The notes beneath the pieces were generated by a model that was given only the letters and a program-made list of their open reading frames with translations, searched no databases and had not been told where the DNA came from. 64,000 nt of DNA from IMG/VR virus record IMGVR_UViG_3300044977_000094, positions 1 to 64,000 of that record, one strand, 5' to 3'. Origin of the DNA: a virus. The number at the start of each line of letters is the position of its first letter. Position 1 is the first letter of the stretch. Of the stretch, positions 1 to 64,000 are shown piece by piece. Made by a program: the position numbers and the translations under genes.

Positions 1-8
1 GGGCGTGT

Positions 9-94
9 TGATGTGGTGTGCGCTCCGCCGCGCTTGAGTGATATGGAGTGCGCTGCCTATTGCATGAGTGATGTGGTCGCCGTACCATATCGAC
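9..94 (+). promoter_or_regulatory. Housekeeping-sigma promoter with overlapping operator-like repeats, upstream of a leaderless cro-like gene
   Basis: TTGCAT(60-65)-N17-TACCAT(83-88), ATG at 95; TGAT(A/G)TGG at 9, 39 and 69, plus reverse CCATATC at 85. Confidence 0.65.
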
Positions 95-349
95 ATGGAA
101 TCGACAGCCGATCGGCTGCGAGCCCGTCTTCGTGTTGTCCAAGCCCTGCCCCCGGTCCAGGAGCGCGCCCCACTGCGCGAACGTGCCGGGCTGTCCCGAG
201 CAGACCTCGCCGCCGCCATCGGCGTCACGGCGGGCGCGGTCTGGCTCTGGGAGAAGGGCAAGCGACAGCCGTCCGGGACGCTGCTGGAGAAGTACCTGGA
301 GGCACTGCGCCTCCTTGAAGAGACCAACCCGGCCCAGGAGGCGTCATGA
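95..349 (+). CDS. Cro/XRE-family helix-turn-helix regulator
   Basis: LRERAGLSRADLAAAIGVTAGAVWLWEKGKRQP HTH; ATGA overlap with the next gene. Confidence 0.85.
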   Translation: MESTADRLRARLRVVQALPPVQERAPLRERAGLSRADLAAAIGVTAGAVWLWEKGKRQPSGTLLEKYLEALRLLEETNPAQEAS

Positions 350-1161
350 ACGACCTGCGCGAGATCATGCCCTTCGATGTCGAAGGCGCGCCGATGCGCT
401 TCGGCATGACCGAGGACGGCACCCCGTTCGTTGCGGCCACCGACTTCGCCAAGGCAATGGGCCACCGCGACGCGGAGAAGGCGACGCGACTACTCGACGA
501 GGTCGAGAAGGGTACCCAGATTGTGGGTACCCCCGGCGGACCCCAGAAGCTCAACGTCATCTACGAGGACGGCATCTGGGAGCTGATCTTCCGCAGCAGC
601 CTGCCCGGTGCCAAGGCGATCAAGGCCCGCGTGAAGGCCATCCTGCGGGAGATCCGCGAGACCGGCCGCTACGAGGCCCCGCTGGACGATCCGCTCGCGG
701 AGATTGAACGGCAGACCCAGCTCACCGTGAGGGCCGTCGAACTGGCCCGCAAGGAACGCGCTGGCCGTGAGATCGCCGAGCAGCAGGTCCGCGAGCTGGA
801 GCCGGCCGCGCACTCCTGGGAGGTGCTGGCGTCGGCCGACGGCGACTACGCAGTCGCGGACGCTGCGAAGATCCTTTCCCGGGATCCGGCGATCAAGCTC
901 GGCCGGGACCGGCTGTTCACGCTGCTACGGGAGTCCGGCTGGGCCTACCGGCAAGGCGTTGATCGCAAGCACCGCGCGAAGCAGTACGCCGTCGACCACG
1001 GATGGCTCTCGGAGATCCCGCAGTCCCACTACCACCCGCGCACCGGCCAGTTGGAGCTCGACGCCCCGCAGGTCCGGGTGACCGTGAAGGGGCTGCACGC
1101 GCTGCACAAGTGCCTCGGGGGAGTCGAGCAGCTTCGCATTCCGCTCGGCAACGCTGCCTGA
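346..1161 (+). CDS. Phage antirepressor (BRO-N plus KilAC/ANT domain)
   Basis: PFVAATDFAKAMGH..TPGGPQ..IYEDGIWELIFRSSLP (BRO-N); YAVADAAKIL..GRDRLFTLLR..VTVKG (ANT). Confidence 0.88.
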   Translation: MNDLREIMPFDVEGAPMRFGMTEDGTPFVAATDFAKAMGHRDAEKATRLLDEVEKGTQIVGTPGGPQKLNVIYEDGIWELIFRSSLPGAKAIKARVKAILREIRETGRYEAPLDDPLAEIERQTQLTVRAVELARKERAGREIAEQQVRELEPAAHSWEVLASADGDYAVADAAKILSRDPAIKLGRDRLFTLLRESGWAYRQGVDRKHRAKQYAVDHGWLSEIPQSHYHPRTGQLELDAPQVRVTVKGLHALHKCLGGVEQLRIPLGNAA

Positions 1162-1200
1162 CTCCCACCCGCCCTCTGCTGATCGACGGAGACCGAGCAC

Positions 1201-2202
1201 GTGAGCTGGCAGGCAGTGGAGTGGGCGATGCGTGATGCTCCGATGCTCCTCACCGACAAAGGCAAGCCGGACACGACGGCCAGGCATGTCCTGGCGGCGC
1301 TTGCCGAGTTCGCTGAAACGGACGGCTCTGAGGCCAGGCCTGCGCTGATAACTCTCCAGCACCGTACCGGCTACGACCGGCGAACCATTCAGCGTGCCCT
1401 GCGGCGCTTGGAGGGCGGTGGCCTGGTCCGGGCTGAGGGGACGAAGTTCGACTGCACGATCTACCGGCTGGCGATGCACCTGATGCGGCCGGCCTCGGAC
1501 ATGGACGATCTGAAGGCGGAGGAGATGCGGCAGAAGGAGGGGGATGCCGAGCGTCAGCGTCGGTCGCGGGCGAAGCGTGTCACGCATGCAAACGACGTGA
1601 CTGTCACGGACGCAGAGTGCGTGACAGTACCGGATGTCACGGACGCAGACGACGTGAGTCACGCATTCTCCGTCCCGACGTCACGCACGCAGAATCCGGA
1701 TGTCACGGACGCAACGCCGCCCAATCCTTCCTTTGATCCCCCCAGGACCCTTCCTCTCTCTCCCGCCGCGGGTCGGGCAGCCGATGCGGCTCGCGCCGTC
1801 ACCGATGAGAGAGAGATCGATGCTTCGCCCGACAACAGCAACAACGACACGGCGAAGGTTGCCGAGGCGTGGTCGGCCGCACGCGGCCGGGGCCGTAACC
1901 CGGCAGCCGAGCAGCGGGTCCGGGAGTCGGCCGCCTTGTTGCTGTCGGTCGGCTGGTCGATCCCGGACGTGATCGCTCTCGCGGAGGACATGGGCGTGCG
2001 TCAGCCGTCTTTCACGGACCTGGCCAAGCACGAGCCGCACTGGCAGCGCCCGGTCGCCGGCGGCGTGGTGCCGCCGAGTCTGCCGCCGTGGTGCACCCGT
2101 TGCGGTGGCGGCTGGGACGCGGCCCGCACGAATCCTCGCTTCCGCAAGACCCCGGACGGGGCACCGTGCCCCGCCTGCCATCCCGACGCCATAGCCGCCT
2201 GA
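1201..2202 (+). CDS. Replication initiator 1 (N-terminal winged HTH, lambda O-like layout)
   Basis: MSWQAVEWA..ARHVLAALAEFA..TGYDRRTIQRALRRLE; internal direct repeats; C-terminal Cys motifs. Confidence 0.72.
   Translation: MSWQAVEWAMRDAPMLLTDKGKPDTTARHVLAALAEFAETDGSEARPALITLQHRTGYDRRTIQRALRRLEGGGLVRAEGTKFDCTIYRLAMHLMRPASDMDDLKAEEMRQKEGDAERQRRSRAKRVTHANDVTVTDAECVTVPDVTDADDVSHAFSVPTSRTQNPDVTDATPPNPSFDPPRTLPLSPAAGRAADAARAVTDEREIDASPDNSNNDTAKVAEAWSAARGRGRNPAAEQRVRESAALLLSVGWSIPDVIALAEDMGVRQPSFTDLAKHEPHWQRPVAGGVVPPSLPPWCTRCGGGWDAARTNPRFRKTPDGAPCPACHPDAIAA
1577..1715 (+). repeat. Iteron cluster (putative origin 1)
   Basis: TGTCACGGACGCA at 1602, 1635 and 1701, plus GTCACGCA variants and inverted CGTGAC copies. 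Confidence 0.7.
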
Positions 2203-2222
2203 CCCACACCCGAAGGAGCAGC

Positions 2223-2666
2223 ATGACCGCCGCCATCCGTTTCGCCACTACCTACGCTGTCCTGACCGCATCTCACGAGGTCGCGGACCACTGGGTCCAG
2301 GTCGACTCCCAGGCGACCGCCAAGGGCACACCGGGCCCGGTTGGGGCCAAGGCGTGCGCCAGGCACGTCGCCTCGTATAGCGCCACGCAAGGGCTCGCGC
2401 TGCTGGTCGCCGACCGGCTGCTCGGGTTGGGCCTGAGTCCGCGCCGGGCAGTTGCGGCGCTCGCCGTTTCCGCGGTCACGCACTACGTCGCCGACCGGCA
2501 GGGCGGTCACTGGCGCGACGAGCACCCCCGCGGGATCGTCCGGCTCGCTGCTGCGACCGGGCACGCGGGGTGGTTGAAGCGGGATCCGGGCAGCGGCTAT
2601 CTGATGGATCAGGCGTGGCACAAGGGGTGGATCGCCGTCGCCGCGATGGTGGCAGCCGGGGGCTGA
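2223..2666 (+). CDS. DUF3307-like membrane protein
   Basis: HEVADHWVQ, HYVADR and DQAWH motifs; hydrophobic helices; GAAGGAG RBS. Confidence 0.6.
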   Translation: MTAAIRFATTYAVLTASHEVADHWVQVDSQATAKGTPGPVGAKACARHVASYSATQGLALLVADRLLGLGLSPRRAVAALAVSAVTHYVADRQGGHWRDEHPRGIVRLAAATGHAGWLKRDPGSGYLMDQAWHKGWIAVAAMVAAGG

Positions 2667-2730
2667 TCCACCACCTGACCGCCCTCTGCTGCCCGGCCGG
2701 AAGGCCGGGCAGCCCAACCGAAGGAGCAGC

Positions 2731-3240
2731 ATGACTCTCACTCTCGCCCAGGTCGACGCGATCGCCGCCGAGGCCCACGCCGGCCAGTTGGACAAGATCG
2801 GCGTCCCGTACATCGAACACCCGCGCGCTGTCGCCGCCGGGCTCGCCCCGTTCGGGGTGGGCATGCAGATGGCCGGGCTGCTGCACGACGTGCTGGAGGA
2901 CACGGAGGTGACGGCGGAGCAGCTGGTCCGTGCGGGCGTGCCCTGGACCGTCGTGACGATCGTTCGGCGGGTCACTAACCGTCCCGGCGCCTCGTATGCG
3001 GCGATGCTCGACGGGATCTCCATGGAGTACTGCGCCTGCCTGGTGAAGATCAGCGACAACGCGCACAACAGCCACCCCGACCGGAGCGCCCAGCTTCCTG
3101 AGGACAAGCGGGCTCGGCTTGCCGCGAAGTACTCGCACGCTCGCAGCATCCTGTGGGCCGCCGTGCCCCGCGAGGACGTCGCCACCGTCCTGCGGATCGT
3201 CAACCCGAGCCTGCTCGGTGAGCTGGAGAACCTGAAGTGA
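2731..3240 (+). CDS. HD-domain phosphohydrolase (RelA/SpoT hydrolase or Mesh1-like)
   Basis: AHAGQ.DK.G.PYIEHP, LLHDVLEDT, LVKISDNAHN. Confidence 0.82.
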   Translation: MTLTLAQVDAIAAEAHAGQLDKIGVPYIEHPRAVAAGLAPFGVGMQMAGLLHDVLEDTEVTAEQLVRAGVPWTVVTIVRRVTNRPGASYAAMLDGISMEYCACLVKISDNAHNSHPDRSAQLPEDKRARLAAKYSHARSILWAAVPREDVATVLRIVNPSLLGELENLK

Positions 3241-3560
3241 GCATCCCCGAACCCACCCCCACCAACGACCGCGGCTTCCTGGCCTACGCGGGTGGCCCGA
3301 TCACCACCGACTACGGCCACGAGGTCAGCGTGTATGAGTCGTCGGCCGCCAGCGGGCCGCACGCCTGGCTGAAGATCAGCGACAGTCCCCGCGTCGACGG
3401 CCGCAACGCGCACCTGTCGCTGGCGCAGGCCATTACGATCCGCGCCGCCCTGGACCAGTTCATCGAGGGCGTGCCGGAGCGGTGGGATCGCGGTGCTGAG
3501 CTGCTGGACGAGGCCCGGCGTGAGGTCTTCGGCGATGCGGCTGCGAGCGAGGCCGACTGA
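3237..3560 (+). CDS. Hypothetical phage protein
   Basis: Coupled ORF (GTGA overlap), plausible composition. Confidence 0.65.
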   Translation: MSIPEPTPTNDRGFLAYAGGPITTDYGHEVSVYESSAASGPHAWLKISDSPRVDGRNAHLSLAQAITIRAALDQFIEGVPERWDRGAELLDEARREVFGDAAASEAD

Positions 3561-3829
3561 TGGTGATGCAGCCCCGCACCAGCCACCGCGTCTCTGGGCC
3601 CGTCCTGTGGGCGGCGCTGGACCGACGACGCACGGAGCTCGGCATCTCATGGCGTGAGGTTGCCCGGCAGACCGGCTGCACGACCGGGAGCCTGTTCACG
3701 CGCATGCAGCGCGACGACCTCGGTTTGCATGCCGACACCCTCGTGTCGCTGCTCGCGTGGATCGGCTATGGGGTGCCGCTGTACGGGCTGATCGAGAGGG
3801 TTGGGCGGGGCGACCGGGATACGGCCTGA
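3560..3829 (+). CDS. Small HTH DNA-binding protein
   Basis: ALDRRRTELGISWREVARQTG. Confidence 0.65.
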   Translation: MVMQPRTSHRVSGPVLWAALDRRRTELGISWREVARQTGCTTGSLFTRMQRDDLGLHADTLVSLLAWIGYGVPLYGLIERVGRGDRDTA

Positions 3830-3942
3830 CCTGCGCAAAGTCTCCACGTCGGCTTATGCCGTACGGGCCCTGGCGGGGCGTTAGAAGTGGGAGACTGGGA
3901 ACCACCATATTTGCGGATCAACTACCGTGAAAGGTAACCCTC

Positions 3943-4137
3943 ATGAGCACTGAACTCACCCCGCAGGAACGAGTCGACGCCGAAGCCCTCCTCGACCTCA
4001 TCGGCGACGACGAGCCGTGCGGCGAGAACTCCTGCCACTGCCACTGCACCGGCGGCCACGTATGCGGCTGCGACTGCTGGCGATGCGACCAGTGCCAGCA
4101 GACCGCCGACCACTGCCAGTGCGACGAGGAGGACTGA
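3943..4137 (+). CDS. Cys/His-rich mini-protein (metallothionein-like composition)
   Basis: 11 Cys in the C-terminal ~37 aa; AAAGG RBS. Confidence 0.6.
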   Translation: MSTELTPQERVDAEALLDLIGDDEPCGENSCHCHCTGGHVCGCDCWRCDQCQQTADHCQCDEED

Positions 4138-4139
4138 CC

Positions 4140-4313
4140 ATGCTCAACCTCGACCCGATCGACCGCATGCTGCTGGTCGACAGCCTGGAGATCGCCCTCG
4201 ACGGCGGCTGCGGCTTGTGCGACACCGAGCGGCTGCACCTGTGCGCCGGCTGCGGACTGTGCCGCTGCTATGACCACGACACCTGCTCGCGGCCCACGGA
4301 GACCCCGTCATGA
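4140..4313 (+). CDS. Small Cys-rich protein
   Basis: MLNLDPID..CGLC..CAGCGLCRC; GGAGG RBS. Confidence 0.55.
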   Translation: MLNLDPIDRMLLVDSLEIALDGGCGLCDTERLHLCAGCGLCRCYDHDTCSRPTETPS

Positions 4314-4792
4314 TCGGCTGTGCTGGTGACCCGCGCACCACCCTCACCCCCGGCGACCAGGCCGAGGTGGAACCCGAGTCGCTCGACGCCAAGGCTGAGC
4401 GTCAGTACCGCGTGCAGGCAGCCGAGCACGCCGACTGCCCGTTCTGCCAGATCGTTGCCGGGCTCGCGCCGGCGACGGTGGTCCGCGAGTGGCCGGACGC
4501 CTTGGCGTTCTTCCCGCTGCATCCGGTCGTTGACGGCCACACGCTGGTGATCCCCAAGCAGCACGTCGCCGACTTCGCGACAGATCCTGAGGCGTCGGCG
4601 GTGGCGAATCGCCGGATCGCCGAGCTGATGCGGTGGACCAATCGGCCCATGAACGTGATCACCTCGCGCGGCAGGGAAGCGACGCAGAGTGTGTTCCACG
4701 CCCACTGGCATTTGGTGCCCCGTGCGGAGAACGACGGGCTGGCGCTGCCCTGGTACAGCGGGAAGAGCAAGCGGAAGGATCACCATGCCTGA
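4310..4792 (+). CDS. HIT-family nucleotide hydrolase
   Basis: DCPFCQI, GHTLVIPK.H and QSVFHAHWHLVPR histidine triad. Confidence 0.9.
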   Translation: MIGCAGDPRTTLTPGDQAEVEPESLDAKAERQYRVQAAEHADCPFCQIVAGLAPATVVREWPDALAFFPLHPVVDGHTLVIPKQHVADFATDPEASAVANRRIAELMRWTNRPMNVITSRGREATQSVFHAHWHLVPRAENDGLALPWYSGKSKRKDHHA

Positions 4793-5219
4793 GTCGCCGG
4801 AGATCGCCGCGCTGGCCAAGCAGGCCCGCGACGGAATGGACGCCGACGAGCGGATCCTCATGGCCGTGTCCAACGGCCCGAACCGTCCCGAGAAGTGGAC
4901 TGCTGTCGAACGGTCGTACAGCGAGATCCGGCGCTGGCACGTGGATGGCCAGCCCTCCAACGTGGCGAGCGGGATGTTCGCTGGGGATGCCGCCCATATC
5001 GCCCGCCACGACCCGCACCGGATCCTGGCCGACGTGGCGGCGCGGCGGACCCTGCTGGACGATGCGCTCGCGTGGAGGCACGGCCTTGTCCGCTGGGACC
5101 ACGACCGTGTCCTTGCCTGCGATTCGGTGCTCGGCAAGCCCTGCGACTGCGGCCGTGACGCGCGTGTCCGGGCCGTGCTGACCGCACTCGCCACGCCCTA
5201 CCAGGAGGAAGCCTCATGA
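4785..5219 (+). CDS. DUF6221-like phage protein
   Basis: HIARHDPHRILADVAARRTLL..LTALATPY. Confidence 0.65.
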   Translation: MPESPEIAALAKQARDGMDADERILMAVSNGPNRPEKWTAVERSYSEIRRWHVDGQPSNVASGMFAGDAAHIARHDPHRILADVAARRTLLDDALAWRHGLVRWDHDRVLACDSVLGKPCDCGRDARVRAVLTALATPYQEEAS

Positions 5220-5530
5220 GCCACGTCACTGACCTCGTGTTCATCACCCCCAACGCCGACTGGGTCGACTGCGAGACCCGCTGCCTGCGATTCGAGGCCA
5301 GCTTCCTCGCCGCACACGGCCACGAGATCGTCGCGACCCAGGGCCAGGGGAAAGCCATGTCCACGGCGGTGTACGTCGCCGGCGTGAACTGGATCAACCA
5401 GGAGTGGATCGAGTCCGTCCTGGCCGACGACTGGCCCAAGGGCACCGTGCTGTGGCTCGACATCGAGGGCCTGATGGACCAGCCCAGCGAACGCGTCGTG
5501 CACCAGCTCGGCCCGAAGGGCCTGCGGTGA
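5216..5530 (+). CDS. Hypothetical protein
   Basis: Coupled ORF with RBS. Confidence 0.6.
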   Translation: MSHVTDLVFITPNADWVDCETRCLRFEASFLAAHGHEIVATQGQGKAMSTAVYVAGVNWINQEWIESVLADDWPKGTVLWLDIEGLMDQPSERVVHQLGPKGLR

Positions 5531-5669
5531 CTCACCACCGGGCCCTGTATCGCACTGGCCGTCACGGTTGCTGGGCGTCGTGCTGCTGCGGCTGGGTCGG
5601 CCAGCGGCGTTGGACCACGCCGGTCGGGGCGCACCTGGAGTTCGGGCGGCACCTGATCAAGGAGGCGCG

Positions 5670-5879
5670 ATGACCCCGCTGTTGACTGCTGCTGCAACGC
5701 TGGCCGCCGTCCTGGTCGGCTACGGCCTGCTGGCCCTGCGGTTCTGGCTCGCCGAGCGTGCTGACGACCGCGCCTGGCAACAGGCATGGGACGCCGTCGC
5801 CCAGCGCTACGACCTGTGGACCGACACCGAAGGCCGCCAGTGGGCCACCGAGAAGCCCGGATGGAGGGCGACCCCGTGA
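5670..5879 (+). CDS. Small membrane protein
   Basis: MTPLLTAAATLAAVLVGYGLLAL hydrophobic segment; AAGGAGG RBS. Confidence 0.55.
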   Translation: MTPLLTAAATLAAVLVGYGLLALRFWLAERADDRAWQQAWDAVAQRYDLWTDTEGRQWATEKPGWRATP

Positions 5880-6042
5880 CCCCGTTCGAGCAGGCTGCCG
5901 CGGACATAGCCTCCCGCTTCGCGCACGGCCACGACGAGCTGGTTACCGGCTGCGCCCTGTGCAACGCCGAGTACGACGCCGTGGTGGCACTCAGCCACGA
6001 GCACTGCGAATGCCCCAGCTGCCCGGACAAGGAGGGGCCAGA

Positions 6043-6327
6043 GTGACCGACGACGTGGAGATGAGGGGTGTTCCCGAGGGTTACTCGGAGATCCGCCTCG
6101 GGATGTCGAACTTCGATCACACGATCGACGACGGCTTCGAGGAGCGGCTGCGGGCCGAGCAGGTCTGGGGGCGTCATGCGGCGATGAACTTCAACGGCCG
6201 CGTGTGGTTCGAGGGCGGCATGTTCCACGAGCAGGTCTGGCGCTACGGCACGCCGAGGGCCAGCTACTCGGCATCGACCCTTGCGGGGCTCATGGAGATG
6301 GTCAGCGACAGATACGGATGGGAGTAG
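6043..6327 (+). CDS. Hypothetical protein
   Basis: GTG start after AAGGAGG; globular composition. Confidence 0.6.
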   Translation: MTDDVEMRGVPEGYSEIRLGMSNFDHTIDDGFEERLRAEQVWGRHAAMNFNGRVWFEGGMFHEQVWRYGTPRASYSASTLAGLMEMVSDRYGWE

Positions 6328-6329
6328 CC

Positions 6330-6968
6330 GTGACCGACGACCCTGATGTGATCACCTGCGGTCCGATGCCGGGGCGCCCAGGCGAGGTGCTGCTGCACCT
6401 GCCGTACGTGGCCTACCTCGACACGCAGGCCGGACCGGTAGAGGTGGGACTGGACCGGGAGCAGCTGCCGGAACTCCTCGCCGCAGTCCGGGCCGCGCTC
6501 GGCGCGCCGGAGTTTCCGCTGCCGATCCGCCCGGACGGCACGCACGCCTACGTGTCCACGTACTGCGTGCACGGTGACCACGCGGCCTGCCGCAGAACGT
6601 GCAAGACCTGCGCCAGCAGCTGCCTCTGCCCCTGCGGCCACCCGAAGCCCGAACCGTACTGCGGCTACGACTACCACGACATGTCCGAAGAGGAGCGCTG
6701 CGGCATCGCCTGCATGTGCCAGCCCCATGCAGTCGGCGAAGCCTGCAACTGCCCCGAGGGCTGCCCGACGCACAACCACGGTGGCCCGGACGTCGTCAAA
6801 GGGTCGATCGGCGGACGAGCGACCGACCCGGAGGTGACCGACGACGACCGATGCCCGGTGTGCGGGTGCGTCGTCGGGCCGGACTGCGAGGCATGCGAAC
6901 GGGACTGCCGCGCTCCCGTGCCGGCGCCGGTTGCCGGGGTGGCAACGAGCGAGGAGCGGTCATGCTGA
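6330..6968 (+). CDS. Cys-rich multi-zinc-finger-like protein
   Basis: About 20 Cys in CxC/CxxC clusters. Confidence 0.55.
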   Translation: MTDDPDVITCGPMPGRPGEVLLHLPYVAYLDTQAGPVEVGLDREQLPELLAAVRAALGAPEFPLPIRPDGTHAYVSTYCVHGDHAACRRTCKTCASSCLCPCGHPKPEPYCGYDYHDMSEEERCGIACMCQPHAVGEACNCPEGCPTHNHGGPDVVKGSIGGRATDPEVTDDDRCPVCGCVVGPDCEACERDCRAPVPAPVAGVATSEERSC

Positions 6969-7198
6969 GCCGACTGCGGAGCGAGTGGCAAGGCTGGCGG
7001 ATCCGCAAGCGCGGGGATATCGACCTTGACATGGATGATCCCTATGGGCGCATGTACATGACCCGGTCACAGGTTGCCGACCTGCGCGTAGCGGTGGCCC
7101 AGTCCGGCGTCGACACCCCTGGCTGCGACTGCGGCCACGACGGCATGGGCGTGTCCTGGCATGGCGGAGAGTGCACGTGGAAGGCGGGGCGGCGGTGA
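6962..7198 (+). CDS. Hypothetical protein
   Basis: RBS GAGGAG; in operon. Confidence 0.5.
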   Translation: MLSRLRSEWQGWRIRKRGDIDLDMDDPYGRMYMTRSQVADLRVAVAQSGVDTPGCDCGHDGMGVSWHGGECTWKAGRR

Positions 7199-7383
7199 GC
7201 GGGCGGAGCATCGACGAGCCGCTGGAGACGGTGACGCTACCCACGACCGACCTAGATCACCTGCTGGCCGTGGCGACCCTGTACCTGGAGTCGTTCGGGC
7301 CGGAGGAGAAGTTCAGCCTGGGCGGCCTGATGTCCTTGCAGGAGATTGAGGCTGTGGTGGAGCGCTATGGGCGCCGCTACTGA
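7195..7383 (+). CDS. Hypothetical protein
   Basis: GTGA-coupled ORF. Confidence 0.5.
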   Translation: MSGRSIDEPLETVTLPTTDLDHLLAVATLYLESFGPEEKFSLGGLMSLQEIEAVVERYGRRY

Positions 7384-7552
7384 CCCGCGGACGGCTCCGG
7401 CGGCCAAGCCTCGCCTGGTGCGCTGTCGCCGCTGTCACCGCCCGCTGACGGATCCTGACGCGCGTGCCCGTGAGATTGGCGACGAGTGCGCGGAGGCTGA
7501 GTTCCGGGCCCGCCTGGGTGGGATTGAGCAGGAGCCGCTACCGGGCCTGTGA
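7367..7552 (+). CDS. DUF6011-like zinc-binding protein
   Basis: CRRCHRPLTDPDARAREIGDEC. Confidence 0.7.
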   Translation: MGAATDPRTAPAAKPRLVRCRRCHRPLTDPDARAREIGDECAEAEFRARLGGIEQEPLPGL

Positions 7553-7587
7553 CCTGCACTGGTACGGAGTCCTCCGTAGTGGCATCT

Positions 7588-7603
7588 TCGAACACATGTC
7601 CGA
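7588..7603. promoter_or_regulatory. LexA (SOS) box-like operator overlapping a start codon
   Basis: TCGAAC-ACAT-GTCCGA, one mismatch to actinobacterial TCGAAC-N4-GTTCGA. Confidence 0.65.
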
Positions 7604-7970
7604 ACCGCCCGAGAGCTGGCCCCCCGGTGTCCCCACCCCGGACACCCCCGGCTGGACCCGGCACGCCCTCGAATACATCGCCTCCACCCAGCCCCAGCAC
7701 ACGTGGCGCCACACGGTTCTCTCCCTACGGCCGTGGCTCCTCGCCGCGGACTCCTGCCTCACCCTGCGCCGCGACTTGGAAGACCTGCGCGCCTCCTACC
7801 GGCACGCCCGCACCCACTACGAGTCGTTCCTCGGGCCGGCTGGGCTAGCGGACTACCTAGCGCTGCACACCCAGCGGGCGGCGCGGCTGGAGCAGATCCT
7901 GAAGCACACGGTGGCGCTGGAGGAGGCGTTCGCGAAGGAAGCCAGCCGACGCGGGACGGACGGGGGCTGA
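7596..7970 (+). CDS. Hypothetical protein, putatively SOS-regulated
   Basis: ATG lies inside the LexA-like box; WPPGVPTP..helical protein. Confidence 0.6.
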   Translation: MSEPPESWPPGVPTPDTPGWTRHALEYIASTQPQHTWRHTVLSLRPWLLAADSCLTLRRDLEDLRASYRHARTHYESFLGPAGLADYLALHTQRAARLEQILKHTVALEEAFAKEASRRGTDGG

Positions 7971-7988
7971 CCTGCGGTGGCGCGGGAC

Positions 7989-8010
7989 TGTCAGTGGCGG
8001 GTCGTAGCGT
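7989..8010 (+). promoter_or_regulatory. PafBC/RecA-NDp-like DNA-damage promoter
   Basis: TGTCAG-N10-TAGCGT matches TGTCRG-N10-TAnnnT. Confidence 0.55.
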
Positions 8011-8138
8011 CAATGGTGCGCACCCCGGCCGACAGGCAGTCGACCCTGGAACCTGCGCGCAGGCGGCGGCCGGACCGATGCACGGGAACGGCCGCCGCTT
8101 CCCATTTCGTCGCTGAGCGTGACCGAGGAGCGGGGAAG

Positions 8139-8177
8139 TGCAGCGAAAGTTACACTCTGGATGTAACTTTCGCTGCA
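8139..8177. repeat. Perfect 16-bp inverted repeat with 7-bp spacer at the convergent junction (terminator or recombination site)
   Basis: TGCAGCGAAAGTTACA-CTCTGGA-TGTAACTTTCGCTGCA. Confidence 0.85.
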
Positions 8178-8180
8178 AGA

Positions 8181-8651
8181 TCACGAGATGGGCAGTAGCT
8201 CAGCGTCACCTTTCACCTCCCATCCCCATGCCTTGGCGAGCCCCAGCACCGTTCGGCATGGATGCTCGGCGGCCCACATCCCGGAGAACCCCAGTTGCGG
8301 CTCGGAGCACGTGCGGCACTCCGTCTCGTCGCGCTCGCGCGCCATATCGCCGGCAGCGTGCTCGGCCAGGATCTCCCGCTCCGCCGCAACCCGGCACAGG
8401 ACCGCGCGCGGGCTGTTCGACTGGATGAGCAGCGCCTCGGCCAGATGCGCCTCCGGCTCGTGCTCATCGACATCGATGTGGGTCACGGGGCCTCGCTCGC
8501 CCTCGATGACGTACTCGACGACGGAGCGATGGTCGGCCGCCCGTGGGCTGATCAGCCACCAGCCCTGCCCGTCGCTCGCGGTTGTGGCGCATCGCTCTGC
8601 CTCGGCGTGAGCTGCGAGCAGGAACGCCACCGCAGGATGCAGGTCACTCAT
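8181..8651 (-). CDS. DUF6221-like phage protein
   Basis: SPRAVLCRVAAEREILAEH..C..C..PCRTVLGLAKAW. Confidence 0.7.
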   Translation of the reverse strand: MSDLHPAVAFLLAAHAEAERCATTASDGQGWWLISPRAADHRSVVEYVIEGERGPVTHIDVDEHEPEAHLAEALLIQSNSPRAVLCRVAAEREILAEHAAGDMARERDETECRTCSEPQLGFSGMWAAEHPCRTVLGLAKAWGWEVKGDAELLPIS

Positions 8652-8820
8652 CGTCGTCCTCCTGGTTCTCGGGGTCGCAGCAGCCGTCCAGGCTCCGGCA
8701 GTCGCCGTAGGTGTCCGCGCACGGGCCGATGCACGACTCCTCACCACACGGGCCGTAGATCCTCCCGTTCAGGCACGCGAGGTCCGGGCCGTGGCCACAC
8801 GGGCAGGGCAGGTCAGGCAT
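8644..8820 (-). CDS. 58-aa Cys-rich mini-protein (absent from the ORF track)
   Basis: Hand translation MPDLPCPCGHGPDLACLNGRIYGPCGEESCIGPCADTYGDCRSLDGCCDPENQEDDDE; GGAGGAG RBS; overlaps both neighbours. Confidence 0.65.
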   Translation of the reverse strand: MPDLPCPCGHGPDLACLNGRIYGPCGEESCIGPCADTYGDCRSLDGCCDPENQEDDDE

Positions 8821-9346
8821 GCTGCTCCTCCAGGATTTCGCGGCCTTCGCAGCCGCAGGGCTCGAACCGCCAGTGCCGCTCGGTGCTCAACGTCGTCTCC
8901 TCGCCGTAGAAGCGGCCGACGACGCCCTCCAACTCAACGCGGTAGTCGAAGGTCCACCACGGCGGACCGGACCGTGCACCGCACAGCGGGCAGGCCATAT
9001 CTCGCCATGGCCACCGCGACAGGCGCAGCCGCAGCAGGTCCAGCGGGTGAATGATCGGCATCGCCATCGGCAGGTAGTCCCCGACCCGATCCGCCGTGTG
9101 GTCGCCGTCGTGGCAGCACCACAGCCCGCACTGCTCGTTGCCGACCACCCAGCAGCAGTAGTGCTGCTCGCCGTCGAACAGCCGCATGTGCTCGGCCTTC
9201 GCCGCCTGCGTCTTGGCCTGCCCCTCGGCCCGGACCGCTTCGGTGAACGCCCGCTCCTGCCGGATCATCCGGCGATGCTCGCGGACCAGCCATCCGCCGA
9301 GCAGGACGGCGTAGAGGATCAGGGCGATACCCACCACGGTGTTCAC
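8813..9346 (-). CDS. Membrane-anchored Cys-containing hypothetical protein
   Basis: N-terminal TM VVGIALILYAVLLGGWLV. Confidence 0.55.
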   Translation of the reverse strand: MNTVVGIALILYAVLLGGWLVREHRRMIRQERAFTEAVRAEGQAKTQAAKAEHMRLFDGEQHYCCWVVGNEQCGLWCCHDGDHTADRVGDYLPMAMPIIHPLDLLRLRLSRWPWRDMACPLCGARSGPPWWTFDYRVELEGVVGRFYGEETTLSTERHWRFEPCGCEGREILEEQHA

Positions 9347-9556
9347 TGTGGCTCCTGGTAGTGGTCGATGTCGGGCAGGTCGGTCACGTGGTCCCAGCGG
9401 CTGGGTGTCCACTCGGGCTCGCAGTCCGGGATGGGCTGGTCGGCGGCGCACCAGCGGCACAGCTCCGTCGGCACGCCTTGGGCATCCCGGGCCAGGTACT
9501 CGCGCGGCGTGGGGGTCTGGCACGGCCAGCACAGGACCATGCTCGATATCGGCTGC

Positions 9557-9856
9557 TCAGTCACGGGCACCCCGCAGGCTGGTCTCGTTCGCCGGGGTCC
9601 CGCACCCGTTCAGGATGCCCAGCCGACGGCAGCACGGCACGCACCTGCGCAGCCCGAGCCGGGAACCCATGCCGGGCATCACCCAGGCCCGGACCGTGCC
9701 ACACACGGCCTCCCGGGTAAGGGGTTCGGCGTAGTCGATCGCAGTACGCATGTCCTGCTGAGTGATGCTGTCCTCGCGGATGGCGTGGAGAACCCGCCAG
9801 CGGCCATGGACCAGCCACCAGGCGCCGTGGTTCTCGGGGATCGGGTGGCTGGTCAT
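9557..9856 (-). CDS. Hypothetical protein
   Basis: Coupled ORF with CxxC motif. Confidence 0.55.
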   Translation of the reverse strand: MTSHPIPENHGAWWLVHGRWRVLHAIREDSITQQDMRTAIDYAEPLTREAVCGTVRAWVMPGMGSRLGLRRCVPCCRRLGILNGCGTPANETSLRGARD

Positions 9857-10219
9857 GGGCACCCCGCGAGGTGCCACGCCCGGTGCTGCCACGCGGCGTC
9901 GAGACAGTCCTGCCACGCGTACACGTCCGCAGTAGCGGACTGCCACAACTCCCCATCGCACACGCGGCACGCGGCCACCCAGCACACCGCCGGGTCCAGG
10001 ACGGACCACGTGTCGGCGATGCGCTGGGCAATACGCAGAGGGGTCGTCACTAGACCGCGGCCTCGGGCTCGGGGGCCGGCTCGTGTGGCGCCAGGGCCTG
10101 GAAGCCGTCGACGAGCTCCGGGTGCTGTACCTCGTCGATGAGGTGGTCCTGCTCGGGGTCGCCGGTGGGGTGGAGGGACTCGACGGCGGGGGAGTGGGCT
10201 CGGGTGTACTGCTCGTCGG

Positions 10220-10612
10220 TCATGATCTCGTCTCCTCTGGGGTGGTGGCGACGACGACGCGCTCGGCGCCGAACATGTCGCACAGTTCCTCAATCGGGTT
10301 CCGCCGCTCCCAAGCGCCGGGCGCGAGCGGTTCAACGGGCAGTTCCTGGCCGAACTGGCGCTCGGCGTCCAGCAGCCATGCCATCAGGTCCGGGACGTCG
10401 ATGTCCTCGGGCGGCTCGACGCCGACGAGCTGCGGGTGCTGGGCGATGACCGACGGGCGGCAGGCGTCCATGGCGCGGGGGAGCTGGTGCGTGAACAGGT
10501 TGTCACCAGTCATGCCGTTGAGGATGTTGTAGATGCCGCCCATGCGCTCGCGGGACAGCAGGCGGCCGGTGGTGACGGACAGGATGTCGGCGAGCGGATA
10601 CGAGCGGGACAT
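10220..10612 (-). CDS. Conserved phage hypothetical protein
   Basis: LADILSVTTGRLL..MTGDNLFTHQLPRA resembles a recurring phage motif. Confidence 0.65.
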   Translation of the reverse strand: MSRSYPLADILSVTTGRLLSRERMGGIYNILNGMTGDNLFTHQLPRAMDACRPSVIAQHPQLVGVEPPEDIDVPDLMAWLLDAERQFGQELPVEPLAPGAWERRNPIEELCDMFGAERVVVATTPEETRS

Positions 10613-11265
10613 CAGGACTCCTCGGTGGGGGTGGGGGTGCCGGGGCACCAGGCGGGTGTCATGCCCGGCTGCGGTGCCCAGGGGTGCGGGCGGTGCGGGA
10701 ACATTGGCGAGCCGCCGAACTGGCGCAGGACGGTCGTGCTGCACGGCACCTGCTCGGCACGGTCATAGGCGGCGTCCTCAGGGCTGTTCCAGTCCGTGTC
10801 GTCCGCGCGGGGCGCGCCGGGTGTGGGGCTGTCCCCGTCGAGCAGCCGGATCACGTCCTGCGCGGTCTCCCGCGCGGCGACCCGGCACGAGTCGGCGGCC
10901 AGGGCGCAGCAGTCCTGGGCGCGGGCGATCCCAGCCTCGGCCTGCTCGGCGCGCTGGCGCCAGCGGGCTACCGTCTCCTCCGACTCCCGCAAGCGGTCAC
11001 GCTGCCGGTCGATCTCCAGGCTGCGGGACTCGGCGGACCGCCGGGCATGGTCCCGCTCGGCGGCGAGCCGGTCCACGCGGGCCAGGAGCGGCTGCACGAC
11101 TGCTGTGATGATCGCGTCGGTGGCGTCCTGGTAGTCGTGCGGCTCCAACGCGGCGAGACCGTCAGTGAAGCCGTCGGCTCGGTGGAGTGCGAGGCGGATA
11201 TGGTCCCGGCTCTCGGCTAGCCGCGCACCGTCGACCTGCGGGGCGCGCAGCATCTCGTCAGGCAC
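10612..11265 (-). CDS. Coiled-coil hypothetical protein
   Basis: Heptad-rich central region; AGGAGG RBS. Confidence 0.55.
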   Translation of the reverse strand: MPDEMLRAPQVDGARLAESRDHIRLALHRADGFTDGLAALEPHDYQDATDAIITAVVQPLLARVDRLAAERDHARRSAESRSLEIDRQRDRLRESEETVARWRQRAEQAEAGIARAQDCCALAADSCRVAARETAQDVIRLLDGDSPTPGAPRADDTDWNSPEDAAYDRAEQVPCSTTVLRQFGGSPMFPHRPHPWAPQPGMTPAWCPGTPTPTEES

Positions 11266-11794
11266 CGGTGGCCTCCTTCGAGTCGATGGGCACGTCGCTG
11301 CCGAGGAGGCCGAGCAGCGCCTCCGGGTCGAGCGTGCGGCCGTCGTTCTTGGCTTCGCTGGCGTGTGCGCGCAGGTCGTGTAGCAAGCGGCCGTACTGCT
11401 CGTTGTAGAACTTGACCTCGTCCCGTTCGTCGCAGAGCCGCCCGATCTGGTCAAGGTCATCGAACCGTGCCCTGCGCCACCACTCCAACTGCTGCTGGAA
11501 CGCGGCCAGCTGTACCGTGTCCCGCTGCTCGTTGATCCACGTCTCGGTGTAGGCGCGCATCCACTCCGCCGCATCCACGCCCAGGACGAACTCCAGGCGC
11601 AGAGCCACGTCCACCGACATGCGGGCACGGCCCTGGCAGAGAAGGTTGATGTGCTTGGTGGACAGGTTCGTGCGGCGGGCCAGGTCGGCCTGGGCGACGC
11701 CTTGCTCGGCGAGGACGGTGGCGAGCAGTGTCGGGCCCGCATCGTCGGCCTGCGGGTCGCGGGGGTGATCTTCGGACAAGCGGCGATCCGTCAC
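11258..11794 (-). CDS. HigA-like HTH protein
   Basis: QADLARRTNLSTKHINLLCQGRARMSVDVALRLEFVLGVDAAEWM. Confidence 0.75.
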   Translation of the reverse strand: MTDRRLSEDHPRDPQADDAGPTLLATVLAEQGVAQADLARRTNLSTKHINLLCQGRARMSVDVALRLEFVLGVDAAEWMRAYTETWINEQRDTVQLAAFQQQLEWWRRARFDDLDQIGRLCDERDEVKFYNEQYGRLLHDLRAHASEAKNDGRTLDPEALLGLLGSDVPIDSKEATGA

Positions 11795-12183
11795 AGCGTC
11801 GGCTCCTCAGCGGGGGCGGCAGTGGGCGAGAACGGCTCCCAAGTCGCGGCCATGGTTCGCGCACACCGGGCCAGGTACTCCCGGACGCTCGGCTCGTCCT
11901 CGTCGGTCACGGCGATACCAACCGAGCACAGCCACGCCTTGCGCTGGAGCACGAAGAACAGCAGCAGCTCGTCCGGTTCGTCACCGCGCATCGACGGATC
12001 AGGGTGGCGCTTCCAGGAGTTCCAGTCCCAGCGGAACAGCAGGTTCTGGTCGCGGTCGCCGCTGAAGAACAGCGTCTCGGTGGCGAACTCGGACCAGGAC
12101 CCGAAGCGGGTGTGCTGGTCAACCTTGAAGTAGTTGCCCTCCGCGCAGTAGTACGGGTGGCCGTACTCCCACAGGTGCTTCAT
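11791..12183 (-). CDS. Conserved phage hypothetical protein
   Basis: HLWEYGHPYYC..D.DQNLLFRWDW. Confidence 0.65.
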   Translation of the reverse strand: MKHLWEYGHPYYCAEGNYFKVDQHTRFGSWSEFATETLFFSGDRDQNLLFRWDWNSWKRHPDPSMRGDEPDELLLFFVLQRKAWLCSVGIAVTDEDEPSVREYLARCARTMAATWEPFSPTAAPAEEPTL

Positions 12184-12295
12184 GATCCGTTCCTCTTCCA
12201 TTCGGCGGCGAGCGCGAGCGCCTGCTCCACAGGCGACGTGAAGCGGTGCAGGTCGTAGCGCGTGGCCGTGGTCCCGGCCCACTCGCGGACGTCCA

Positions 12296-12562
12296 TCACG
12301 CCTCCCCGCTGGTAGTGGTGTTCGGGTCGGTGAGGTACGTCATCGTCTGGCGGCCGCCCTCGACTCGCCCGGCGAGCCGCAGCACCTCCAGGGCGTCGGT
12401 GGCGAGACGCTGAGCCTCACTGACGACAAGGCGCTGCGGGTTCGCGACGTCGGCGGCGTAGCGGGTGTACGCCTCTGCGAGCTGAGTGGTCTGGCGGTGG
12501 AGCTGGGCTTCGTCGTGGGCGAGGTCAGAGGCGGCCAAGCGGCGGCCGAGCTGGCTGGACAT
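12296..12562 (-). CDS. Hypothetical protein
   Basis: Helical ORF with RBS. Confidence 0.55.
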   Translation of the reverse strand: MSSQLGRRLAASDLAHDEAQLHRQTTQLAEAYTRYAADVANPQRLVVSEAQRLATDALEVLRLAGRVEGGRQTMTYLTDPNTTTSGEA

Positions 12563-13218
12563 CAGTTCCCCTTGCTGGTGGTGTCGTCGGCCTGGCGGGC
12601 GACGGCGGCGGCCCACTCGAAGTCGTTCATGAACTCGGCGGTGCCGACCTTCGGGCGCGGCAACAGTCCCTGCCGGTTGGCCTCGGCGGTCGTCTCGATC
12701 TCCGTGGCGACCTGCTCACGGATGTGCCGCTCGACCGCGTGCTCCAGCCGCGCGACCTTCTCTCGGACCTCATCAGCAGCCCACGCAGACAGGCCAGCCA
12801 GGGACTCGTGGACGTCACGGCGCGCCTCGGCCACGGTGATCGCGGCGGTGCGGGCCTGGGCCAGCTCGGCGCGCAGCCGCTCGACCGCGTCGATGTAGGG
12901 CGCGGTGACCCTCTCCGCGAGCTGGTCGGCCATGTTGCTGCCGGTCTCGCCGGGCATCAGTCCCGCGAACATGGCAGTGGTGATCCGGCGGGCGGTCGCG
13001 GCGAGCTGGGCGTCGGACAAGGGAACGGACACAGCTCCCCATTCCTCGGCCAGCCGGCGAGCCGCCGCCTCCGGGGACGCCAGGTCATGCCCGGGCACGT
13101 ACTTGGTGCAGGACTTCGAGTGCAGGCCCTGCGAGCGAGCACAGGTGCACGAGGCACGCCCGGCGGCAGCGATGCGTTCCTCGATGCTCGGGTGGGTGAC
13201 GGCGGGATCGGTGGTCAC
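12562..13218 (-). CDS. Hypothetical coiled-coil protein
   Basis: AGGAG RBS; in operon. Confidence 0.6.
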   Translation of the reverse strand: MTTDPAVTHPSIEERIAAAGRASCTCARSQGLHSKSCTKYVPGHDLASPEAAARRLAEEWGAVSVPLSDAQLAATARRITTAMFAGLMPGETGSNMADQLAERVTAPYIDAVERLRAELAQARTAAITVAEARRDVHESLAGLSAWAADEVREKVARLEHAVERHIREQVATEIETTAEANRQGLLPRPKVGTAEFMNDFEWAAAVARQADDTTSKGN

Positions 13219-13258
13219 GGTGCTGCTCCTGGGGACTGGTGGGGTGCGGAGAGACGGG

Positions 13259-13447
13259 TCAGTAGTCGAGGTCGCGAAGGGCTTCGCTGAGTGCCCGCTT
13301 GGCGTCGTCGACCTTCGCAGTGAGGAGCGCGTTCGTGTTGGCCAGGTCGTCGCGCTCGTCGGTCAGGGCGGCGACCTGGGCTTGGAGTTCGTCTCGCTGC
13401 TCTTCGAGGTCGGCGATCTGCTGCTCAAGGTCGGTGGTGCTGGTCAT
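13259..13447 (-). CDS. Small coiled-coil protein
   Basis: LEQQIADLEEQRDELQAQVAAL heptads. Confidence 0.6.
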   Translation of the reverse strand: MTSTTDLEQQIADLEEQRDELQAQVAALTDERDDLANTNALLTAKVDDAKRALSEALRDLDY

Positions 13448-13482
13448 GGGTGGTCTCCGGTGGATGTGGCGCGGGCAGACGG

Positions 13483-13707
13483 CTAGGCGGTGGGGGTGGG
13501 CAGGCCGAGTGCTTTCCGGCATCCGTCACATGCCTTGGGCTTCTGCCGGATGCCGTAGCTGTCGCCCTGGCGCCCGGTCTTGCCGCACGCGGCGTGCAGG
13601 GTCCCGCCCCAGTGGTGCTCGCCCGGGTCCGTGACCCAGTGCAGGGTTCGGCCGCCAGCGAAGCGGACAGCGGGAATCGGGTAGTCGGCGGGGTTCATGG
13701 CGATCAT
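13483..13707 (-). CDS. Small zinc-binding hypothetical protein
   Basis: LHAACG..ACDGC. Confidence 0.5.
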   Translation of the reverse strand: MIAMNPADYPIPAVRFAGGRTLHWVTDPGEHHWGGTLHAACGKTGRQGDSYGIRQKPKACDGCRKALGLPTPTA

Positions 13708-13775
13708 GGCGGGCTCCTGACGGTTGGCTGAGTGCCTCGCAGGCTGCCCGTGCGGGACGGGCAGCCGGGCGGCGA

Positions 13776-14057
13776 TCAGACACGGCGATTCAGAGCCGGG
13801 AACTTCCGTAGCGATAGGGAGCGGCACGGCTCGCGCAGGCAGGCGTCCACGAAGAGCGGCTGATCGGAGTGGGCCTGCTGGTGCAGCGCGTCGAGGGCGT
13901 TGTACAGGTCGGTGAAGTCTTCGTCGGCGACAGCGAGCGGGTCGGTGCGGCGCAGGCCCAGCTCGGCCAGTTCCTCGTCGTCGACCTCGGTGAGGTAGTC
14001 GGCGATGTCGACCTCCACCTCGGTGGTGATGTAGCGGCTCGGGCGGTGTTTCGGCAT
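13776..14057 (-). CDS. Hypothetical protein
   Basis: AGGAG RBS; acidic N-terminus. Confidence 0.6.
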   Translation of the reverse strand: MPKHRPSRYITTEVEVDIADYLTEVDDEELAELGLRRTDPLAVADEDFTDLYNALDALHQQAHSDQPLFVDACLREPCRSLSLRKFPALNRRV

Positions 14058-14105
14058 GGTGGTGGTCTCCTGGGTCGGGGTGGTGCGCGGGCGGACGGAC
14101 GGCGG

Positions 14106-14300
14106 TCAGGAGGGGTCGATCCCGTTCTGGCGCATGAAGTAGTGAGCGACCTCCGTGAAATCCGGATCGCTCACGAGGCACGAGAACTGGTAGCCCTTCC
14201 CGTCAACGCATATGTGGGAGCGGTAGTGCAGCCGCACGAAGGCTGTGGAGAGGCCAAGGCGAGCTGCGCACTGCTCGGGCGTTTCGGGCGTGGTGGCCAT
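14106..14300 (-). CDS. Hypothetical protein
   Basis: AGGAG RBS. Confidence 0.5.
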   Translation of the reverse strand: MATTPETPEQCAARLGLSTAFVRLHYRSHICVDGKGYQFSCLVSDPDFTEVAHYFMRQNGIDPS

Positions 14301-14498
14301 GGCGGGCTCCTAGGCGGCGGGCTGGTTGGGTGGCTGGTCGGTGGCGAGATCGACTTGGCGGCCGTCGATCCAGTGACGCCACCAGCCCGGCCGCCCCGGG
14401 ATCGCGACCGGCGTCCACCCGGGGGTGGCCTGGATCTGGTCGCGGAGTGGGTCGTCGGCGGGGCGGCCGACGATGTCGCCGTAGGTGGGGTAGTCGGT

Positions 14499-14846
14499 CT
14501 ATTCGACCTCCAGCACGCGGGCGGCCAGCTGGTGGTAGCAGGACCGCCCCTTGATGCCCGCCTCGCAGCTACAGGCGTGGGTGGTGGTGCGGTGCACCCG
14601 GCTGCCGTCGGTGGAGACGGTCAGCCAGATCCGGCCGCGCAGGAGGTGGATGCCGTTGTCCTCGATCAGTTCGGCGGCGGACGCGAGCTGCGCGGCGGTG
14701 AAGCCAGTGAGGGTTGCTCCGGCGCGGCGGATCAGGGTGGCGGCAGAGGTGGCGAGGGCGGCGGTGAGGAGCTGGCGCCCGGTGTGGGCGGCGCGGTGGA
14801 GGGCCTGGCGGAGACGGGCGACGGACTTGCGGGCGACAGCATTCAC
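14499..14846 (-). CDS. SWIM zinc-finger protein
   Basis: CSCEAG....CYHQLAA (CxC..CxH). Confidence 0.7.
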   Translation of the reverse strand: MNAVARKSVARLRQALHRAAHTGRQLLTAALATSAATLIRRAGATLTGFTAAQLASAAELIEDNGIHLLRGRIWLTVSTDGSRVHRTTTHACSCEAGIKGRSCYHQLAARVLEVE

Positions 14847-14867
14847 GGTGGACCCCCGGGGAATTGA

Positions 14868-14965
14868 GCGATCATTTTCATCGCTGCTTTGTGTCTCTAG
14901 TATGGATCCTGCCATCCCATGATCGCAAGTGTGTATCGATGATTCGTTGCGATGAAATCCATCGC
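14868..14965. promoter_or_regulatory. Divergent control region with two GCGAT-N7-ATCGC operators
   Basis: Palindromes at 14868-14884 and 14949-14965; minus-strand TTGCGA-N18-CATACT at 14928-14899. Confidence 0.65.
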
Positions 14966-14990
14966 TTGACTTCAGCGATACTCTGAACCC

Positions 14991-15470
14991 ATGACCGACA
15001 AAGACGACCCGCACATCGCCGCCGTCAAAGCGGCCACCAAGCAGTTCGACAAGGCCCGCCACGCCGTCGAACAAGCGATCTTCGCCGCCTACCGCGCCCC
15101 CGGCGTCAAACGCACCGAGATCGCCGAAGCCTCCCCCTGGACCGCCGCCCACGTGCGGAAACTCGTCCGCGAAGAAGGCATCGGCCCCGACCCCGCCTAC
15201 CGCGACCGCGCCGAAGCCATCCGCAAGCGAGCAGGGGGCGCCCCGCCAGAAACAGCGGCAGTCACTCAAGCCCAGCCGGCGTGGCTGACCGAGTGGCCCG
15301 AGATCGCCGCACTGACCCGGAGCCAAGCCCGCGACCGCGTCGCCCAACTCGAAGCCCAGCGACCGGACTGGTTCGCCAAGAACCGCAGAGACTGCCTCGC
15401 CGAACCGCCCTGGGTGGACTACGCCATGCTCGCCGCCGACGCCAACGACCCAGCCCCGCCGGTCGAATAG
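14991..15470 (+). CDS. Putative DNA-binding regulator, counter-oriented within the early operon
   Basis: VKRTEIAEASPWTAAHVRKLVRE HTH-like; lone plus-strand gene. Confidence 0.6.
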   Translation: MTDKDDPHIAAVKAATKQFDKARHAVEQAIFAAYRAPGVKRTEIAEASPWTAAHVRKLVREEGIGPDPAYRDRAEAIRKRAGGAPPETAAVTQAQPAWLTEWPEIAALTRSQARDRVAQLEAQRPDWFAKNRRDCLAEPPWVDYAMLAADANDPAPPVE

Positions 15471-15562
15471 CCCCACCCGCCCCGCAGCCGTCCGGCCCCC
15501 GCGCCCGACGGCCCATCGTGCTGCCCGAACACGCGCGTGACCAGCCTGAACGTGTATGGCGA

Positions 15563-15889
15563 TCACCGTGACCCCTCCCGCCCGCAGGTCATGCACTTGA
15601 GCCCGCGCTGTGGCCGGTCGCGGCACACGGCGCACTGCTCGGTACTGGCCAGGAGTTCGGCGGCCGGCGTGCGCAGTACCGTCGCCAAGGCGAGGAGCAG
15701 GCTCACCGTGATGTCGTGGCGTCGGCCGGTCTCCAGTTCGGCGATGGTTTCGCGTTTGGTGGGGCGCCCGGCGAGCTGGAGGGCGCGGGCGAGCTGCTCC
15801 TGGGACCATCCGTTGGCACGCCGGGCTTCGCGGACGCGTTCGGCGATGCGGGCGGTGGCGGGGGCGGATCGTTTGCGAGGCTCGGTCAC
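15563..15889 (-). CDS. XRE HTH protein with C-terminal zinc ribbon
   Basis: GWSQEQLARAL..IAELETG; CAVC..CMTCG. Confidence 0.75.
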   Translation of the reverse strand: MTEPRKRSAPATARIAERVREARRANGWSQEQLARALQLAGRPTKRETIAELETGRRHDITVSLLLALATVLRTPAAELLASTEQCAVCRDRPQRGLKCMTCGREGSR

Positions 15890-16224
15890 GGCTGCGCCTC
15901 CGCTCCGCACGCCAGGCATGCGGTCATTGGCTTGGGTGCGCCATGGCAGTGCGGGCACGCTTCGGCGGCCATCAGTGTCTGCACCGTCACGGTCAGGGCG
16001 GCGGCGAGTGCCTGGAGGTCGTCCGCGTCCACGCGTCGGGTTTGCTTTGAGGTGTCGACGTCGCGCCCGTTCTCGATCTTGTTGATGGCGTCAGCGCTGA
16101 GCGCTCCACCGCAGTGTTCAACGGCTTGAGCGAGGGCACGGAGACTCAGCCCGCGTGCTACCCGGAGCTGGCGGATGTTCCTGGCTACGGTGCGGCCGAC
16201 CGGGCCGATGCTGGCGCTGCTCAT
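15886..16224 (-). CDS. XRE HTH protein with C-terminal zinc ribbon
   Basis: RGLSLRALA..INKIENG; CPHC..CLACG. Confidence 0.75.
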   Translation of the reverse strand: MSSASIGPVGRTVARNIRQLRVARGLSLRALAQAVEHCGGALSADAINKIENGRDVDTSKQTRRVDADDLQALAAALTVTVQTLMAAEACPHCHGAPKPMTACLACGAEAQP

Positions 16225-16499
16225 GACTGGACCGCCTGTGCGGCCCTGTGCGGCCCGATCTCAGTCCCGGACGACCCGATGGGCACCGAAGGGGTGTTCG
16301 GGCCCGCAGGCGCCCGCACAGCGCTCTCCTTGGGTGCGGCATCCGCTGACGCCGCCTCGGAGCTCTTAGCGATCCGCGCCGCAGCCCGGGCGAAGAGCTT
16401 GACGTGGGTGTGGTTCAAGGGGATGTCGAGTTCGTCCGCGATTGCGCAGAACCGCTCGTAGTACGGCTTCTCAACGGCGGACAGGATGATCTTTGCCAT
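16221..16499 (-). CDS. Hypothetical protein
   Basis: GGAG RBS. Confidence 0.5.
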   Translation of the reverse strand: MAKIILSAVEKPYYERFCAIADELDIPLNHTHVKLFARAAARIAKSSEAASADAAPKESAVRAPAGPNTPSVPIGSSGTEIGPHRAAQAVQS

Positions 16500-16576
16500 G
16501 GAGGGCTCCAGGCTGGTGCGGTGGGGTGGGCTGGTGCGGCCGACCTCGTAGGGCGGCGAACTTACTAGTCGGTCAG

Positions 16577-16762
16577 TTAGGCGGCGGCTGACGTCCCCTG
16601 CGGTCCCGGCGGCGGGTACGCGCTGTTCAGCCGGCTGGTCGTCCACACGTGGCGGCAGCGCGGGCAGCGGTAGCCGGTGACGGTCTCGCCGTCGACCACG
16701 TAGCCGAAGGCAGGCTTCACGCCGCGGCGGCAGCAGTCGGGGCACGAGTCGGTGCCTGTCAC
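16577..16762 (-). CDS. Small zinc-ribbon protein
   Basis: CPDC..YRCPRCRHVW. Confidence 0.6.
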   Translation of the reverse strand: MTGTDSCPDCCRRGVKPAFGYVVDGETVTGYRCPRCRHVWTTSRLNSAYPPPGPQGTSAAA

Positions 16763-18069
16763 CACGCCACCCCCGTCGCGGAGTTGCCGTTGTCGTCGGC
16801 GTCGGAGGGCCGGTAGGCGATCCAGGGCCAGTCGCCGGGGTCGCCCTGGCGGACGAATTTCGGGAAGGCGCGTTCGTCGCGCAGGCCGCGCCAGGGGACG
16901 ACGCGCCGGGCGCGGTCCTGGTCGGCGGAGCGTTCGTCTTCGACGGGGCGTAGGCCGAAGCCGAACTCGGGCCAGCGCAGCCACAGGCTGCTGCCGACGG
17001 GGGCGAGGCTGCGGGGTCCGAAGCCGCTGGCTTTGGCGGCGTGGGCTTCCATGAGCATGGCGCAGCCGCGGCCGGCGAGGCGGGCTTCGGTGAGCGCGAC
17101 GGTGATCTTGCGGGCTTGTTCTTCGCTGTTGGGGTCTCCGGCGTGGAGCTGGTAGACGGGTCCGATGATCAGCAGGTCGGGCTGGGCTGCTTCGACGCGG
17201 CGCATGAGCCAGGCGCGGCCGTCAGCGCGGGTGAGGTCGACGCCTTCGGGGCGGCAGTCGATGTGGAGGTGGCCGCGTTTGACGGGCTGCTGGAGGCGTT
17301 CGGCGGTGTTCATCAGGGCGCGGTAGCGGCGCCGGGACTGGGGGGCGCTGTTCTCGCAGTCCAGGACGAGGACGTTTTGGGGGCCGAGGTGGTTGGGCTG
17401 GTTGCCGAAGGGCATGGCTCCGGCAGCGGCGGTGATGGCGAACTGCCGTAGGAGTGTGGATTTCCCGCCGCCTTCGCCGCTGGTGAGCATGAGCCGGTCG
17501 CCGCGTTCGATGAGGCCGGGTAGGACCCAGTCGTAGGTGTCTTCGATGGCGAGGAAGTCGTGGATGTCGGTGATGGGGGTGTCGTCGGCTGCGCGTCCGG
17601 CGTCGCGTACTTGGCGGGTGAGGTTGACGGCGGTTTCGGCGAGGTCGCCGGATTCGCCGCTGCGCGGGTCGGCTGCCATCTGTGTGATCTTCATGCCGGT
17701 TTCCATGAGGGCGCGGCGTTGGGCGAGGGAGCGGATGCGGTGGGCGTACCAGTCGGCGCTGGTGGGTGTGGCGGCGAGGTCGAGGCAGGTGTTGAGGTAG
17801 TCGGGTCCGCCGGCGCGCATGGTCTGGCCGGTGGCCTGGAGTTGGGCGGCGACGGTGATGGGGTTGGCGGGTTCGCCGCGGTCGAGGAGGGTGGTGGCGG
17901 CGGCGTGGATGAGGGCGTGTGCGGGGCGGTAGTAGTCGGCGGGGGCGACGAGTTGGAGGATCCTGCCGGCGTGTTTCTGGTTGGCGAGGACGGTGCCGAG
18001 GTGGGCTTGTTCGGCGGCGAGGTCGTGGGGTTCGACGCGTTCGAGGGGGTCGGTGTCGGTGATGGTCAC
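16759..18069 (-). CDS. Replicative helicase (DnaB N-terminal domain plus RecA-like/AAA_25 ATPase)
   Basis: PHDLAAEQA.LG..DYYRPAH (DnaB-N); Walker A GEGGGKST; LDCEN. Confidence 0.88.
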   Translation of the reverse strand: MTITDTDPLERVEPHDLAAEQAHLGTVLANQKHAGRILQLVAPADYYRPAHALIHAAATTLLDRGEPANPITVAAQLQATGQTMRAGGPDYLNTCLDLAATPTSADWYAHRIRSLAQRRALMETGMKITQMAADPRSGESGDLAETAVNLTRQVRDAGRAADDTPITDIHDFLAIEDTYDWVLPGLIERGDRLMLTSGEGGGKSTLLRQFAITAAAGAMPFGNQPNHLGPQNVLVLDCENSAPQSRRRYRALMNTAERLQQPVKRGHLHIDCRPEGVDLTRADGRAWLMRRVEAAQPDLLIIGPVYQLHAGDPNSEEQARKITVALTEARLAGRGCAMLMEAHAAKASGFGPRSLAPVGSSLWLRWPEFGFGLRPVEDERSADQDRARRVVPWRGLRDERAFPKFVRQGDPGDWPWIAYRPSDADDNGNSATGVAW

Positions 18070-18941
18070 TAGAAGATCCCCCGCTCGGCGTAGGTCTGGC
18101 TGGTGTCGCGCTGCTGGTTCTGGCGTTTGGCTTGCTGCTGTTCGGCGATGGCTTGGCGGCGCAGGGTGTCGTACTTTTCGCGGAGCTTGACGGGCGACAG
18201 GATGTGGGCCTGCCAGAAGGGGTTGGCCTGGGCCCAGTCGAAGGCTGCGCAGGCTTTGTCGGGGGTGATGTCGTCGTCGTCGATGAGGAGCCGGGCGGCG
18301 GTGCGCCAGCGCTGGGTGATGTTGGGGCGCTTGCTGCCGCTGGCGACGAGGGCGGCGATGATGTGGCGGCAGATGCGGTCGGCGTCGTCGCGGCCGGCGT
18401 TGAGCTCGGCTTCGGTTCGGCGGGAAGATTTCCGCTTCTCTTTTACTTCTGTCTCTGTCTCTGTCTCTGCTTCGTTTTTGCTTCGCGTTTGCTTGAGCAA
18501 ATCCGAAGCACTTGCTTCGTCGTGATCTTGGGCTTCGGAGGCTGCCCGACGGGCCTCGCCGGAGCGCTTGCCACCCATCTGACCTGCGGCGGCGCGCTTG
18601 GCGCGGAGGTCGCGGACTTCGGTGGCCGACCGTTGGTGATCAAGGTAATCGTGTATGACGTACTGGTCGGCCTGTCCCCCCGGGCAGTGGTGGCAGTCGT
18701 GATTTCCTTCGTGGAACAAACCTGCGCGAACAAGCGCCGAAGCACTTGCTTCCCAGTTGCTTGAATCCGTCAGCCGGGGGACAAGCCGACGGGGGACCAG
18801 CCCGTCAGTGAGATGACGGGAGGCATAGCACAGCGCGCTCACGTACAGCCACGCCGCCTCACCACCCACCTCAATGATCTTCGGATGGTCCGGCAGCCCG
18901 TCATGCAGACGGACGTACGTGCGCTTGTCCTTCTCGGCCAT
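18069..18941 (-). CDS. Replication initiator 2
   Basis: VRLHDGLPDHPK..TDG..IHDYLDHQ; FWQAHILSPVKLREKYD; upstream of helicase; internal iterons. Confidence 0.78.
   Translation of the reverse strand: MAEKDKRTYVRLHDGLPDHPKIIEVGGEAAWLYVSALCYASRHLTDGLVPRRLVPRLTDSSNWEASASALVRAGLFHEGNHDCHHCPGGQADQYVIHDYLDHQRSATEVRDLRAKRAAAGQMGGKRSGEARRAASEAQDHDEASASDLLKQTRSKNEAETETETEVKEKRKSSRRTEAELNAGRDDADRICRHIIAALVASGSKRPNITQRWRTAARLLIDDDDITPDKACAAFDWAQANPFWQAHILSPVKLREKYDTLRRQAIAEQQQAKRQNQQRDTSQTYAERGIF
18430..18764. repeat. Iterons and AT-rich tract (putative origin 2)
   Basis: TGCTT(C/G) at 18468, 18479, 18490, 18513, 18747 and 18758 (mostly 11-bp phasing); GAAGCACTTGCTTC twice; (TCTCTG)n. Confidence 0.7.
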
Positions 18942-19030
18942 ATAAGGCTTCTCTCGGAGACTCAAAAACGAACGCGGGATAGTGGAGAGAGCCGGCCCGG
19001 GGCGTTACGGTCGCCCCGGGCCGGTCCTGA

Positions 19031-19540
19031 TCAGAACGGGGGCTCGTCCGAGGTGCCGCCCTGGCGCCCCTGCGGCGCACCCCAACCCCCGCCGGACTGC
19101 TGGCCGCCACTCGCCCACGGATCGGCCTGCGGCCCCTGCTGGCCGACGCCCTGCCGCTGCTGGCCCTGGCCGCCCGACCGGTCAGCCCTCGTGACCTTGG
19201 CCGTAGCGAACTTGAGGCTGACCGCGACGTCCTCGGCTTCGATCTCGAAGACGGTGCGCTTTTGCCCGTCCTTCTCGTAGCTGCGGGACTTGAGCGCACC
19301 GGTCACGACGAGCCGCATCCCCTTCAGGACACTCTCGGCGACCTGCTCTGCCTGCTGCCGCCACACGTTGACGGTCAGGTAGAGGGGCTCGGCGTCCTTC
19401 CAGGTGCTGGTGGTCTTGTCGTAGGTCCGTGCCGTGGAGGCCATGCGGAAGTTCGCGACCGCAGCGCCCGACGGCGTGAACCGCAACTGGGGATCTTCGA
19501 CGGCATTGCCGACAAGGGTGATCAAGGTTTCGCCTGCCAT
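19031..19540 (-). CDS. ssb: Single-stranded DNA-binding protein
   Basis: [28 protein letters not shown]; C-terminal DEPPF. Confidence 0.96.
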
Positions 19541-19549
19541 GACGGGCTC

Positions 19550-20296
19550 CTATGCGGTGAGTTCGAGGTACAGATGCGGGAAGAGCGTGCTGAGCCGGTT
19601 GCGGACCTGGTTGGCGCTCATGCCGAGCCGCCGGGCGATCTGCTCGGGCTGCTGGCCGGCGGAGGCGAGGAGCCACATCTCGGTGACCCGCTCGGCGGCG
19701 AGCTCGTCGCGGTTCAGTTCGGCCTCCGTGACGTCCGTCTCCGGGACTGCGGCGGGGTCGTCGATGTCGTCACCCCAGGCCAGTGGGCCGTGGAAGCCGC
19801 GCTGCGCGGCGGTGGTGCGGGATCGCTTCGACGGTCCGGGGATGGTCGACCACTGCCGGTACAGCTCAGCGACTGCTGTGGCGTAGCGGCGCCGGATCGT
19901 GGGGTAGCGGCCTGCCAGCAAGTTGGAGACGAACTCCCGCGACACCCTGAGTTCCCGGGCGATCGCGATGGCGGTGTGGCCGATGGCAATGAGCGCCTGC
20001 ATCCGTCGGCGGCTTCCGGTGGCGTCGATCGTGAGGTAGTCCGGGATCAGACCCGGGTGCATGCGTGTCGCCGCGAGCTTCGCCGCACTGTCGGGCCTGA
20101 TCTGGGCCCGCTTGCCGTGGAGGAGCTGGCCGACTCCTTCTTCGCTGTAGCCGGATGCGGCCGCGATCTGCCCGCAGGTGTAGCCGTCGGCAACCCACTG
20201 GGCGACGAGCTGCCGGAACGGTTCGGCGTCGACCAGGAGGAGGCCTTCGCGGGCTGTGCGGAGCCGCCATTCCTTCATGTACCGGGGGGTGCTCAC
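19550..20296 (-). CDS. Multi-HTH DNA-binding protein
   Basis: Several HTH-like segments; TGSRRRMQALIAIG; PLAWGDDIDDP. Confidence 0.65.
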   Translation of the reverse strand: MSTPRYMKEWRLRTAREGLLLVDAEPFRQLVAQWVADGYTCGQIAAASGYSEEGVGQLLHGKRAQIRPDSAAKLAATRMHPGLIPDYLTIDATGSRRRMQALIAIGHTAIAIARELRVSREFVSNLLAGRYPTIRRRYATAVAELYRQWSTIPGPSKRSRTTAAQRGFHGPLAWGDDIDDPAAVPETDVTEAELNRDELAAERVTEMWLLASAGQQPEQIARRLGMSANQVRNRLSTLFPHLYLELTA

Positions 20297-20475
20297 CGCT
20301 CCTCCCCGCAGTGCTGGGTGGTGCGGTGAGCGTTCATGCGGGCTCGGCGCTGGCGGGCGTCGCGTCGGACTTCGACGGCGTGGCGCCAGGACACCCAGCA
20401 GCCGGCGCAGGCGAGGACGAGGACGATGCTGGCGAGGATGGTGACGGTCAGGACCATGTCGAACCAGGGGTGCAT
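20293..20475 (-). CDS. Small membrane protein
   Basis: TM helix followed by a basic tail. Confidence 0.5.
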   Translation of the reverse strand: MHPWFDMVLTVTILASIVLVLACAGCWVSWRHAVEVRRDARQRRARMNAHRTTQHCGEER

Positions 20476-20576
20476 CGGGGCCTCCGTTCGGTGGTTGGTG
20501 GTGGGGCGGCGCGGTCGCTGGTCGCGCCGCCCGGGGTGGCTGCCGCCGGGGAGGGGAGGACCGCGGCGGCAGCCGG

Positions 20577-21209
20577 TCAGGTGGTCTGGGGGATCTGCGG
20601 CAGCAGCTCGGTGGGCTCGTCGTCGGGCTCGGGCGGCAGGTCGTAGGCGGCAGTGGGCTCGCCGTCGACTGTCGGAATCTGCACCGTGTCGTCGATCGGC
20701 TCCGAAGCCTCTTCCGGGCCTGTGTCGGGCTCGGCCGTCGCCCTGGGGACGGTCTCCGGCGCGAGAGGCTGGACGGAGGCGACCGGCTGCCGGGTGGCAT
20801 GCAGGTCGTCGAGCATGTCCTTGACCTCCTGGATGGCCAGCTCGCCGTGCCCGGCAAGCCAGTGCAGGAAAGCCCGGCGCTCGGCGGTCTCGGCCTTCTG
20901 GTAGATCACGCCCGCCTGCTGGGCGTAGTGCCGGGCCCACGCCTCGGCATCGCTGCGGTTCCAGCGGTGCGCGACCGGGGCGGACTGCGGGGTGAGCGGC
21001 AGCCACTCCTTGCCGTTCCAGTAGTCGGGGGGTCTGGTGCCGGCGTTGGAGTCGTAGACCGCCCAGTCCCCGGCGGCGTCGACGGCGATTCCGATGTACG
21101 CCTTGGGGCCTGCCCAGTGGCCGGTGATCGGGTAGCGGGCGGCGGTGGACAGTTCGGCGCGGGTGGCGGTCGCGGTGGCGGTGGCGCGGCGGCGGGTGCG
21201 GGTGCTCAT
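20577..21209 (-). CDS. Hypothetical protein
   Basis: GGAG RBS; coupled. Confidence 0.6.
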   Translation of the reverse strand: MSTRTRRRATATATATRAELSTAARYPITGHWAGPKAYIGIAVDAAGDWAVYDSNAGTRPPDYWNGKEWLPLTPQSAPVAHRWNRSDAEAWARHYAQQAGVIYQKAETAERRAFLHWLAGHGELAIQEVKDMLDDLHATRQPVASVQPLAPETVPRATAEPDTGPEEASEPIDDTVQIPTVDGEPTAAYDLPPEPDDEPTELLPQIPQTT

Positions 21210-21411
21210 CGGGCGTCTCCGGCTCGGGCGGTGTTGGAGTGGGCGTCGTTGATGGCCTGCTGCCACTGGGCGCGCTCGGTCTCGTGCCGTTCGGCCAGGT
21301 GCAGGCTGGCCCGGACGGATGGGACACGCAGGAGCTGGGTGAGGCGGCGGATGTGCCGCTCCGCGACCGCTTCTGTGGCAGCGTCGGTCACGCGGAACGT
21401 GGTCGCGGGGC

Positions 21412-21705
21412 TCATCGGGGACCTGCCTTCGCGGCCTCATAGCAGCCGTAGCAGTCGTCGACGCTGCCGTTCTCGCAGCAGTGCTGGTCGAGGGGCGTGC
21501 CGGTGTCGGCGTGGAGCCGGTAGTCGTCGAGGAGGTTGTCGATGACGTCCCACTGCGTGTCGTGGTGCTCGCTGAACCGGTCGCGGCGACTCTTGAGCCA
21601 CTGCTCAACCAGGTCGCCGCGCTGAGGGCGCGCCGCCGGGTGGTACGACGGCCCGGAGTGCGTCAGGGCGTCGAGGAACAGGCTCCAGCGGCTGGTGGTC
21701 ATCAC
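21412..21705 (-). CDS. Hypothetical protein
   Basis: PQRGD.VEQWLK..DNLLDDYRLHADTGTPL. Confidence 0.6.
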   Translation of the reverse strand: MMTTSRWSLFLDALTHSGPSYHPAARPQRGDLVEQWLKSRRDRFSEHHDTQWDVIDNLLDDYRLHADTGTPLDQHCCENGSVDDCYGCYEAAKAGPR

Positions 21706-22100
21706 GCGACCTGCTTCCGCGTGGCGATGTCCTTGGCGGCAGCGGCACGCAGTGCCTCTACACCGCCTGGTCGCAGGCTGCCCTTGGGCGCCTTCCGCAC
21801 CGACGGCCCAGTCTTCGGCAGCTTCTTCGAGCCGCTGACCAGGTCCTTGAAGCCCTGCCCGGGACGGAACCGCGGCACAGTGGTCTTCTTGACCTTGACG
21901 CGCTCGCCGGTCTGCGGGTTGCGGGCGAACCGGGCCGGGCGGTCGACCTTCTCGAACGTCCCGAAGCCGGTGACGGAGACGCGCTCCCCGGCGGTGACGG
22001 CGCGGACGATGCTGTCGAGGACGGCGTCCACGGCCTCGGCGGCGACGCGGCGGGAGCCGAGCTGCCCGGCGACGGCGTCGACCAGTTGGGCCTTGTTCAC
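21702..22100 (-). CDS. hup: HU-family nucleoid-associated protein
   Basis: MNKAQLV..GFGTFE..ARNPQTGE..PRFRPG. Confidence 0.95.
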   Translation of the reverse strand: MNKAQLVDAVAGQLGSRRVAAEAVDAVLDSIVRAVTAGERVSVTGFGTFEKVDRPARFARNPQTGERVKVKKTTVPRFRPGQGFKDLVSGSKKLPKTGPSVRKAPKGSLRPGGVEALRAAAAKDIATRKQVA

Positions 22101-22753
22101 AGTTGCACTCCATCGGTGTCGTTACTGGCAATGGGGCTGAAGCGGGCGACCAGGGCCTTGTAGCGGGCGCGCTGGGCCTGGTGCTTGGCGATCTTGCGTT
22201 CGCCGAACCCGTCCTCGTCGTACGGGGGCTTGCTGTACATCTCGATGTACTTGTCGCACTGCTCGATCGCGTCCTGGGCCGCGCGGGTGATGGCCTCCGG
22301 CGTCGCCCACTGCTCGTCGGAGTGGATCTCCGTTCCGTCGTAGCCGTGCTGCTGGACGTACGAGGAGACGGACTCGGTCCACATGTGGGCGCTGCGGTCG
22401 TAGAACGCGGCCTTGTAGAACACGGCGACCCGACGGCGCCCCAGGATGTCGACGACGTACGACCACATGTCGTGGTCCGATGCCTGCTTGGTCCAGCCCT
22501 CGGGCAGCGTCGCGGGGCGGAAGATCGGGTCGGCCGGGTCCGGGGCGCCGAACGTGAACCCGAGCGCGAGGAAGTCAGCCTCGGTGCAGTGGAGGATCTT
22601 GGTCGGCAGTCGGTCGGAGTGGACCAGCTGGGACTGTCCGGCCTTCTCCTGGGCCTCGATCGCGCCGCTCGGGCCACCGGGGCCCATGGCCTCAGCGAGC
22701 ATCAGCATGGCTTCGAGCGGGTCGTTCATGTCGGCGCTCGTGTTGCGGATCAT
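22097..22753 (-). CDS. Conserved phage hypothetical protein
   Basis: IEAQEKAGQ..LPEGW..DHDMWS..FYKAAFYDR. Confidence 0.7.
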   Translation of the reverse strand: MIRNTSADMNDPLEAMLMLAEAMGPGGPSGAIEAQEKAGQSQLVHSDRLPTKILHCTEADFLALGFTFGAPDPADPIFRPATLPEGWTKQASDHDMWSYVVDILGRRRVAVFYKAAFYDRSAHMWTESVSSYVQQHGYDGTEIHSDEQWATPEAITRAAQDAIEQCDKYIEMYSKPPYDEDGFGERKIAKHQAQRARYKALVARFSPIASNDTDGVQL

Positions 22754-23018
22754 GCGCGTTCTCCCAGGGTTGTGAGGGTGAGGTGCTGGGGTTCGGCGGG
22801 TGCGGTCGCACCGCAGTTCAGGCACTTGAAGCCGCCAGGAACTTCGACCGCGGCACGTACCGAGTGGCATGGCGTGCAGTCCCAGCGGGGCTCGACCGCT
22901 TGCCAGTCGGCGGGGACAGGCTCGGGGTCGAACCCGGCGTAAGCGATCTCCGGGCGGCGCCGGGTGAACGGCAGCAGGGCGGCGGCGAGGTCGAAGGCGA
23001 CCAACCAGCGCAGGCCGC

Positions 23019-23489
23019 TCACGGCGCACTCTCCTGCGCTGCATCCAGCAAGGCTTTGACGTCGGCGTCCACCGACACATTGGCCAGCCACAGTTCGGAC
23101 TGCAACGAGCGCACCTGGTCGGCAGCGGCAGCCGATCCCGACCGCAGCCCGTCGACGATGTGCTGGACCACGACCCGCCGCAGCACATCCGCATCCCCGT
23201 CGGTGGCCAGGACCCCCACGGCTTCCAGCGCCGCGCCCCGCTCCTCGGCCGCACCGCGGATGGTCAGGTCCCGGGCGGCCACGTCCCGCGCCAACGGGGC
23301 GATCCGGGCGTGGGCTTCGCGCAGCTTCATCTCGCTGTCGCGCTGCTGCTGATCGGCCGTGGCCTTTGCCCCGGCGAGGGCGTCGGAGCAGGAGACCAGT
23401 GCGCCGTGGTGCTCCTCCAGGCGGGCGCCGTAGACCTGCTTGTAGCCCACCAGCTCGGCCAGGTACGACTTCGAGACCCAGGCCATCAC
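23019..23489 (-). CDS. Coiled-coil hypothetical protein
   Basis: Coupled ORF. Confidence 0.55.
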   Translation of the reverse strand: MMAWVSKSYLAELVGYKQVYGARLEEHHGALVSCSDALAGAKATADQQQRDSEMKLREAHARIAPLARDVAARDLTIRGAAEERGAALEAVGVLATDGDADVLRRVVVQHIVDGLRSGSAAAADQVRSLQSELWLANVSVDADVKALLDAAQESAP

Positions 23490-23704
23490 CGGCCGCCCTT
23501 CCGGCCGCTGAGCAGCCGGTCGACCAGGCGCTCGGCGAGCCGCACCAGCAGACCCGGCTGCGGGTCACGGGCCGCACCGGTCTTGATCTCATTCATGACG
23601 ATCACCCCTCGGGGGCTGGGAGTTGTGGGAGGCATAGACGGAGAAGCCGATCAAGGCGGCCGCGAAGAGCGCGAGCGTGGCCAGCGCGAAGACCTCGGTG
23701 AGAG

Positions 23705-24427
23705 TCACGAAGCATCGCCCCGTCGGGTCCGCGGCAGCCGCAGGATGTCCGCGCCGGGCGTTGGCGGCCGCGACAGTGCCGGCTCCTCCGTGAACATCGC
23801 CGAGATCGGCAATGGCAGGGACATCTGCAAGTCCTGCTCGGCGGCCGCCAACTGGCGCCTGACCGTCACCGCGAACTTGATCAGCTGCGGGAGTACTGCG
23901 GCGTGGATCTCCCAGCGGTTGGCCAAAGGCCAGAACAGGTGCTCCCACTTGCGATGCGGCCGCAGCTCCTTCGTGAGGATGCCGCCCTTCGACAGCAGCT
24001 CCCGGAGCCCCGCCGTGTCCACGTCCAGGCCGTACTGAAGCCGGGCGATAGCCGCAGCCTGGTCCCATGAGACAGTGGTGGGTGGCTCGGCGGTGTACGT
24101 GCCGGTCTTCCGCAGTGCGGGCAGCACGGTGTGTGTCACCCACCGCTTGAAGTCCTTGGCCTGCCGCTTGCGGGAGCGGAACGTCAGGGCGTACAGGCCG
24201 GGCTCGTTGATGGTGGTCATCTGCTGGGGGCCGCCGGGGGTGTCGGTAGTAGCGACCCCCTTCTCGTCGTCGTCGAGCGCGGCGAGGGCGTCGGCGACGT
24301 TGCTGATGCCGAGTACGGCGCACACGTCGCGGGCGATCCACCAGGGCTCGCCGTCGATGGTGAGGGCCCGAACAGCGGTGTCGTTGAACGCGAACACCTG
24401 CACGTTCGGTCCGGTTGTGAGAGGCAT
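23705..24427 (-). CDS. BRO-N domain antirepressor-like protein
   Basis: DGEPWWIARDVCAVLG..TPGGPQQM..INEPGLY..FKRWVTHTVLPALRKTG. Confidence 0.9.
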   Translation of the reverse strand: MPLTTGPNVQVFAFNDTAVRALTIDGEPWWIARDVCAVLGISNVADALAALDDDEKGVATTDTPGGPQQMTTINEPGLYALTFRSRKRQAKDFKRWVTHTVLPALRKTGTYTAEPPTTVSWDQAAAIARLQYGLDVDTAGLRELLSKGGILTKELRPHRKWEHLFWPLANRWEIHAAVLPQLIKFAVTVRRQLAAAEQDLQMSLPLPISAMFTEEPALSRPPTPGADILRLPRTRRGDAS

Positions 24428-24510
24428 GGGTTCCCCCTTCGCGGGGAGGTGCTGGGTTGGTGGTGGATCTGCGGGGCCGCTCCCGGGTGGGGGAGCGGCC
24501 CCAGGGGGCG

Positions 24511-25272
24511 TCAGGTGCCCGACTGCTGGGCGGCGGCGCGTTCCTTGCCGATCCGCACGACCATCGCGCCGATCTGCTCCTCGTCCCCGGTCTCATTGGT
24601 CACCAAAGCGGCCACCTGCCGGGTCTGCTGGAGCTCGTGATGGATCTGGCGCAGACGACCCACACTCGTACGCGGATTCGTGATCTCGTCCAGATAGCTC
24701 GCCGCCGCCCGGACCGGAGCCTCACCCCGCTCCAGGCGCTGGGAATCCGGATCGGGATCACTTGTCGGGGTCAGCCCCAAAGTCAGCAAGAGCGTTCGCA
24801 GCGCCACCGACTGCGCCTTCGTCGTGCTCTTATCCGCCGTATCCAGCGCCTCACCGCGGGTCTGTACCGTGAGCTTGTCGCCCTTCGGGCCGAGGATCTC
24901 CCACGTCGTCAAGACAGTGCACTCGCGCATCTTGCTGCCCGACTTGGTGGTCTTCTCGCCGTACTCCGCCTCCACCTTCACCGGCAGCACCGACACACCG
25001 TGCTTGATCGTCACCGGCCCGAAGACGTTGACGACAGTGTCGACGCCGCGGAAGTTGAAGCGCGTCCCGGACTGGTTGTACAGCTCGCCCTTGCCGATCG
25101 CCCGAATGTCGCGACGCACCCGCAGCCAAGCGAGGTGCACCGGCACCATGTCCGGGTCGCCATCCCCCGTCTCGTAGTTACTCAGGTCAATGCCGACCGC
25201 AGCCGGCTCCTCATACAGCGGCTCGCCCTGGTCACGCCCGGCCAGTGCAGCGGCTGTCTCAGCCAGTCCCAT
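24511..25272 (-). CDS. ERF-family single-strand annealing recombinase
   Basis: FNFRGVD..GEALDTADKSTTKAQSVALR. Confidence 0.85.
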   Translation of the reverse strand: MGLAETAAALAGRDQGEPLYEEPAAVGIDLSNYETGDGDPDMVPVHLAWLRVRRDIRAIGKGELYNQSGTRFNFRGVDTVVNVFGPVTIKHGVSVLPVKVEAEYGEKTTKSGSKMRECTVLTTWEILGPKGDKLTVQTRGEALDTADKSTTKAQSVALRTLLLTLGLTPTSDPDPDSQRLERGEAPVRAAASYLDEITNPRTSVGRLRQIHHELQQTRQVAALVTNETGDEEQIGAMVVRIGKERAAAQQSGT

Positions 25273-26318
25273 CAGGACTCCTCCCTCGTCGGCTTCAGCC
25301 GGTACGCCTTGTCGATGGACAGCTGCTCGAACGGCTTACGGGTGACGCACTCGCGGTACGCCTCCGGCCACCGCTCGGCCAACCGTTCGTAGTCCGTCGT
25401 CGCCCGCCCCGGCCGCGCCTCCAGCGAGTACGCCGGGTCGTTGTTCAGGAAGCAGTGCCGTGCTGTGCCCAGCAGGCGAAGCAGCTCGGCTTGGGCCAGC
25501 TCCTTCTTCTTGCGGGCCGCAGCCTCGGCGAGCCGGTTCTCCTCGTAGTTGAAGAGCGCCGCCAGAACGTCGTCGTTGTCGTCCAGGTGCACCACGCCCT
25601 CGGGTTCCGGGTTGAGGCGCCGGTACAGCGAGATCTCACGTGCACCATGCTCGGACGGCGGTGGCACAACTCGGGGAATGACGTAGGTGTCCCAGAAGCG
25701 GCGGCAGGCGGCCACGATGTCCCGCATCGTCGTCTCGTAATCCGCGCGGCGGATCACGCCCTGCCGGTACTCGTTGCCGCCGATCAGGACCGCGTAGTGG
25801 ACGTGGTCGTAGCCGGTGACGGCGAGCTGGAACAGGATCTGCGCGAGCACGTCGTCCGGGGCCCCGCCGTGCCACCGGCCACCCTTGAACGCCGACCGGC
25901 ACTTGATTTCCAGGGCGCACGTCTCGCACCTGGTTTCGGGCAGCGGGCACTCGGTGATGCGCCGGTCGAGCGTGGTCATCAGCACCGGGTCGTCCATGTG
26001 TGCGACCAGGCCAACCCGCTGGACGACGGACCGGTTCCGGCGCGCCCATTCGCGGGCGATGGGTTCCTCCAGCAGGGTGCCCCAGTGGGCGGCGTCGCCG
26101 GCCTGGTCATCGAGTTGGCCTGTTTTGTCGTAGTAGACGTGCCGCGGGCTGCCGAAGTCTTCGACGCCGAGGATCGCGGGCGCGTCGGATGCCCCGATGC
26201 CGCGCTTGCGGGCGGCGAGCCATGCGGAGCGCTCGGCGGAGGCAGGGAGGACGAGTCGGGCGGTCGGGGTGACGCGGCGGCCGGGGGAGGACGGCAGGGG
26301 AGGGGCGATCGTCGTCAC
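25272..26318 (-). CDS. YqaJ/lambda-exonuclease family recombination nuclease
   Basis: WLAARKRGIGASD..G..LE..LEIK..Q..QLAVTG. Confidence 0.9.
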   Translation of the reverse strand: MTTIAPPLPSSPGRRVTPTARLVLPASAERSAWLAARKRGIGASDAPAILGVEDFGSPRHVYYDKTGQLDDQAGDAAHWGTLLEEPIAREWARRNRSVVQRVGLVAHMDDPVLMTTLDRRITECPLPETRCETCALEIKCRSAFKGGRWHGGAPDDVLAQILFQLAVTGYDHVHYAVLIGGNEYRQGVIRRADYETTMRDIVAACRRFWDTYVIPRVVPPPSEHGAREISLYRRLNPEPEGVVHLDDNDDVLAALFNYEENRLAEAAARKKKELAQAELLRLLGTARHCFLNNDPAYSLEARPGRATTDYERLAERWPEAYRECVTRKPFEQLSIDKAYRLKPTREES

Positions 26319-26758
26319 CGGGCACCGCCTGCCTGCTGTGCCTTGCGCTCGATCCAGGCGCGCGCCGCGTCCTCGGTCTCGAACTGCGAGGACGACCTGC
26401 GACGGCCGTCGTGCCGGTACCGGACCCGCCACGTGCCTGCCTTCGTCGGCAGCGCCCGGACCTGGGTGATCCCGTCCTCCGGGCCGACCAGGGCCTTCAG
26501 CCGGGCGACCTCGGCCAGGAGCTGCGGCACTGCTGTGCGGGCGTCGAGGATGAACTCCAGGTCCGCCTCAGCCTGCTCGCCGACACCCGTGTCGAACGTG
26601 CCGACGCCCTGCATGTGCTCGCCGACCCAGTTGGCGACGAAGTCCGGCGGGTACGAGCTCGTCCCAGCCTCGCGAGCCGTATGCCACGGACCTGCGGTCG
26701 CCGCAGCCTCCAGGGCCGTGATCTCGGCGAGGCGGTCCTCGCTCAGCGGGGCCGTCAT
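26315..26758 (-). CDS. Ea22-like protein with an integrase-arm-like C-terminal domain
   Basis: AATAGPW..FILDARTAVPQLLAEV; WRVRYRHDGRRRSSSQFETEDAARAW. Confidence 0.6.
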   Translation of the reverse strand: MTAPLSEDRLAEITALEAAATAGPWHTAREAGTSSYPPDFVANWVGEHMQGVGTFDTGVGEQAEADLEFILDARTAVPQLLAEVARLKALVGPEDGITQVRALPTKAGTWRVRYRHDGRRRSSSQFETEDAARAWIERKAQQAGGAR

Positions 26759-26988
26759 TCGGCACCGCCGATCACGTCGACGTGCGTCAGGCTGATGCCG
26801 CCCGCGTAGCCCTCGACCGAGACCACCACGGCCCCATGGCCGAGCGTCCACGCCTCGGTGCGCGTCACCGTCACCAGCGCCCGGCCGAGACGACTGTCCG
26901 GGTAAGCGACCACCCGCGTGCCGACGGGGTACAGCGCGTTGAACTCCTTGGCCGTCACCGGCCGCCCATCACCGGTAGCAATAGTCAC
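26755..26988 (-). CDS. Hypothetical phage protein
   Basis: FNALYPVGT.V..TRTEAW.LG..VV.VEG. Confidence 0.6.
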   Translation of the reverse strand: MTIATGDGRPVTAKEFNALYPVGTRVVAYPDSRLGRALVTVTRTEAWTLGHGAVVVSVEGYAGGISLTHVDVIGGAE

Positions 26989-27198
26989 GGCGGTCCTTCC
27001 TCTCCTGCGCCCACAGCTCGACCGCAGCCACGCAGTCCAGGCACAGCCACATCTCGGACGGCTCGTGGAACTCGGTTTCGCACTCGTCGAAGACCTCCCG
27101 GCACTCGTCGCACTCGCGACGGAGGCAGGCGGCGTGCCGGGTCTGGACAGCGACGGCGTCGGCGCTCGGGGCCGGTGGGGCGAGCAGCAGGTCGGCGG

Positions 27199-27639
27199 TC
27201 ACGACGCGACCGCCATCTGAGCCTCAACCGCCAGCCGCACCAGGCACGCCGACACCTCCAGGGCAGTCCGCGACGACACGTCGGTGAAGTCCGCCAAGTG
27301 CTCGATGTAGTCCGGGCGGCCGTCCGTCCACGGGGCCAGACCCCGCATGTGCAGCGACGCGAACTCCAGCGCCGCAGCCACCACCGGCACGTCCGGCACA
27401 TCCTCCGGCCGCTCGGGGTCCTCGCCGCACGCGATCCGAATCGCCCCGACCATGTCCACCGGCCGGAACTGCGGGTCACTCGCATGCAGGACACCGTGCG
27501 CGTCCGGGACCGCCGGCGGCGCCACGAACTGGCCCTTCGCCAGGCCGTTCCGCTCGATCACATCCGCGGCGACACGGAAGACCGTCGCCAGGTCGATGGT
27601 GGTTCTCGGTTCAGGTGCCAAGATGGTCACGTCGACCAC
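27199..27639 (-). CDS. DUF6197-like protein
   Basis: AADVIERNGL.KG..D.VGAIRIA. Confidence 0.55.
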   Translation of the reverse strand: MVDVTILAPEPRTTIDLATVFRVAADVIERNGLAKGQFVAPPAVPDAHGVLHASDPQFRPVDMVGAIRIACGEDPERPEDVPDVPVVAAALEFASLHMRGLAPWTDGRPDYIEHLADFTDVSSRTALEVSACLVRLAVEAQMAVAS

Positions 27640-27720
27640 CCTTCTCTTGAGATGAATTGGTGCGGGTGGGAGGCAGGCCGTCGGTTCGGGGGTGCGACCC
27701 CGGGCTGGCGGCCGTTGTTT

Positions 27721-27966
27721 TCAGGCCGCGACGCGCTTTGCCTTGACCTCGCACCGCTCGCTGTACTCGCGGATGTGGCGCGGCAGGAACTTGTACGAGC
27801 CGGCGATGACCGTGTAGCCGATCTCGTTGCGCTTGACGAGGCCGAACAGGTAGTTCGGGGAGACGCCCAGCAGCTTGGCGGTCTGTGCGCGGCTGAAGTG
27901 TTGGAGCTCGGCGGCGCTCTCCGCGTCCGGGCCCGGGGGGCTCTTCTTCGTGCGAGGCGCGGTCAC
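27721..27966 (-). CDS. Excisionase-like HTH protein
   Basis: FSRAQTAKLLGVS..YLFGLVK..I..G.YKF; immediately after cro. Confidence 0.75.
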   Translation of the reverse strand: MTAPRTKKSPPGPDAESAAELQHFSRAQTAKLLGVSPNYLFGLVKRNEIGYTVIAGSYKFLPRHIREYSERCEVKAKRVAA

Positions 27967-28169
27967 GACTGTTCCTCTCGATTGATGGCGGCGACGGGCA
28001 CATCCATGGCCCTGGCTATGGCGCGGAGCTGGTCTTCCGTCGCCCCGCGCTCTCCGCGTTCGAGGCGGGAGAGGAAGCTCCGGTCTAGTCCGGTGCGCTG
28101 TTCTACCACGCGAATGCCTAGTTTCAGTGCCGTTCGCAGGGCCCTGATGGCCGTTCCGTTCGGTGTCAC
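27963..28169 (-). CDS. Cro-like HTH regulator
   Basis: IRALR..TGLDRSFLSRLERG; divergent from repressor. Confidence 0.85.
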   Translation of the reverse strand: MTPNGTAIRALRTALKLGIRVVEQRTGLDRSFLSRLERGERGATEDQLRAIARAMDVPVAAINREEQS

Positions 28170-28175
28170 AGAGCA

Positions 28176-28204
28176 AATGTAGGCTCACGCGATGCCGCGC
28201 GCAA
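28176..28204 (-). promoter_or_regulatory. Early (cro) promoter, leaderless
   Basis: TTGCGC-N17-TACATT, GTG start 6 nt downstream. Confidence 0.65.
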
Positions 28205-28394
28205 GGCTTCTCGCGACATGGGTGCACTGTTTCAGTGCATCTGATGCATACCGCATGGTCATGACATACGTGTAGGTGCTCCCAATGACCCCTGTTCTGC
28301 CACCACGGGGCCCTCTAAGAGAGCATTAGGGGCTGGTCAAAAGGCTCAAAGGGGCTCTTCTTGGTTGCGCTGTCATGAGGCATGATGTGGAGCC

Positions 28395-28898
28395 ATGGAA
28401 CAAGACTGGGGACGTCTGGGTGCGGCGCTGTCCGCCGCCCGGAAGAGCCTGGGCGTCACGCAGGTCGCGATGGCCGAGAAGATCGGCATCACGCGCGGAC
28501 CCCTCCAGGCCATCGAGCGCGGCGAATCCAAGCGCCTCACAAACACGATCGCCGCATACGCCCGGGCGGTCGGCTGGGCCGACGGGTCCGCCGAAGCAGT
28601 ACTCGCCGGCGGTGACCCCGCGCGAGAGCCGGAGGCATTGCCCGCCAGTCCGACCGAAAACGCCGCACCCGCGTACGCCAAAGGAATGCCCCAGCGCGTT
28701 GTCATGGAACTGACCGACGGCGCCGTGCTCGATACAGACGTAATTGACCTGACCTCATCAGGCTCAAGCACCCCGCTGGTACTCGTCGCCAAGGCCCTCC
28801 CTGACGATGCCTCCGACCAGGACAAGCGCGAGATTCTACTGCGCTGGGCCCGCATTCAGAGGCGGGTCCGGGAAATCGTCAACGAGGAACTTCAGTGA
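28395..28898 (+). CDS. Immunity repressor (XRE HTH)
   Basis: ARKSLGVTQVAMAEKIGITRGPLQAIERG; between cro and integrase. Confidence 0.8.
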   Translation: MEQDWGRLGAALSAARKSLGVTQVAMAEKIGITRGPLQAIERGESKRLTNTIAAYARAVGWADGSAEAVLAGGDPAREPEALPASPTENAAPAYAKGMPQRVVMELTDGAVLDTDVIDLTSSGSSTPLVLVAKALPDDASDQDKREILLRWARIQRRVREIVNEELQ

Positions 28899-29026
28899 CT
28901 GACTGCCTCGATCGCCGCTTGCTAACCTTTGCTTGAACCCTCTACACAACCTGCACACGGGTGTGGTTCTATCTTCTCCTACCTGCGAGGGTGGCAGCTC
29001 TGCCAGGTAAGGGGGTGTGTGCGTTG

Positions 29027-29245
29027 ATGCGCGCACACGTGGAGGTCGTCCCGTCACTTCCCTGTGGCGGCGAGGTTCTGCACGACGAGGAGAGTGGTCT
29101 CGGGTTGGTCGTCTGGGTGACCGACAGTCACATCACAGCACCACAAGCCGCTGTACTCGAAGACGAGATCAACCGCAAGGCACAGGATCGTGGGCGCCAG
29201 TTGACGGTTGCTGAGGTACTTGAGCTCCTGCCGTTCGTGGCCTGA
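29027..29245 (+). CDS. Small hypothetical protein of the lysogeny operon
   Basis: Co-oriented ORF between repressor and integrase. Confidence 0.5.
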   Translation: MRAHVEVVPSLPCGGEVLHDEESGLGLVVWVTDSHITAPQAAVLEDEINRKAQDRGRQLTVAEVLELLPFVA

Positions 29246-29259
29246 CCTAGAACCGCCCG

Positions 29260-29285
29260 GGGCGCGGCGCGGCCGCGCCGCGCCC
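29260..29285. repeat. Perfect 26-bp GC palindrome upstream of the integrase
   Basis: GGGCGCGGCGCGG-CCGCGCCGCGCCC. Confidence 0.8.
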
Positions 29286-29311
29286 ACCCGGGGCGTCCAA
29301 AGGAGAGACCG

Positions 29312-30550
29312 TTGGCGTCAGCCCACAAGCGCGACAACTACTGGCGCGGCAAGTACAAGAACGACAAGGGCGTCTGGGACTGGGTCAGCCGGAACGAGGC
29401 CGGCGAGCGCTTCCGCACCAAGACGGCAGCCAAGGCGTACGCCACGAGCCTCGAAGAGAAAGCCAAGAACGGCCACTTCGTCAACCCCAAGAAGGGGCGC
29501 ACGACGTTCGCCGAATGGACAGAGACGTGGCTCGACGCCCTGGACGTAGACGAGGGAAGCGAGCGCAGCTACCGCAGCCGCCTGAACTCCGTGATCACTC
29601 CGGAGTGGGGCAACGTCGAACTCGCCCAGATCACCAACGTCGCCTACAGGGCCTGGGAGAAGAGACTCAACCAGACCTACAAACCCAACACCGTCTCGGG
29701 CTTGGTCAGCCTCTTCCGTACCATCCTCGATGATGCCGTTGTATCCAAGCTGCTCGCCGAGAACCCCGTCCCCACGCGCAAAGCCGCACGACGCGGCCGC
29801 TTCCGCGGGAACCAGAAGCAAGAGGACAAGGTCATTGCCACGCCACGGCAGGCCCTGCTGGTAGCCCAGAACGCCCTCCAGTTGCGCGGGCTCAGCTTCT
29901 ATGTCCAGGTGCTCACGCACGCCTACGCCGGCATGCGGATCGGAGAGGTGGCCGGCCTCCGGCGCGGGGACCTGATCCTCGACGACGCGCCCCAGGGCAA
30001 CAGGATCCTGCTCAGGACGCAGAGCCAGTACCGGGGAGGCAGGCCCACTCTTCTGGCCCCCAAGTACATGAGCACCCGGGATCTGATCCTGCCGCCGTTC
30101 CTGACCGTCCTGTTTCGCCAGCTCCTCGCCTCACACGGCCAGGATCTCGTCTTCACCGCGCCGAAGGGCGGCAGAGTCCTTACAGGGGGCGAGTTCTACA
30201 GCGAGTCCTGGGATCCGATCGTCAACGGAACTCCCCCGCGCCCCAGCAGTCGCGGTCATGCCGCACGCGCCGGCCTGCGACCGGTGATCGGCGTCGAGAA
30301 CATGGTGCCGCACGGGCTCCGCCACTCGATGAAGGTGTGGCTGGACGAGCTCGGGATGCCGCGGATCGTGGTGGAGGAGCGGATGGGTCACGTTATCCAG
30401 GGCAGCGAGGGGGCGTACTCGCACACTACGCTGAAGATGGAGTTGGCCCTCGCGGACGCACTTCAGCGATTGTGGGAAGAGGCTCACGAGGAGGTCGGCG
30501 GAGACTGGGAGTATGGGCCCATCCCAGAGCCGGATGTCCCCGCAGTGTGA
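29312..30550 (+). CDS. int: Tyrosine integrase
   Basis: Catalytic R (GMRIGE), K (APK), HGLRH, MGH, Y (GAYSH); TTG start with AAGGAG RBS. Confidence 0.95.
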   Translation: MASAHKRDNYWRGKYKNDKGVWDWVSRNEAGERFRTKTAAKAYATSLEEKAKNGHFVNPKKGRTTFAEWTETWLDALDVDEGSERSYRSRLNSVITPEWGNVELAQITNVAYRAWEKRLNQTYKPNTVSGLVSLFRTILDDAVVSKLLAENPVPTRKAARRGRFRGNQKQEDKVIATPRQALLVAQNALQLRGLSFYVQVLTHAYAGMRIGEVAGLRRGDLILDDAPQGNRILLRTQSQYRGGRPTLLAPKYMSTRDLILPPFLTVLFRQLLASHGQDLVFTAPKGGRVLTGGEFYSESWDPIVNGTPPRPSSRGHAARAGLRPVIGVENMVPHGLRHSMKVWLDELGMPRIVVEERMGHVIQGSEGAYSHTTLKMELALADALQRLWEEAHEEVGGDWEYGPIPEPDVPAV

Positions 30551-30881
30551 CCTGTCTTCTTGATTGTCCCTCACATGTCCCAGTTGATCTTCGTTTGAGC
30601 GCATCTGCCGTCGGCCGCCCGGGTGAAAGTCTGGAGCCCCCAGGGTCTGGACCTGCGGGTTTGGCCTTGGGGGGAGTTGCCCCTGGAGCGCTCTGGCGCC
30701 TTGCTAGGGTGAGAAGCCACGTACATCATGCAGATCTTCGAAGGCACCAACCAGATCCAGCGCATGGTGATTTCGCGTGGCCTAAGCCGCAGGTGAGGCG
30801 GGTACCCGAAGCATTTTTCGTACCGCCGGGGACATGTTTCGTACCACTGCGTGAACCATGATCATGTCCCCTCCATGTCCC
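30534..30881. other. attP with arm-type repeats and a core carrying an acyl-CoA dehydrogenase 3' end
   Basis: CATGTCCC-like repeats at 30563/30574 and 30863/30874, inverted at 30829; core reads IMQIFEGTNQIQRMVISR. Confidence 0.8.
30725..30796 (+). pseudogene. 3' fragment of a host acyl-CoA dehydrogenase gene (replacement C-terminus)
   Basis: IMQIFEGTNQIQRMVISRGLSRR* matches the ACAD C-terminal I(Y/F)EGTNQIQR motif. Confidence 0.8.
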
Positions 30882-30923
30882 GCAATCCGCACCTCGTCAC
30901 TGGTTGCTCCTGCGCGATAACAG

Positions 30924-30957
30924 TCAGCCCCCCTCTGGCGTCCCAAAGGGGGGCTGA
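30924..30957. terminator. Hairpin terminator downstream of attP
   Basis: TCAGCCCCCC..GGGGGGCTGA stem. Confidence 0.55.
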
Positions 30958-31343
30958 TGCGTGTCAGGCCCCCTGCGAAGGTGGCATACCGGAAAGCCCG
31001 ACACGATCAAGGCCGCCACCGCAGGGGGGTGGCGGGGCTACCCGGCCGCCACGGGTGAGGGTTAAGACGGCGTCAAATTTTGGCATATGCCAAGGGCGGG
31101 AACATGGGGCCGCCATCCCCTGGGGTGGGGTGCGCGGCGGTCTGGAGGTGCCGGGTTGCGCGGCATGGAGGCGAGGAGGTCAGCGGCCGTGAACTGCGGT
31201 TAACCCGGTCATGCGTTCGAACCTATCGGTGGCGGAGACATCTATCAAGGCAGTGATCACAGCGGACCCCTTCCACTCTCGCGCGCACATTTGTACCACC
31301 GGGTGGTACGGACATTTGATCTTGTAGGTTCGAGCGTTATGCC

Positions 31344-31637
31344 ATGTCAGCCGCCGACCCCGCCGACCCCTGGGTCATACGCACCCGCGAGCAGATCGGC
31401 GACAGGATCCGAAGCTTCCGCCGCAGCTCCCGCATCACCCAAGACGAACTCTGCGAAGCCGTCGGCGTCGACCGCAAAACCATCTCGCGCTGGGAGAACG
31501 GCCACCATCCGATGAACGTGGACGACGCCGCCCGCATCGCCCGGGCCCTCGCCGTACCACTCGCATGGCTCTTCGGCGACGACTGGGCGCAACCCAGTAT
31601 CGATGCCACTCCACCTGCCCCACCTGATGCCCCGTAA
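31344..31637 (+). CDS. XRE HTH regulator
   Basis: ITQDELCEAVGVDRKTISRWENG; upstream palindrome GTACCACC-G-GGTGGTAC (31293-31309). Confidence 0.85.
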   Translation: MSAADPADPWVIRTREQIGDRIRSFRRSSRITQDELCEAVGVDRKTISRWENGHHPMNVDDAARIARALAVPLAWLFGDDWAQPSIDATPPAPPDAP

Positions 31638-31708
31638 CCACTGTGGCCCTGGCGGGTCGCCGCCCTGGCGCACATTGAGGGCGCGCACGCGCCCCCCGCG
31701 CGCCCCTC

Positions 31709-32131
31709 TCAACTCTCCGGCCGGCTCGCGTGGTGGGTGACTCCGGTCGTTTCGCCCTGCACGTCCTGGTACGACACGGTGAGCGTCGCCTGATACTGCC
31801 ACGGACCATCTACGGGCCCGAGTGGGACGCGGGCCCAGGCGACATTGTGGATCTCGGCGCGAGGCGAGCGCATGACGAACTCCGCGACCGCCTGCACCGC
31901 CTCCAGCTGGTCCCGGCCGACGCAGACGATCGTGGTCTGGAGGAGGGCGGTGATGTCGTGCTCGCCGCCGGGGATCCGGGCGATAGCCCGCGACGCCAAC
32001 TGGAGGTCGCCCGCGGCCTCGGTGAACGCCGGCGGGAGTACCGGTGCGGTCTCGGCCGCGAGGTGCACGACGGCGCTGGAGGACGAGGACTTGGTCATGG
32101 TGACTCCGGTGTACTCGAGGTGGTAGGTCAT
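31709..32131 (-). CDS. Hypothetical protein
   Basis: Coupled to the upstream ORF. Confidence 0.55.
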   Translation of the reverse strand: MTYHLEYTGVTMTKSSSSSAVVHLAAETAPVLPPAFTEAAGDLQLASRAIARIPGGEHDITALLQTTIVCVGRDQLEAVQAVAEFVMRSPRAEIHNVAWARVPLGPVDGPWQYQATLTVSYQDVQGETTGVTHHASRPES

Positions 32132-32622
32132 CGGGCGCCCTCGTGGCGGTATCCGAGGGGCCGGTCAAGGGTTAACTGGTAGCAGGCGTCGTGGGTGACA
32201 TCGACTATCCCGGCGCTCGGATCGCGCGAGTCCAGGGCGGTCGGGACACCGGTGACGGGGACTCCGCAGACGCAGACCGGGGCCTGGGCGAGGGCCCTGG
32301 TGAGCCATACGGCGGCGGTGAGCTGGTCGGGCCGGTGGAGCCAGCGGGCGCCGCGGGGGCCGGGGGAGTCCTCGGGTAGGACGATCCACGTGCCGGTGGA
32401 CAGCAGGCGGCACGGCTCCGGCCAGTCCGCCGGGCGGGTGCCGGTGGGGATGAGCCAGTAGGTGGCCTCCGATAGCTCGGACAGGACGACCGGGCCCAGG
32501 CGCGGGAGCCAGTCGGGGTTGCCGGTCAGGCGCTTGCACAGGGCCACGCCGAAAGCTTGGGGGATCCTGACGGCATCCCAGTTCTGCCCGGCGGGCGTCG
32601 TTGTGACGTCCCAGATGCTCAC
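32128..32622 (-). CDS. Streptomyces-type hypothetical protein containing a TTA codon
   Basis: PAGQNWDAVRIP..GPVV..YWLIP; TTA at 32175-32173. Confidence 0.65.
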   Translation of the reverse strand: MSIWDVTTTPAGQNWDAVRIPQAFGVALCKRLTGNPDWLPRLGPVVLSELSEATYWLIPTGTRPADWPEPCRLLSTGTWIVLPEDSPGPRGARWLHRPDQLTAAVWLTRALAQAPVCVCGVPVTGVPTALDSRDPSAGIVDVTHDACYQLTLDRPLGYRHEGAR

Positions 32623-32804
32623 GACCCGCCCCCCGTGCGATGCTCGGGGCAGGCGACGACCGCCCAGGGCAGGAACTCGCCCGGGTGATTCTCGGTGCGG
32701 ACGTAGCCGGCACGCACCAGCTCGCCGTCCGAGCGGCCGCAGTGGATGCAGGCGCGGGAGTGGAGCTGGTCGTTCGTGTAGGGCGTTAAGGCGTTTTCGG
32801 GCAT
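32619..32804 (-). CDS. Small Cys protein containing a TTA codon
   Basis: ACIHCG..ACPEH; TTA as codon 6. Confidence 0.6.
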   Translation of the reverse strand: MPENALTPYTNDQLHSRACIHCGRSDGELVRAGYVRTENHPGEFLPWAVVACPEHRTGGGS

Positions 32805-33002
32805 GGGGCACTCCCCGGGCACGACGATATGATCACTCGCCGTGGCTGATTCCCGCACTGACGGTGAGCGTGGGACTAAGGTCCCGCAGGCTCATGGGAT
32901 TGCGCAAGAACCCAAGACCGGAAATTTTCGGTTTCGGGAGTAGCGCCACCCGGAAGAGTGCAGCATGCTTCTGCCAGAACCCCTCACCCAGAGGAGATAC
33001 CG

Positions 33003-33866
33003 ATGGCCGGCTACAACGGCGTTCCCACCATCCGCAAGCGGCTCATCGGAAGCCAGCTGCGGCGCCTGCGCGAAGAACGCGAGCTCAGCGTCGAATCCGT
33101 CGCCGAGCAACTGGCCATCGGCCCCTCATCCCTGCGCCGCCAGGAATACGGGCAGACCGCAGTCAGCGTCGCCGACGTCATCGCCTACGCCAGGATCTAC
33201 AAGCTGGACGAGGACGGCCCGGTCGTCCAGCGGCTCCTGGACCTCGCCAAGCACGGCCGCACGCGCGGCTGGTGGACCGCCTACGACACCACGGTCGGGC
33301 CGTCCGCAGCCGACATCGCAGACGCCGAAGACCTCGCCACCAGCATCAAGACGTGGCAACCCAACATCATCCCCGGGCTGCTCCAGACCCGCGAATACAG
33401 CGCCACCATCATCGGGACCAGGCAAGTCCTCAAGCCGGGCCCCGTCGACCAGGTCATCGAACTGCGCGAGCGCCGCAAGGAAGTACTGGCCCGGACCCCC
33501 AACCCGCCGCAGCTGTGGGCGATCATCGGCGAGGGCGCGATCCTCGCCGAGATCGGCGGCCGCGCCCTGATGAACGAGCAGCTCCAGCACCTCCTCAACC
33601 AGTCGCAGCGCCCGCACGTCGCCATCCAGATAATGCCGTTCAAAGCCGGAGCCCACCTGGGCCTCGACGGCGGCTTCATGGTCATGGGCTTCGACGCGAC
33701 GCTGGACGGCGGCATCGCCTACATGGAGAACGGCGGCAGCGGAGTCTTCAGCGACGACCCCGCCGAGGTCCGGTCCCACGCCGACCGATTCAGTCACATG
33801 CAGGCGCAGGCTCTCACAACTGCGGACACACGGACATACTTGCTGTCAGCCATCTCCGCAAAGTGA
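33003..33866 (+). CDS. XRE HTH plus DUF5753 regulator (WhiJ/Scr1-like)
   Basis: GSQLRRLRE..GWW..IPGLLQTREY..IQIMPF..GAH.GLDGGF. Confidence 0.9.
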   Translation: MAGYNGVPTIRKRLIGSQLRRLREERELSVESVAEQLAIGPSSLRRQEYGQTAVSVADVIAYARIYKLDEDGPVVQRLLDLAKHGRTRGWWTAYDTTVGPSAADIADAEDLATSIKTWQPNIIPGLLQTREYSATIIGTRQVLKPGPVDQVIELRERRKEVLARTPNPPQLWAIIGEGAILAEIGGRALMNEQLQHLLNQSQRPHVAIQIMPFKAGAHLGLDGGFMVMGFDATLDGGIAYMENGGSGVFSDDPAEVRSHADRFSHMQAQALTTADTRTYLLSAISAK

Positions 33867-33894
33867 GTTGGCTCGGCACACAGAAAGGCAACTC

Positions 33895-34107
33895 ATGGCA
33901 CCACTTCTCGACCAGGGGGCCTCTGGCTGGCGCAAGTCAACCGCCAGCGGAAGCCAGAACGAGTGCGTCGAGGTTGGCGAGCTCCCGGCCGGCGACATCG
34001 CGGTCCGCGACACCAAGGCGGACGGCTCCGGCCCGGTGCTCGGCTTCACGGCTGACGCATGGTCGGCATTCATCACCGATGTGAAGGGCGGCCGCTTCGC
34101 GGTCTGA
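33895..34107 (+). CDS. DUF397 protein (BldB/Scr2-like)
   Basis: WRKSTASG..ECVEV..AVRDTK..GPVL.F...W.AF. Confidence 0.92.
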   Translation: MAPLLDQGASGWRKSTASGSQNECVEVGELPAGDIAVRDTKADGSGPVLGFTADAWSAFITDVKGGRFAV

Positions 34108-34253
34108 GGTGTCACCTGTAGGTCCGTGGTCCCCGGCGCGTGAATCGCCGGGGGCCACGTTTGTGCCTGGGGTCCACGCTAACCGCTGTGGCCGACAGGG
34201 GCGCAACGACCGGCGCGTCGTGGTGCTGCCACTGCGCCTGCGACACTGATCCA

Positions 34254-34469
34254 GTGACCCCAGCCCCCGCCCCGGACCCGCAGTGTGCGATAGACCGCGC
34301 CAACGGGGCGATCAGGGCGTACCTGCGGGGCCTGCCGGGGCGGTCGCCGGTCACGGTCGAGCAGCGGGCCGAGTACCACCGGCTCGTCGACGTCTACATG
34401 GCCGCCGTCGCCGAGCGGGACGGGCGGGCGCGCGAGGGTGAGGACGAGCCCGAGCCCGTCGCGGCGTGA
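34254..34469 (+). CDS. Small hypothetical protein
   Basis: NGAIRAYL..RAEYHRLV.VY helical ORF. Confidence 0.5.
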   Translation: MTPAPAPDPQCAIDRANGAIRAYLRGLPGRSPVTVEQRAEYHRLVDVYMAAVAERDGRAREGEDEPEPVAA

Positions 34470-34494
34470 CACCAGAGCGCGCCTCTCGCACACC

Positions 34495-34516
34495 TGTCGG
34501 ACCGGTGCCCTATGCT
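34495..34516 (+). promoter_or_regulatory. PafBC/RecA-NDp-like promoter
   Basis: TGTCGG-N10-TATGCT. Confidence 0.55.
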
Positions 34517-34594
34517 CGCCCGCGTGCCCGATGAAGTGGCAGGCGCTACGGAAAGCCGCCGGGGCACCAGAGGACCGGCCCAAGCCGGAATGAC

Positions 34595-34633
34595 AAAAAG
34601 CCCCCGCCGCCTGCCGAAGCAGACGACGGGGGC
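34595..34633 (-). terminator. Intrinsic terminator of the late operon
   Basis: GCCCCCGTCGTCTGC-TTCG-GCAGGCGGCGGGGGC followed by TTTTT on the minus strand, after the endolysin. Confidence 0.8.
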
Positions 34634-34650
34634 AACAAGCCGTGGCGGCC

Positions 34651-35373
34651 CTACGCGGGAGGCGCGAGCTTGGCGACGGCCGCCTGAAGCGCGGTCACCT
34701 GCTCCGACAACGACTTCACCGCAGCGTTGGCCTCAGCCACAGCCGAGGCCAGGGCGCCGTAGTGCTCATCCATGAACGCCATCACCTGGAGGAACGTCCG
34801 CGTCGCCGACTGGGCGTCGCCCACCTCCGTCACCTTCGTGCCCATCAGGGTCTCGACGAACAGCTGTGCATCAGCAAGAGTCACGGCATCCTCCGGGGGA
34901 GTCGGCGGGGTCGGGGGAACGGGGTCGACACCGGGCCAGTAGTCGGCCACGACGGAGGTGTCGTAGGCGTCCGTCGATGCGTACTGGTGGGCAATCGCGC
35001 CCGTTGGGATCGTCGGGCTGTTGTCGTACGCGGCGATCCAGTACTGCGGCTCCGACACCCCAGCCGCCTGGAACGCAGCCCGAACCGCAGGCCAGTTCGC
35101 CGCATCGCAGTACACCGTCAGCAGCGAGTTCGGGACGTCCTTCATCGTCTGCGTACACCAGGTCACCGCCTGCTCGGGCGTGGCGTCGCCCGACTCGACG
35201 TCGAGCACCTGGGCCCGATCCGACCACGCGACCGCGATCGAGACCTCGATGGCGTTCGGGAACTCCGACCGGATCGCAGCCAGGTTGGCGTAGATCCCGT
35301 CCACGTAGCCGGCCACCATCACGGCCGACCGCGGCAGCGCCGACGGCGTCACCGCATCGAACATCGTGCGCAT
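34651..35373 (-). CDS. Endolysin (GH25-like muramidase)
   Basis: VLDVESGDA (DxE), TVYC, YWIAAY, AHQY; follows the holin. Confidence 0.75.
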   Translation of the reverse strand: MRTMFDAVTPSALPRSAVMVAGYVDGIYANLAAIRSEFPNAIEVSIAVAWSDRAQVLDVESGDATPEQAVTWCTQTMKDVPNSLLTVYCDAANWPAVRAAFQAAGVSEPQYWIAAYDNSPTIPTGAIAHQYASTDAYDTSVVADYWPGVDPVPPTPPTPPEDAVTLADAQLFVETLMGTKVTEVGDAQSATRTFLQVMAFMDEHYGALASAVAEANAAVKSLSEQVTALQAAVAKLAPPA

Positions 35374-35382
35374 GGCGCCCCC

Positions 35383-35769
35383 TCAGCCAGCAGCCGGGGA
35401 CGGGCTCGGCGCCGGGGCGGGCTTCGGCAGCGACGCGACCGGGGTGACGTGGCCGCGCAGCACGAGAGCCATCAGCGAGACGATCACGGCGTTCAGAGAA
35501 GACACGGCGCCCGAGGACACATGAGGCACCCCGAACGCGACCAGGACGGTCGCGATCGCGGTCACGGCACCGGTCAGCGCCGCCACCGGGAACGGACGCA
35601 CCGACACGGCAGCGACCAGCGCCAGGACCGCCGTGGTCGCCGCCTCCAGGGCACCGGTCTGGCCGCCGGTCAGGCTGAGGCCGAGACCCACGGCCAGGGC
35701 CAGCAGGGACTGCACGAGCCCGGTCAGCATGACGGGCTCGGTCTTGATGACGTTCAGGATCTTGTTCAT
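35383..35769 (-). CDS. Holin-like membrane protein
   Basis: Four hydrophobic helices; EPV..LRGHVTP. Confidence 0.75.
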   Translation of the reverse strand: MNKILNVIKTEPVMLTGLVQSLLALAVGLGLSLTGGQTGALEAATTAVLALVAAVSVRPFPVAALTGAVTAIATVLVAFGVPHVSSGAVSSLNAVIVSLMALVLRGHVTPVASLPKPAPAPSPSPAAG

Positions 35770-35781
35770 GGGTAGCCCCTT

Positions 35782-36609
35782 TCAGGCCGCGATGACGAAC
35801 TGCTTGAAGTCCGCGTAGCTGCCGAGCAGCGCCAGCGTGGACAGGTGGATCCGGTAGGAGCCGTTGTCGCCCCACGACGACGACCAGCTGTTCCGGACCC
35901 GGACGTGGGACTTGTCGCCGTCGATCCGGCCGATCAGGTCGAACTTCAAGGCCTCAACTGCGGTGATGCAGGTCTCGTGGCCGCCCGCGACCCCGGAGGA
36001 GATGGCGCGCTCCAGTGCCAGCATTCCGCCGTCGCCGTCGACGAAGCCGAGGTTGTCGGGCTCCATCCATGCCTCGAACCAGGGCAGTCCGACAATGACG
36101 CTGCCGCCCTGGAGCAGGGAGACCAGGTTGCGGGTCCCGGAGGCGGTCTTGTGGCCCTGGATGAGTCCCTGGCTTTCCAGCTCCGTGCAGACGTACAGGC
36201 CGGTCGACCCGCAGTCCGTGGGCGGCCACTCCTGGGCCGGGTCGCCGGTCTGGTCGGTCACCGCGTGGTACAGCTTGATCGCGAACTCCTCGTCCGCGAC
36301 CGCGTCTCCAGACAGTCCTATCTGCGACAGGGTCGACGCCCCATGCACGGCGGCGTACCGCTCACCCAAAGACGCAGTGCCCGCGTTGCAGGTGCACGAC
36401 CCGAGCGCGTCGACCTTCGCGGCACCGGGCACGAGCTGGGAGGTGTCGATGCCCTGCTCGATGAGGTCTTCCTGGTCCAACACGGGTATCGGCGACTCGT
36501 GGTCGACGGTGGTGAGCTTCTCGCCGCGGTGTAGGTGCATGCGGTCCAGGCGCATCGGCTCCGGGGTCGCGTGCCGGCCGAACTTGGTGGGGGTGGTGCC
36601 TGCGTACAT
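35782..36609 (-). CDS. Papain-like (C1) cysteine peptidase
   Basis: LDQ..GSCTCNA, GGHE and VRNSWSSSWGDNG catalytic motifs. Confidence 0.85.
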   Translation of the reverse strand: MYAGTTPTKFGRHATPEPMRLDRMHLHRGEKLTTVDHESPIPVLDQEDLIEQGIDTSQLVPGAAKVDALGSCTCNAGTASLGERYAAVHGASTLSQIGLSGDAVADEEFAIKLYHAVTDQTGDPAQEWPPTDCGSTGLYVCTELESQGLIQGHKTASGTRNLVSLLQGGSVIVGLPWFEAWMEPDNLGFVDGDGGMLALERAISSGVAGGHETCITAVEALKFDLIGRIDGDKSHVRVRNSWSSSWGDNGSYRIHLSTLALLGSYADFKQFVIAA

Positions 36610-36629
36610 GGGCCCTCCGGGCATGGGAA

Positions 36630-36651
36630 AGTCCCCGCCGCGGCGGGGACT
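36630..36651 (-). terminator. Palindromic hairpin after the PLD/VIT/permease trio
   Basis: AGTCCCCGCCGCGGCGGGGACT perfect palindrome followed by a short T run on the minus strand. Confidence 0.55.
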
Positions 36652-36668
36652 GAGGGTTTGAGGAAGGG

Positions 36669-37091
36669 TCAGGCTCCTGGGGTGTCGCCCTGGATGGAGG
36701 CCGCGGGAGCTGTGTTCTGCTCGACGGCGGCCAGCCGGTCGGTGAGGGCGGCAAGCAGGGCGAGGACCTGGCGGTCGTCGGTCAGGGTCTCGTCGGTGCT
36801 GGCGCCGATGTGGTTGAGCAGGGCCTCAAGTGCCCGCTCCTGCCTGTTGTTACTCGCAGCGATCAGGTAGCCGATGAACAGCTCCAAGATCGTTGTCACC
36901 GTGTTGAGCGGGAAGTTCCAGCTGTTTGAGGTGAACCAGCTCGGCAGGAAGGGGTCGTGGGCGATCTCCGGGCCCAGGAGCGTCCACACCATGAGCGCCA
37001 CGAACCAGAAAGCGATGTTGAGAGGGGTGCCGATCGCGTAGCTGACCTTGTCGGCAGCATCGACGAAGCGGTCATTCAGGCGGCGGCTCAT
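36669..37091 (-). CDS. Low-affinity iron permease (Fet4)/DUF1003-like membrane protein
   Basis: RF..AD.VS..IGTP..VW..LGP..W..PLNTVTTI..LI...NNRQ. Confidence 0.65.
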   Translation of the reverse strand: MSRRLNDRFVDAADKVSYAIGTPLNIAFWFVALMVWTLLGPEIAHDPFLPSWFTSNSWNFPLNTVTTILELFIGYLIAASNNRQERALEALLNHIGASTDETLTDDRQVLALLAALTDRLAAVEQNTAPAASIQGDTPGA

Positions 37092-37525
37092 GCGGCACTC
37101 CCAGGCAGGAACAGGCCGCACACCAGCACGGCGACGAAGATCAGGCCGAGGACCGCGCCGGTCTCGGCGAGCGCCCGGACCGGATGGCGGTCAGGGCGCA
37201 TCAGGGCCACCGCCACACCGATCCCCAGGCAGATGACGACGGAGCACACCAGCGCGACCACGCCGGACGTGAGTGCATACGGGATGGCTGGCAGTACTGC
37301 GCCGGCGCCGGTGGCCGCGCCCATGACGCAGGAGGCTCCCAAGCCGCTGTCGGAGTCCGACAGCCACTCGCCACCGGCCATGCTGAGCGCGGAGGAGATT
37401 CCGCCCGACAGTGCGGCCGGGAAGATCAGCGACTGGTGGCCCAGCAGGAACAGGACCACGCCGATCAGCGACATCATGCCGTCGCTCAGCCCGAACACGG
37501 CCGGGCGCAGGAGTTGGCGATTCAC
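37088..37525 (-). CDS. VIT1/CCC1-family Fe/Mn transporter (minimal)
   Basis: PAVFGLSDG and ALSMAGGEWLS signature motifs; about 5 TM helices. Confidence 0.82.
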   Translation of the reverse strand: MNRQLLRPAVFGLSDGMMSLIGVVLFLLGHQSLIFPAALSGGISSALSMAGGEWLSDSDSGLGASCVMGAATGAGAVLPAIPYALTSGVVALVCSVVICLGIGVAVALMRPDRHPVRALAETGAVLGLIFVAVLVCGLFLPGSAA

Positions 37526-38064
37526 CGACCACCCGCCGCGCGCCGGGCCTTCAGCATGTGGGTGTGGATGGCGTCGATTCGCGCGCGAGCCTCAACGGCC
37601 ATGGTCAGGTTCCGGGTGACGGTCATCTCGTTGTCCTGGAGGGACTCTCCAGACGACGAGAGATTCGTGGAGCCGTCGACGACATCCATTCCGTCCACGA
37701 TGATGAGCTTCATGTGCATGATCGCGCCGCGTTCGGAGCGGCCAGCGACGATGGAATTCGCGGGGAAGTCCGCCTTCGCGAGTAGCGCCCGCTCGTGCAC
37801 GCCACCCGCCTGGCTGGAGTCGAGCGTCAACTGCACGAAGCAGGAGCCGCTGTCGAGCTTGCCGTGGAGGGCCGCAGCGACCTCGTCGTCGTCGAACCCG
37901 TACATCGCGACCACCAGCGAATGGCGGGCGGAGGCGATCAGGTCGACCAGCACGCCGTGCACGTCATCCACGGGTGCGAAGAATCGTCGCGCGTCGCTCG
38001 GGTATCCAGGAAGGAACCCTCCCGCCTTGTGGTGGTCGAGCTCAGATAGATCAGCCAGGGCCAC
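37522..38064 (-). CDS. Phospholipase D-superfamily protein (single HKD)
   Basis: ARHSLVVAMYGF..MHMKLIIVDG..GSTNLS..NE. Confidence 0.88.
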   Translation of the reverse strand: MALADLSELDHHKAGGFLPGYPSDARRFFAPVDDVHGVLVDLIASARHSLVVAMYGFDDDEVAAALHGKLDSGSCFVQLTLDSSQAGGVHERALLAKADFPANSIVAGRSERGAIMHMKLIIVDGMDVVDGSTNLSSSGESLQDNEMTVTRNLTMAVEARARIDAIHTHMLKARRAAGGR

Positions 38065-38452
38065 TGGTACCCCCTCTCTCGTCCGCATCTGGCGGATCGT
38101 TCTCGTGCTGGAGCTGGACGCGGAGGATGAGTACGACGCGCCAGACGATGACGACCGGCACGAGCGCGAACGCCAGGACGGTGAACCACGCGAACAGCGG
38201 CGTGTCCGCTGAGCTGACGCCGAGGGCGTGGTGGACGACCGAGGGCAGTAGGGTCAGGGCCAGGGCGCTGTCCATCGCCAGGACATTGCGCCCGATCGCG
38301 GAGCGCCACCACGGGGCGACCGCCCAGAAGATCAAGATGGATGCGATGGCGGCGCAGAACGTGACGATGACCTCGATGGTCGTCGCATGGACGATGACGT
38401 CCAGGGTTCCCGGGCTCACGGATACCCCCTCGAAATGGTGAAGAGCGGTCAA
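38051..38452 (-). CDS. Putative holin / multi-pass membrane protein
   Basis: APWWRSAIGRNV motif and TM helices. Confidence 0.65.
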   Translation of the reverse strand: MTALHHFEGVSVSPGTLDVIVHATTIEVIVTFCAAIASILIFWAVAPWWRSAIGRNVLAMDSALALTLLPSVVHHALGVSSADTPLFAWFTVLAFALVPVVIVWRVVLILRVQLQHENDPPDADERGGTSGPG

Positions 38453-38694
38453 TGCGGCGGCATCCCGAAGAGCTCGCCGATGGACTCGCTGAAGTGGTTA
38501 CGGCGCCGAATCCGGCGCAGGTGCTCGGCGGTCGTGGAGGCCTGGGCCTTGAGGCCCTCAGCCACGGGTGTCGCCGACGATGCCCGCGCCATTGCTGCGG
38601 CAGCTTCCCGCTGGCCCGGCGTCACGGTGCGCTCCAGCGACACACAGGATCGTCTACGGAGCGGGTGGCGGAGGTAGTGGACCCAGCGGGGCAC
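38449..38694 (-). CDS. Small lysis-region protein
   Basis: C-terminal RRRNHFSE motif. Confidence 0.6.
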   Translation of the reverse strand: MPRWVHYLRHPLRRRSCVSLERTVTPGQREAAAAMARASSATPVAEGLKAQASTTAEHLRRIRRRNHFSESIGELFGMPPH

Positions 38695-39004
38695 CGGCCT
38701 TCACCTCCCGCCCGGGCGGCGTAGGGAGCGCAGAGAGCAGATGGACAGCCGTGCGGGACAGCTCCTGGAGCTCCAGCGTCGACTCCTGCAACTGCGCACG
38801 GGCGGCAGCCTCGCGTTCGGCTACGAGGCGCCAGGTATCCCGCTCGGATGAGATCTCCCGGATTCTGCGGTCACGGTCCTCACGGAGATCCTCGACCTGG
38901 CGACGCGGCACCAGACGCCCAGTGAGGACGAGCAGGATGACGATCGCCAGGATGGTGGCGGCGCTGAGCTGGAGAACGCCCGCCTGGTCCCAGAGTTCTT
39001 CCAC
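38654..39004 (-). CDS. Membrane-anchored coiled-coil lysis-region protein
   Basis: TM followed by GRLVPR..WR coiled coil. Confidence 0.65.
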   Translation of the reverse strand: MEELWDQAGVLQLSAATILAIVILLVLTGRLVPRRQVEDLREDRDRRIREISSERDTWRLVAEREAAARAQLQESTLELQELSRTAVHLLSALPTPPGREVKAGAPLGPLPPPPAP

Positions 39005-39057
39005 GGGCGGTCCCTCTCATGATGGTCAATCCGCAGCAGCCGCCCCAGGGGCGACGG

Positions 39058-40992
39058 CTACGACAGGTAGCCGTACGGCACCGCCACGCCCGTGGTGGAG
39101 ATCGCCGCATAGGTGGTGGAGCCCACCGTCCCCGGTGTCGTCAGGCCAGTGGTTGAGGTGCCGGACGGGGGAAGGGCCGTCAGGATCGCCGTTCCCAAGG
39201 CAGTCGCCGATGCCGCGCTCGTCGGCGGCGTCCCAGCCGCCACCATCAGGCCCCAGTAGTAGACGCCGCTGGTCGGCGGCGTATACGTGGCGGTGAGGGC
39301 GACTGTCGCCAGGGACGAGGCGGTGATCGTCGCAGTCAACTGGTCTGCTGTGACGGCCCGCAGGATCCGCGAGGAGTCCAGGACGCATCCCCACCAGTGC
39401 GTCGCGGTGGTGGATCCGGTCGTGCCGCACACCCAGTTCCAGTGCCCGACGGGGATGCCGGCCTGGAGCCATACCTCGGCCAGGTACAGCGTTCCCGAGG
39501 TCAGTGTCATCGTCGAGCTGGTGCACAGGATCCGCGGCACCGTCTCGGCGAGAGCGGCCGACGGTGGCGAGGACGAGGACACCTGCCCCGCGGGCTTCTT
39601 CCACGTGCCGTTGCCGGAGCCGTCGGACGTGAGGACGTAGCCGGAGGTGCCGCCGGTGGTGACCTGGAGGGTGTCGACGGTGACGCCGCCGTAGAACGTC
39701 TGCGCGCCGTAGGTGGTCTGGCCGACGCCGCCGACATTCGCGACGGTGACGGAGTTCAGCTCCAGATTTCCTGCGGTCGTGTCACTGCTGAACAGCGTCG
39801 ACATGTAGCTGTTCGACAGCCACGTCAGCTCCAGCACGACCCCGCCCGGGGCGGCGGACGGGTTGAACCGGACAGCGGAAGCCTGGTGCAGGGGGTTCGC
39901 GCCGCGGTCCCAGGTGTGACCGGAGACCAGGACGGGCCCGGCGTAGTTCGCGAACTCGAAGCCCGCGAAGGACAGTGAGCTGGAATTGTTGTTGTTCGAG
40001 TCGGCAATGCAGCCGACCGCCGAAACGTTCGCGGTGCCGTCGAAGAAGAAGCCGTTCCGCCCGTTGTCCTGCGCGTAGCAGCCGGTGAGGGTGCCGCCGG
40101 ACGTCGAGGTGATATGGAAGCCGCTGCCGGTGGTCGTGCCGGACGAGGTCACCGTCGAGGTGGAGGCGTTCCAGCCGGAGAACCAGGCCTTGCAGTTGCT
40201 GACCAGGCAGTTCCCGGCGACCAGGAACCCGTCGAGGCCGCAGTTCGCGGCGTCGCAGTTCGACACGTAGTCGTCATTCGTCAGATTGAAGCCGTTGCCC
40301 TGGCAGTTCCAGACCTGGATGTTGTTGAAGATGCTGTCGTGCTTGTACGTCGACTGGACGCCGTCGCCGTTGAAGTACTCGATGTGCAGGTTGATAGCCC
40401 GGCAGCGGATGTCGTTGTACTCGTCGGTGCCGCTGGAGTACGTCCAGTTCCCCTGGAACAGCAGCCCGTTGATCGTATGGGTCTGGGCGCCGGCATTGCC
40501 CTGCAATCGCAGGTCCATGACGCACACCATCTCCGCGTGCGTCGCATTGGTGATCAGCGGGCCTGCGGTCATGCCGGCCTTCGCGATCAGCGTGGTCGCC
40601 CGCGGGCCTGCCCCCCGCAAGGTCACGCCGTGCGGGATCACCAGCGGACCCGTGACGTAGAAGCCCGGGCCGAGGTACACGGTCGTGGACTGGGCGAGCG
40701 GGCTGCTAGGGGCAGCCGCGGCCAAAGCGGCTGTCAGGGCTGCGGTGTTGTCGGTCGAGCCGTCGCCCTTCGCGCCATAGAGCGGGGCGTTGGCGTTCAC
40801 CCAGCCCAGGGCAGACGCGTCCACCCCGGGCTGCCAGCTGACGTTGCCGGAGCCGTCCGAGGTCAGGACATCGCCGAGACTGGCCCCAGAGGGGATCTGC
40901 ATCGCCGGGGAGCCGGTCAGGACCAGCGGCCCGGTCAGGGTGCCGCCGGCGAGAGGAAGGCGGTCGGCGGCGCCGTAGACAGTCGCGGTCAT
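39058..40992 (-). CDS. Tailspike / receptor-binding protein with pectate-lyase-like beta-helix
   Basis: YGAKGDGSTDNTAAL and repeated N..G.G beta-helix rungs. Confidence 0.85.
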   Translation of the reverse strand: MTATVYGAADRLPLAGGTLTGPLVLTGSPAMQIPSGASLGDVLTSDGSGNVSWQPGVDASALGWVNANAPLYGAKGDGSTDNTAALTAALAAAAPSSPLAQSTTVYLGPGFYVTGPLVIPHGVTLRGAGPRATTLIAKAGMTAGPLITNATHAEMVCVMDLRLQGNAGAQTHTINGLLFQGNWTYSSGTDEYNDIRCRAINLHIEYFNGDGVQSTYKHDSIFNNIQVWNCQGNGFNLTNDDYVSNCDAANCGLDGFLVAGNCLVSNCKAWFSGWNASTSTVTSSGTTTGSGFHITSTSGGTLTGCYAQDNGRNGFFFDGTANVSAVGCIADSNNNNSSSLSFAGFEFANYAGPVLVSGHTWDRGANPLHQASAVRFNPSAAPGGVVLELTWLSNSYMSTLFSSDTTAGNLELNSVTVANVGGVGQTTYGAQTFYGGVTVDTLQVTTGGTSGYVLTSDGSGNGTWKKPAGQVSSSSPPSAALAETVPRILCTSSTMTLTSGTLYLAEVWLQAGIPVGHWNWVCGTTGSTTATHWWGCVLDSSRILRAVTADQLTATITASSLATVALTATYTPPTSGVYYWGLMVAAGTPPTSAASATALGTAILTALPPSGTSTTGLTTPGTVGSTTYAAISTTGVAVPYGYLS

Positions 40993-41288
40993 GCAGTCGC
41001 CCCCAGGATGATGTAGGTCTGCTGGGCGCCCACGGGAAGCACGTATACCGCCGCGCCTGCGGTGGGCGTATACGGGGACAGGTAGGCGTAAGGGCCGGTC
41101 AGGTTGGGCGAGCCGTTGATATAGACCTGCGGGTTGCCGCTGGTGTAGCTGCCGGAGATGACGGCGGGCAGGCAGGCCAGCGGGTATCCGGAGTCGATTC
41201 CGGCGGTTCGGGACTCCAGCTTGGCGACCCGGGCCAGGAGCTGCTTCAGCGTCGCCGCGAACCTGTCGTTCAGCGCCTTCGGGTACAT
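40989..41288 (-). CDS. Minor tail protein
   Basis: Position in the tail module. Confidence 0.65.
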   Translation of the reverse strand: MYPKALNDRFAATLKQLLARVAKLESRTAGIDSGYPLACLPAVISGSYTSGNPQVYINGSPNLTGPYAYLSPYTPTAGAAVYVLPVGAQQTYIILGATA

Positions 41289-41310
41289 CGTCACGGCGCC
41301 CACCCCCCGC

Positions 41311-42519
41311 CTACTCGCCGACGATCACCGCTGAGGTCTGGAGCTGCAATGTCTCGTCCTGCTGCGGGCCGGGTGGCTGGAGGGTCCAGCCGGTGATCCT
41401 TAGCTGCTGCTGCAAGCCGGGGGCTCCGCCTGCCTGTGGCGGGTGCAGCGGTGACGTTGCGGCGAATGTGGTGGTGTCGCCCAGGACGATGTCCCGCAGC
41501 GTCGGGTATGCGCCCCCGCCGACGGTGAGGGTGGGCAGTGTCATGCCCTGCGTCACGAGGGCCACCTGGCCTGTCGCGAAGGCGTTCACCTGGGCCTGCG
41601 TGGTGACCACGGAGCCCTGCCAGCTGACGGTCGACTCCATCACCGGGTATCCGGCGTCGAGGTCGGCCAGGTCAGCGCCGTATGGGTACTGGGACTGCCA
41701 TTGGAGCTCGCTGCCGTTCGGTGGCGCGGTCGCCCAGATGTAGTTGGAGGACTGTGAGCCGGTGATCTGGTAGCCGTAGTCGATCACGTTGCCGGGGTAG
41801 GTGAGGGTGTACCCGCAGCTCCCGAGGGGGCGCCCGAGCTGCTCGTAGGCCAGCTGCACGAACGTGGCGAGGTTGCCGCTGGAGTCCAGCCCGGCCGAGA
41901 AGACGTACTCCAAATTCCCCGAGGCGGTCATGTCGGACCAAGCGCTGCTGATCTGCGTGAGGTCACTATAGGTGTAGCTGGCGGTCCACGGGACGCCGGA
42001 GATTGCCGAGGATCCGGTCGGTACCACGAGGCGGGCGACGCGGCCGTTGCTGGCCATCAGCTCCAGGTAGCCAGCGGGCCGGGTCGCTGCGGGGGAGACG
42101 CTGGAGATGTACGAGCTCTGCTTGGACAGGCCGTAGTTGAGCAGGTCGAGGAACGCCGCGTAGAGGTCGACGGCGGCGTACTCGATCGTGTCGGTGACGA
42201 GCCGGTGTGACCAGACGGAGTCGAGAGTCTGGGCGGCGATCGGCAGGGTTCCTGCCTGGCGGGACATGTCCGGCCAGTCCCAGACGACGCCGGACCACAC
42301 CGGATACCCGTCCATGATCACCCAGAGGAGGGCGCGGCGGCAGGCCAGGGCCGTGACCGCGGGCGCGTTGACGGAGTACAGCTCGTTGAGGTTGAGCGTC
42401 CCCGTCAGGGAACCGCCGCCGTTCAGCTGCTGCGAGAAGGACTGGACGTTGAGCGGCAGGTTGTCCGCAAGCAGCTTTCCGCTGATCAAGTCAGTGGCGG
42501 CATAGACATAGGTGCTCAC
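41311..42519 (-). CDS. Minor tail / baseplate hub protein
   Basis: Position; FSQQLNGGGSL..PVWSGVVW. Confidence 0.75.
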   Translation of the reverse strand: MSTYVYAATDLISGKLLADNLPLNVQSFSQQLNGGGSLTGTLNLNELYSVNAPAVTALACRRALLWVIMDGYPVWSGVVWDWPDMSRQAGTLPIAAQTLDSVWSHRLVTDTIEYAAVDLYAAFLDLLNYGLSKQSSYISSVSPAATRPAGYLELMASNGRVARLVVPTGSSAISGVPWTASYTYSDLTQISSAWSDMTASGNLEYVFSAGLDSSGNLATFVQLAYEQLGRPLGSCGYTLTYPGNVIDYGYQITGSQSSNYIWATAPPNGSELQWQSQYPYGADLADLDAGYPVMESTVSWQGSVVTTQAQVNAFATGQVALVTQGMTLPTLTVGGGAYPTLRDIVLGDTTTFAATSPLHPPQAGGAPGLQQQLRITGWTLQPPGPQQDETLQLQTSAVIVGE

Positions 42520-43598
42520 TTCGCGACCGGCTCGATCCGCAGGATGATCTTCGTGTTGGCGGCCGCGTACATACCCGTCTGGTACGCGCCCGAGTGGTTG
42601 GTCGCCGTCACCTTGACCGTGTGCGTGCCCGCCGACGGCGTGTCACCCGTCGCACTCGACGTGTAGTAGCTCCACGACCCACCACTGCGTGTCGTCGTGT
42701 CGGCGATGTTGTAGCCGGTCAGGAGCGTGTCCACCACAGTCGAGTCGATGTACATCTGGAGCAGAACGTTGAAGCCGTAGCTACTGCCCCGAGTGGAGCT
42801 GGTGCCCGCCCACTTGAAGAAGATCTCCACGTCGGTGTAGCCGTCAGTCGTGATCGTGGTGGTCAGGACCGTCTGCTCCGTGCCACCCCAGGACGGCCCG
42901 CTGGACGTGGTGACGATCACCGGCTCCCAGGGGAGCACGTGGATCTGCGTCGCGTTGCTCGTGTTGTTGTTGTGGTAAAAGCGACCCGATGGCTTGTCAA
43001 AAGCGAGCTGGCCGGTGTAACCGGTCACGCTGCCGACGGGCGCCACCAGGATCCCGCCAGTCGTGGTGGTGAAGGTCCGCTGATCAGTGATCATGCCGCT
43101 GGTGATCGACGTCGTGGTCGCCGGGATCGTCAACTGCCCCAGGGTGGTGCTGTTCGCAGGCGTGGACGGGGCCGATGGGGATGGCGCCGCGGTGCCCGTG
43201 ATGATCTCTATCGCGCCGTACGAGCTCGACGACCCGGCATCATCGACATAGGCCACAACCAGGTCAATCCGCGGATTGGTCGGGTCCGCCGTCTGGACGG
43301 TCAGCGTCGCCTGCGACGCCAGCGTCGACACGTAGCCGCCCGCCGTCGGAGTCGCCGTCGCGGGGACCACGTAGCTTCCCGGTTGCACAGTCACCGCCAT
43401 GCCGGTACCAGCGGACACAACCAGGCCCGAACCGCCGACGACGCCGCCCAGAACGCCGATCGTGCCTCCACCGCTGACGATGCCCTCGTCGTAGAACGTC
43501 GCCGTCACAAACGAGTTCCGCAGGTCATTGCCGCTGTCGGCGTCGTACGTGCACCCGCTCAACCACATAGGCAGGGAGGTGGTCACCTGGGTCGCCAT
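42516..43598 (-). CDS. Minor tail protein
   Basis: ADPTNPRIDLVVA..ITDQR motif. Confidence 0.75.
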   Translation of the reverse strand: MATQVTTSLPMWLSGCTYDADSGNDLRNSFVTATFYDEGIVSGGGTIGVLGGVVGGSGLVVSAGTGMAVTVQPGSYVVPATATPTAGGYVSTLASQATLTVQTADPTNPRIDLVVAYVDDAGSSSSYGAIEIITGTAAPSPSAPSTPANSTTLGQLTIPATTTSITSGMITDQRTFTTTTGGILVAPVGSVTGYTGQLAFDKPSGRFYHNNNTSNATQIHVLPWEPVIVTTSSGPSWGGTEQTVLTTTITTDGYTDVEIFFKWAGTSSTRGSSYGFNVLLQMYIDSTVVDTLLTGYNIADTTTRSGGSWSYYTSSATGDTPSAGTHTVKVTATNHSGAYQTGMYAAANTKIILRIEPVAK

Positions 43599-43607
43599 GC
43601 CTGCCTC

Positions 43608-44870
43608 CTAGATGTAGGTGTCCGACCAGTAGAAAGTCGCTGTCGCGCCCGAGCCGGCCGTGCCGCCGAACTGGAGCTGGTTGTCGCCCGGGGCGATTTC
43701 CCACCAGGCCGATGAGACATCCGCCGGCCAGTACGTGCCGCCCGTGCTCGGGATCCCCGGGTACATCGACAGCGTCGTGGGGTTGATGAAGGCCTGCCGG
43801 TTGAGGAAGTCCACGACCATGGTGTCGCCAGTCCCCAGGCTCACCGTGCTCCACGAGACGGTGCTGCCGCTGGTCAAGTTGGACAGGGTTACGCCGCTGA
43901 CTGGGCCAGTGACGACCACGACTGATGGGGTCTCAAAGCTGCCGCCATTGATCGCCACGCTCGATCCTGGCGGCGGCGCTGCGGCGAGACTGAAGGGCAC
44001 GGTGAACGGGACGACCATGTCGCCGCCGACGCCCGCGGAGAGCAGCCCGATCTGGATCGAGCGCTGCACGTTGGCGTACTTGCGGGGGTCGGGTGCGACG
44101 AGGCCGATCGCGAAAGTGACATCACTCAAGGTCGGATACGACTCGGTGATCTTCCCGGAGCGGCGCACCCAGGCGTACTTCGACACCGGCTCGTCGTAGC
44201 GCAGCTGCGCCAAGTCGCTGATCGGCACGGCCTGCTGTAGGAGTGCCCGGGCGGTGTCCCGCAGGGCCTGGGTCGGGGCGGAGGCCGTGACGGTCAGCGT
44301 CATCGTCCGGGCCGCGAAGTACTGCGGCGACGCCCATGCGCCGTGGTCACCGGATCGGGCGATGACCCCGGCGCCCTGCACGTCCGGGCCATCCCAGCCC
44401 TCCAGCTTCTGCCACAGCCAGCAGATGCCGTTGCCGTCCACGGCGCCGAACTCGATGTCCAGGTCAGCCGCGCTGTAGATCAGGCCGCCGGTCCAGAACC
44501 CGGTGTCGCCGGCCGGGACCGGCGGCGTGTAGCCACCCGGGATGCCACTGACGTTGAAGTTCTCGACGCCGAGGAACTCATCCGAGCCGTAGGTGCAGGT
44601 CCAGTTCGCGGTGTACACACCGGACTTGGTCATCGGTGGGATGTTCCAGGTGAAGGCGTACTGGCCAGCAGCGATGCGCCATACCTGCCCCGGAACAGAC
44701 GAGCTCGCGCCCTGGTAGGTGAACGGGCCCGCGACGTCCGAGACCGAGCCAACGGGCCCCCCGTACGTGATGTCCAACTGCACAGCGGACGGATCCGTCA
44801 GGACACCGCTGACCTCGTCGTAGAAGTTCAGGTCCAGCACCCACGGCTGGCCGGCCATCGCGCCAGTCAT
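43608..44870 (-). CDS. Distal tail protein with an extra N-terminal Ig-like domain
   Basis: LEGWDGP..DHG..ARTMTL..LVAPDPRKY..PGDN. Confidence 0.8.
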   Translation of the reverse strand: MTGAMAGQPWVLDLNFYDEVSGVLTDPSAVQLDITYGGPVGSVSDVAGPFTYQGASSSVPGQVWRIAAGQYAFTWNIPPMTKSGVYTANWTCTYGSDEFLGVENFNVSGIPGGYTPPVPAGDTGFWTGGLIYSAADLDIEFGAVDGNGICWLWQKLEGWDGPDVQGAGVIARSGDHGAWASPQYFAARTMTLTVTASAPTQALRDTARALLQQAVPISDLAQLRYDEPVSKYAWVRRSGKITESYPTLSDVTFAIGLVAPDPRKYANVQRSIQIGLLSAGVGGDMVVPFTVPFSLAAAPPPGSSVAINGGSFETPSVVVVTGPVSGVTLSNLTSGSTVSWSTVSLGTGDTMVVDFLNRQAFINPTTLSMYPGIPSTGGTYWPADVSSAWWEIAPGDNQLQFGGTAGSGATATFYWSDTYI

Positions 44871-44972
44871 TCAGCCCCCTCACTGCTGCGTCACGGTCCT
44901 GCAACAGAGGGCAGTCAGCAGTGTGCCCCCTGGCACACTGACCGCACCCAAAACAGGACATCAGGGGGGAAC

Positions 44973-45608
44973 ATGCGTCGCGCCATCCCAGCCATCGCCG
45001 CCGTTCTGCTAGCGGCCGGCTGCGCAAGCGGCAGCCACGGCAGCACCGCGCCGGAGCAGCCGAGCACAACATCAAGCAGCGCCGCGCCCGCATCCAGTGG
45101 CGCCCCGAAACCGAGCCCCACACCGACCGCCACGGCCCTCCCAGCGCTGGCCGTCGGGCAGACCGTCACCGTCCACACCAGTGGCGACGGCGTGGTCATC
45201 AAGACGCCCGGGGTCTACGAGGTGACCCTGCTCGCCTTCAAGACGGCGACCCACACGACGGATCCCGGCTCGGACTACACGGCCACGGCCCAGGCCGGAG
45301 ACGTCATCGGCTGCATCGCCTTCAAGGTAAAGAACGAGGGCGCATCCCAGTCGGACCTGTATCCCTTCATGAACCCCGAATGGAGCGGGGCTAGCGGCCA
45401 GGTCAGCGACTCCGAACTGGCCACAGGCGCAGACTGCGCACCGCTCGACGGTCAGACGGACGAGCTCAGCGGCGACCCGAATCCGGCGATCGGCCAGTAT
45501 GTCACCGGCGATGATGCCCTGGAGTTCCCAGCTGGTGCTGGGCGTCTCCTCTTCCAAGATCGGAGCGGCGCCAGCCTGTTCACCATCGCCGTCCCGCCGA
45601 CAAGCTGA
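44973..45608 (+). CDS. Lipoprotein moron (possible superinfection exclusion)
   Basis: Lipobox LLAAGC; S/T/P linker; opposite strand; upstream IR CAGTGTGCC-N4-GGCACACTG. Confidence 0.75.
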   Translation: MRRAIPAIAAVLLAAGCASGSHGSTAPEQPSTTSSSAAPASSGAPKPSPTPTATALPALAVGQTVTVHTSGDGVVIKTPGVYEVTLLAFKTATHTTDPGSDYTATAQAGDVIGCIAFKVKNEGASQSDLYPFMNPEWSGASGQVSDSELATGADCAPLDGQTDELSGDPNPAIGQYVTGDDALEFPAGAGRLLFQDRSGASLFTIAVPPTS

Positions 45609-45642
45609 GGCTGCGCTGCCCGCACTGGGGGTGTGCGGGCAG

Positions 45643-48600
45643 CTATACCCCACTGAGGGCGAGCCCCATCTCCCGCTGGATCGCAGCCATCTGCTCGGTG
45701 TTCGGATACTGCGTGCCATAGAAGTTGATCACTGCCTGCTTGGCGCCCAGACCGGCCGGGCCCGTGCCGCCCTGGGCGGTGATCTGCTTGGCCAGCGCGA
45801 CGAAGGCCGCCGACTCCTCGGGGGTAAGTACGGCCTCCGGCTTCCCGAGACCATTGACTGGCATGTTCCCGGGCATCAGCCAGCCACCGGAGTCGTAGCC
45901 CCAACCCATGGCCTTGTATACGGCGTTCGCCGAGGCCATGCGCTGCGGAAGCGACGCCGTCAGGCTCGCCGGCCGCTCGTAGTAGTCCTGGTAGATCTCG
46001 GCCGCGTTCGACGCGCTCGTCGCACGGTTGACCATCCCCGGACCGCCACCCCACGACAGGATCGCGTTGAGCTGCGTCATCAGGTCCGCCTGGGCGTTCC
46101 CGGTGATGTAGCCAGGCGGGTACGGAGTCCACTGGATCAGACCACCACCCCCACCGCCGCCGATCTCCAGAATCTCCGGGTTACCGCCCGATTCGGCGTC
46201 GATGTTGCCCGCGACGCCCGCCGCAGCGAACCGGGAGAACCCGTGCGCCGCCAGGAAGGACGCGATGGCCTTCCAGTTCGCAGGCAGCGAGCCCACAGCA
46301 CCCGAGCTACCACCGGGCAACTGCCCGGAGCCGAGGCCGAGCATCGACAGCGCCTGATTGACGGCATCCCCGACTAGCGTCTTGGGGACAGCCAGCATCA
46401 TCTGTGCCAGATCCCCAGTAGCGCCCTTGGTGCCGACGAACGAGTTCAGCGCATTGGTCAGCGCTGTCCCGTTGCCCGTCGCCAGCGCCGCCACGATCTT
46501 GCCGACGTCCATGGCCTTCCCCACAGCGCCGGTGATGCCGCCCCAGATGTCCGACGCCACACCCGCGATCCCACCACCGCTGAAGCCCATCGCATGCTCG
46601 GCGCCATGCTCAACGGGCCGGTCGACGGTGCGCTTCCGCGCCTCCTTCTTCAGCAGCTTCCCGAGCTCACTCTTGTGCTCATCGTCATCGCCAGCCACAC
46701 CACCACCGGCGAATCGAGTCGGACCGGAGACCCGGCCTCCCCCGTACTGCGCGTTGAGTGCGTGCACCGTGCCCGGGCCGATCGCACGGACCGCCTCCGG
46801 CACCAGCACGCCTTCCCCCGGGCTGAGCATCGCCGGGATAGTGTCGTGCCCCGGCGAGTAGCCGGCCAGTACGCCGCCCGCCGCGAGTTGGGGGATATCC
46901 GGCAGCTTGAGGCTTCCCAGGCCGACGGCTTTGACGACGCTGTTCCACAGGTTTTCAATGCCGTCCTTGTACACGTCCGTGATCAGGAAGTTCACGGGAA
47001 TCTTGAAGGCTGTTTCGAGGCCGGACCAGGTCGCACTCAGATCATGGACGAAGTCACGCGCCCCGGTCGATATCCCGGACCAAACGTCCTCGGCGACGGA
47101 CTTAATGCCACCCCAAATCGATGACCAATTTCGGGCCAATTCGATCGCCCCGAGGGCGATGAGGCCGACCGGACCAAGGAGCGGGAGCAGCCATTTTCCG
47201 AATCCGTTGTAGACAAAATTCCAGGCATCCTCGGCCCAGTGCTTGATGTCCCCCCAGACCTGCGACCAGTGCGTGGCCAAATACGTGATCGCAAGCACCA
47301 GGAGGCCGATCCCGGCGATTATGCCGCCTGAGGAGGCGTCCTCGACGGCTGCGGCCTCTTCCGAGGAGATCTCCGCCGCTTCGTTCTGTGCCTCGAACAT
47401 GGCAGTCGCCTCGCCGTGCTCGGCAGCCCATTCATCCGAGGCGGTCTCGGCTTCCTGCATATTCGTGCCGAAGCCGGAAACGAACTGCACGATGGAATTC
47501 TTCGCGCTGCTCATCATCCCGGAGATCTTGCTGCCGATCCCCTCGAAAGGAGACGTCAAGAATCCGACGACTTTCGCGCCGTTATCCTTCGCGGACTGCC
47601 ACAGAAGCTGCCCGTCCAGGCTCGTCGGCATCGCGCCCTTCACCGCATCGGCGAGCGAGGATCCCCAGCCGCCGACGGTCTTGGCGAGCTTCGGGAGGAG
47701 CCCCTCGACGGCGGGAATGACGTCGCCCTCGGCGCCGGTGATCTCCTCCGAGCCGAACAGCTTCGTCCACACGCCCTTGCCGGCCGCCTGCGCCGCACTG
47801 CCGAGCTGCTTGCCCCAGCCGCGCACGGCGCTCGCGAGCTTGCCGCCCCAAACCTGGGCGGCGGTGGTCGTGTTGACCCAGGCCTTCCCCAAGCCCTCGG
47901 TGATCTTCTGACCCCAGACCTGCGCCGCCGTAGTGACGTTCACCCACGCCCTGCCAGCCCCCTGGGCAGCCTTGGTTGCGGCGCCCGACACCCCGCTCCA
48001 CGCCTTGCCGATGGTCTGCGCCATCTTGGACATGCGCCCAGGGATCCCGGAGATCAGCTTGTAGCCGTCAGCGATCGCCTTGAACGGCATCGACACGTAC
48101 TTGTTCGCGAGCTTCATCGCCAGCATCCCGGCGACGATGTCCGCGATGACCTTGACGACGGTGCCGTTCGGGTGCGCGTTCAGATACCGCGTCAGCGGCC
48201 CGAGAGCCGTGGCCACCAGGCCGACGATCGCACCCAGCGGCGGACCGACGTGGGCAATGATGTTGCCCGCAGCCTCAAGGAAGGCGTTGATCGGCCCCGT
48301 CTTCTGGCCGACCGCCGCCGCCAACCCGGTTGCCGCGTGGGCGATCCCGGCGAGCACAGCAGCGATCCCGTCGACCGCGCCCTTCTTCGACCCGATCAGG
48401 GCCAGCTCCTGGATGAACTGGGCGAACGCGGGCAGCACTATGTCCGCGAAGCGGATCCCGTTGCTGATCAGACCGTTGAGGACCTGGACGAACTGCGGGG
48501 TCTGCATCTGCTTGCCGAACTGACCGAACGCGTTGCCCATCGCCGAGCCCATGCGGCCGACACCGCTGGTCACATCCGGCATCAGCTTCGAGATCCCGGT

Positions 48601-50271
48601 CAGCCAGATCGACATGCCCGGCAGCACCGAGTCCTGCGCCGCCGCCTCAAGGCCCTTGAAAGCGCCCTTCATCCCGAGGACCTGGTCGACGAACGCGCGA
48701 CCCTCCGGAGTCAGCCGCGACATGTCCTTCTGGAACTGGTTCGCCGCCTCGTTCTCCGTGGACGCGGTCGCAGCCCACTGGAGCTGCTGCTCCTTGATCG
48801 TGTTCGTGAGGTTCCGCTCGGCGACCGCGACCTGCTGCGAGTCCATCCGCTGCTGGTACGCCGCCTGCTCCTGCGCCTGCGACACCTGGAGTTGCGCCTG
48901 CTTGACCTGCGCCGCGTTGTTCAGCTCAGTGTCAGTCAGGTTCCGCTGAGCGTCAGCAGCCTGCATCTGCGCATCGGTCAGCTGGTACTGGGCGGCGGTC
49001 ACGCCCTGCTTGGCCTGGATGACCAGCTGGCTGCCTGACACGCCCTGCTTGTTCGCCAGGTTCGCGGCGGTCTGCGCGTCCGTCTCCTGGTCGGTGGCGT
49101 CCTTGAGCTGCTGCTTGGCCTGGGCAACAGCCAGCGCCGCCTGCTCGCGGTTGAGGTCCGTGCTGTAGGCGTTCTGGTCGGTGAGAACCTGCTGGTACTC
49201 GGCCTGCTGTACCGCCAGGCTCGCCGCCGCGACGTTCAACTTCGAGTCGGCGAGCTGGTCATCAAGCTGCGTGATCTGCTCACGCGCCTGCACCCACGCC
49301 TGCGTCAGGTTGTACTGCGCCTCAGTGAGGCCGTAGTTCGCCTGCTCCAGACCCTGCTGGGCCTGCTCCACGCTCTGGATCGCCTGCACCTGACTGGCCG
49401 CGGCGTTCCGCTGCACCGACGCCAGGTTCATCTCAGCCGACTCAATCGCCTGCGCGCTGGTCACCGCATCCTGCGCCGCCTGCTCCCGCGCCTGCGTCAC
49501 CGACTGCTGCGCCTGCTGCTGCTGAACCGCATTCGAGAAACTCGTGCTGGCCAGCTGTGCCGGCGTCAGCCCAACATTCAGCGACGCCTGGTGCGCCGCC
49601 GACAACGCCGAGGCCACCGGCCCCAAAGCCAGACCACCGGTCAGACCCAGCAGCCCCATGCCGGTCGCGGCACCGCCGATCCCCGGCGCCAGCAGACTGC
49701 CGCCGAGCAACAGGTTCTGAAAGAAGCCTCCGCTCTCACCACCACCCCCACCCCCGCCACCACCGCCACCCCCGGAGGAGCCCCCGAGGCTCGGGCCGCC
49801 GGCCTGGTCCTTGAAGGCGTCGAGCTGGGCCTGTGCCTCAGCCAGCTTCGCGTCGAAGTCGCTAGTGTCCAGGCCCAGAGTCGGGTCGGCATGCTTGGTG
49901 TCGAGATCGTCCAGCTTTGCGCGGGCGTCGTCGACCTTCGCATCCAGGTCGGCAGACTCCAGGCCAACCTGCGGCCGGGCCTCCTTGACGTCGAGCTCGT
50001 CAAGCTTCGCCTTTGCGTCGTCGGCCTTCGTGTCCAGTTCGGTGTCGTCCAGCGTTACCTGCGGCTGCGCGACCGCCCCGTCGAGCTCCTCGACGGTCGC
50101 CCGCGCCTCGTCCGCCTTCGCGTCGAGCTCGGAGGTGTCCAGGGTGACCCGCACCGAGGCGCTGACGCCTGCGGTCGCCTCCTCAACGGCAGCCTCAACC
50201 TCTTCCTTGAGACCCTCAGAATCGGCGCTGACCTGCACAAACGCTGTGGCGATCCGGAAACCCTCAGCCAT
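45643..50271 (-). CDS. Tape measure protein with C-terminal tail-lysozyme domain
   Basis: 1542 aa, Ala/Gly/Gln-rich; AAAGVAGNIDAESG..GLIQWT..YERP. Confidence 0.93.
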   Translation of the reverse strand: MAEGFRIATAFVQVSADSEGLKEEVEAAVEEATAGVSASVRVTLDTSELDAKADEARATVEELDGAVAQPQVTLDDTELDTKADDAKAKLDELDVKEARPQVGLESADLDAKVDDARAKLDDLDTKHADPTLGLDTSDFDAKLAEAQAQLDAFKDQAGGPSLGGSSGGGGGGGGGGGGESGGFFQNLLLGGSLLAPGIGGAATGMGLLGLTGGLALGPVASALSAAHQASLNVGLTPAQLASTSFSNAVQQQQAQQSVTQAREQAAQDAVTSAQAIESAEMNLASVQRNAAASQVQAIQSVEQAQQGLEQANYGLTEAQYNLTQAWVQAREQITQLDDQLADSKLNVAAASLAVQQAEYQQVLTDQNAYSTDLNREQAALAVAQAKQQLKDATDQETDAQTAANLANKQGVSGSQLVIQAKQGVTAAQYQLTDAQMQAADAQRNLTDTELNNAAQVKQAQLQVSQAQEQAAYQQRMDSQQVAVAERNLTNTIKEQQLQWAATASTENEAANQFQKDMSRLTPEGRAFVDQVLGMKGAFKGLEAAAQDSVLPGMSIWLTGISKLMPDVTSGVGRMGSAMGNAFGQFGKQMQTPQFVQVLNGLISNGIRFADIVLPAFAQFIQELALIGSKKGAVDGIAAVLAGIAHAATGLAAAVGQKTGPINAFLEAAGNIIAHVGPPLGAIVGLVATALGPLTRYLNAHPNGTVVKVIADIVAGMLAMKLANKYVSMPFKAIADGYKLISGIPGRMSKMAQTIGKAWSGVSGAATKAAQGAGRAWVNVTTAAQVWGQKITEGLGKAWVNTTTAAQVWGGKLASAVRGWGKQLGSAAQAAGKGVWTKLFGSEEITGAEGDVIPAVEGLLPKLAKTVGGWGSSLADAVKGAMPTSLDGQLLWQSAKDNGAKVVGFLTSPFEGIGSKISGMMSSAKNSIVQFVSGFGTNMQEAETASDEWAAEHGEATAMFEAQNEAAEISSEEAAAVEDASSGGIIAGIGLLVLAITYLATHWSQVWGDIKHWAEDAWNFVYNGFGKWLLPLLGPVGLIALGAIELARNWSSIWGGIKSVAEDVWSGISTGARDFVHDLSATWSGLETAFKIPVNFLITDVYKDGIENLWNSVVKAVGLGSLKLPDIPQLAAGGVLAGYSPGHDTIPAMLSPGEGVLVPEAVRAIGPGTVHALNAQYGGGRVSGPTRFAGGGVAGDDDEHKSELGKLLKKEARKRTVDRPVEHGAEHAMGFSGGGIAGVASDIWGGITGAVGKAMDVGKIVAALATGNGTALTNALNSFVGTKGATGDLAQMMLAVPKTLVGDAVNQALSMLGLGSGQLPGGSSGAVGSLPANWKAIASFLAAHGFSRFAAAGVAGNIDAESGGNPEILEIGGGGGGGLIQWTPYPPGYITGNAQADLMTQLNAILSWGGGPGMVNRATSASNAAEIYQDYYERPASLTASLPQRMASANAVYKAMGWGYDSGGWLMPGNMPVNGLGKPEAVLTPEESAAFVALAKQITAQGGTGPAGLGAKQAVINFYGTQYPNTEQMAAIQREMGLALSGV

Positions 50272-50291
50272 GGCAGGTCACCCCCCTGCCG

Positions 50292-50576
50292 TCATCCGAA
50301 GCTGAAGATCCCCTGGAAAGCCGGGTCCGCCCGAAGCGTGGTCTGCGTGCCGGGGTTGATCTGCTGACGCCCCGGCGAGTAGGCAGGACTCTGGGCGCTG
50401 GCCGGCGCCGCCGACTCCTCGTGTGAAGCAGCGATCGCACGCGACTGCATCACCCCGGCATACGCCGGGAGCCGCCACGCCAGCTTGAAGAACACGGGAC
50501 CCGAGAGTTCCATGACGTCGTCGACGCGGTGGAACGCCGACATGTCCGACGCGATGTCGTCGAGGTAGTCCAGCAT
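50292..50576 (-). CDS. Tail assembly chaperone, frameshift extension (GT)
   Basis: In the -1 frame from the slippery site. Confidence 0.8.
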   Translation of the reverse strand: MLDYLDDIASDMSAFHRVDDVMELSGPVFFKLAWRLPAYAGVMQSRAIAASHEESAAPASAQSPAYSPGRQQINPGTQTTLRADPAFQGIFSFG

Positions 50577-50605
50577 CCAAGCAAGCTGGAGAAAACGCTC
50601 TTCTA

Positions 50606-51016
50606 CTACGCTTTTGGGAACTCCATGGCCCCCATCACCAGCTCATTCACGACCTGGAGAATCTGCATGAGGTCCCCGGGCTCCAGCTCGTCGTACTCCC
50701 GCAGCGCCCGGTAGCCCTCCGCACCCAGGACCTTCTCCAGCATGTAGTCCACCGCAGCGTCCTCGCCCTGGGTGCGCCGCACATGGAGGGCCTGGAGCGC
50801 AATGTTCAGACCGGGCTTCGCCGGGATGCAGTACTCGCGGTCGTCGATGTAGAACAGCGGCACCATAGCGCCCTTGCTGCCACTGGTCTTCAGCCGCAGA
50901 ACCTGGAGACCACCCGGTGACTCGGCGGCCGGCTCCGGCTTCGGGCGCCGGACGGGAGCCCGCTTCGCCACCGCCTTCACCGGAGCCGCCTTCTTGCCCT
51001 GCACGGTTGCTGCCAT
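50606..51016 (-). CDS. Tail assembly chaperone (G)
   Basis: Between major tail and tape measure; ends at the slippery site. Confidence 0.85.
   Translation of the reverse strand: MAATVQGKKAAPVKAVAKRAPVRRPKPEPAAESPGGLQVLRLKTSGSKGAMVPLFYIDDREYCIPAKPGLNIALQALHVRRTQGEDAAVDYMLEKVLGAEGYRALREYDELEPGDLMQILQVVNELVMGAMEFPKA
50612..50618 (-). other. -1 programmed frameshift site
   Basis: C CCA AAA; the -1 frame is open (PKSVVEERFLQLAWMLDY) into the next ORF. Confidence 0.85.
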
Positions 51017-51069
51017 GGATCTTCCTAGGGTGAGGGTTGGCTATACGCGTCAAGCGACAGGACCGCAGG

Positions 51070-51660
51070 TCACGCCTGCTGGTCCACGATGTGAATTGGA
51101 TTGATGCCCGAGCTGACGTAGTACGCGGTGAACGTGACATCCAACGCCTGCTGCGTCTTCTTGTCGTACGACAAGGTCGCCTTGACCTGCGACAGGACCT
51201 TGCGGACGATGACGCGCCGCAGAGCAGCGGCACCCGTGCTCAGGGTCGGCGCCCACCCGTCGATGATCAGCCCGGCGTAGGTGGGCTGGGTCGCGCTGGA
51301 GGTGACGGGGATCTCCAGCGTCTCGTAGCCGGAGCCGGACGAGGTGATGCCGATGTTGTTCAGTGCGGTCTGGAGGTTGTTCAGCGTCATCTCGGACAGC
51401 TTGGCGGTGACCGTCATCTTCATCTCGGTCAGCCGGGCGCCCACGTTCATCGTGAGCTGGTCGACCGCGAGGTCGGTGTAGGTGTTGTCGACCTCCAGGT
51501 TCACCCCGCCGTCGGTGCCGCCGACGTCGGTCCACGGCGAAGACGGCGGACTGGAGGGTCCGTTCGGTGTGACGCTGGCGTCGGTCGGCTCAGTGCTGCC
51601 GAAGGGCGCGACGTACAGCCGCGCCGGTCCGAGCACCAGGTTTGCGGCATTCACAGCCAC
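51070..51660 (-). CDS. Major tail tube protein
   Basis: NLVLGPARLYVAP..WTDVGGTDGGV. Confidence 0.88.
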   Translation of the reverse strand: MAVNAANLVLGPARLYVAPFGSTEPTDASVTPNGPSSPPSSPWTDVGGTDGGVNLEVDNTYTDLAVDQLTMNVGARLTEMKMTVTAKLSEMTLNNLQTALNNIGITSSGSGYETLEIPVTSSATQPTYAGLIIDGWAPTLSTGAAALRRVIVRKVLSQVKATLSYDKKTQQALDVTFTAYYVSSGINPIHIVDQQA

Positions 51661-51707
51661 AAGATCATCCCCTTAGGGTTCGGCGCCACGGCCGGGCGCG
51701 GGCATGC

Positions 51708-51730
51708 AAAAGGCCCGCACAAGGCGGGCC
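51708..51730 (-). terminator. Terminator-like hairpin before the major tail gene
   Basis: GGCCCGC-N5-GCGGGCC-TTTT. Confidence 0.55.
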
Positions 51731-51753
51731 TGGGAAGCTGGATCTGTGGAGCG

Positions 51754-52116
51754 TCAGAGAACGCCGACGTACTGCACGAGTGCGACCGTGACGTTTGCGG
51801 CCGTCCCGAAGTTCACGGTGACCATGCCGCTGGCGGCGATGTCGCTGGCGAACGGCCCGAGCATCTGCGTCGCGGACGCGGTCAGTGTCGGCGTCAGCGA
51901 ATTCACCGCCTGGCCCTCCACGGTGGTCCCGATCGGGATCGTGCACGTCGAACCGCCCGACGCGACCGTCACGAGCAGCACCTCACGGCCCGTGTTCTGC
52001 CACGTCACACCGCTGTTGCTGCCGAGCGTCCCGGCCGCGATCAGGGTCGTGAGGTTCAGCGGCGCGGCCGACCCGGTCTTCGGCATCTGCGTCGGGGTCA
52101 GAGTCAGCAGGCTCAT
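51754..52116 (-). CDS. Virion decoration-like beta protein
   Basis: Thr-rich; similar to 54595-55047. Confidence 0.6.
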   Translation of the reverse strand: MSLLTLTPTQMPKTGSAAPLNLTTLIAAGTLGSNSGVTWQNTGREVLLVTVASGGSTCTIPIGTTVEGQAVNSLTPTLTASATQMLGPFASDIAASGMVTVNFGTAANVTVALVQYVGVL

Positions 52117-52283
52117 GCCGAGCCCTCCTTCTTCGCGGCCTTGGTGGTCGCCGCAGCCCCCGCGGGCTGGGCGTCGTCGGTCTCCACGAGAAGCCCCTGC
52201 GCACGCAGCACCGGGATCTCGTCCTCCGGGACCTGGATCGGGTCGCGGAGCATCGTCACGCGCACAGTGCGCAGGTCAGGCAT
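52113..52283 (-). CDS. Small structural-region protein
   Basis: Coupled ORF, LRAQGLLVE. Confidence 0.5.
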   Translation of the reverse strand: MPDLRTVRVTMLRDPIQVPEDEIPVLRAQGLLVETDDAQPAGAAATTKAAKKEGSA

Positions 52284-52294
52284 GAGGTGTCCTC

Positions 52295-52792
52295 TCACGT
52301 GAGGCGGTCGTTGGCGGTGACCCACGTCAGCGCCAAGTCGCCCTGGTAGCGGGCGTAGTCGCTCTGGTCGTCGTAGATGCGGCGGAACCCGGTCGCCATG
52401 TACGCCGACAGGACCATGGCGGACGGGTAGGCGACGCTGGTTGCGCCGAGTGTCAGGAGCCGGGAGATGTGCAGTCGGTCCCAGGTCGCGCGCAGGACGG
52501 CCGTCGCGAGGGCGTTCGCCATCATCCACGGGGGTTTGTTCGAGCCGGGGTTGGTGGCCCAGCAGTCGACCTGGACCACCGGCCGGTTCACCGGCAGCAG
52601 GTCATCCGGTGTGCCGCCGGCGACGCTGACGGTCACGAATCCGGTCGCGACCCATGCGGCGGTGATGCCGGTCGCGTCAACGTCGGGCGGCAGCTGCGTG
52701 CCCACCATTGCGGGCGCAAAGCCCGGGATGCCGCCAAGCCATGCGATCGCGACGAGCTCGTCGGTGGCGTTCAGTGGCAGGGGAGCCGACAC
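52295..52792 (-). CDS. Tail terminator-like protein
   Basis: Position; PVVQVDCWA. Confidence 0.7.
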   Translation of the reverse strand: MSAPLPLNATDELVAIAWLGGIPGFAPAMVGTQLPPDVDATGITAAWVATGFVTVSVAGGTPDDLLPVNRPVVQVDCWATNPGSNKPPWMMANALATAVLRATWDRLHISRLLTLGATSVAYPSAMVLSAYMATGFRRIYDDQSDYARYQGDLALTWVTANDRLT

Positions 52793-52802
52793 GGCGCCTC
52801 CT

Positions 52803-53135
52803 CTACTCGCTGCGCTCCTGATAGAGCGCCGGGCGCAGGAACGGTTGCGGCGGTACGACCTCGGGACCAGTGATGCCCGTCGAGGGGTGGTAGACGCGGT
52901 GCCCGAGCTCGACGTACGCGGCGTAGGTGCGGCCCTGGGCGCCGCCGGTCGCGGACACGATCAAGTCGGGTCCTTCGAGGTGGTGCTCGATGCTGTCCTG
53001 GAGCGCCCCGGTGCGCTCCGGGCAGTAGCGCCGGGCATCGCCCGCAATGTCGGGGCCGAGGCGATCCTCGAAGAACGCCTCGACCGCGCTGTCGACTTCG
53101 GCCTGCCAGCCGTCGTCCATCTGCACCCTGGCCAC
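52803..53135 (-). CDS. HK97 gp10-like neck protein
   Basis: CPERTGALQDSI..YAAYVELG..PQPFLRPAL. Confidence 0.85.
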   Translation of the reverse strand: MARVQMDDGWQAEVDSAVEAFFEDRLGPDIAGDARRYCPERTGALQDSIEHHLEGPDLIVSATGGAQGRTYAAYVELGHRVYHPSTGITGPEVVPPQPFLRPALYQERSE

Positions 53136-53145
53136 GGCTTCCTCC

Positions 53146-53502
53146 TCAGTCGGAGGTGACGCCGACGCCGGACCGCCACCGCAACGTCAAGATCTTCTCG
53201 GGGGTGATGCCGGTCGGGCCGGTGGGCTGCAACTGGATGTCCTGGATCATGTAGTAGTTCCCTGATCCCTCATCAAGGAGCGTGTCGCTCGACAGGATGT
53301 CCACCCACGAGGCCACCACGCACTTGGAGGTGCGTACCGTCCTCGGCTGCTGGGTGGCCGGGTCCCAGACCTGCTTGCTGGACTCGGTGACGAACGCGGG
53401 GATCCCCGAGGAGATCGGGCTGCCGACGTCGGACACGTCCCCGTAGGCATTGGCCTCGGTCCCGCGCATGATCGTGATCCGGGTGTTCGCCAGCTCCATC
53501 AT
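53146..53502 (-). CDS. Head closure / stopper protein
   Basis: Position and size. Confidence 0.65.
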   Translation of the reverse strand: MMELANTRITIMRGTEANAYGDVSDVGSPISSGIPAFVTESSKQVWDPATQQPRTVRTSKCVVASWVDILSSDTLLDEGSGNYYMIQDIQLQPTGPTGITPEKILTLRWRSGVGVTSD

Positions 53503-53508
53503 CAGCGC

Positions 53509-54267
53509 CTACCAGTTGATCAGAGCAGCGGAGCCGAGGACGCCGGCCGTGTGCAGGATCGCTGCGGCCTGGGGAGCCAGTGGCGGGAATGGCATCGCCG
53601 TCATCGCACCGACCCGGGTCGTCGCCACGCCACCCATGCTCGTCATCGAGTACTGGCGTTTCACGCCGGTCGGATCGTTGTCGGCCAGCATGAACTGGCA
53701 CTGTGCACTGGTCGCCCGGACCAGCACGTCAAGCAGCATCGGATCAGTCGGCATGCCGACGGCGTTGGTCGCATACACCGCCCCGATCAGGTAGTGGTCC
53801 ATCGCCTCGCTCGCGCGCTGCAACATGACCGACACCAGGTCGTCAGGAGTGAACTGGTCACCCGACCAGGCCCGGTACTGCGACACAGACGCGTACACGC
53901 CCGGCGCGGGTGTGCCCGTCGGCACCGCGGCGACCGTCACCGCGAGGACGTACGCCTCGGGCTGGCCGTTCACGATGCCCGACCACGTCACCAGGTAGTC
54001 CCCGACCGCCTGGGCGGCCGGGCACGTCCACACGTACTGGTACAGACTCGTGCTCAGCCCCACCACCCCGGTCGAGGTGGTGGGGACCGGGGTGCCGGTG
54101 CCCGCGCCTGGTGTCGGCGCCGCGGCGATGCCGATGGTCACATCCGACGCCGACGCGCCCTGCCCGGAACCCGGGTAGGTCTCGAACAGCTGCGTCAGGG
54201 TGATCTGCGCGCCTTGGAGCACATCGGACTGCTGATTGCCGAGGATCGTGAACGACACAGCCGCCAC
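53509..54267 (-). CDS. Head-tail adaptor with an extra N-terminal Ig-like domain
   Basis: YASVSQY..LQRASE..AT..Q adaptor motif in the C-terminal half. Confidence 0.7.
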   Translation of the reverse strand: MAAVSFTILGNQQSDVLQGAQITLTQLFETYPGSGQGASASDVTIGIAAAPTPGAGTGTPVPTTSTGVVGLSTSLYQYVWTCPAAQAVGDYLVTWSGIVNGQPEAYVLAVTVAAVPTGTPAPGVYASVSQYRAWSGDQFTPDDLVSVMLQRASEAMDHYLIGAVYATNAVGMPTDPMLLDVLVRATSAQCQFMLADNDPTGVKRQYSMTSMGGVATTRVGAMTAMPFPPLAPQAAAILHTAGVLGSAALINW

Positions 54268-54270
54268 CTC

Positions 54271-54591
54271 CTACTCGGTGGTGCCACCCGTGAGCAGCGC
54301 GATCAGCTCGGCCTTCGTCGCCGTCGCCGCCTCGGCGCGGTCCATGCCCTGCGAGACCGCGAACTGCGCCCACACCGCGCGGGACTCGGCCCGCTTGGGC
54401 AGCGGCGGCGCGTCCGGCACCTGCACCACTTCGGCTGGCTCGGGCTCGTCGCGTTCCACCCACGGACTGCCGTCCGCCTCGACACGCGCCAGGTCGCCCC
54501 GTTCGAGGCGCTTGGCGATGCCGAGGGGCAGCGGCAGGTCGAAGAGGTGGACGGCGCCGTTCTCGCCCCGGATCCACATGGTGTCGGCCAT
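54271..54591 (-). CDS. Small head-associated protein
   Basis: W..FA....TKAELI C-terminal motif. Confidence 0.6.
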   Translation of the reverse strand: MADTMWIRGENGAVHLFDLPLPLGIAKRLERGDLARVEADGSPWVERDEPEPAEVVQVPDAPPLPKRAESRAVWAQFAVSQGMDRAEAATATKAELIALLTGGTTE

Positions 54592-54594
54592 GGG

Positions 54595-55047
54595 TCAGAC
54601 CAGGTTGAACGGCAGCTCGTAGGCCAGCACTGTGACGCTGGTGATCTGCGAGAAGTCGATGAACAGGTAGGTGTTGCCGCTGGAGTCGGTCTGGATGAAC
54701 CGGTCCGACGTGAGGGGGCCCACGTCCAGCGTTGCCGAGGTGGTCGACGCCGACACCAGGTCCCCGACAGAGCCCTGCGTGAACACGGCGTTCGACGGGT
54801 ACGGGCTGGTCTGCGCGCTCCCGGAGACGTTGACGCCGTTGCCGTTCGCCCGGATCGTGACGACGGTCGCCGTCGAGCCGATGATGAAGCGCAGCAGCAG
54901 CTTCCGCAGGTCGATCGTGGACCCCGGGGAGGCCGCGTTGACGCCCTGGATGTACATGGTCGCGGCGGCGCTGGTCGCGGCCGCCTCGGTGACGCTGATG
55001 CTGTCCCGGACGAGCTGGACCGGGGTGAGCTGGGTACGTGCGGTCAT
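54595..55047 (-). CDS. Capsid decoration-like protein
   Basis: Directly after the major capsid gene; beta-rich. Confidence 0.6.
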   Translation of the reverse strand: MTARTQLTPVQLVRDSISVTEAAATSAAATMYIQGVNAASPGSTIDLRKLLLRFIIGSTATVVTIRANGNGVNVSGSAQTSPYPSNAVFTQGSVGDLVSASTTSATLDVGPLTSDRFIQTDSSGNTYLFIDFSQITSVTVLAYELPFNLV

Positions 55048-55066
55048 GGTCGGATCTCCTCTCGGG

Positions 55067-55951
55067 TCAGATGCCGGTCGGGCGCTGGACGTAGGCGACG
55101 GCGATGGCGTCCGGGCGCACGAGCTTCGCGCCGAAGACGTGCAGGCCACGGACGCCGTCGGCGAAGGTCGACTGGAGGCGCAGGGCCTCGGTCTGGACGA
55201 TCTGCTCCGCGTAGGTGATCGCCATCGGGTGCCCGGCCTGGACGATCCAGTCGCTGCCCGAGTAGTTGATCGCGTTGTTCGACACGTAGATGTCGAAGCC
55301 GGCCGCGCGGCCGATCATGCCGGTCTGGAACACCTCGGAGGGCTGGCCGGTCATGTCGGTGATCGCGATGAAAGCCTGGGTCTGCTCCAGCAGGCCCTCG
55401 GCCCACGGCGGCACGACCACGTACCGGCCCTGCATCGGGATGTTCGCTTCGGTGAGCTGCACCTTCAGCGGCAGCAACACCTTCTGGTAGAAGTCCGCCG
55501 GGGTGCTGGAGGCGTACAGCGCGGGTGTGACCGGCGATCCGGACGAGCCGACGGTGTTCTGGGCGGAGACGCCGGTGTACAGGCCGGCGATGTACTGGTC
55601 TGCGGTGTCCGCCAGCTTGTAGCTCGCGCGCTCTTCCAGGTAGGACTGCATGTCCCCGGCGGCCTGGCGCCGGTCGACGTCGTCCACGGAGAAGCTGAAG
55701 CTGTAGGCCTGGTCGATGTTGAGGTCGAGGCCGGCGTCGTTCAGGGTCTGGTAGGTCAGGGTGCTGTTCGGCGTGTAGCTGGTGATCACCGGGTCGCCGA
55801 ACTGCGTGATGTGCACGACGTTGCCGGGGCCGCTGATCTCGCCCTCGTAGTCGTTGTTGACGATGCCCGCGCCGCCGAACACGAGGTTTTTCTGGAGGGC
55901 CGCGAGGATGACCTTCGACCAAATTTCCGGCTTGAATGCCAGTACAGACAT
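55067..55951 (-). CDS. Major capsid protein
   Basis: FKPEIWS..DYEGEI..L.IDQ..FADGVRGLHVFGAK. Confidence 0.92.
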   Translation of the reverse strand: MSVLAFKPEIWSKVILAALQKNLVFGGAGIVNNDYEGEISGPGNVVHITQFGDPVITSYTPNSTLTYQTLNDAGLDLNIDQAYSFSFSVDDVDRRQAAGDMQSYLEERASYKLADTADQYIAGLYTGVSAQNTVGSSGSPVTPALYASSTPADFYQKVLLPLKVQLTEANIPMQGRYVVVPPWAEGLLEQTQAFIAITDMTGQPSEVFQTGMIGRAAGFDIYVSNNAINYSGSDWIVQAGHPMAITYAEQIVQTEALRLQSTFADGVRGLHVFGAKLVRPDAIAVAYVQRPTGI

Positions 55952-56063
55952 GTTTCACCCCATTAAGTAGGTGGGTTGAGTGGCTGGTGGTGTCCGGCCA
56001 CCCCGCCCGGGGGTGCATGCCGTGGTACGTGCCGCCCGCGCTCCAGGCGCGAGCGGCGTGGTG

Positions 56064-56846
56064 CTAGCCGCGGCGTGAACGCCGCTTGGGGCCGAAGCCC
56101 ATGTCTTCCAGCAGGCCCTGGTTGATGGCCTTCTGGAGTTCGTCGGGCGTCGCGTGCTGGACGTCCGCCTCCGTCCACTGACGGGGCCCGTTGTTCGCGC
56201 CGGAGAACTCCCCGCCCGACCTGGGAATGGCGGGCGGCTCAGGCGCCGACGTCGGCGCGGGCTCGGATGCCGCAGCCGGCTTGTACCGCGGGTCGGCGGC
56301 GGCCTTGGCAACGGTCTCGGCGACCCGCTGCTGGAAGTCCCCAGCGGTCGGGTCGAGTTCCGCGAGTTCGGCAGCAACGGCGCGGGAGTCGAGCAGCGCG
56401 TTGCCGTCGACCTGTTCCGCTGCCGCAGCGCGGAAGACGGCCAGTTCAACGGCGGCCTGCCGAGCCCGCTGGCGATCGGAATCGCGTGCGGCCTTCTCGG
56501 CGGCCAGCTGCTCAGCGAGCTGCTCGGCGGTCGGCGGCTCGTCGGGCGCCAGGCCCAATGCCTTCGCGAACGCCTCACGCTGCTGGGCCTGCTGCTGTGC
56601 CTGCTCCGCCTTGAACTTGTCCAGCGCTTCGGCGGTCTCCTTGGCCTTGACGCGGTTCGCGGCGGCCTCGGAGCGCAGCTCGGCGAGGTTCTTCTGCGCC
56701 CAGGCGGGCAGCTCGTCGACACTCACAGCGGGTGTGGGTGTCGACGCAGCAGCGGGCTCGGGCGTTGACGGCGGCGTCGCGGGCGGTGCCGGGACGGGTG
56801 CGGGGGGTGTGACCGGGGCGGGCGCCTCGGGGGTGGATTCGGACAT
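56064..56846 (-). CDS. Capsid scaffolding protein
   Basis: Pro-rich N-terminus, LRSEAAANR, LLDSR; upstream of the major capsid gene. Confidence 0.85.
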   Translation of the reverse strand: MSESTPEAPAPVTPPAPVPAPPATPPSTPEPAAASTPTPAVSVDELPAWAQKNLAELRSEAAANRVKAKETAEALDKFKAEQAQQQAQQREAFAKALGLAPDEPPTAEQLAEQLAAEKAARDSDRQRARQAAVELAVFRAAAAEQVDGNALLDSRAVAAELAELDPTAGDFQQRVAETVAKAAADPRYKPAAASEPAPTSAPEPPAIPRSGGEFSGANNGPRQWTEADVQHATPDELQKAINQGLLEDMGFGPKRRSRRG

Positions 56847-56930
56847 GCGTGGCCCTCCTGGGGCGTCAGCTGGAGCCTGGCACCTGGCCGGGCGTGGTGA
56901 AACCCGCCAATGAGGGACGGGGAGTCGAGG

Positions 56931-58025
56931 TCAGTGCGCGCCGAAGGGGTGCTCTCGGCGAGCAACAGTGGCTTTGGTCATGCGCAGGCCCTCGTGCCGC
57001 CGGTGCGTCTCGGAGGCGGCTCGGGCTGCGGCGAGGTCTCGGCGTGCCTTGGCGCGCGCCTGCGGTGTGATCGCGGCATGCGCCCGGCGACCGGCAGCAC
57101 GGACTCGGCGCTCCAGAGCACGCTGGCGCTGGCTGGCCCTATACACCGCCGCAGCCTGGTCCAGCGCAACGGGATTGGCGACCTCGGCCGCGACACCGAC
57201 ATCAACTGCGGCCCACGAGCAGCGGCAGTTCGGGTGCCGGAACCCGGCAGCCTTGGCCTCGGCCAGCGTCGGATGGTCGGCAGTGGCGCCGGTGAGCGAC
57301 AGGACGCGGCCGAGCCACGGCAGGCAGTGCGGACATGAGCCTTCAAGACTGTGCGTGTAGACGCGGGCCAGGTCCAGGCCGGAGCGGATCATCGCCGTAG
57401 CCTGCATGTCGTCCCATGCCTGCGAGACGGTCGTGCGGGTGGCCATCTCGACGTAGGAGGTGAGGTTCCAGCGGCGCCCGGCACGGTCGGTGTAGCCGGT
57501 GATGCCCTGCTGGCCAAGGGTGTCGAGTGCCTTCTGCGCTGCCTGGATTCGCGACAGCGACAGGGAACTGCCAGGCAGGCCCCCGCGCATGGAGGCGACC
57601 GCCGTCTGGACGGCTTGCGCTGCCCGCGCCGCTTCAGTCAGGGCCTCCTGTGCCGAGGCGGCGGCGTTGTCGCCCGCAGTGTCGAGCGCTTGAGCAAGCA
57701 CAGTGGTATCGGCCGTCGGGAGTTGGAGCGCGGTTCGGATGTCGACCTGGGCGCCCGCGATGGTTCGGGCGTCCGTCATGCCGGTGGTGATCGCGGCCCG
57801 GACGCGGGGCGCGGTGGCGTTGAGGACAGCGGTGGTGGCGCGGGCGAGCTGGCGACGGGCGGTGAACAGGGTCATGGTGCCCGTCGCGGTCTTGCGGGCG
57901 AGCGCTGTGATCGTGGCGACAAGCAGCAGTTCGACCTGCTCGTAGATCGCGGCGACCGTGTCGCCTACGTGCTGGGCGTGGTCTTCACGGCGGTCACCCG
58001 GGGTGCTCGGCAGCGGTGTCGTCAT
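56931..58025 (-). CDS. Minor capsid protein (MuF / minor capsid 2-like)
   Basis: DRAGRRW.L.SYVEMA.RT; CPHC.PW.G; HPNCRC; QRALER. Confidence 0.88.
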   Translation of the reverse strand: MTTPLPSTPGDRREDHAQHVGDTVAAIYEQVELLLVATITALARKTATGTMTLFTARRQLARATTAVLNATAPRVRAAITTGMTDARTIAGAQVDIRTALQLPTADTTVLAQALDTAGDNAAASAQEALTEAARAAQAVQTAVASMRGGLPGSSLSLSRIQAAQKALDTLGQQGITGYTDRAGRRWNLTSYVEMATRTTVSQAWDDMQATAMIRSGLDLARVYTHSLEGSCPHCLPWLGRVLSLTGATADHPTLAEAKAAGFRHPNCRCSWAAVDVGVAAEVANPVALDQAAAVYRASQRQRALERRVRAAGRRAHAAITPQARAKARRDLAAARAASETHRRHEGLRMTKATVARREHPFGAH

Positions 58026-58188
58026 CGTCCACCCCACCGCCGAGAAGCCTACGGACAGCGCTGCCGGTCAGCCCCAGGGCCAGAGCTTGATCCAGGTCGA
58101 TGATTTCTCCGCCCGGTGAGATGAATGCCGGGATGCTGTCACTTGTCGATGACGGCCCAGGGATGTGGCCGCCGCTGGCGTACTTCAT
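57994..58188 (-). CDS. Small protein with a tape-measure-type GG..DSIPA..SPG motif
   Basis: YASGGHIPGPSSTSDSIPAFISPGGE; ATGA-coupled. Confidence 0.55.
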   Translation of the reverse strand: MKYASGGHIPGPSSTSDSIPAFISPGGEIIDLDQALALGLTGSAVRRLLGGGVDDDDTAAEHPG

Positions 58189-58523
58189 GGGCGGAAAGTC
58201 CCCTCTAGCGACGGCGCGTTGACGCGGTCGTTGAGGATCTTCGTGGACAGCTCCCGCAGCCCCGCCATGGCCTTGGTGACCGCCTGCTCGACCTGCTCTG
58301 CGGACGGGTCCGGGGACGGGATCTGCGTGATATTGACCAGTGGCCCCTGCCCGAGGAGCGGGGACCGCATCGTGACGATCAGCGTGTAGACGACCATCAC
58401 GCCACCCGGGCCCTGGCCGAGCGAAGCGCTGGCGTCGATGCCGAAGTCCTCACCGAAGCACTGCCGCTCGGCAGCGGACAGGGCTGCCGAGCGGACCTTC
58501 GCGGCGGTGTCGATCGCGGCCAT
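58185..58523 (-). CDS. Hypothetical protein
   Basis: Coupled ORF. Confidence 0.6.
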   Translation of the reverse strand: MAAIDTAAKVRSAALSAAERQCFGEDFGIDASASLGQGPGGVMVVYTLIVTMRSPLLGQGPLVNITQIPSPDPSAEQVEQAVTKAMAGLRELSTKILNDRVNAPSLEGTFRP

Positions 58524-58834
58524 CAGGTGCGATTCCTCTTGCCGAGCTTGCGGTTGCCCGCATCGGCCCGGTCGAAGATGGACGACCCAGTGGCGGCGCT
58601 CGACTTGTCCTGCACCCCACGCCCCGGACGCGGCCGCACCATCGACTCCGTCCCGCGCCCAGCAGACGCAGCAGCAGGACCCGGCTTGGACACGCCCTCG
58701 GCCTGCTGGCCCGGCTTGGCCTTGGTCTGCGCCGCAACCTGCGCCCGGCCCGGCTTCAGCCCAGGGTCGATGCCTTCCGGGGCTGCCTCCCCGGCGCGTG
58801 TCACCCGGCTGCTGTTCCGCTTGCCTGCCATCAC
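58523..58834 (-). CDS. Basic disordered protein
   Basis: G/A/K/R-rich; GGAGG RBS. Confidence 0.55.
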   Translation of the reverse strand: MMAGKRNSSRVTRAGEAAPEGIDPGLKPGRAQVAAQTKAKPGQQAEGVSKPGPAAASAGRGTESMVRPRPGRGVQDKSSAATGSSIFDRADAGNRKLGKRNRT

Positions 58835-58844
58835 TGACCTCCCG

Positions 58845-59135
58845 TCAGTAGTTGGCGCCCCCGCCGACCCACTTCGTGGCCTGCGAGTACGGTCCCGGAG
58901 CGGCCACCGACACGCCGGTGTACTCCTCGTCAGACACCTGCCGGTCGGCAGGCGGATTCGGGTTCGAGCCGACCGTCTCCGGATAGCCGCCCGGCGGACA
59001 GGTGACGATCGCGTCGTTCTGCTCGCGGTGGCGCTGGAGGTCGCCGGACAGGTCCCGTAGCCCGGAGTCGGGGGCGCTCGACTGAACCTGCTTGCCGGGC
59101 GGATTCGGCAGTGCCTGGTCCGGGCCGTTCATCAC
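58845..59135 (-). CDS. Pro/Gly-rich disordered protein
   Basis: GTGA-coupled. Confidence 0.55.
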   Translation of the reverse strand: MMNGPDQALPNPPGKQVQSSAPDSGLRDLSGDLQRHREQNDAIVTCPPGGYPETVGSNPNPPADRQVSDEEYTGVSVAAPGPYSQATKWVGGGANY

Positions 59136-59332
59136 ATGCCGTCGTTGTCGGCGTCGCCAGGGGTGGCCCGCTTGTTGGCCTGGGGGGTCTCGCCCGCGGT
59201 CGAGCCGGTTCCCGGCATCGCACCGGAGCCGCGAACGTGACGCCCGACCCGGTCCGCCGCCTCCTTGGGGCCCTGGCCGGGGATGGTGTTCTTGACTGCC
59301 TTGCCGCTGTCGCCGATCGCCATGATCGTCAC
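59132..59332 (-). CDS. Small disordered protein
   Basis: Coupled ORF. Confidence 0.5.
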   Translation of the reverse strand: MTIMAIGDSGKAVKNTIPGQGPKEAADRVGRHVRGSGAMPGTGSTAGETPQANKRATPGDADNDGM

Positions 59333-59583
59333 TTTCCCTTCGGGGTGGTCTTGCCGCTGGAGCGGCCCTTCGCTGCGGTCTTGCGGCCGGTCGCCAGCAC
59401 GTTCTTGGCGAAGTTGGCCTGCTTCTCGGCCTTCGACCCGTACTCGCCGCGCGCGGCGGCGGCCATCTTCTTCGGCGGAATGGGCTTGTCGGCGGCCACA
59501 CCGAGGGACTCGTGCAGTCCGCCGCGCTGGAAGGTGATCGGCTTCTTGCCGGTCGCCTTGATCGTTTCCTTCTTGCCTGCCAT
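59329..59583 (-). CDS. Lys-rich small protein
   Basis: GGLHESLGV..KPIP.KK; GGAGG RBS. Confidence 0.65.
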   Translation of the reverse strand: MAGKKETIKATGKKPITFQRGGLHESLGVAADKPIPPKKMAAAARGEYGSKAEKQANFAKNVLATGRKTAAKGRSSGKTTPKGK

Positions 59584-59584
59584 G

Positions 59585-61303
59585 TCAGTCCTCCGGGTCG
59601 CCCGTCTCCGGGCGCTCTGCGATGGCCGGCGTCTGGGAGGCGTCGGCGAGCTGCTGCACTTCCTCGGCGATGGTCGTGTCCGAGTTCAGCGGCGGAGCGA
59701 TGGTGATGCGGGCACGGCCGGCAATGTCGAGACCGGTCTCGGCGTAGATCATCTGGACTTCGTCGCGGACCTGCTCGTCAGACCAGTCCGGGTGCACCAT
59801 GCGCACCAGCGTCTCCTTGGACACGGCGTCGGCCTGCGAGAGTGCCGCGGCGGACTGGGCCAGCTCCAGGATGTCCGGAACCACCGTCTCCGGGAACTCG
59901 ATCTCGGGGCGCTCCGGGGTCACCGTCCGGTCGTTGAAGATCTGCTGCTTCACGGCAAGCCACCCGTACAGCAGATCCCGCACACCCGGCCGCCAGTACA
60001 GGCGCTTCTTGCTCGCGGTGATCAGGGTCTTCCGCTCACGCGCCCGGATCTCAGTCGCGGTCATCGCCGAGCCCTGGCCGTCGTACTCACCGAACGTCTG
60101 GCCGCTGTAGCCGGCGCCCTGAACGATGCGGTTCATGTAGTCAGTGCAGGTCTGCTGATGCTCCTGCACCCGGATCTGGAACTGGTTCGCGAGGATGTCG
60201 CTCGTGCCGCCGCCGCTGGTCATCATCGACACCGGCGAGTACACCTGCCGGTCCGGGTCAAAGACCGCGCCTTTACCCCTGCCCAGGTTGTCGAGGTACT
60301 GCTGCGGCACGATCAGCCGGGCCTTGGCCAGGCGCAGGTCCCGCTGCCAGGAGCTGTATGCCTCATCCAATGCGTCCATCAGGGACTCGACGCCGGAGAA
60401 GTCCGAGCGACCGAGTGGCGCCACCTGCGGCCCCAGGTCCCGCCAGATCTTATTGGGGAGCATGTTCGGGATGTAGACGACCGTGCTGGCGTCGTCGGGC
60501 ATGTCCGGGAACCTGATCGCATTGCCCTCGGACAGGTACTGGGCGAAGCTCGCGGTCTCCGGGAAATCGGTCAGCGGATAGATCCGGCCGAGGTCGGTCT
60601 GGTCGCCCACATACACCGAGTGGAAGATCGCGTTCTGGCCCGGCGCATGGGTCTCCAGGTGGCGCACCACCTCGGCACCGTCGTCCGAGAGGATCCGCCA
60701 GAATGTCACCCCGAGGAGCTTGCCGTGACTGAACAGCGGCACGGCCGCGTCCGCCGGGACGACGTCGATCATCGGCTCGTCGGACACCTCGGTGTCCCAC
60801 ACCACCCGCAGGAATACCCCACCGAGCGCCGAGCAGGTCTCCGCCGCCTCCAGGAGCTTGGCGTGCGTGCCATCGCCCATCAGGTCATCCAGCGCGGCCT
60901 GATTCCCAGGCGTGGACGCGGTGACGACCGGTGCCTTCGAGAACAGCAGGTCAGCGCTGGTCGAGGCAATGTCGCCGGCGATCGGAACGTGCAGCTTCGA
61001 GCGCTTTTCGCCGGGCGGAACCGGCGCACCCCAGAACGTGTACGACACGCTCCCGAGGAGCCCGCCACGGAATTGGCCCGGCTTCGGGATGGGCAACCCG
61101 GCCTCGCCCGTCGTGCTGAAGTAGCTCCGGCCGACGGGGCTGTTGGCGCCCAGGTTGTAGTACGTCCACATCAGCTTGTCCGGGTCACCGGACCACCAGG
61201 CGTCCCAGATCCGCCACTGGTACGTGATCGGGTTCATCTCCGGCGGCGGCCAGGGGCGCGACGTCGTCGGCATGAGCATGCGCATGCGGTCGTCGACGGC
61301 CAC
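59585..61303 (-). CDS. Portal protein
   Basis: LHVPIAGDIA..SADLLF; LGRSDF..LDEAYS; TATEI. Confidence 0.92.
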   Translation of the reverse strand: MAVDDRMRMLMPTTSRPWPPPEMNPITYQWRIWDAWWSGDPDKLMWTYYNLGANSPVGRSYFSTTGEAGLPIPKPGQFRGGLLGSVSYTFWGAPVPPGEKRSKLHVPIAGDIASTSADLLFSKAPVVTASTPGNQAALDDLMGDGTHAKLLEAAETCSALGGVFLRVVWDTEVSDEPMIDVVPADAAVPLFSHGKLLGVTFWRILSDDGAEVVRHLETHAPGQNAIFHSVYVGDQTDLGRIYPLTDFPETASFAQYLSEGNAIRFPDMPDDASTVVYIPNMLPNKIWRDLGPQVAPLGRSDFSGVESLMDALDEAYSSWQRDLRLAKARLIVPQQYLDNLGRGKGAVFDPDRQVYSPVSMMTSGGGTSDILANQFQIRVQEHQQTCTDYMNRIVQGAGYSGQTFGEYDGQGSAMTATEIRARERKTLITASKKRLYWRPGVRDLLYGWLAVKQQIFNDRTVTPERPEIEFPETVVPDILELAQSAAALSQADAVSKETLVRMVHPDWSDEQVRDEVQMIYAETGLDIAGRARITIAPPLNSDTTIAEEVQQLADASQTPAIAERPETGDPED

Positions 61304-61334
61304 GCCACCACCCCCGATCAGCTTGTGGTGACGC

Positions 61335-61754
61335 TCAGGTCAGCCGGATGCGGTGCTCGGCGGCCCAGGCGCGCCGGTGCCGGTCGGTGCAGAACAGGTA
61401 GCGCCAGGTGCCGTCTTCGCCCGCGATCTCGTACTCGTGCCGGTACCGTCCGGGCCAGCGGCAGTCCCCGTGCGCGCAGTCGAGCGGCCGCACTCCGCGC
61501 CGGCCGCAGATCCATCGGTGCACGCCCCAGACCAGCCGGACCAGCGGACGCCAGGGCCGCGGCTCCCGTTCGGGTCGTGTCATGGTGACGGAGGGCCTGT
61601 CGTGGCCGGTGCCGCAGCCGGGGCAGATCTCCAGGACTCCGGCGACGGGTGCCTGGCGGTCCCCGATATGCAGGGTCACCCGCACCCGCGACGGCAACCG
61701 GCACACCGGACACCACTGGTGCAGCTCGGGCTCCCCGGCGACCACGCACTTCAC
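61335..61754 (-). CDS. Zinc-binding hypothetical protein
   Basis: CPVC, CPGC, C..C..FCT. Confidence 0.5.
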   Translation of the reverse strand: MKCVVAGEPELHQWCPVCRLPSRVRVTLHIGDRQAPVAGVLEICPGCGTGHDRPSVTMTRPEREPRPWRPLVRLVWGVHRWICGRRGVRPLDCAHGDCRWPGRYRHEYEIAGEDGTWRYLFCTDRHRRAWAAEHRIRLT

Positions 61755-61764
61755 GGAACCCCCA

Positions 61765-63045
61765 TCACGCGGCGAGCGGGATCCGGTTGAACCACAGGCC
61801 CTGCGACGACTTGACCGCGTAGCGGCCGCCGTCCAGGGAGTGGTCGTCGGCCTTGACCGGCTTGTCGACACCCAGAAGTGCCGCCCGGTCGTCCCAGGAG
61901 TAGCCGCCGATCTCGTCGATCCAGCCCTGGCAGCCCCGCGCCGCCTTCAGCCGCTTGCGGGCCAGGAGCGAGGACACCAGGCGGATGCCGTCGAGGACGC
62001 TGTTGTCAGCATCCGCGACCGGCCAGCCGTCCTGGAAGCACTGGACCTTGAGGGACGCCGCGGACGGGTCGACGAACAGGTGCTGCACGGTGGGGCCGCG
62101 CAGGTGCGTTCCCGGGAACCGCACGTTGTTGATCCAGTCGCGGAGCTTCCCGGACAACTCGACGTCGGTGAGCTGCCGGTGCCGCTGGCGTGAGTCCCAC
62201 CGGAACTCGTCCACGAGGAACAGGCACGGCTCCTGCCCGCTGTCGCCGCCACCACGGTTGCTCATGCCCAGCAGCAGCGCCGCGGTCGGCGCGGTCGTGC
62301 CGTAGTCCAGGCCGATGCCAAGCCAGGTGTGGATGGGCGGGACGAGGTCGACGACGTGGACCGACGGATCCCACATGTCGTAGATCGCGCCCTCGGCGGC
62401 GCACCACTCGCCGAGGACCCGGCGCCGGTACCACAGGCCGACGTTCTCGGCCTTGACGGAGGCCTTGTACTCCTCGTCGAGGGACGGGTTGTCGTCGAGG
62501 AGGAAGTGCCAGGAGGCCAGGTCGAGTTCGTGGCCGCGCAGCAGGTAGTTCTTGCGCAGCCAGTGCGCCGGGTTGTCGGGGTTGGTGGTCGCGAACAGCT
62601 TTGCGCCGGGTACCGACATGCGGCCCAGGAGCTGTGAGAAGAACTCCTCGGACACCAGCGTCGCCTCGTCGACGTAGGCGCCGGCTGCGGTGAGACCGCG
62701 CAGCCGGGTCTCGGCCCGGGTGTCGTTCGCGCCGATGACCCACACGCGCCGGCCCAGGATGGTGCCGGAGGGCGCGCCGGGGGTGTAGCGGGTCTGGGTG
62801 GCGAGGTCCCCGAACACGGCGTAATCCTGGAGCGGGGAGAACACGTTCCGCATCGCGGTCTGCGACGTCTTCGCCACCACGACCAGCTCACCGCGCGGCG
62901 CGTTCGCCACGTAGATCAGCCAGCGGAGCAGTGAGGAGATCGTCTTTCCGGAGCGGATCGCGCCCGTCCAGATGTTGATCCGCGCGTCGGCCTCGGCCAC
63001 CGATCTGATCTGCTTCGGCGACAGGGGCAGGGCGTTGAGCTGCAC
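61765..63045 (-). CDS. terL: Terminase large subunit
   Basis: GAIRSGKT Walker A, YVDE Walker B, TTNP, GLDYGT, DHSLDGGRY. Confidence 0.96.
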   Translation of the reverse strand: MQLNALPLSPKQIRSVAEADARINIWTGAIRSGKTISSLLRWLIYVANAPRGELVVVAKTSQTAMRNVFSPLQDYAVFGDLATQTRYTPGAPSGTILGRRVWVIGANDTRAETRLRGLTAAGAYVDEATLVSEEFFSQLLGRMSVPGAKLFATTNPDNPAHWLRKNYLLRGHELDLASWHFLLDDNPSLDEEYKASVKAENVGLWYRRRVLGEWCAAEGAIYDMWDPSVHVVDLVPPIHTWLGIGLDYGTTAPTAALLLGMSNRGGGDSGQEPCLFLVDEFRWDSRQRHRQLTDVELSGKLRDWINNVRFPGTHLRGPTVQHLFVDPSAASLKVQCFQDGWPVADADNSVLDGIRLVSSLLARKRLKAARGCQGWIDEIGGYSWDDRAALLGVDKPVKADDHSLDGGRYAVKSSQGLWFNRIPLAA

Positions 63046-63060
63046 GGCCCCTCCCGGGGG

Positions 63061-63597
63061 CTATTCGGTGCTCGTCTCGGGGTCGGGCAGGCTCTCGGCC
63101 GCGACCTTGAGTGCCTCGCTGAGGCTGCCGAGCATGCTCTTTGCCGCGTCGGCGTTGTCGCTGGTGTCGTACTGCTCCAAGCGCACCGACTTGTCGAGCG
63201 CGATGCCGATGGCCGCGTAGGCGGCTCTCACGTCGGCGAGTGGTGGCAGCTTGAGGGACACGGTCTCGGCGCCGCGGGGGGTGCCGATGACGGATTCGTA
63301 GCGTGACCAGGCGCGGTCGCGGAGCTTCTGGGCGTCGGCGAGCAGGTCTTCCTTGAGTTTCTCGCGTGCGGCCCGGCAGTCGATGGAGCGGGCGGCGGTG
63401 GCGGCGGCTGTCTGACTGCGGTCGAAGGCGCCTTCCAGGCCTGCGGCCTTGGCGATATTACGGACCGTTCCCGGGGAGACGCCGTGCTTCTCGGCGATGG
63501 ACCGGAGTGAGGCTCCGGTCGTGGGGGCGGCCTTGATGGCGGCGAGGACGGCGGCGCGCTTCTGAGGCGGCAGTTGTCCGGTGGGCATGGCGCTCAC
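63061..63597 (-). CDS. terS: Terminase small subunit
   Basis: N-terminal HTH SLRSIAEKHGVSPGTV; directly upstream of terL. Confidence 0.8.
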   Translation of the reverse strand: MSAMPTGQLPPQKRAAVLAAIKAAPTTGASLRSIAEKHGVSPGTVRNIAKAAGLEGAFDRSQTAAATAARSIDCRAAREKLKEDLLADAQKLRDRAWSRYESVIGTPRGAETVSLKLPPLADVRAAYAAIGIALDKSVRLEQYDTSDNADAAKSMLGSLSEALKVAAESLPDPETSTE

Positions 63598-63601
63598 CTC
63601 C

Positions 63602-64000
63602 CTATGAGAGTGCGGCCCAGAAGGCGTTGCTGGAGCCGGCGAGGGTGCCGTAGGTGCCGGGCATGGCGGTCGTCAGGCTGCCGGTGCTGGTGGCGTAGCG
63701 GCTGTTCGTGGCAGTCAGGCCGGTGTTGACGATGCTGAACCCGGAGACGGCCTTCGCGAAGGTCGGCAGCGTCGAGCCGTTCGCGAAGAAGGCGATGTAG
63801 TAGTCGCCTGCGGCGAGGTTGGTCTGCGTCGTGGTCAGCGCCATGACCTTGGTGCCGGTGCTGGTCCAGGCCGTGGACTGGTCTGCTGTGCCGGACAGCA
63901 GGGTGCCGCCGGAGGTGTAGAGCCCGGCGAAGCACTCGTTTGTGGTGAGGCTGACGCCGGTCACGGACTGGACGAACACGACGACGTTGGTGACGGTCGC
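63602..64000 (-). CDS. C-terminal part of a tailspike-like protein (5' end outside the window)
   Basis: TADQ..ALT..G.YY motif shared with the C-terminus of 39058-40992. Confidence 0.6.
   Translation of the reverse strand, partial: ATVTNVVVFVQSVTGVSLTTNECFAGLYTSGGTLLSGTADQSTAWTSTGTKVMALTTTQTNLAAGDYYIAFFANGSTLPTFAKAVSGFSIVNTGLTATNSRYATSTGSLTTAMPGTYGTLAGSSNAFWAALS

Follow-up and report, generated by a model that had tools for sequence, protein, structure and literature searches.

The 175-kb IMG/VR record IMGVR_UViG_3300044977_000094, whose first 64,000 nucleotides form the window analysed here, consists of two diverged, syntenic phage genomes of about 87 kb arranged head to tail, and each of these units carries two convergent early arms with two initiators. 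We put at roughly one in two the probability that each unit is the genome of a single temperate, siphovirus-type actinophage with a conjugation block which, by analogy with pZL12 and P1, would combine a lytic replicon under CI/Cro control with a second, independently switched replicon. The layout is likely a variation on the plasmid-phage theme already known; lambdoid-type phages normally have one switch and one initiator with its origin. The count of two initiators per genome covers both units of the record, and in the relatives the comparison covers the order of the plus-arm genes and the genes at the junction of the arms.

The preliminary description, made from the letters alone, had placed a leaderless cro-like gene, a BRO antirepressor and an initiator with GTCACG iterons in a plus arm at 95-7970, and all three are found where it put them. 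The arm is made up as follows.

1-94, plus strand: promoter/operator unit with three GTGATnnGG-type boxes (at 8, 38 and 68; spacing about 30 nt)
60-65 and 83-88, plus strand: promoter, -35 TTGCAT and -10 TACCAT, 17-nt spacer
95-349, plus strand: leaderless cro-like XRE HTH gene, 84 aa (Pfam HTH_3, 3e-10; HTH_31)
346-1161, plus strand: Bro-N + ANT/KilAC antirepressor-type protein by domain match, 271 aa
1201-2202, plus strand: initiator, 333 aa (HTH_36, 1.8e-6; PHROG "replication initiation / O-like", E 4e-11)
1573-1729: candidate origin inside the initiator gene, six direct and two inverted GTCACG iterons, spacing about 22 nt
2223-7970, plus strand: distal arm with a membrane protein, HD, DUF6011 (7346-7552) and unknown genes
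3943-4137, plus strand: Cys-rich mini-protein with a PCGENSC motif
4310-4792, plus strand: HIT gene
4785-5219, plus strand: DUF6221 gene

The ATG of the cro-like gene lies 6 nt past TACCAT. Its promoter overlaps an array of direct GTGATnnGG boxes and is opposed by a divergent HTH gene; together with a six-box operator-like array this gene forms a switch in which the repressor and operator roles are putative. The promoters of both arms match the E. coli consensus weakly and a promoter scan calls neither; that of the plus arm is supported because its sequence is exactly conserved in relatives. A second repressor had been suggested as something to look for left of base 1, and the divergent HTH gene does precede the cro-like gene in relatives, while a copy of it, 53% identical, sits at the far end of the record. 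Selection on the plus-arm genes is purifying (dN/dS 0.17-0.38). The cro-like protein shares 81% amino acid identity with the product of the same-position gene in relatives L015 and L016 (dN/dS 0.29), and the Bro-N/ANT protein shares 85% with its L015 homologue (dN/dS 0.17). The distal arm resembles ordinary early accessory genes (HD, HIT), and relatives have RNA-repair genes there.

The plus-arm initiator is laid out as an N-terminal winged helix (HTH_36), a long helix, a disordered linker, a helical C-domain and a Cys4 tail. In an AF2 model the N-domain comprises three helices and a beta-hairpin, with structural matches to generic wHTH folds only. Eight GTCACG/CGTGAC hexamers fall within 1579-1707, whereas the window averages 0.19 per 180 nt. 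The GTCACG iterons translate in frame as Val-Thr in a segment predicted to be the disordered linker, where this codon pair is used 50% of the time versus a background of 11%, and they are kept across 36 homologues. In 33 IMG/VR prophage loci the initiator of the main operon belongs to the same family and stands beside DnaB or a zinc-finger partner; ordinary prophages retain 5-6 GTCACG and 2-3 CGTGAC copies, and in many of them this family provides the sole initiator. Another homologue, in a Streptomyces plasmid, adjoins GntR and DUF2637 genes.

The minus arm (28169-8181) was likewise correctly described as holding a leaderless cro, a BRO protein, a distinct initiator with TGCTT iterons and a helicase.

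28395-28898, plus strand: CI-type repressor, 167 aa, divergent from cro
28204-28199 and 28181-28176, minus strand: -35 TTGCGC and -10 TACATT of cro
28169-27963, minus strand: leaderless cro, 68 aa, HTH
27721-27966, minus strand: HTH_17 (xis-like), in the proximal arm (19031-27966) with the next seven
27199-27639, minus strand: DUF6197
25272-26432, minus strand: YqaJ exonuclease
24511-25272, minus strand: ERF
23705-24427, minus strand: Bro-N gene
21702-22100, minus strand: HU
19550-20296, minus strand: multi-HTH protein
19031-19540, minus strand: SSB
18069-18965, minus strand: initiator, 298 aa, O-like/DnaD-like (E 2e-22 to 1e-18)
18448-18522 and 18737-18764: candidate origin, TGCTTCG repeats inside the initiator gene
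16759-18069, minus strand: DnaB-family helicase, 436 aa, the sole helicase of this unit
8181-16745, minus strand: distal arm, including unknown genes
11258-11794 and 15886-16224, minus strand: XRE genes
8644-8820, minus strand: Cys mini-protein with a PCGEESC motif
8181-8651, minus strand: DUF6221 gene

Six TGCTTCG repeats are present, where the mean is 0.16 per 330 nt. The initiators of the two arms show no sequence relationship to each other; neither matches Pfam Phage_rep_O (PF04492), and both match PHROG O-like families only. Each unit has two putative replicons in the style of lambda O, each initiator gene holding its own iterons. Like lambda O, these proteins have an N-terminal DNA-binding domain, iterons in their own coding linker and a C-terminal partner domain, and are encoded in an early operon beside helicase functions. 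They differ from it in being recognised by HTH_36 and PHROG O-like matches, in occurring as two modules per genome, and in that the plus-arm copy has no adjoining P-type loader. The preliminary description spoke of two complete modules. Each arm does have an initiator and a candidate origin, but "complete" overstates the plus arm, in which no helicase, loader, SSB or recombinase was found. Its observation that a DUF6221-like gene and a PCGExSC mini-protein occur in both arms is borne out (4785-5219 and 3943-4137 in the plus arm, 8651-8181 and 8820-8644 in the minus arm).

The two arms meet in a short gap.

7971-8180: convergence gap of 210 nt, in which both operons end at hairpins
7989-8010: RecA-NDp-like motif
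8061-8099: hairpin
8139-8177: perfect 16-bp hairpin, terminator-like on both strands

This junction at 8.1 kb, with orthologous flanking genes, recurs in independent JGI, ENA and NCBI metagenome contigs, and its origin by misassembly is rejected on that ground. In L011, L015-L017 and L052-L053 the order tra/spd, GntR, divergent HTH, cro-like, Bro/ANT and HTH_36 initiator is conserved, and in relatives the plus arm converges on the minus arm with orthologous junction genes. The plus-arm switch of relatives always comes after the TraB/Spd/GntR conjugation block. The view that one element carries two replicons and two switches is sustained by their presence in both units, the conserved junction and the purifying selection on the plus arm. 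The alternative of two adjoining prophages fails at the 8.1-kb junction; taken as a whole, the record indeed contains two phage genomes, with their borders elsewhere.

Each unit carries a Streptomyces-type dsDNA conjugation block of TraB/FtsK, DUF2637/Spd and GntR; in the record, FtsK_SpoIIIE lies at 73669-75933 with DUF2637 and GntR nearby. A transfer and integration gene set (int, xis-like, FtsK-like tra, spd and a kor-type GntR) is present, and virion genes and a TraB-type transfer locus occur together on one element, with portal, capsid and tail genes at 34.6-66 kb of the record. An integrase, another gene that had been proposed for a search, is found in each unit, in the first as follows.

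29312-30550, plus strand: tyrosine integrase, 412 aa, with phage genes on both sides

Since phage genes flank the integrase on both sides, the gene order shown is that of the non-integrated element. The search for par genes turned out otherwise: ParA (PF01656, PF13614) had no match in the whole 175 kb, and one unit has a gene with ParB_N only. The lack of ParA, together with an integrase in each unit, makes a stably kept plasmid prophage of the pZL12 or P1 kind unlikely.

Judged by position, the minus-arm replicon would be the lytic one; it is located some 9.5 kb into the early operon controlled by CI/Cro, with DnaB, SSB, the exonuclease and ERF. The plus-arm replicon follows a leaderless promoter of its own at a distance of 1.1 kb. 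This arm would fire while CI silences the minus arm, and after excision it may drive a non-lytic replication, episomal and/or for TraB-mediated transfer, in a role like that of Rep in actinomycete integrative conjugative elements (AICEs) or RepA in P1 or pZL12. Its helicase-less initiator presumably uses the DnaB of the unit or that of the host, because there is one DnaB per unit, in either arm. In unit 2 a different O-like initiator and DnaB replace the plus-arm replicon at the same position. The co-transcribed Bro-N/ANT protein could connect the plus-arm switch to CI and open a second induction route. A quiet maintenance replicon explains the co-transcription of an antirepressor with the second initiator no better than an induction operon does.

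That last point leads to the strongest competing explanation, in which both modules are lytic: the plus arm would be an immI-like antirepressor operon in the style of P22, P1 or N15 with an auxiliary origin, Bro/ANT triggering induction and lytic replication starting from two origins about 17 kb apart. We regard this as possible, though a minority reading. The second gene of the arm is indeed Bro-N+ANT, an operator-like array and a divergent HTH gene belong to the arm itself, its distal genes are typical of early accessory or anti-defence functions, other prophages use its initiator family as their normal lytic initiator, and ParA is absent. However, the plus arm of unit 2 lacks Bro/ANT and keeps its initiator behind a xis-like HTH_17 gene, the constant tra/spd/GntR neighbourhood is left unaccounted for, and one lytic cycle with two unrelated initiators would be unusual.

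It is improbable that the arms come from two co-occurring phages joined as an assembly or cointegrate artefact, for example at a 137-nt exact repeat shared by the units (10599/100169). In its favour, the record comprises two related genomes, one behind the other, phages with related capsids package about 81-93 kb, and IMG/VR lists the record as "linear", with ends that coincide exactly with a repeated 96-nt unit that is single-copy in relatives; the last 97 nt are a second copy of the 1-94 promoter/operator unit, 82% identical. Yet positions 1-10598 are contiguous, the same junction of the arms is seen in other assemblies, no exact repeat of at least 24 nt was found at the seam near 80.8 kb, and both possible monomers retain one plus-arm and one minus-arm initiator.

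Equally doubtful is that the tra genes and the plus arm form a separate AICE-like integrative or satellite element within the phage, able to leave by itself and with a replicon serving only itself. Its content of TraB, Spd, GntR, regulator and initiator does resemble an AICE or plasmid backbone, and a homologous initiator is part of a Streptomyces plasmid backbone. The block nevertheless has no integrase of its own, occupies the same position in each unit and in all relatives seen, and has distal plus-arm genes with orthologues across phage relatives. No direct repeats of at least 13 nt were found flanking it, and with the fusion conserved across relatives the earlier suggestion of a phage-satellite cointegrate is unsupported. 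That one of the initiators is a functionless remnant of mosaic recombination is very unlikely: actinophage genomes are mosaic and the plus-arm replicon differs between the units, but the plus-arm genes evolve under purifying selection, the iterons have stayed intact and conserved, and an initiator is retained at this position in both units and in relatives.

Comparison with known systems places the two-replicon element among several themes. The Streptomyces plasmid-phage pZL12/phiZL12 is reportedly 90,435 bp long. Its replication locus, transfer locus and plasmid and lytic cycle are described in two accounts (PMC3583192, PMC4487206). Both elements are about 90 kb and have a tailed-phage structural operon, an FtsK/TraB-type transfer locus and a GntR gene, and in the annotation of pZL12 a separate plus-strand arm also converges on a long minus-strand early arm. 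In contrast, pZL12 is a distant relative: 8 of about 250 called proteins match it, mostly at 27-64% identity, about 5 proteins count as shared, there is a single weak nucleotide match, and the replication genes of pZL12 gave no O-like match. Furthermore, pZL12 carries ParA/ParB and is maintained as a plasmid, whereas the record lacks ParA and has an integrase next to CI in each unit.

The immunity of P1 is tripartite, and its antirepressor operon lies apart from the main repressor. It replicates through repA as a plasmid and through repL in lytic growth (PMC9603915). As in P1, two unrelated sets of replication genes, here putative replicons behind separate promoters, share one phage genome with an antirepressor operon, here a putative one; the families are unrelated, however, and P1 has ParAB and never integrates, whereas the element described here is integrative, carries TraB conjugation genes and has two lambdoid initiators, each with its candidate origin within its own gene. 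AICEs such as pSAM2 and SLP1 share with it the integrase, a xis-like gene, FtsK-like Tra, Spd, a KorSA-like GntR and a replicon thought to act after excision. They differ in lacking virion genes and in having a Rep of the RepSA (rolling circle) or RepAM type, while both initiators here are O-like or DnaD-like. Streptomyces phage TurkishDelight (93.6 kb; gp71, 57% identity over the initiator N-domain) and IMG/VR prophages (L019-L051) have the same initiator family with GTCACG iterons kept, but a single initiator and a single rightward early arm, without a convergent second arm.

Phage-plasmids and conjugative elements are usually handled as separate routes of gene flow. To our knowledge, pZL12 is the only actinomycete plasmid-phage that has been studied. 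It has been called a singleton without close relatives (PMC7157519). The lineage described here, found in several soil metagenomes, unites virion genes and an integrase with TraB conjugation genes and two candidate replicons that have separate switches. Tentatively, integrative phages of acid-soil actinomycetes might spread both as virions and as excised dsDNA through TraB-type conjugation, with a dedicated second lambdoid replicon active under CI, an antirepressor coupling the switches, and the 175-kb pair as a natural cointegrate of co-resident episomes. The in-frame Val-Thr iterons, which 36 homologues keep, cleanly illustrate a DNA-level constraint within coding sequence. For actinomycete genetics, the two compact cassettes of initiator and origin would offer replicon parts that are ready-made and mutually compatible. 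Should the second replicon support a non-lytic state that can be transferred, these phages would be able to move between mycelia without killing, with a host range that is not set by receptors.

The record is a single virus sequence of 175,260 bp with a G+C content of 69%, and the window is its first 64 kb. Its topology in IMG/VR is linear, and by CheckV it is 100% complete. Genes were called with a codon-position G+C model because ORF lists are noisy at such a G+C content. Self-comparison divides the record into two different, syntenic temperate phage units of ~86 and ~89 kb, arranged head to tail, whose common proteins are 40-95% identical and whose common DNA is 70-91% identical. Genomes of 81-93 kb, from phages and from Streptomyces plasmids, encode the relatives of the portal protein; therefore, one unit corresponds to one capsid-sized genome. 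The integrase is of the tyrosine type in unit 1, which contains the window, and of the serine type in unit 2. Phage genes flank the integrase region on both sides in both units, so the gene order of each is that of a non-integrated phage. In each unit a plus arm converges on a minus arm, and there are two O-like initiators. Major features are as follows.

95-7970, plus strand: plus-strand genes (the plus arm), from the codon-position G+C gene calls
28169 down to 8181, minus strand: minus-strand genes (the minus arm), from the same calls
Proximal part of the minus arm, minus strand: cro, HTH_17, DUF6197, YqaJ exonuclease, ERF, Bro-N, HU, multi-HTH protein, SSB
28395-28898, plus strand: CI-type repressor
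29312-30550, plus strand: tyrosine integrase of unit 1
33003-33866, plus strand: XRE-HTH + DUF5753 regulator (E 6e-50)
After the integrase to past 64 kb, minus strand: lysis and virion genes
L007:7216-8220 (record 171213-172220; L007 is a further stretch of the record): 335-aa ParB_N-only protein that lacks a ParA partner

The gene of the XRE-HTH + DUF5753 regulator follows the integrase and precedes the lysis genes, and its strand is opposite to that of its neighbours.

The plus arm opens with an 84-aa HTH_3 gene whose ATG is 6 nt downstream of TACCAT, with TTGCAT 17 nt upstream of TACCAT. It is followed by a Bro-N+ANT gene and by the gene of a 333-aa HTH_36 protein that matches the PHROG 'replication initiation / O-like' families. 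This initiator gene contains eight GTCACG/CGTGAC hexamers in 130 nt at a spacing of ~22 nt; the window averages 0.19 per 180 nt and every other bin has at most 4. The plus arm genes are under purifying selection (dN/dS 0.17-0.38). In the minus arm, a 298-aa protein matches O-like, DnaD-like and replisome-organiser PHROGs; within its gene, TGCTTCG repeats spaced 11 nt apart, together with inverted copies, occupy a segment that is relatively rich in A+T, and DnaB is encoded immediately downstream. No similarity is detectable between the two initiators, in agreement with the preliminary description of a different initiator with its own repeats and helicase in the minus arm. Gene calls, domain matches and repeat counts place all the items listed for the two arms in the window, including a DUF6221 gene near the inner end of each arm and, in each, a Cys-rich mini-protein with a PCGE-SC motif (described earlier as PCGExSC); a DUF6011 mini-protein is found in the plus arm only. 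The arms had been called two complete replication modules. Both do have an initiator with iterons, but "complete" overstates the plus arm, which lacks a helicase, loader, SSB and recombinase. A promoter scan with the E. coli consensus calls neither arm's promoter.

The heads of the two plus arms are not orthologous. That of unit 1 consists of the cro-like, Bro/ANT and HTH_36 initiator genes; that of unit 2 has a divergent XRE gene, a xis-like HTH_17 gene, a different O-like initiator and DnaB. The two plus arm initiators have only a C-terminal LPPWC...PCxACHPD motif in common. The replicon has thus been exchanged in place while its position stayed fixed, which argues that the position has a function. 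Each unit encodes exactly one DnaB-family helicase, in the minus arm of unit 1 (16759-18069) and in the plus arm of unit 2 (L003:1874-3214, record 85874-87214, L003 being another stretch of the record); the relatives' loci L015 and L053 likewise have it in the plus arm. Apparently, one phage helicase is common to the two initiators of a unit.

Phage TurkishDelight and 33 IMG/VR prophage loci have a member of the plus arm initiator family as their sole initiator. Its gene belongs to their main early operon, downstream of homologues of the window's minus arm genes (cro, exonuclease, ERF and the multi-HTH protein) and upstream of DnaB or a zinc-finger partner. This makes it a normal phage initiator rather than a plasmid RepA. 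Among 36 homologues, 33 keep at least four GTCACG, and most have 5-6 GTCACG and 2-3 CGTGAC. Read in frame, GTCACG encodes Val-Thr, and repeated (D)VT peptides occur at 1573-1729; 50% of the VT dipeptides in this linker are encoded by exactly GTCACG, compared with 11% in the record's genes. This strong codon-pair preference across the 36 homologues shows that the coding sequence is constrained at the DNA level. In the AlphaFold model, the iteron segment is disordered and links a winged-helix N-domain to a helical C-domain; ori-lambda likewise has its iterons in the linker of the initiator's own gene. A fold search with the model returned generic winged-helix matches only.

Relatives were reached through homologues of the plus arm initiator: metagenome contigs of 94, 110, 123 and 147 kb, as well as several fragments. 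Their common gene order is TraB, helper genes, DUF2637 (Spd), small genes, GntR, a divergent HTH gene (180-220 aa) and an XRE cro-like gene, then in most Bro-N/ANT, the HTH_36 initiator and often a DnaB_C helicase. The plus arm runs for 16-19 kb before it meets the minus arm; the 22 kb of one relative's minus arm that were examined contain no replication genes. At the nucleotide level, both arms had almost no matches in phage and plasmid collections. Single-protein pattern scans of viral and genome contigs with the initiator and the junction protein at 8813-9346 gave no relatives, which an alignment-based scan did find. The relatives' plus arms carry an RNA-repair set of T4-type RNA ligase, PNKP/HAD, RlaP and endonuclease VII (L015:12962-18984, L052:2542-8564, L053:2630-8652), which is absent from the window's shorter plus arm.

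Each unit thus has two initiator/candidate-origin cassettes under two promoters, the second always beside conjugation genes. The minus arm replicon would be the lytic one, because it lies in a CI/Cro-controlled operon with recombination and helicase genes. The plus arm replicon could act while CI is on, and would serve an excised, non-lytic state, either episomal or for TraB transfer; this is the role described for Rep of AICEs and for RepA of P1 and pZL12. In the main rival reading, the plus arm would be an induction operon of the immI kind that also supplies an auxiliary origin for lytic growth, and its antirepressor and accessory genes favour this. However, the constant link to tra genes and the head of unit 2, with its xis-like, initiator and DnaB genes and no antirepressor, favour a non-lytic replicon.

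Par genes had also been sought, and the record encodes no ParA and a single ParB_N-only protein. The lack of ParA and the presence of an integrase in each unit make a stably partitioned plasmid prophage unlikely, and this reading was rejected. The ParB_N-only gene lies between unit 2's tra genes and the plus arm switch, adjoined by a repressor-like 177-aa gene. The block of tra genes and plus arm was rejected as a discrete inserted element, as no direct repeats of 13 nt or more were found flanking it.

The gap between the arms is 210 nt long and contains two hairpins (8061-8099 and 8139-8177), one of them with a perfect stem of 16 bp and very high stability on both strands (z -5.7 and -6.5). 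In the relatives, the plus side of the junction has an orthologue of the DUF6011 gene (74-78% identity), and the minus side has orthologues of the DUF6221 gene (41-64%), the Cys mini-protein (95%) and the genes at 8813, 9343, 10220, 12562 and 14499. These orthologous neighbours indicate that the 8.1-kb junction is ancestral to the lineage, and the suggested seam, whether a misassembly or the border of two adjoining prophages, is ruled out. Scans of the region for Rfam families and tRNAs gave no hits. The gap also holds a TGTCRGTG-N8-TAnnnT motif (7989-8010, plus strand; the single occurrence in 175 kb), with a hairpin and its U-rich tail downstream. The motif is that of a RecA-independent, PafBC-type DNA-damage promoter, and with the hairpin it could give a damage-induced short transcript. 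Sites resembling the actinobacterial SOS box (TCGAAC-N4-GTTCGA, one mismatch) occur near each unit's convergence point, at 7588 and at L003:12499 (record 96499); the former lies inside a coding frame and may be a chance match.

The record's first 95 nt and last 97 nt are two copies of one unit, 82% identical with a 31-nt exact core, each with a promoter and three GTGATnnGG boxes at ~30-nt spacing. The record's start and end fall exactly on the borders of this ~96-nt promoter/operator unit (1-95; L007:11164-11260, record 175164-175260), which is present only once in the relatives L015 and L016. Upstream of the right-end copy, a divergent gene encodes a 187-aa HTH protein 53% identical to the one before the cro-like gene in L015 and L016; the second regulator to be sought to the left of base 1 thus exists, at the record's far end. 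Exact-pattern scans found neither the end-to-start junction nor the right-end copy elsewhere, and the divergent HTH protein and Bro/ANT, looked up by exact match, gave no further contigs. The record may be circular, with the promoter duplicated, or may simply end at a repeated unit.

Likewise, the two units may form a genuine cointegrate or a chimeric contig. Exact repeats between the units, of 137 nt (the longest; 10599-10735 and record 100169-100305) and 82 nt (5356-5437 and record 94771-94852), sit in blocks of ~91% identity near the convergence point, the rest being 70-80% identical. Such blocks suggest that the two genomes have recently exchanged DNA, or mark a possible chimera point. If the contig is chimeric at the 137-nt repeat, the window's plus arm and minus arm replication genes would be on different molecules, each still with one plus arm and one minus arm initiator.

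P1 is the textbook case of one phage with two replicons. The closest known system is the plasmid-phage pZL12, whose set of parts is the same and whose convergent layout is similar, although it is only distantly related and, unlike the record, has ParAB; PHROG scans of its plus arm genes gave no matches. What is new on the P1/pZL12 theme is an integrative, TraB-bearing element with two lambdoid replicons, and such elements are seen here as a lineage rather than a singleton.

What the first reader, a model, noticed from the sequence alone, without database searches (positions are those of the whole stretch)
36669..38064. PLD + VIT1/CCC1 + low-affinity iron-permease-like trio inside the lysis region
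Seen: three genes joined by GTGA and ATGA overlaps, lying between holin-like membrane genes (38051-39004) and the protease-holin-endolysin block, and closed by their own palindromic hairpin (36630-36651). They encode a single-HKD PLD (HMKLIIVD..GSTN), a minimal VIT1/CCC1 protein that keeps the TM Asp (FGLSDG) and Met (SMA) metal ligands but has no cytoplasmic metal-binding domain, and a Fet4/DUF1003-like protein (NTVTTI..NNRQ). Known: VIT1/CCC1 proteins move Fe/Mn out of the cytosol, Fet4-like proteins are low-affinity metal permeases, and single-HKD PLDs act as dimeric phospholipases or nucleases. Inference: this may be an undescribed late-expressed module coupling membrane remodelling to metal flux, serving as a lysis accessory, as control of Fenton chemistry, or as transporter folds co-opted as holin/antiholin. 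It is the best candidate for a new system in this window.
Basis: partly seen in the sequence, partly recalled or inferred. Interest (0 to 1): 0.85.

Follow-up and report, generated by a model that had tools for sequence, protein, structure and literature searches.

The report
Phage mini iron-transporter pair, separate nuclease
A soil-actinomycete prophage carries, inside its cell-bursting gene block, a stripped-down relative of the plant/yeast iron transporter VIT1 coupled to a small two-helix membrane protein, a pairing that recurs in several uncultured phages and is not described in the papers searched, whereas the neighbouring PLD gene is a common, swappable Nuc-type nuclease and not part of a fixed trio.

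Summary
Three minus-strand genes (PLD 37522-38064, mini-VIT 37088-37525, PF04120-like 36669-37091) are chained by GTGA and ATGA overlaps. They lie between a Phage_holin_2 gene and a peptidase-holin-lysin block and are followed by a 9-bp hairpin.

All three family calls pass Pfam's cut-offs. The AlphaFold model of the 145-aa protein matches EgVIT1 (6IU3, TM-score 0.72) minus its cytosolic metal-binding domain.

The "trio" is not a conserved unit.
- **PLD:** it belongs to a very large Nuc/NucT/DrmC-like family (1822 clusters). Its members sit in the tail/lysis part of three other actinobacterial prophage-like loci, none with VIT or FeP.
- **Its slot:** a sister prophage in the same record and four JGI contigs hold a weakly HNH-like His-rich gene there instead.
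- **The conserved unit:** mini-VIT followed directly by a PF04120- or DUF1003-type 2-TM protein, seen in 7 of about 21 phage lineages. About half of the lineages have a lysis gene within roughly 3 kb.

The conservation pattern (TM1, TM2, acidic cytoplasmic loop) fits a working cation/H+ exchanger better than a holin.

My best reading is a late-expressed ion-transport accessory pair. The function is unproven. This scan noted the same mini-VIT theme earlier on other DNA (e1-5346223).

The parts
38654..39004 (-). 116-aa protein with one N-terminal TM helix and a coiled coil; first gene after the tail fibre
   Evidence: phrog_4565 at 9.2e-12; conserved at 87% in sister cassettes
38449..38694 (-). 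DUF7620 small protein
   Evidence: PF24596 at 4.2e-12; same position in L011-L013
38051..38452 (-). Phage_holin_2 family membrane protein
   Evidence: PF23778 at 5.3e-13, 49.5 bits against cut-off 32
37522..38064 (-). Single-HKD PLD-superfamily protein, Nuc/NucT/DrmC-like; occupies a swappable slot
   Evidence: PLDc_2 at 5.5e-11; DrmC PDLC02614 at 2.2e-12; NucT; Nuc 1BYR at 2.3e-5; 1822 homologue clusters; replaced by another gene in L011/L016
37088..37525 (-). Mini-VIT: 145-aa, 5-TM VIT1/CCC1-family protein without the metal-binding domain
   Evidence: PF01988 at 1.6e-9; AF2 pLDDT 89.4; Foldseek top hits 6IU3/6IU4, prob 1.00, TMq 0.72; 139 homologue clusters of about 145 aa
36669..37091 (-). 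FeP: 140-aa, 2-TM PF04120 (Fet4-type 'iron permease')/DUF1003-like protein with a C-terminal cytoplasmic helix
   Evidence: PF04120 at 5.6e-6; alignment A2 shares AD/GT/W/LN/G/NR columns with DUF1003-type partners; AF2 gives two long helices; 562 representatives at E<=1e-3
36631..36650 (-). Conserved intergenic hairpin directly before the peptidase start codon
   Evidence: -18.9 kcal/mol, z -3.4; conserved with a compensatory T-A to C-G change
35782..36624 (-). Papain-like peptidase of the lysis cassette
   Evidence: phrog_16701 at 2.3e-18; weak Peptidase_C1; homologues sit in the VIT/FeP-bearing cassettes L008, L037, L039 and L040, and a weaker (32%) one near the PLD in L047
35383..35769 (-). 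Holin (4 TM)
   Evidence: phrog_9752 'holin' at 3.2e-14
34651..35373 (-). Putative endolysin
   Evidence: Weak GH25 at 4.4e-4; 33-45% identical to genes beside lysis genes in L004, L008, L020, L037 and L048
34600..34633 (-). Strong terminator-like hairpin ending the late operon
   Evidence: 15-bp stem plus T-run

Best explanation
Two separate things lie side by side in the late operon of a temperate siphovirus of a Streptomycetaceae-like host.

**(a) The PLD.** A Nuc-type single-HKD PLD, most likely a dimeric, metal-independent nuclease, occupies a mosaic slot. Sister phages fill that slot with a weakly HNH-like His-rich protein.

**(b) The conserved pair.** Mini-VIT plus a 2-TM PF04120/DUF1003-type protein form a translationally coupled pair. 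Mini-VIT is an MBD-less VIT1 that probably dimerises like EgVIT1. It inserts N-in/C-out and moves a divalent cation (Fe2+/Mn2+ type) out of the cytoplasm in exchange for H+. A conserved acidic cytoplasmic loop (EWLSDSD) stands where the metal-binding domain would be. The 2-TM partner, with an invariant polar TM2 (LNTVTT..EL) and an NR motif, is a swappable accessory or second ion path.

The pair is made late, together with holins and lysin. It changes the host's ion or metal state shortly before lysis. It either lowers free cytosolic Fe/Mn or adds a proton leak that tunes when the holins fire.

**Shown:** homology, fold, gene order, recurrence of the pair, purifying selection. **Inferred:** dimer, topology, substrate, direction, timing, physiological role.
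For: **Identity of mini-VIT**
- The Pfam hit passes the cut-off.
- The model (pLDDT 89.4) matches EgVIT1 6IU3 across all five TM helices, with the MBD as a gap (209 alignment columns, TMq 0.72, rmsd 3.0).
- D15, S48 and M49 are invariant and E53 nearly invariant in 27 relatives of 54-87% identity.
- TM1, TM2 and the following loop are the best-conserved parts (majority fractions 0.83, 0.87 and 0.84). TM4 and TM5 score 0.60 and 0.66. This matches the EgVIT1 pathway, which TM1 and TM2 form at the dimer interface (PMC7714665).
- MBD-less VTL proteins transport iron (same review).
- K/R counts place the N-terminus and the TM4-5 loop inside. I read this directly from the sequence.

**Selection**
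- dN/dS is 0.32 for VIT and 0.26 for FeP, like the other cassette genes at 0.12-0.30.

**Recurrence of the pair**
- A PF04120- or DUF1003-type gene lies directly downstream of mini-VIT in the window, in the L016/L011-15 group, and in L001, L019, L020, L035 and L036.
- Both partner types share the same motif columns.
- Each gene can also occur alone beside lysis genes (VIT in L027 and L037; FeP in L008). VIT also occurs with no lysis gene recognised nearby (L017, L045).

**Viral bias and ion theme**
- Only 2 close hits appear in 185,579 species genomes, at least one in a prophage (L050 is also an IMG/VR viral contig).
- The nearest Atlas clusters are 75-100% viral.
- In one phage a K+ channel gene sits directly upstream of mini-VIT.

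**PLD**
-.
Against: - No functional data exist for any phage mini-VIT or for bacterial PF04120/DUF1003 proteins.
- The 'iron permease' name is carried over from yeast Fet4.
- I matched residues to EgVIT1 Asp43/Met80 by motif and Pfam register, not by a printed structural alignment.
- The EgVIT1 Glu72 position appears to be Gly here. That numbering is from my own memory.
- In about half of the lineages a recognisable lysis gene lies within roughly 3 kb of mini-VIT, which also fits a lysis role.
- FeP has the formal look of a class II holin: 2 TM, N-in/C-in, charged C-terminal tail.
- There is no obvious benefit to a phage from exporting iron minutes before lysis.
- Only 7 of about 21 lineages have the 2-TM partner, so the pairing is not obligate.
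Confidence: 0.5

Rival explanations
1. Transporter folds co-opted as lysis proteins. Mini-VIT and/or FeP act as holin, antiholin or lysis-timing regulators, like the multiple 'holin-like' TM proteins of actinophage cassettes. They would have no real metal transport role.
For: - The pair is embedded between Phage_holin_2 and the peptidase-holin-lysin block and is translationally coupled.
- A lysin, peptidase or holin gene lies within roughly 3 kb in about 11 of 21 VIT lineages.
- FeP alone sits before a peptidase and lysin in L008.
- FeP has 2 TM helices plus a charged C-terminal helix.
- Actinophage cassettes are known to hold 1-4 holin-like TM proteins that set lysis timing (PMC9671378; PMC13056207 abstract).
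Against: - The cassette already has two recognised holin-family genes.
- Holins are usually poorly conserved. Here the polar and charged intramembrane residues typical of an ion pathway are invariant.
- Some phages carry mini-VIT with no lysis gene recognised within the fetched flank (L017, L045).
- Look-alike small VITs are attributed to giant viruses, which do not lyse with holins (automatic taxonomy, weak).
Confidence: 0.22
2. Lysogenic-conversion moron. The pair, with or without the PLD, is expressed from the prophage and gives the lysogen metal (Fe/Mn/Co) tolerance or another fitness gain.
For: - Accessory genes often sit between tail and lysis genes (established knowledge).
- A conserved hairpin follows the pair.
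- VIT-family proteins detoxify Fe/Mn (PMC7714665).
Against: - No promoter-like site was found in 34000-41500.
- All junctions are overlaps or a few bases, so the genes read as part of the late operon.
- 150 of 151 Streptomycetaceae genomes sampled already carry 1-4 full-length VIT genes, so the gain would be small.
Confidence: 0.1
3. One reading: a PLD phospholipase remodels the membrane in concert with the two transporters as one late module.
For: The three genes are contiguous and coupled in this window. PLD-superfamily members include phospholipases (established knowledge).
Against: - The PLD is absent from every other VIT or FeP locus examined.
- PLD-family contexts lack VIT/FeP.
- The slot is replaced in sister phages.
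- The nearest solved and curated relatives are nucleases.
Confidence: 0.05
4. A prophage-borne defence or abortive-infection set: a DrmC-like PLD nuclease with membrane effectors.
For: The PLD hits many PADLOC DrmC models (best 2.2e-12) and NCBIfam DISARM_DrmC_I at 2.2e-9. Prophages often carry defence genes.
Against: - The NCBIfam score of 37 bits is far below the 133-bit cut-off.
- The neighbours are holin, VIT and FeP, not DISARM partners.
- VIT and FeP hit no PADLOC model.
- The genes lie inside the late operon, and the PLD is not linked to the pair elsewhere.
Confidence: 0.05

Closest known systems
VIT1/CCC1 family (PF01988): EgVIT1 (PDB 6IU3/6IU4), and especially the MBD-less forms (plant VTL/nodulin-like transporters, some prokaryotic groups, TIGR00267)
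   Same: Five-TM fold (Foldseek prob 1.00, TMq 0.72). TM1 'G..DG' and TM2 'SM..GE' motifs are present. N-in/C-out topology is inferred. MBD-less members are known and transport iron (PMC7714665).
   Different: Only 145 aa, with the MBD replaced by a 7-residue conserved acidic loop. It is carried by phages, often beside holins and lysins, and often followed by a 2-TM partner. The Pfam profile matches only the N-terminal quarter, and the TIGR00267 score is far below its cut-off. No transport data exist.
PF04120 'low affinity iron permease' (named after yeast Fet4) and PF06210 DUF1003 small bacterial membrane proteins
   Same: Passes the PF04120 cut-off marginally. Shares motif columns with DUF1003-type proteins that take the same position in other phages. 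Small stand-alone 2-TM architecture.
   Different: A distinct subfamily. The cellular PF04120 genes found in 28 of 151 Streptomycetaceae genomes barely match the phage profile and lie next to neither VIT nor lysis genes. Function of the bacterial members is unknown, and no solved fold matches.
Nuc (Salmonella pKM101, 1BYR), NucT (6EHI) and DISARM DrmC: single-HKD PLD nucleases
   Same: One complete HKD motif, about 180 aa, with best sequence matches to Nuc/NucT/DrmC.
   Different: No signal peptide, unlike periplasmic Nuc. No DISARM partners nearby. Encoded in the tail/lysis part of actinobacterial prophage-like loci. No match to it in the INPHARED phage collection.
Holin / holin-like lysis regulators of actinophages (Ms6 gp4/gp5, LysF1a/LysF1b)
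   Same: Small membrane proteins inside the lysis cassette and co-transcribed late. FeP has the 2-TM N-in/C-in layout.
   Different: VIT and FeP belong to cellular transporter-like families, carry invariant polar intramembrane residues, and match no holin family.
Virus-encoded ion transport proteins (e.g. chlorovirus Kcv K+ channels)
   Same: Minimal versions of cellular ion-transport folds carried by viruses. One relative has an Ion_trans_2 K+ channel gene directly upstream of mini-VIT.
   Different: A different fold, and probably a carrier rather than a channel. The role of the phage version is unknown.

Membership tests
VIT1/CCC1 (PF01988) | Profile match above the curated cut-off | tested here: met
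   38.3 bits against 28.1, E 1.6e-9, but only profile positions 1-57 of 214
VIT1/CCC1 (PF01988) | Five-TM fold as in EgVIT1 | tested here: met
   AF2 pLDDT 89.4. Foldseek ranks 6IU4 and 6IU3 first (prob 1.00; 6IU3 TMq 0.72, rmsd 3.0). The next hits have prob <=0.44.
VIT1/CCC1 (PF01988) | Pathway residues: Asp in TM1 (EgVIT1 Asp43) and Met in TM2 (Met80) | tested here: met
   D15 and M49 are invariant in 27 relatives. Equivalence to Asp43/Met80 rests on motif and Pfam register, not on a residue-level structural alignment.
VIT1/CCC1 (PF01988) | Cytoplasmic Glu-rich metal-binding domain between TM2 and TM3 | tested here: not met
   Only about 7 residues link TM2 and TM3. This domain is also absent from accepted members (VTLs, groups IA/II/III; PMC7714665), so its absence does not exclude membership.
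VIT1/CCC1 (PF01988) | Fe2+/Mn2+ transport coupled to H+ | not testable with these tools
   Needs transport assays.
PF04120 Iron_permease / PF06210 DUF1003 | Profile match above the curated cut-off | tested here: met
   PF04120 scores 26.6 bits against 25 (marginal). The precomputed Pfam label is the same in relatives. Partners in L020 carry PF06210.
PF04120 Iron_permease / PF06210 DUF1003 | Iron permease activity (as yeast Fet4) | not testable with these tools
   The papers found naming PF04120 or 'low affinity iron permease' appear, from their titles and abstracts, to be fungal, genome-survey or gene-cluster studies; none appears to test a bacterial member; I read no full texts. Only two papers mention DUF1003.
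PLD superfamily, Nuc-like nucleases | HxKx4Dx6GSxN motif, single copy, about 150-180 aa | tested here: met
   The motif is read from the translation. PLDc_2 scores 42.9 bits against 27. Nuc 1BYR scores 2.3e-5 over residues 29-155.
PLD superfamily, Nuc-like nucleases | Nuclease rather than phospholipase activity | not testable with these tools
   Inferred only from nearest relatives.
DISARM (DrmC as part of a DrmA/B/C system) | DrmC equivalog score and neighbouring DrmA/DrmB genes | tested here: not met
   NF038319 scores 37.2 bits against a cut-off of 133. The neighbours are holin, VIT and FeP.
Holins | Match to a holin family | tested here: not met
   Neither VIT nor FeP hits a holin family in Pfam or PHROGs. 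The flanking genes do.
Holins | Forms lethal membrane lesions that release endolysin | not testable with these tools
   Needs holin-null complementation.

The most novel reading that the evidence does not exclude
The mini-VIT/2-TM pair is a new kind of lysis clock. A transporter-derived cation/H+ exchanger, made with the holins, progressively drains the proton-motive force (or senses cytosolic Fe/Mn). This sets the moment the holins trigger and links lysis timing to the host's metal and energy state.
Probability: 0.15. Interest if true: 0.8.

Novelty: new variant of a known kind. Interest (0 to 1): 0.55.

Why it matters
Phage lysis cassettes are thought to hold lysins, holins, antiholins and spanin-like proteins. 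A conserved, selected homologue of a metal/H+ antiporter wired into that operon is not described in the papers I could search.

If it transports metal, it is a new class of phage auxiliary gene acting on host iron or manganese late in infection. If it tunes the proton-motive force, it adds a new component to lysis timing.

At 145 aa with a high-confidence model, it would also be a very small VIT-family protein to work with. That makes it a handy minimal system for studying the VIT mechanism without the metal-binding domain.

The PLD result matters in a different way. A very abundant Nuc-like nuclease family sits in the late region of the actinobacterial prophage-like loci examined, yet I found no match to it in the collection of deposited phage genomes.

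Tried and rejected
- **Cultured phages.** blastn of 34600-39100 and tblastn of each of the three proteins against 50,697 phage records found nothing.
- **Sequence search of PDB.** A search with the VIT profile or its N-terminus did not retrieve EgVIT1. Only the fold search did, so I have no residue-by-residue alignment to EgVIT1.
- **FeP fold.** VIA-align against 48,161 chains gave only generic long-helix or coiled-coil matches (best Z 7.5). This is no evidence for or against any fold.
- **L038 partner.** The 164-aa 2-TM gene after mini-VIT in L038 is not detectably related to FeP/DUF1003 (hhalign prob 1.9).
- **Cellular linkage.** PF04120 genes in Streptomycetaceae are not next to the listed canonical VIT genes, and their 8-14 kb neighbourhoods hold no mini-VIT or cassette protein. 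The pairing therefore looks phage-specific.
- **His-rich slot gene.** The HNH assignment stays weak (phrog_8048 at 0.006-0.008; Pfam HNH at 0.056).
- **Defence reading.** No PADLOC hit for VIT or FeP.
- **Complex prediction.** Co-folding VIT with FeP was not possible with the tools at hand.
Full report
**Setting**

The window is the first 64 kb of a 175,260-bp IMG/VR virus record with about 68% G+C. On the minus strand, from about 63 kb down to 34.6 kb, runs a siphovirus late operon:
- terminase (61765-63045), SPP1-type portal, and minor capsid protein;
- a 1542-aa tape measure with a lysozyme domain, and a pectate-lyase-like tail fibre (39058-40992);
- a 116-aa 1-TM protein, DUF7620, and Phage_holin_2;
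- the three genes of the finding;
- a papain-like peptidase, a holin (phrog_9752), and a lysin.

The only strong terminator-like site on this strand in the 34000-41500 scan follows the lysin (34600-34633).

**Observation**

A PLD start at GTG 38064 has a good SD-like sequence and gives 180 aa, matching homologues of 176-181 aa.

All three Pfam calls pass their cut-offs, and the HKD motif is complete. The hairpin (36631-36650) folds at -18.9 kcal/mol with z -3.4. It is conserved in position with a compensatory base-pair change in three relatives. Only three U follow it, and it abuts the peptidase start. I therefore call it a conserved structured intergenic element rather than a demonstrated terminator.

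**Is it a trio?**

No. The same record holds a second, related cassette at about 131 kb with VIT at 75% and FeP at 70% identity. Four JGI contigs share that arrangement:
- Phage_holin_2 - X - VIT - Iron_permease - peptidase - holin - WDGH - GH25.

There X is a 150-aa (or 125-aa) His-rich protein unrelated to the PLD. Homologues of X lie beside mini-VIT in two further lineages (L024, L037; alignment A4). They give weak HNH-endonuclease signals (phrog_8048 at 0.006-0.008; Pfam HNH at 0.056).

Across 58 loci the PLD accompanies VIT/FeP only in the window itself.

The PLD family is very large: 1822 clusters, with the 120 listed hits 66-76% identical. In three unrelated contexts (Streptomyces sp., Amycolatopsis halotolerans, and a JGI contig) it sits after tail genes and near a lysin, without VIT or FeP.

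Its best curated and solved relatives are nucleases:
- DrmC models (2.2e-12);
- NucT;
- Nuc 1BYR (2.3e-5) and NucT 6EHI.

So the PLD is a common, mobile late gene, most likely a nuclease. It may have replaced another nuclease-like gene in this slot, which is an inference.

**The conserved unit**

Mini-VIT has 139 homologue clusters, nearly all about 145 aa and mostly metagenomic. It has only two close hits among 185,579 species genomes: a Streptacidiphilus carbonis locus that is also listed as an IMG/VR viral contig (L050 = L001), i.e. a prophage, and a bog Actinomycetota MAG whose context I did not classify. The nearest ESM-Atlas clusters are 75-100% viral.

I grouped the loci by hand into about 21 distinct lineages. 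In 7 of them a PF04120- or DUF1003-type 2-TM gene follows mini-VIT directly. The two partner types share invariant columns (AD, GT, W, LN, G, NR).

In about 11 lineages a lysin, the cassette peptidase or a holin-family gene lies within roughly 3 kb. Each gene can also stand alone beside lysis genes (VIT in L027 and L037; FeP in L008). VIT also occurs where no lysis gene is recognisable (L017, L045).

The sampled hosts do not lack VIT: 150 of 151 Streptomycetaceae genomes carry 1-4 full-length copies. Cellular PF04120 genes, found in 28 of 151 genomes, belong to a different subfamily and are not adjacent to VIT or lysis genes.

**What mini-VIT is**

The AlphaFold model (pLDDT 89.4, pTM 0.81) has five TM helices. 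Its only convincing PDB matches are EgVIT1 6IU3/6IU4 (prob 1.00, TMq 0.72, rmsd 3.0), with the alignment spanning the whole target so that the metal-binding domain is a gap.
- D15 (FGLSDG), S48-M49 (SMAGGE), and S56/S58 are invariant, and D57 nearly so; E53 is nearly invariant.
- Conservation is highest in TM1, TM2 and the short acidic loop, and lowest in TM4 and TM5.
- In EgVIT1, TM1 and TM2 line the ion path at the dimer interface, Asp43 and Met80 are key residues, transport is H+-coupled, and MBD-less VTLs still move iron (PMC7714665).
- The positive-inside rule, read from the sequence, puts the N-terminus, the acidic loop and the Arg-rich TM4-5 loop in the cytoplasm, as in EgVIT1.
- dN/dS against the sister cassette is 0.32 for VIT and 0.26 for FeP, in line with neighbouring lysis genes.

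**What FeP is**

FeP is a 2-TM hairpin with a long C-terminal helix. It has a near-invariant external loop and polar TM2 (P.WFTS..NFPLNTVTT..EL), then NR. There are 562 representative relatives, all small stand-alone proteins. No informative fold match was found, and I found no functional literature on bacterial members.

**Mechanism**

I favour a working cation/H+ exchanger plus an accessory 2-TM protein, expressed late (confidence about 0.5). Whether the point is metal depletion or a proton leak that tunes holin firing cannot be decided here.

The holin/antiholin co-option rival (about 0.22) is kept alive by the gene position and by FeP's holin-like layout. The moron, integrated-trio and defence readings are less likely, for the reasons given under the rival explanations.

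**Novelty**

The families are known, and MBD-less VITs are known. A phage-borne mini-VIT with a swappable 2-TM partner inside lysis cassettes is not in the searchable literature.

This scan met the theme before on other DNA (e1-5346223, whose follow-up reached a similar verdict) and on the second copy in this record (e1-5680208, e1-5680212). I rate it a new variant of a known kind.

Noticed in passing
L028:4604-4972 (same contig as L005; IMGVR_UViG_3300044682_000126): A 122-aa K+ channel-like gene (Ion_trans_2 at 4.7e-9, with a TVGYGD filter motif) lies directly upstream of mini-VIT in an uncultured actinophage contig. Two ion-transport genes sit side by side.
   Followed up: partly
G000:C1:122000-140000 (L016), beyond the window: A second, related lysis cassette lies in the same 175-kb record. 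VIT and FeP are 75% and 70% identical to the window's copies. The PLD slot holds a His-rich, weakly HNH-like gene, and no homologue of the window's lysin was found. The cassette is mosaic at both ends.
   Followed up: partly
window 37522-38064; L047-L049: The Nuc-like PLD family is very large (1822 clusters, the listed ones 66-76% identical). It sits in the tail/lysis part of actinobacterial prophage-like loci, yet tblastn finds no match to it in 50,697 deposited phage records.
   Followed up: partly
window 35782-36624: A papain-like peptidase (phrog_16701) is a conserved member of these lysis cassettes. It recurs next to VIT and/or FeP in L008, L037, L039 and L040, with a weaker (32%) homologue near the PLD in L047. 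C1-type peptidases are not standard lysis proteins.
   Followed up: no
window 36631-36650: The intergenic hairpin before the peptidase start is conserved with a compensatory T-A to C-G change in relatives. Its 3' arm overlaps the likely ribosome-binding site, so it could gate peptidase translation rather than terminate transcription.
   Followed up: partly
L047:8815-10464: A TROVE (Ro60) gene lies just downstream of the PLD in a Streptomyces sp. prophage region. Other readers noted a phage-borne Ro60/Y-RNA operon in this record beyond the window.
   Followed up: no
window 45643-50271: The 1542-aa tape measure protein carries a C-terminal Phage_lysozyme2 domain (1.2e-18).
   Followed up: no
ESM Atlas: One of the nearest small-VIT clusters (159 aa, PF01988 on 100% of members) is attributed to Nucleocytoviricota. 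Stripped-down VITs may therefore be a wider viral theme. The taxonomy is automatic and I did not check it.
   Followed up: no
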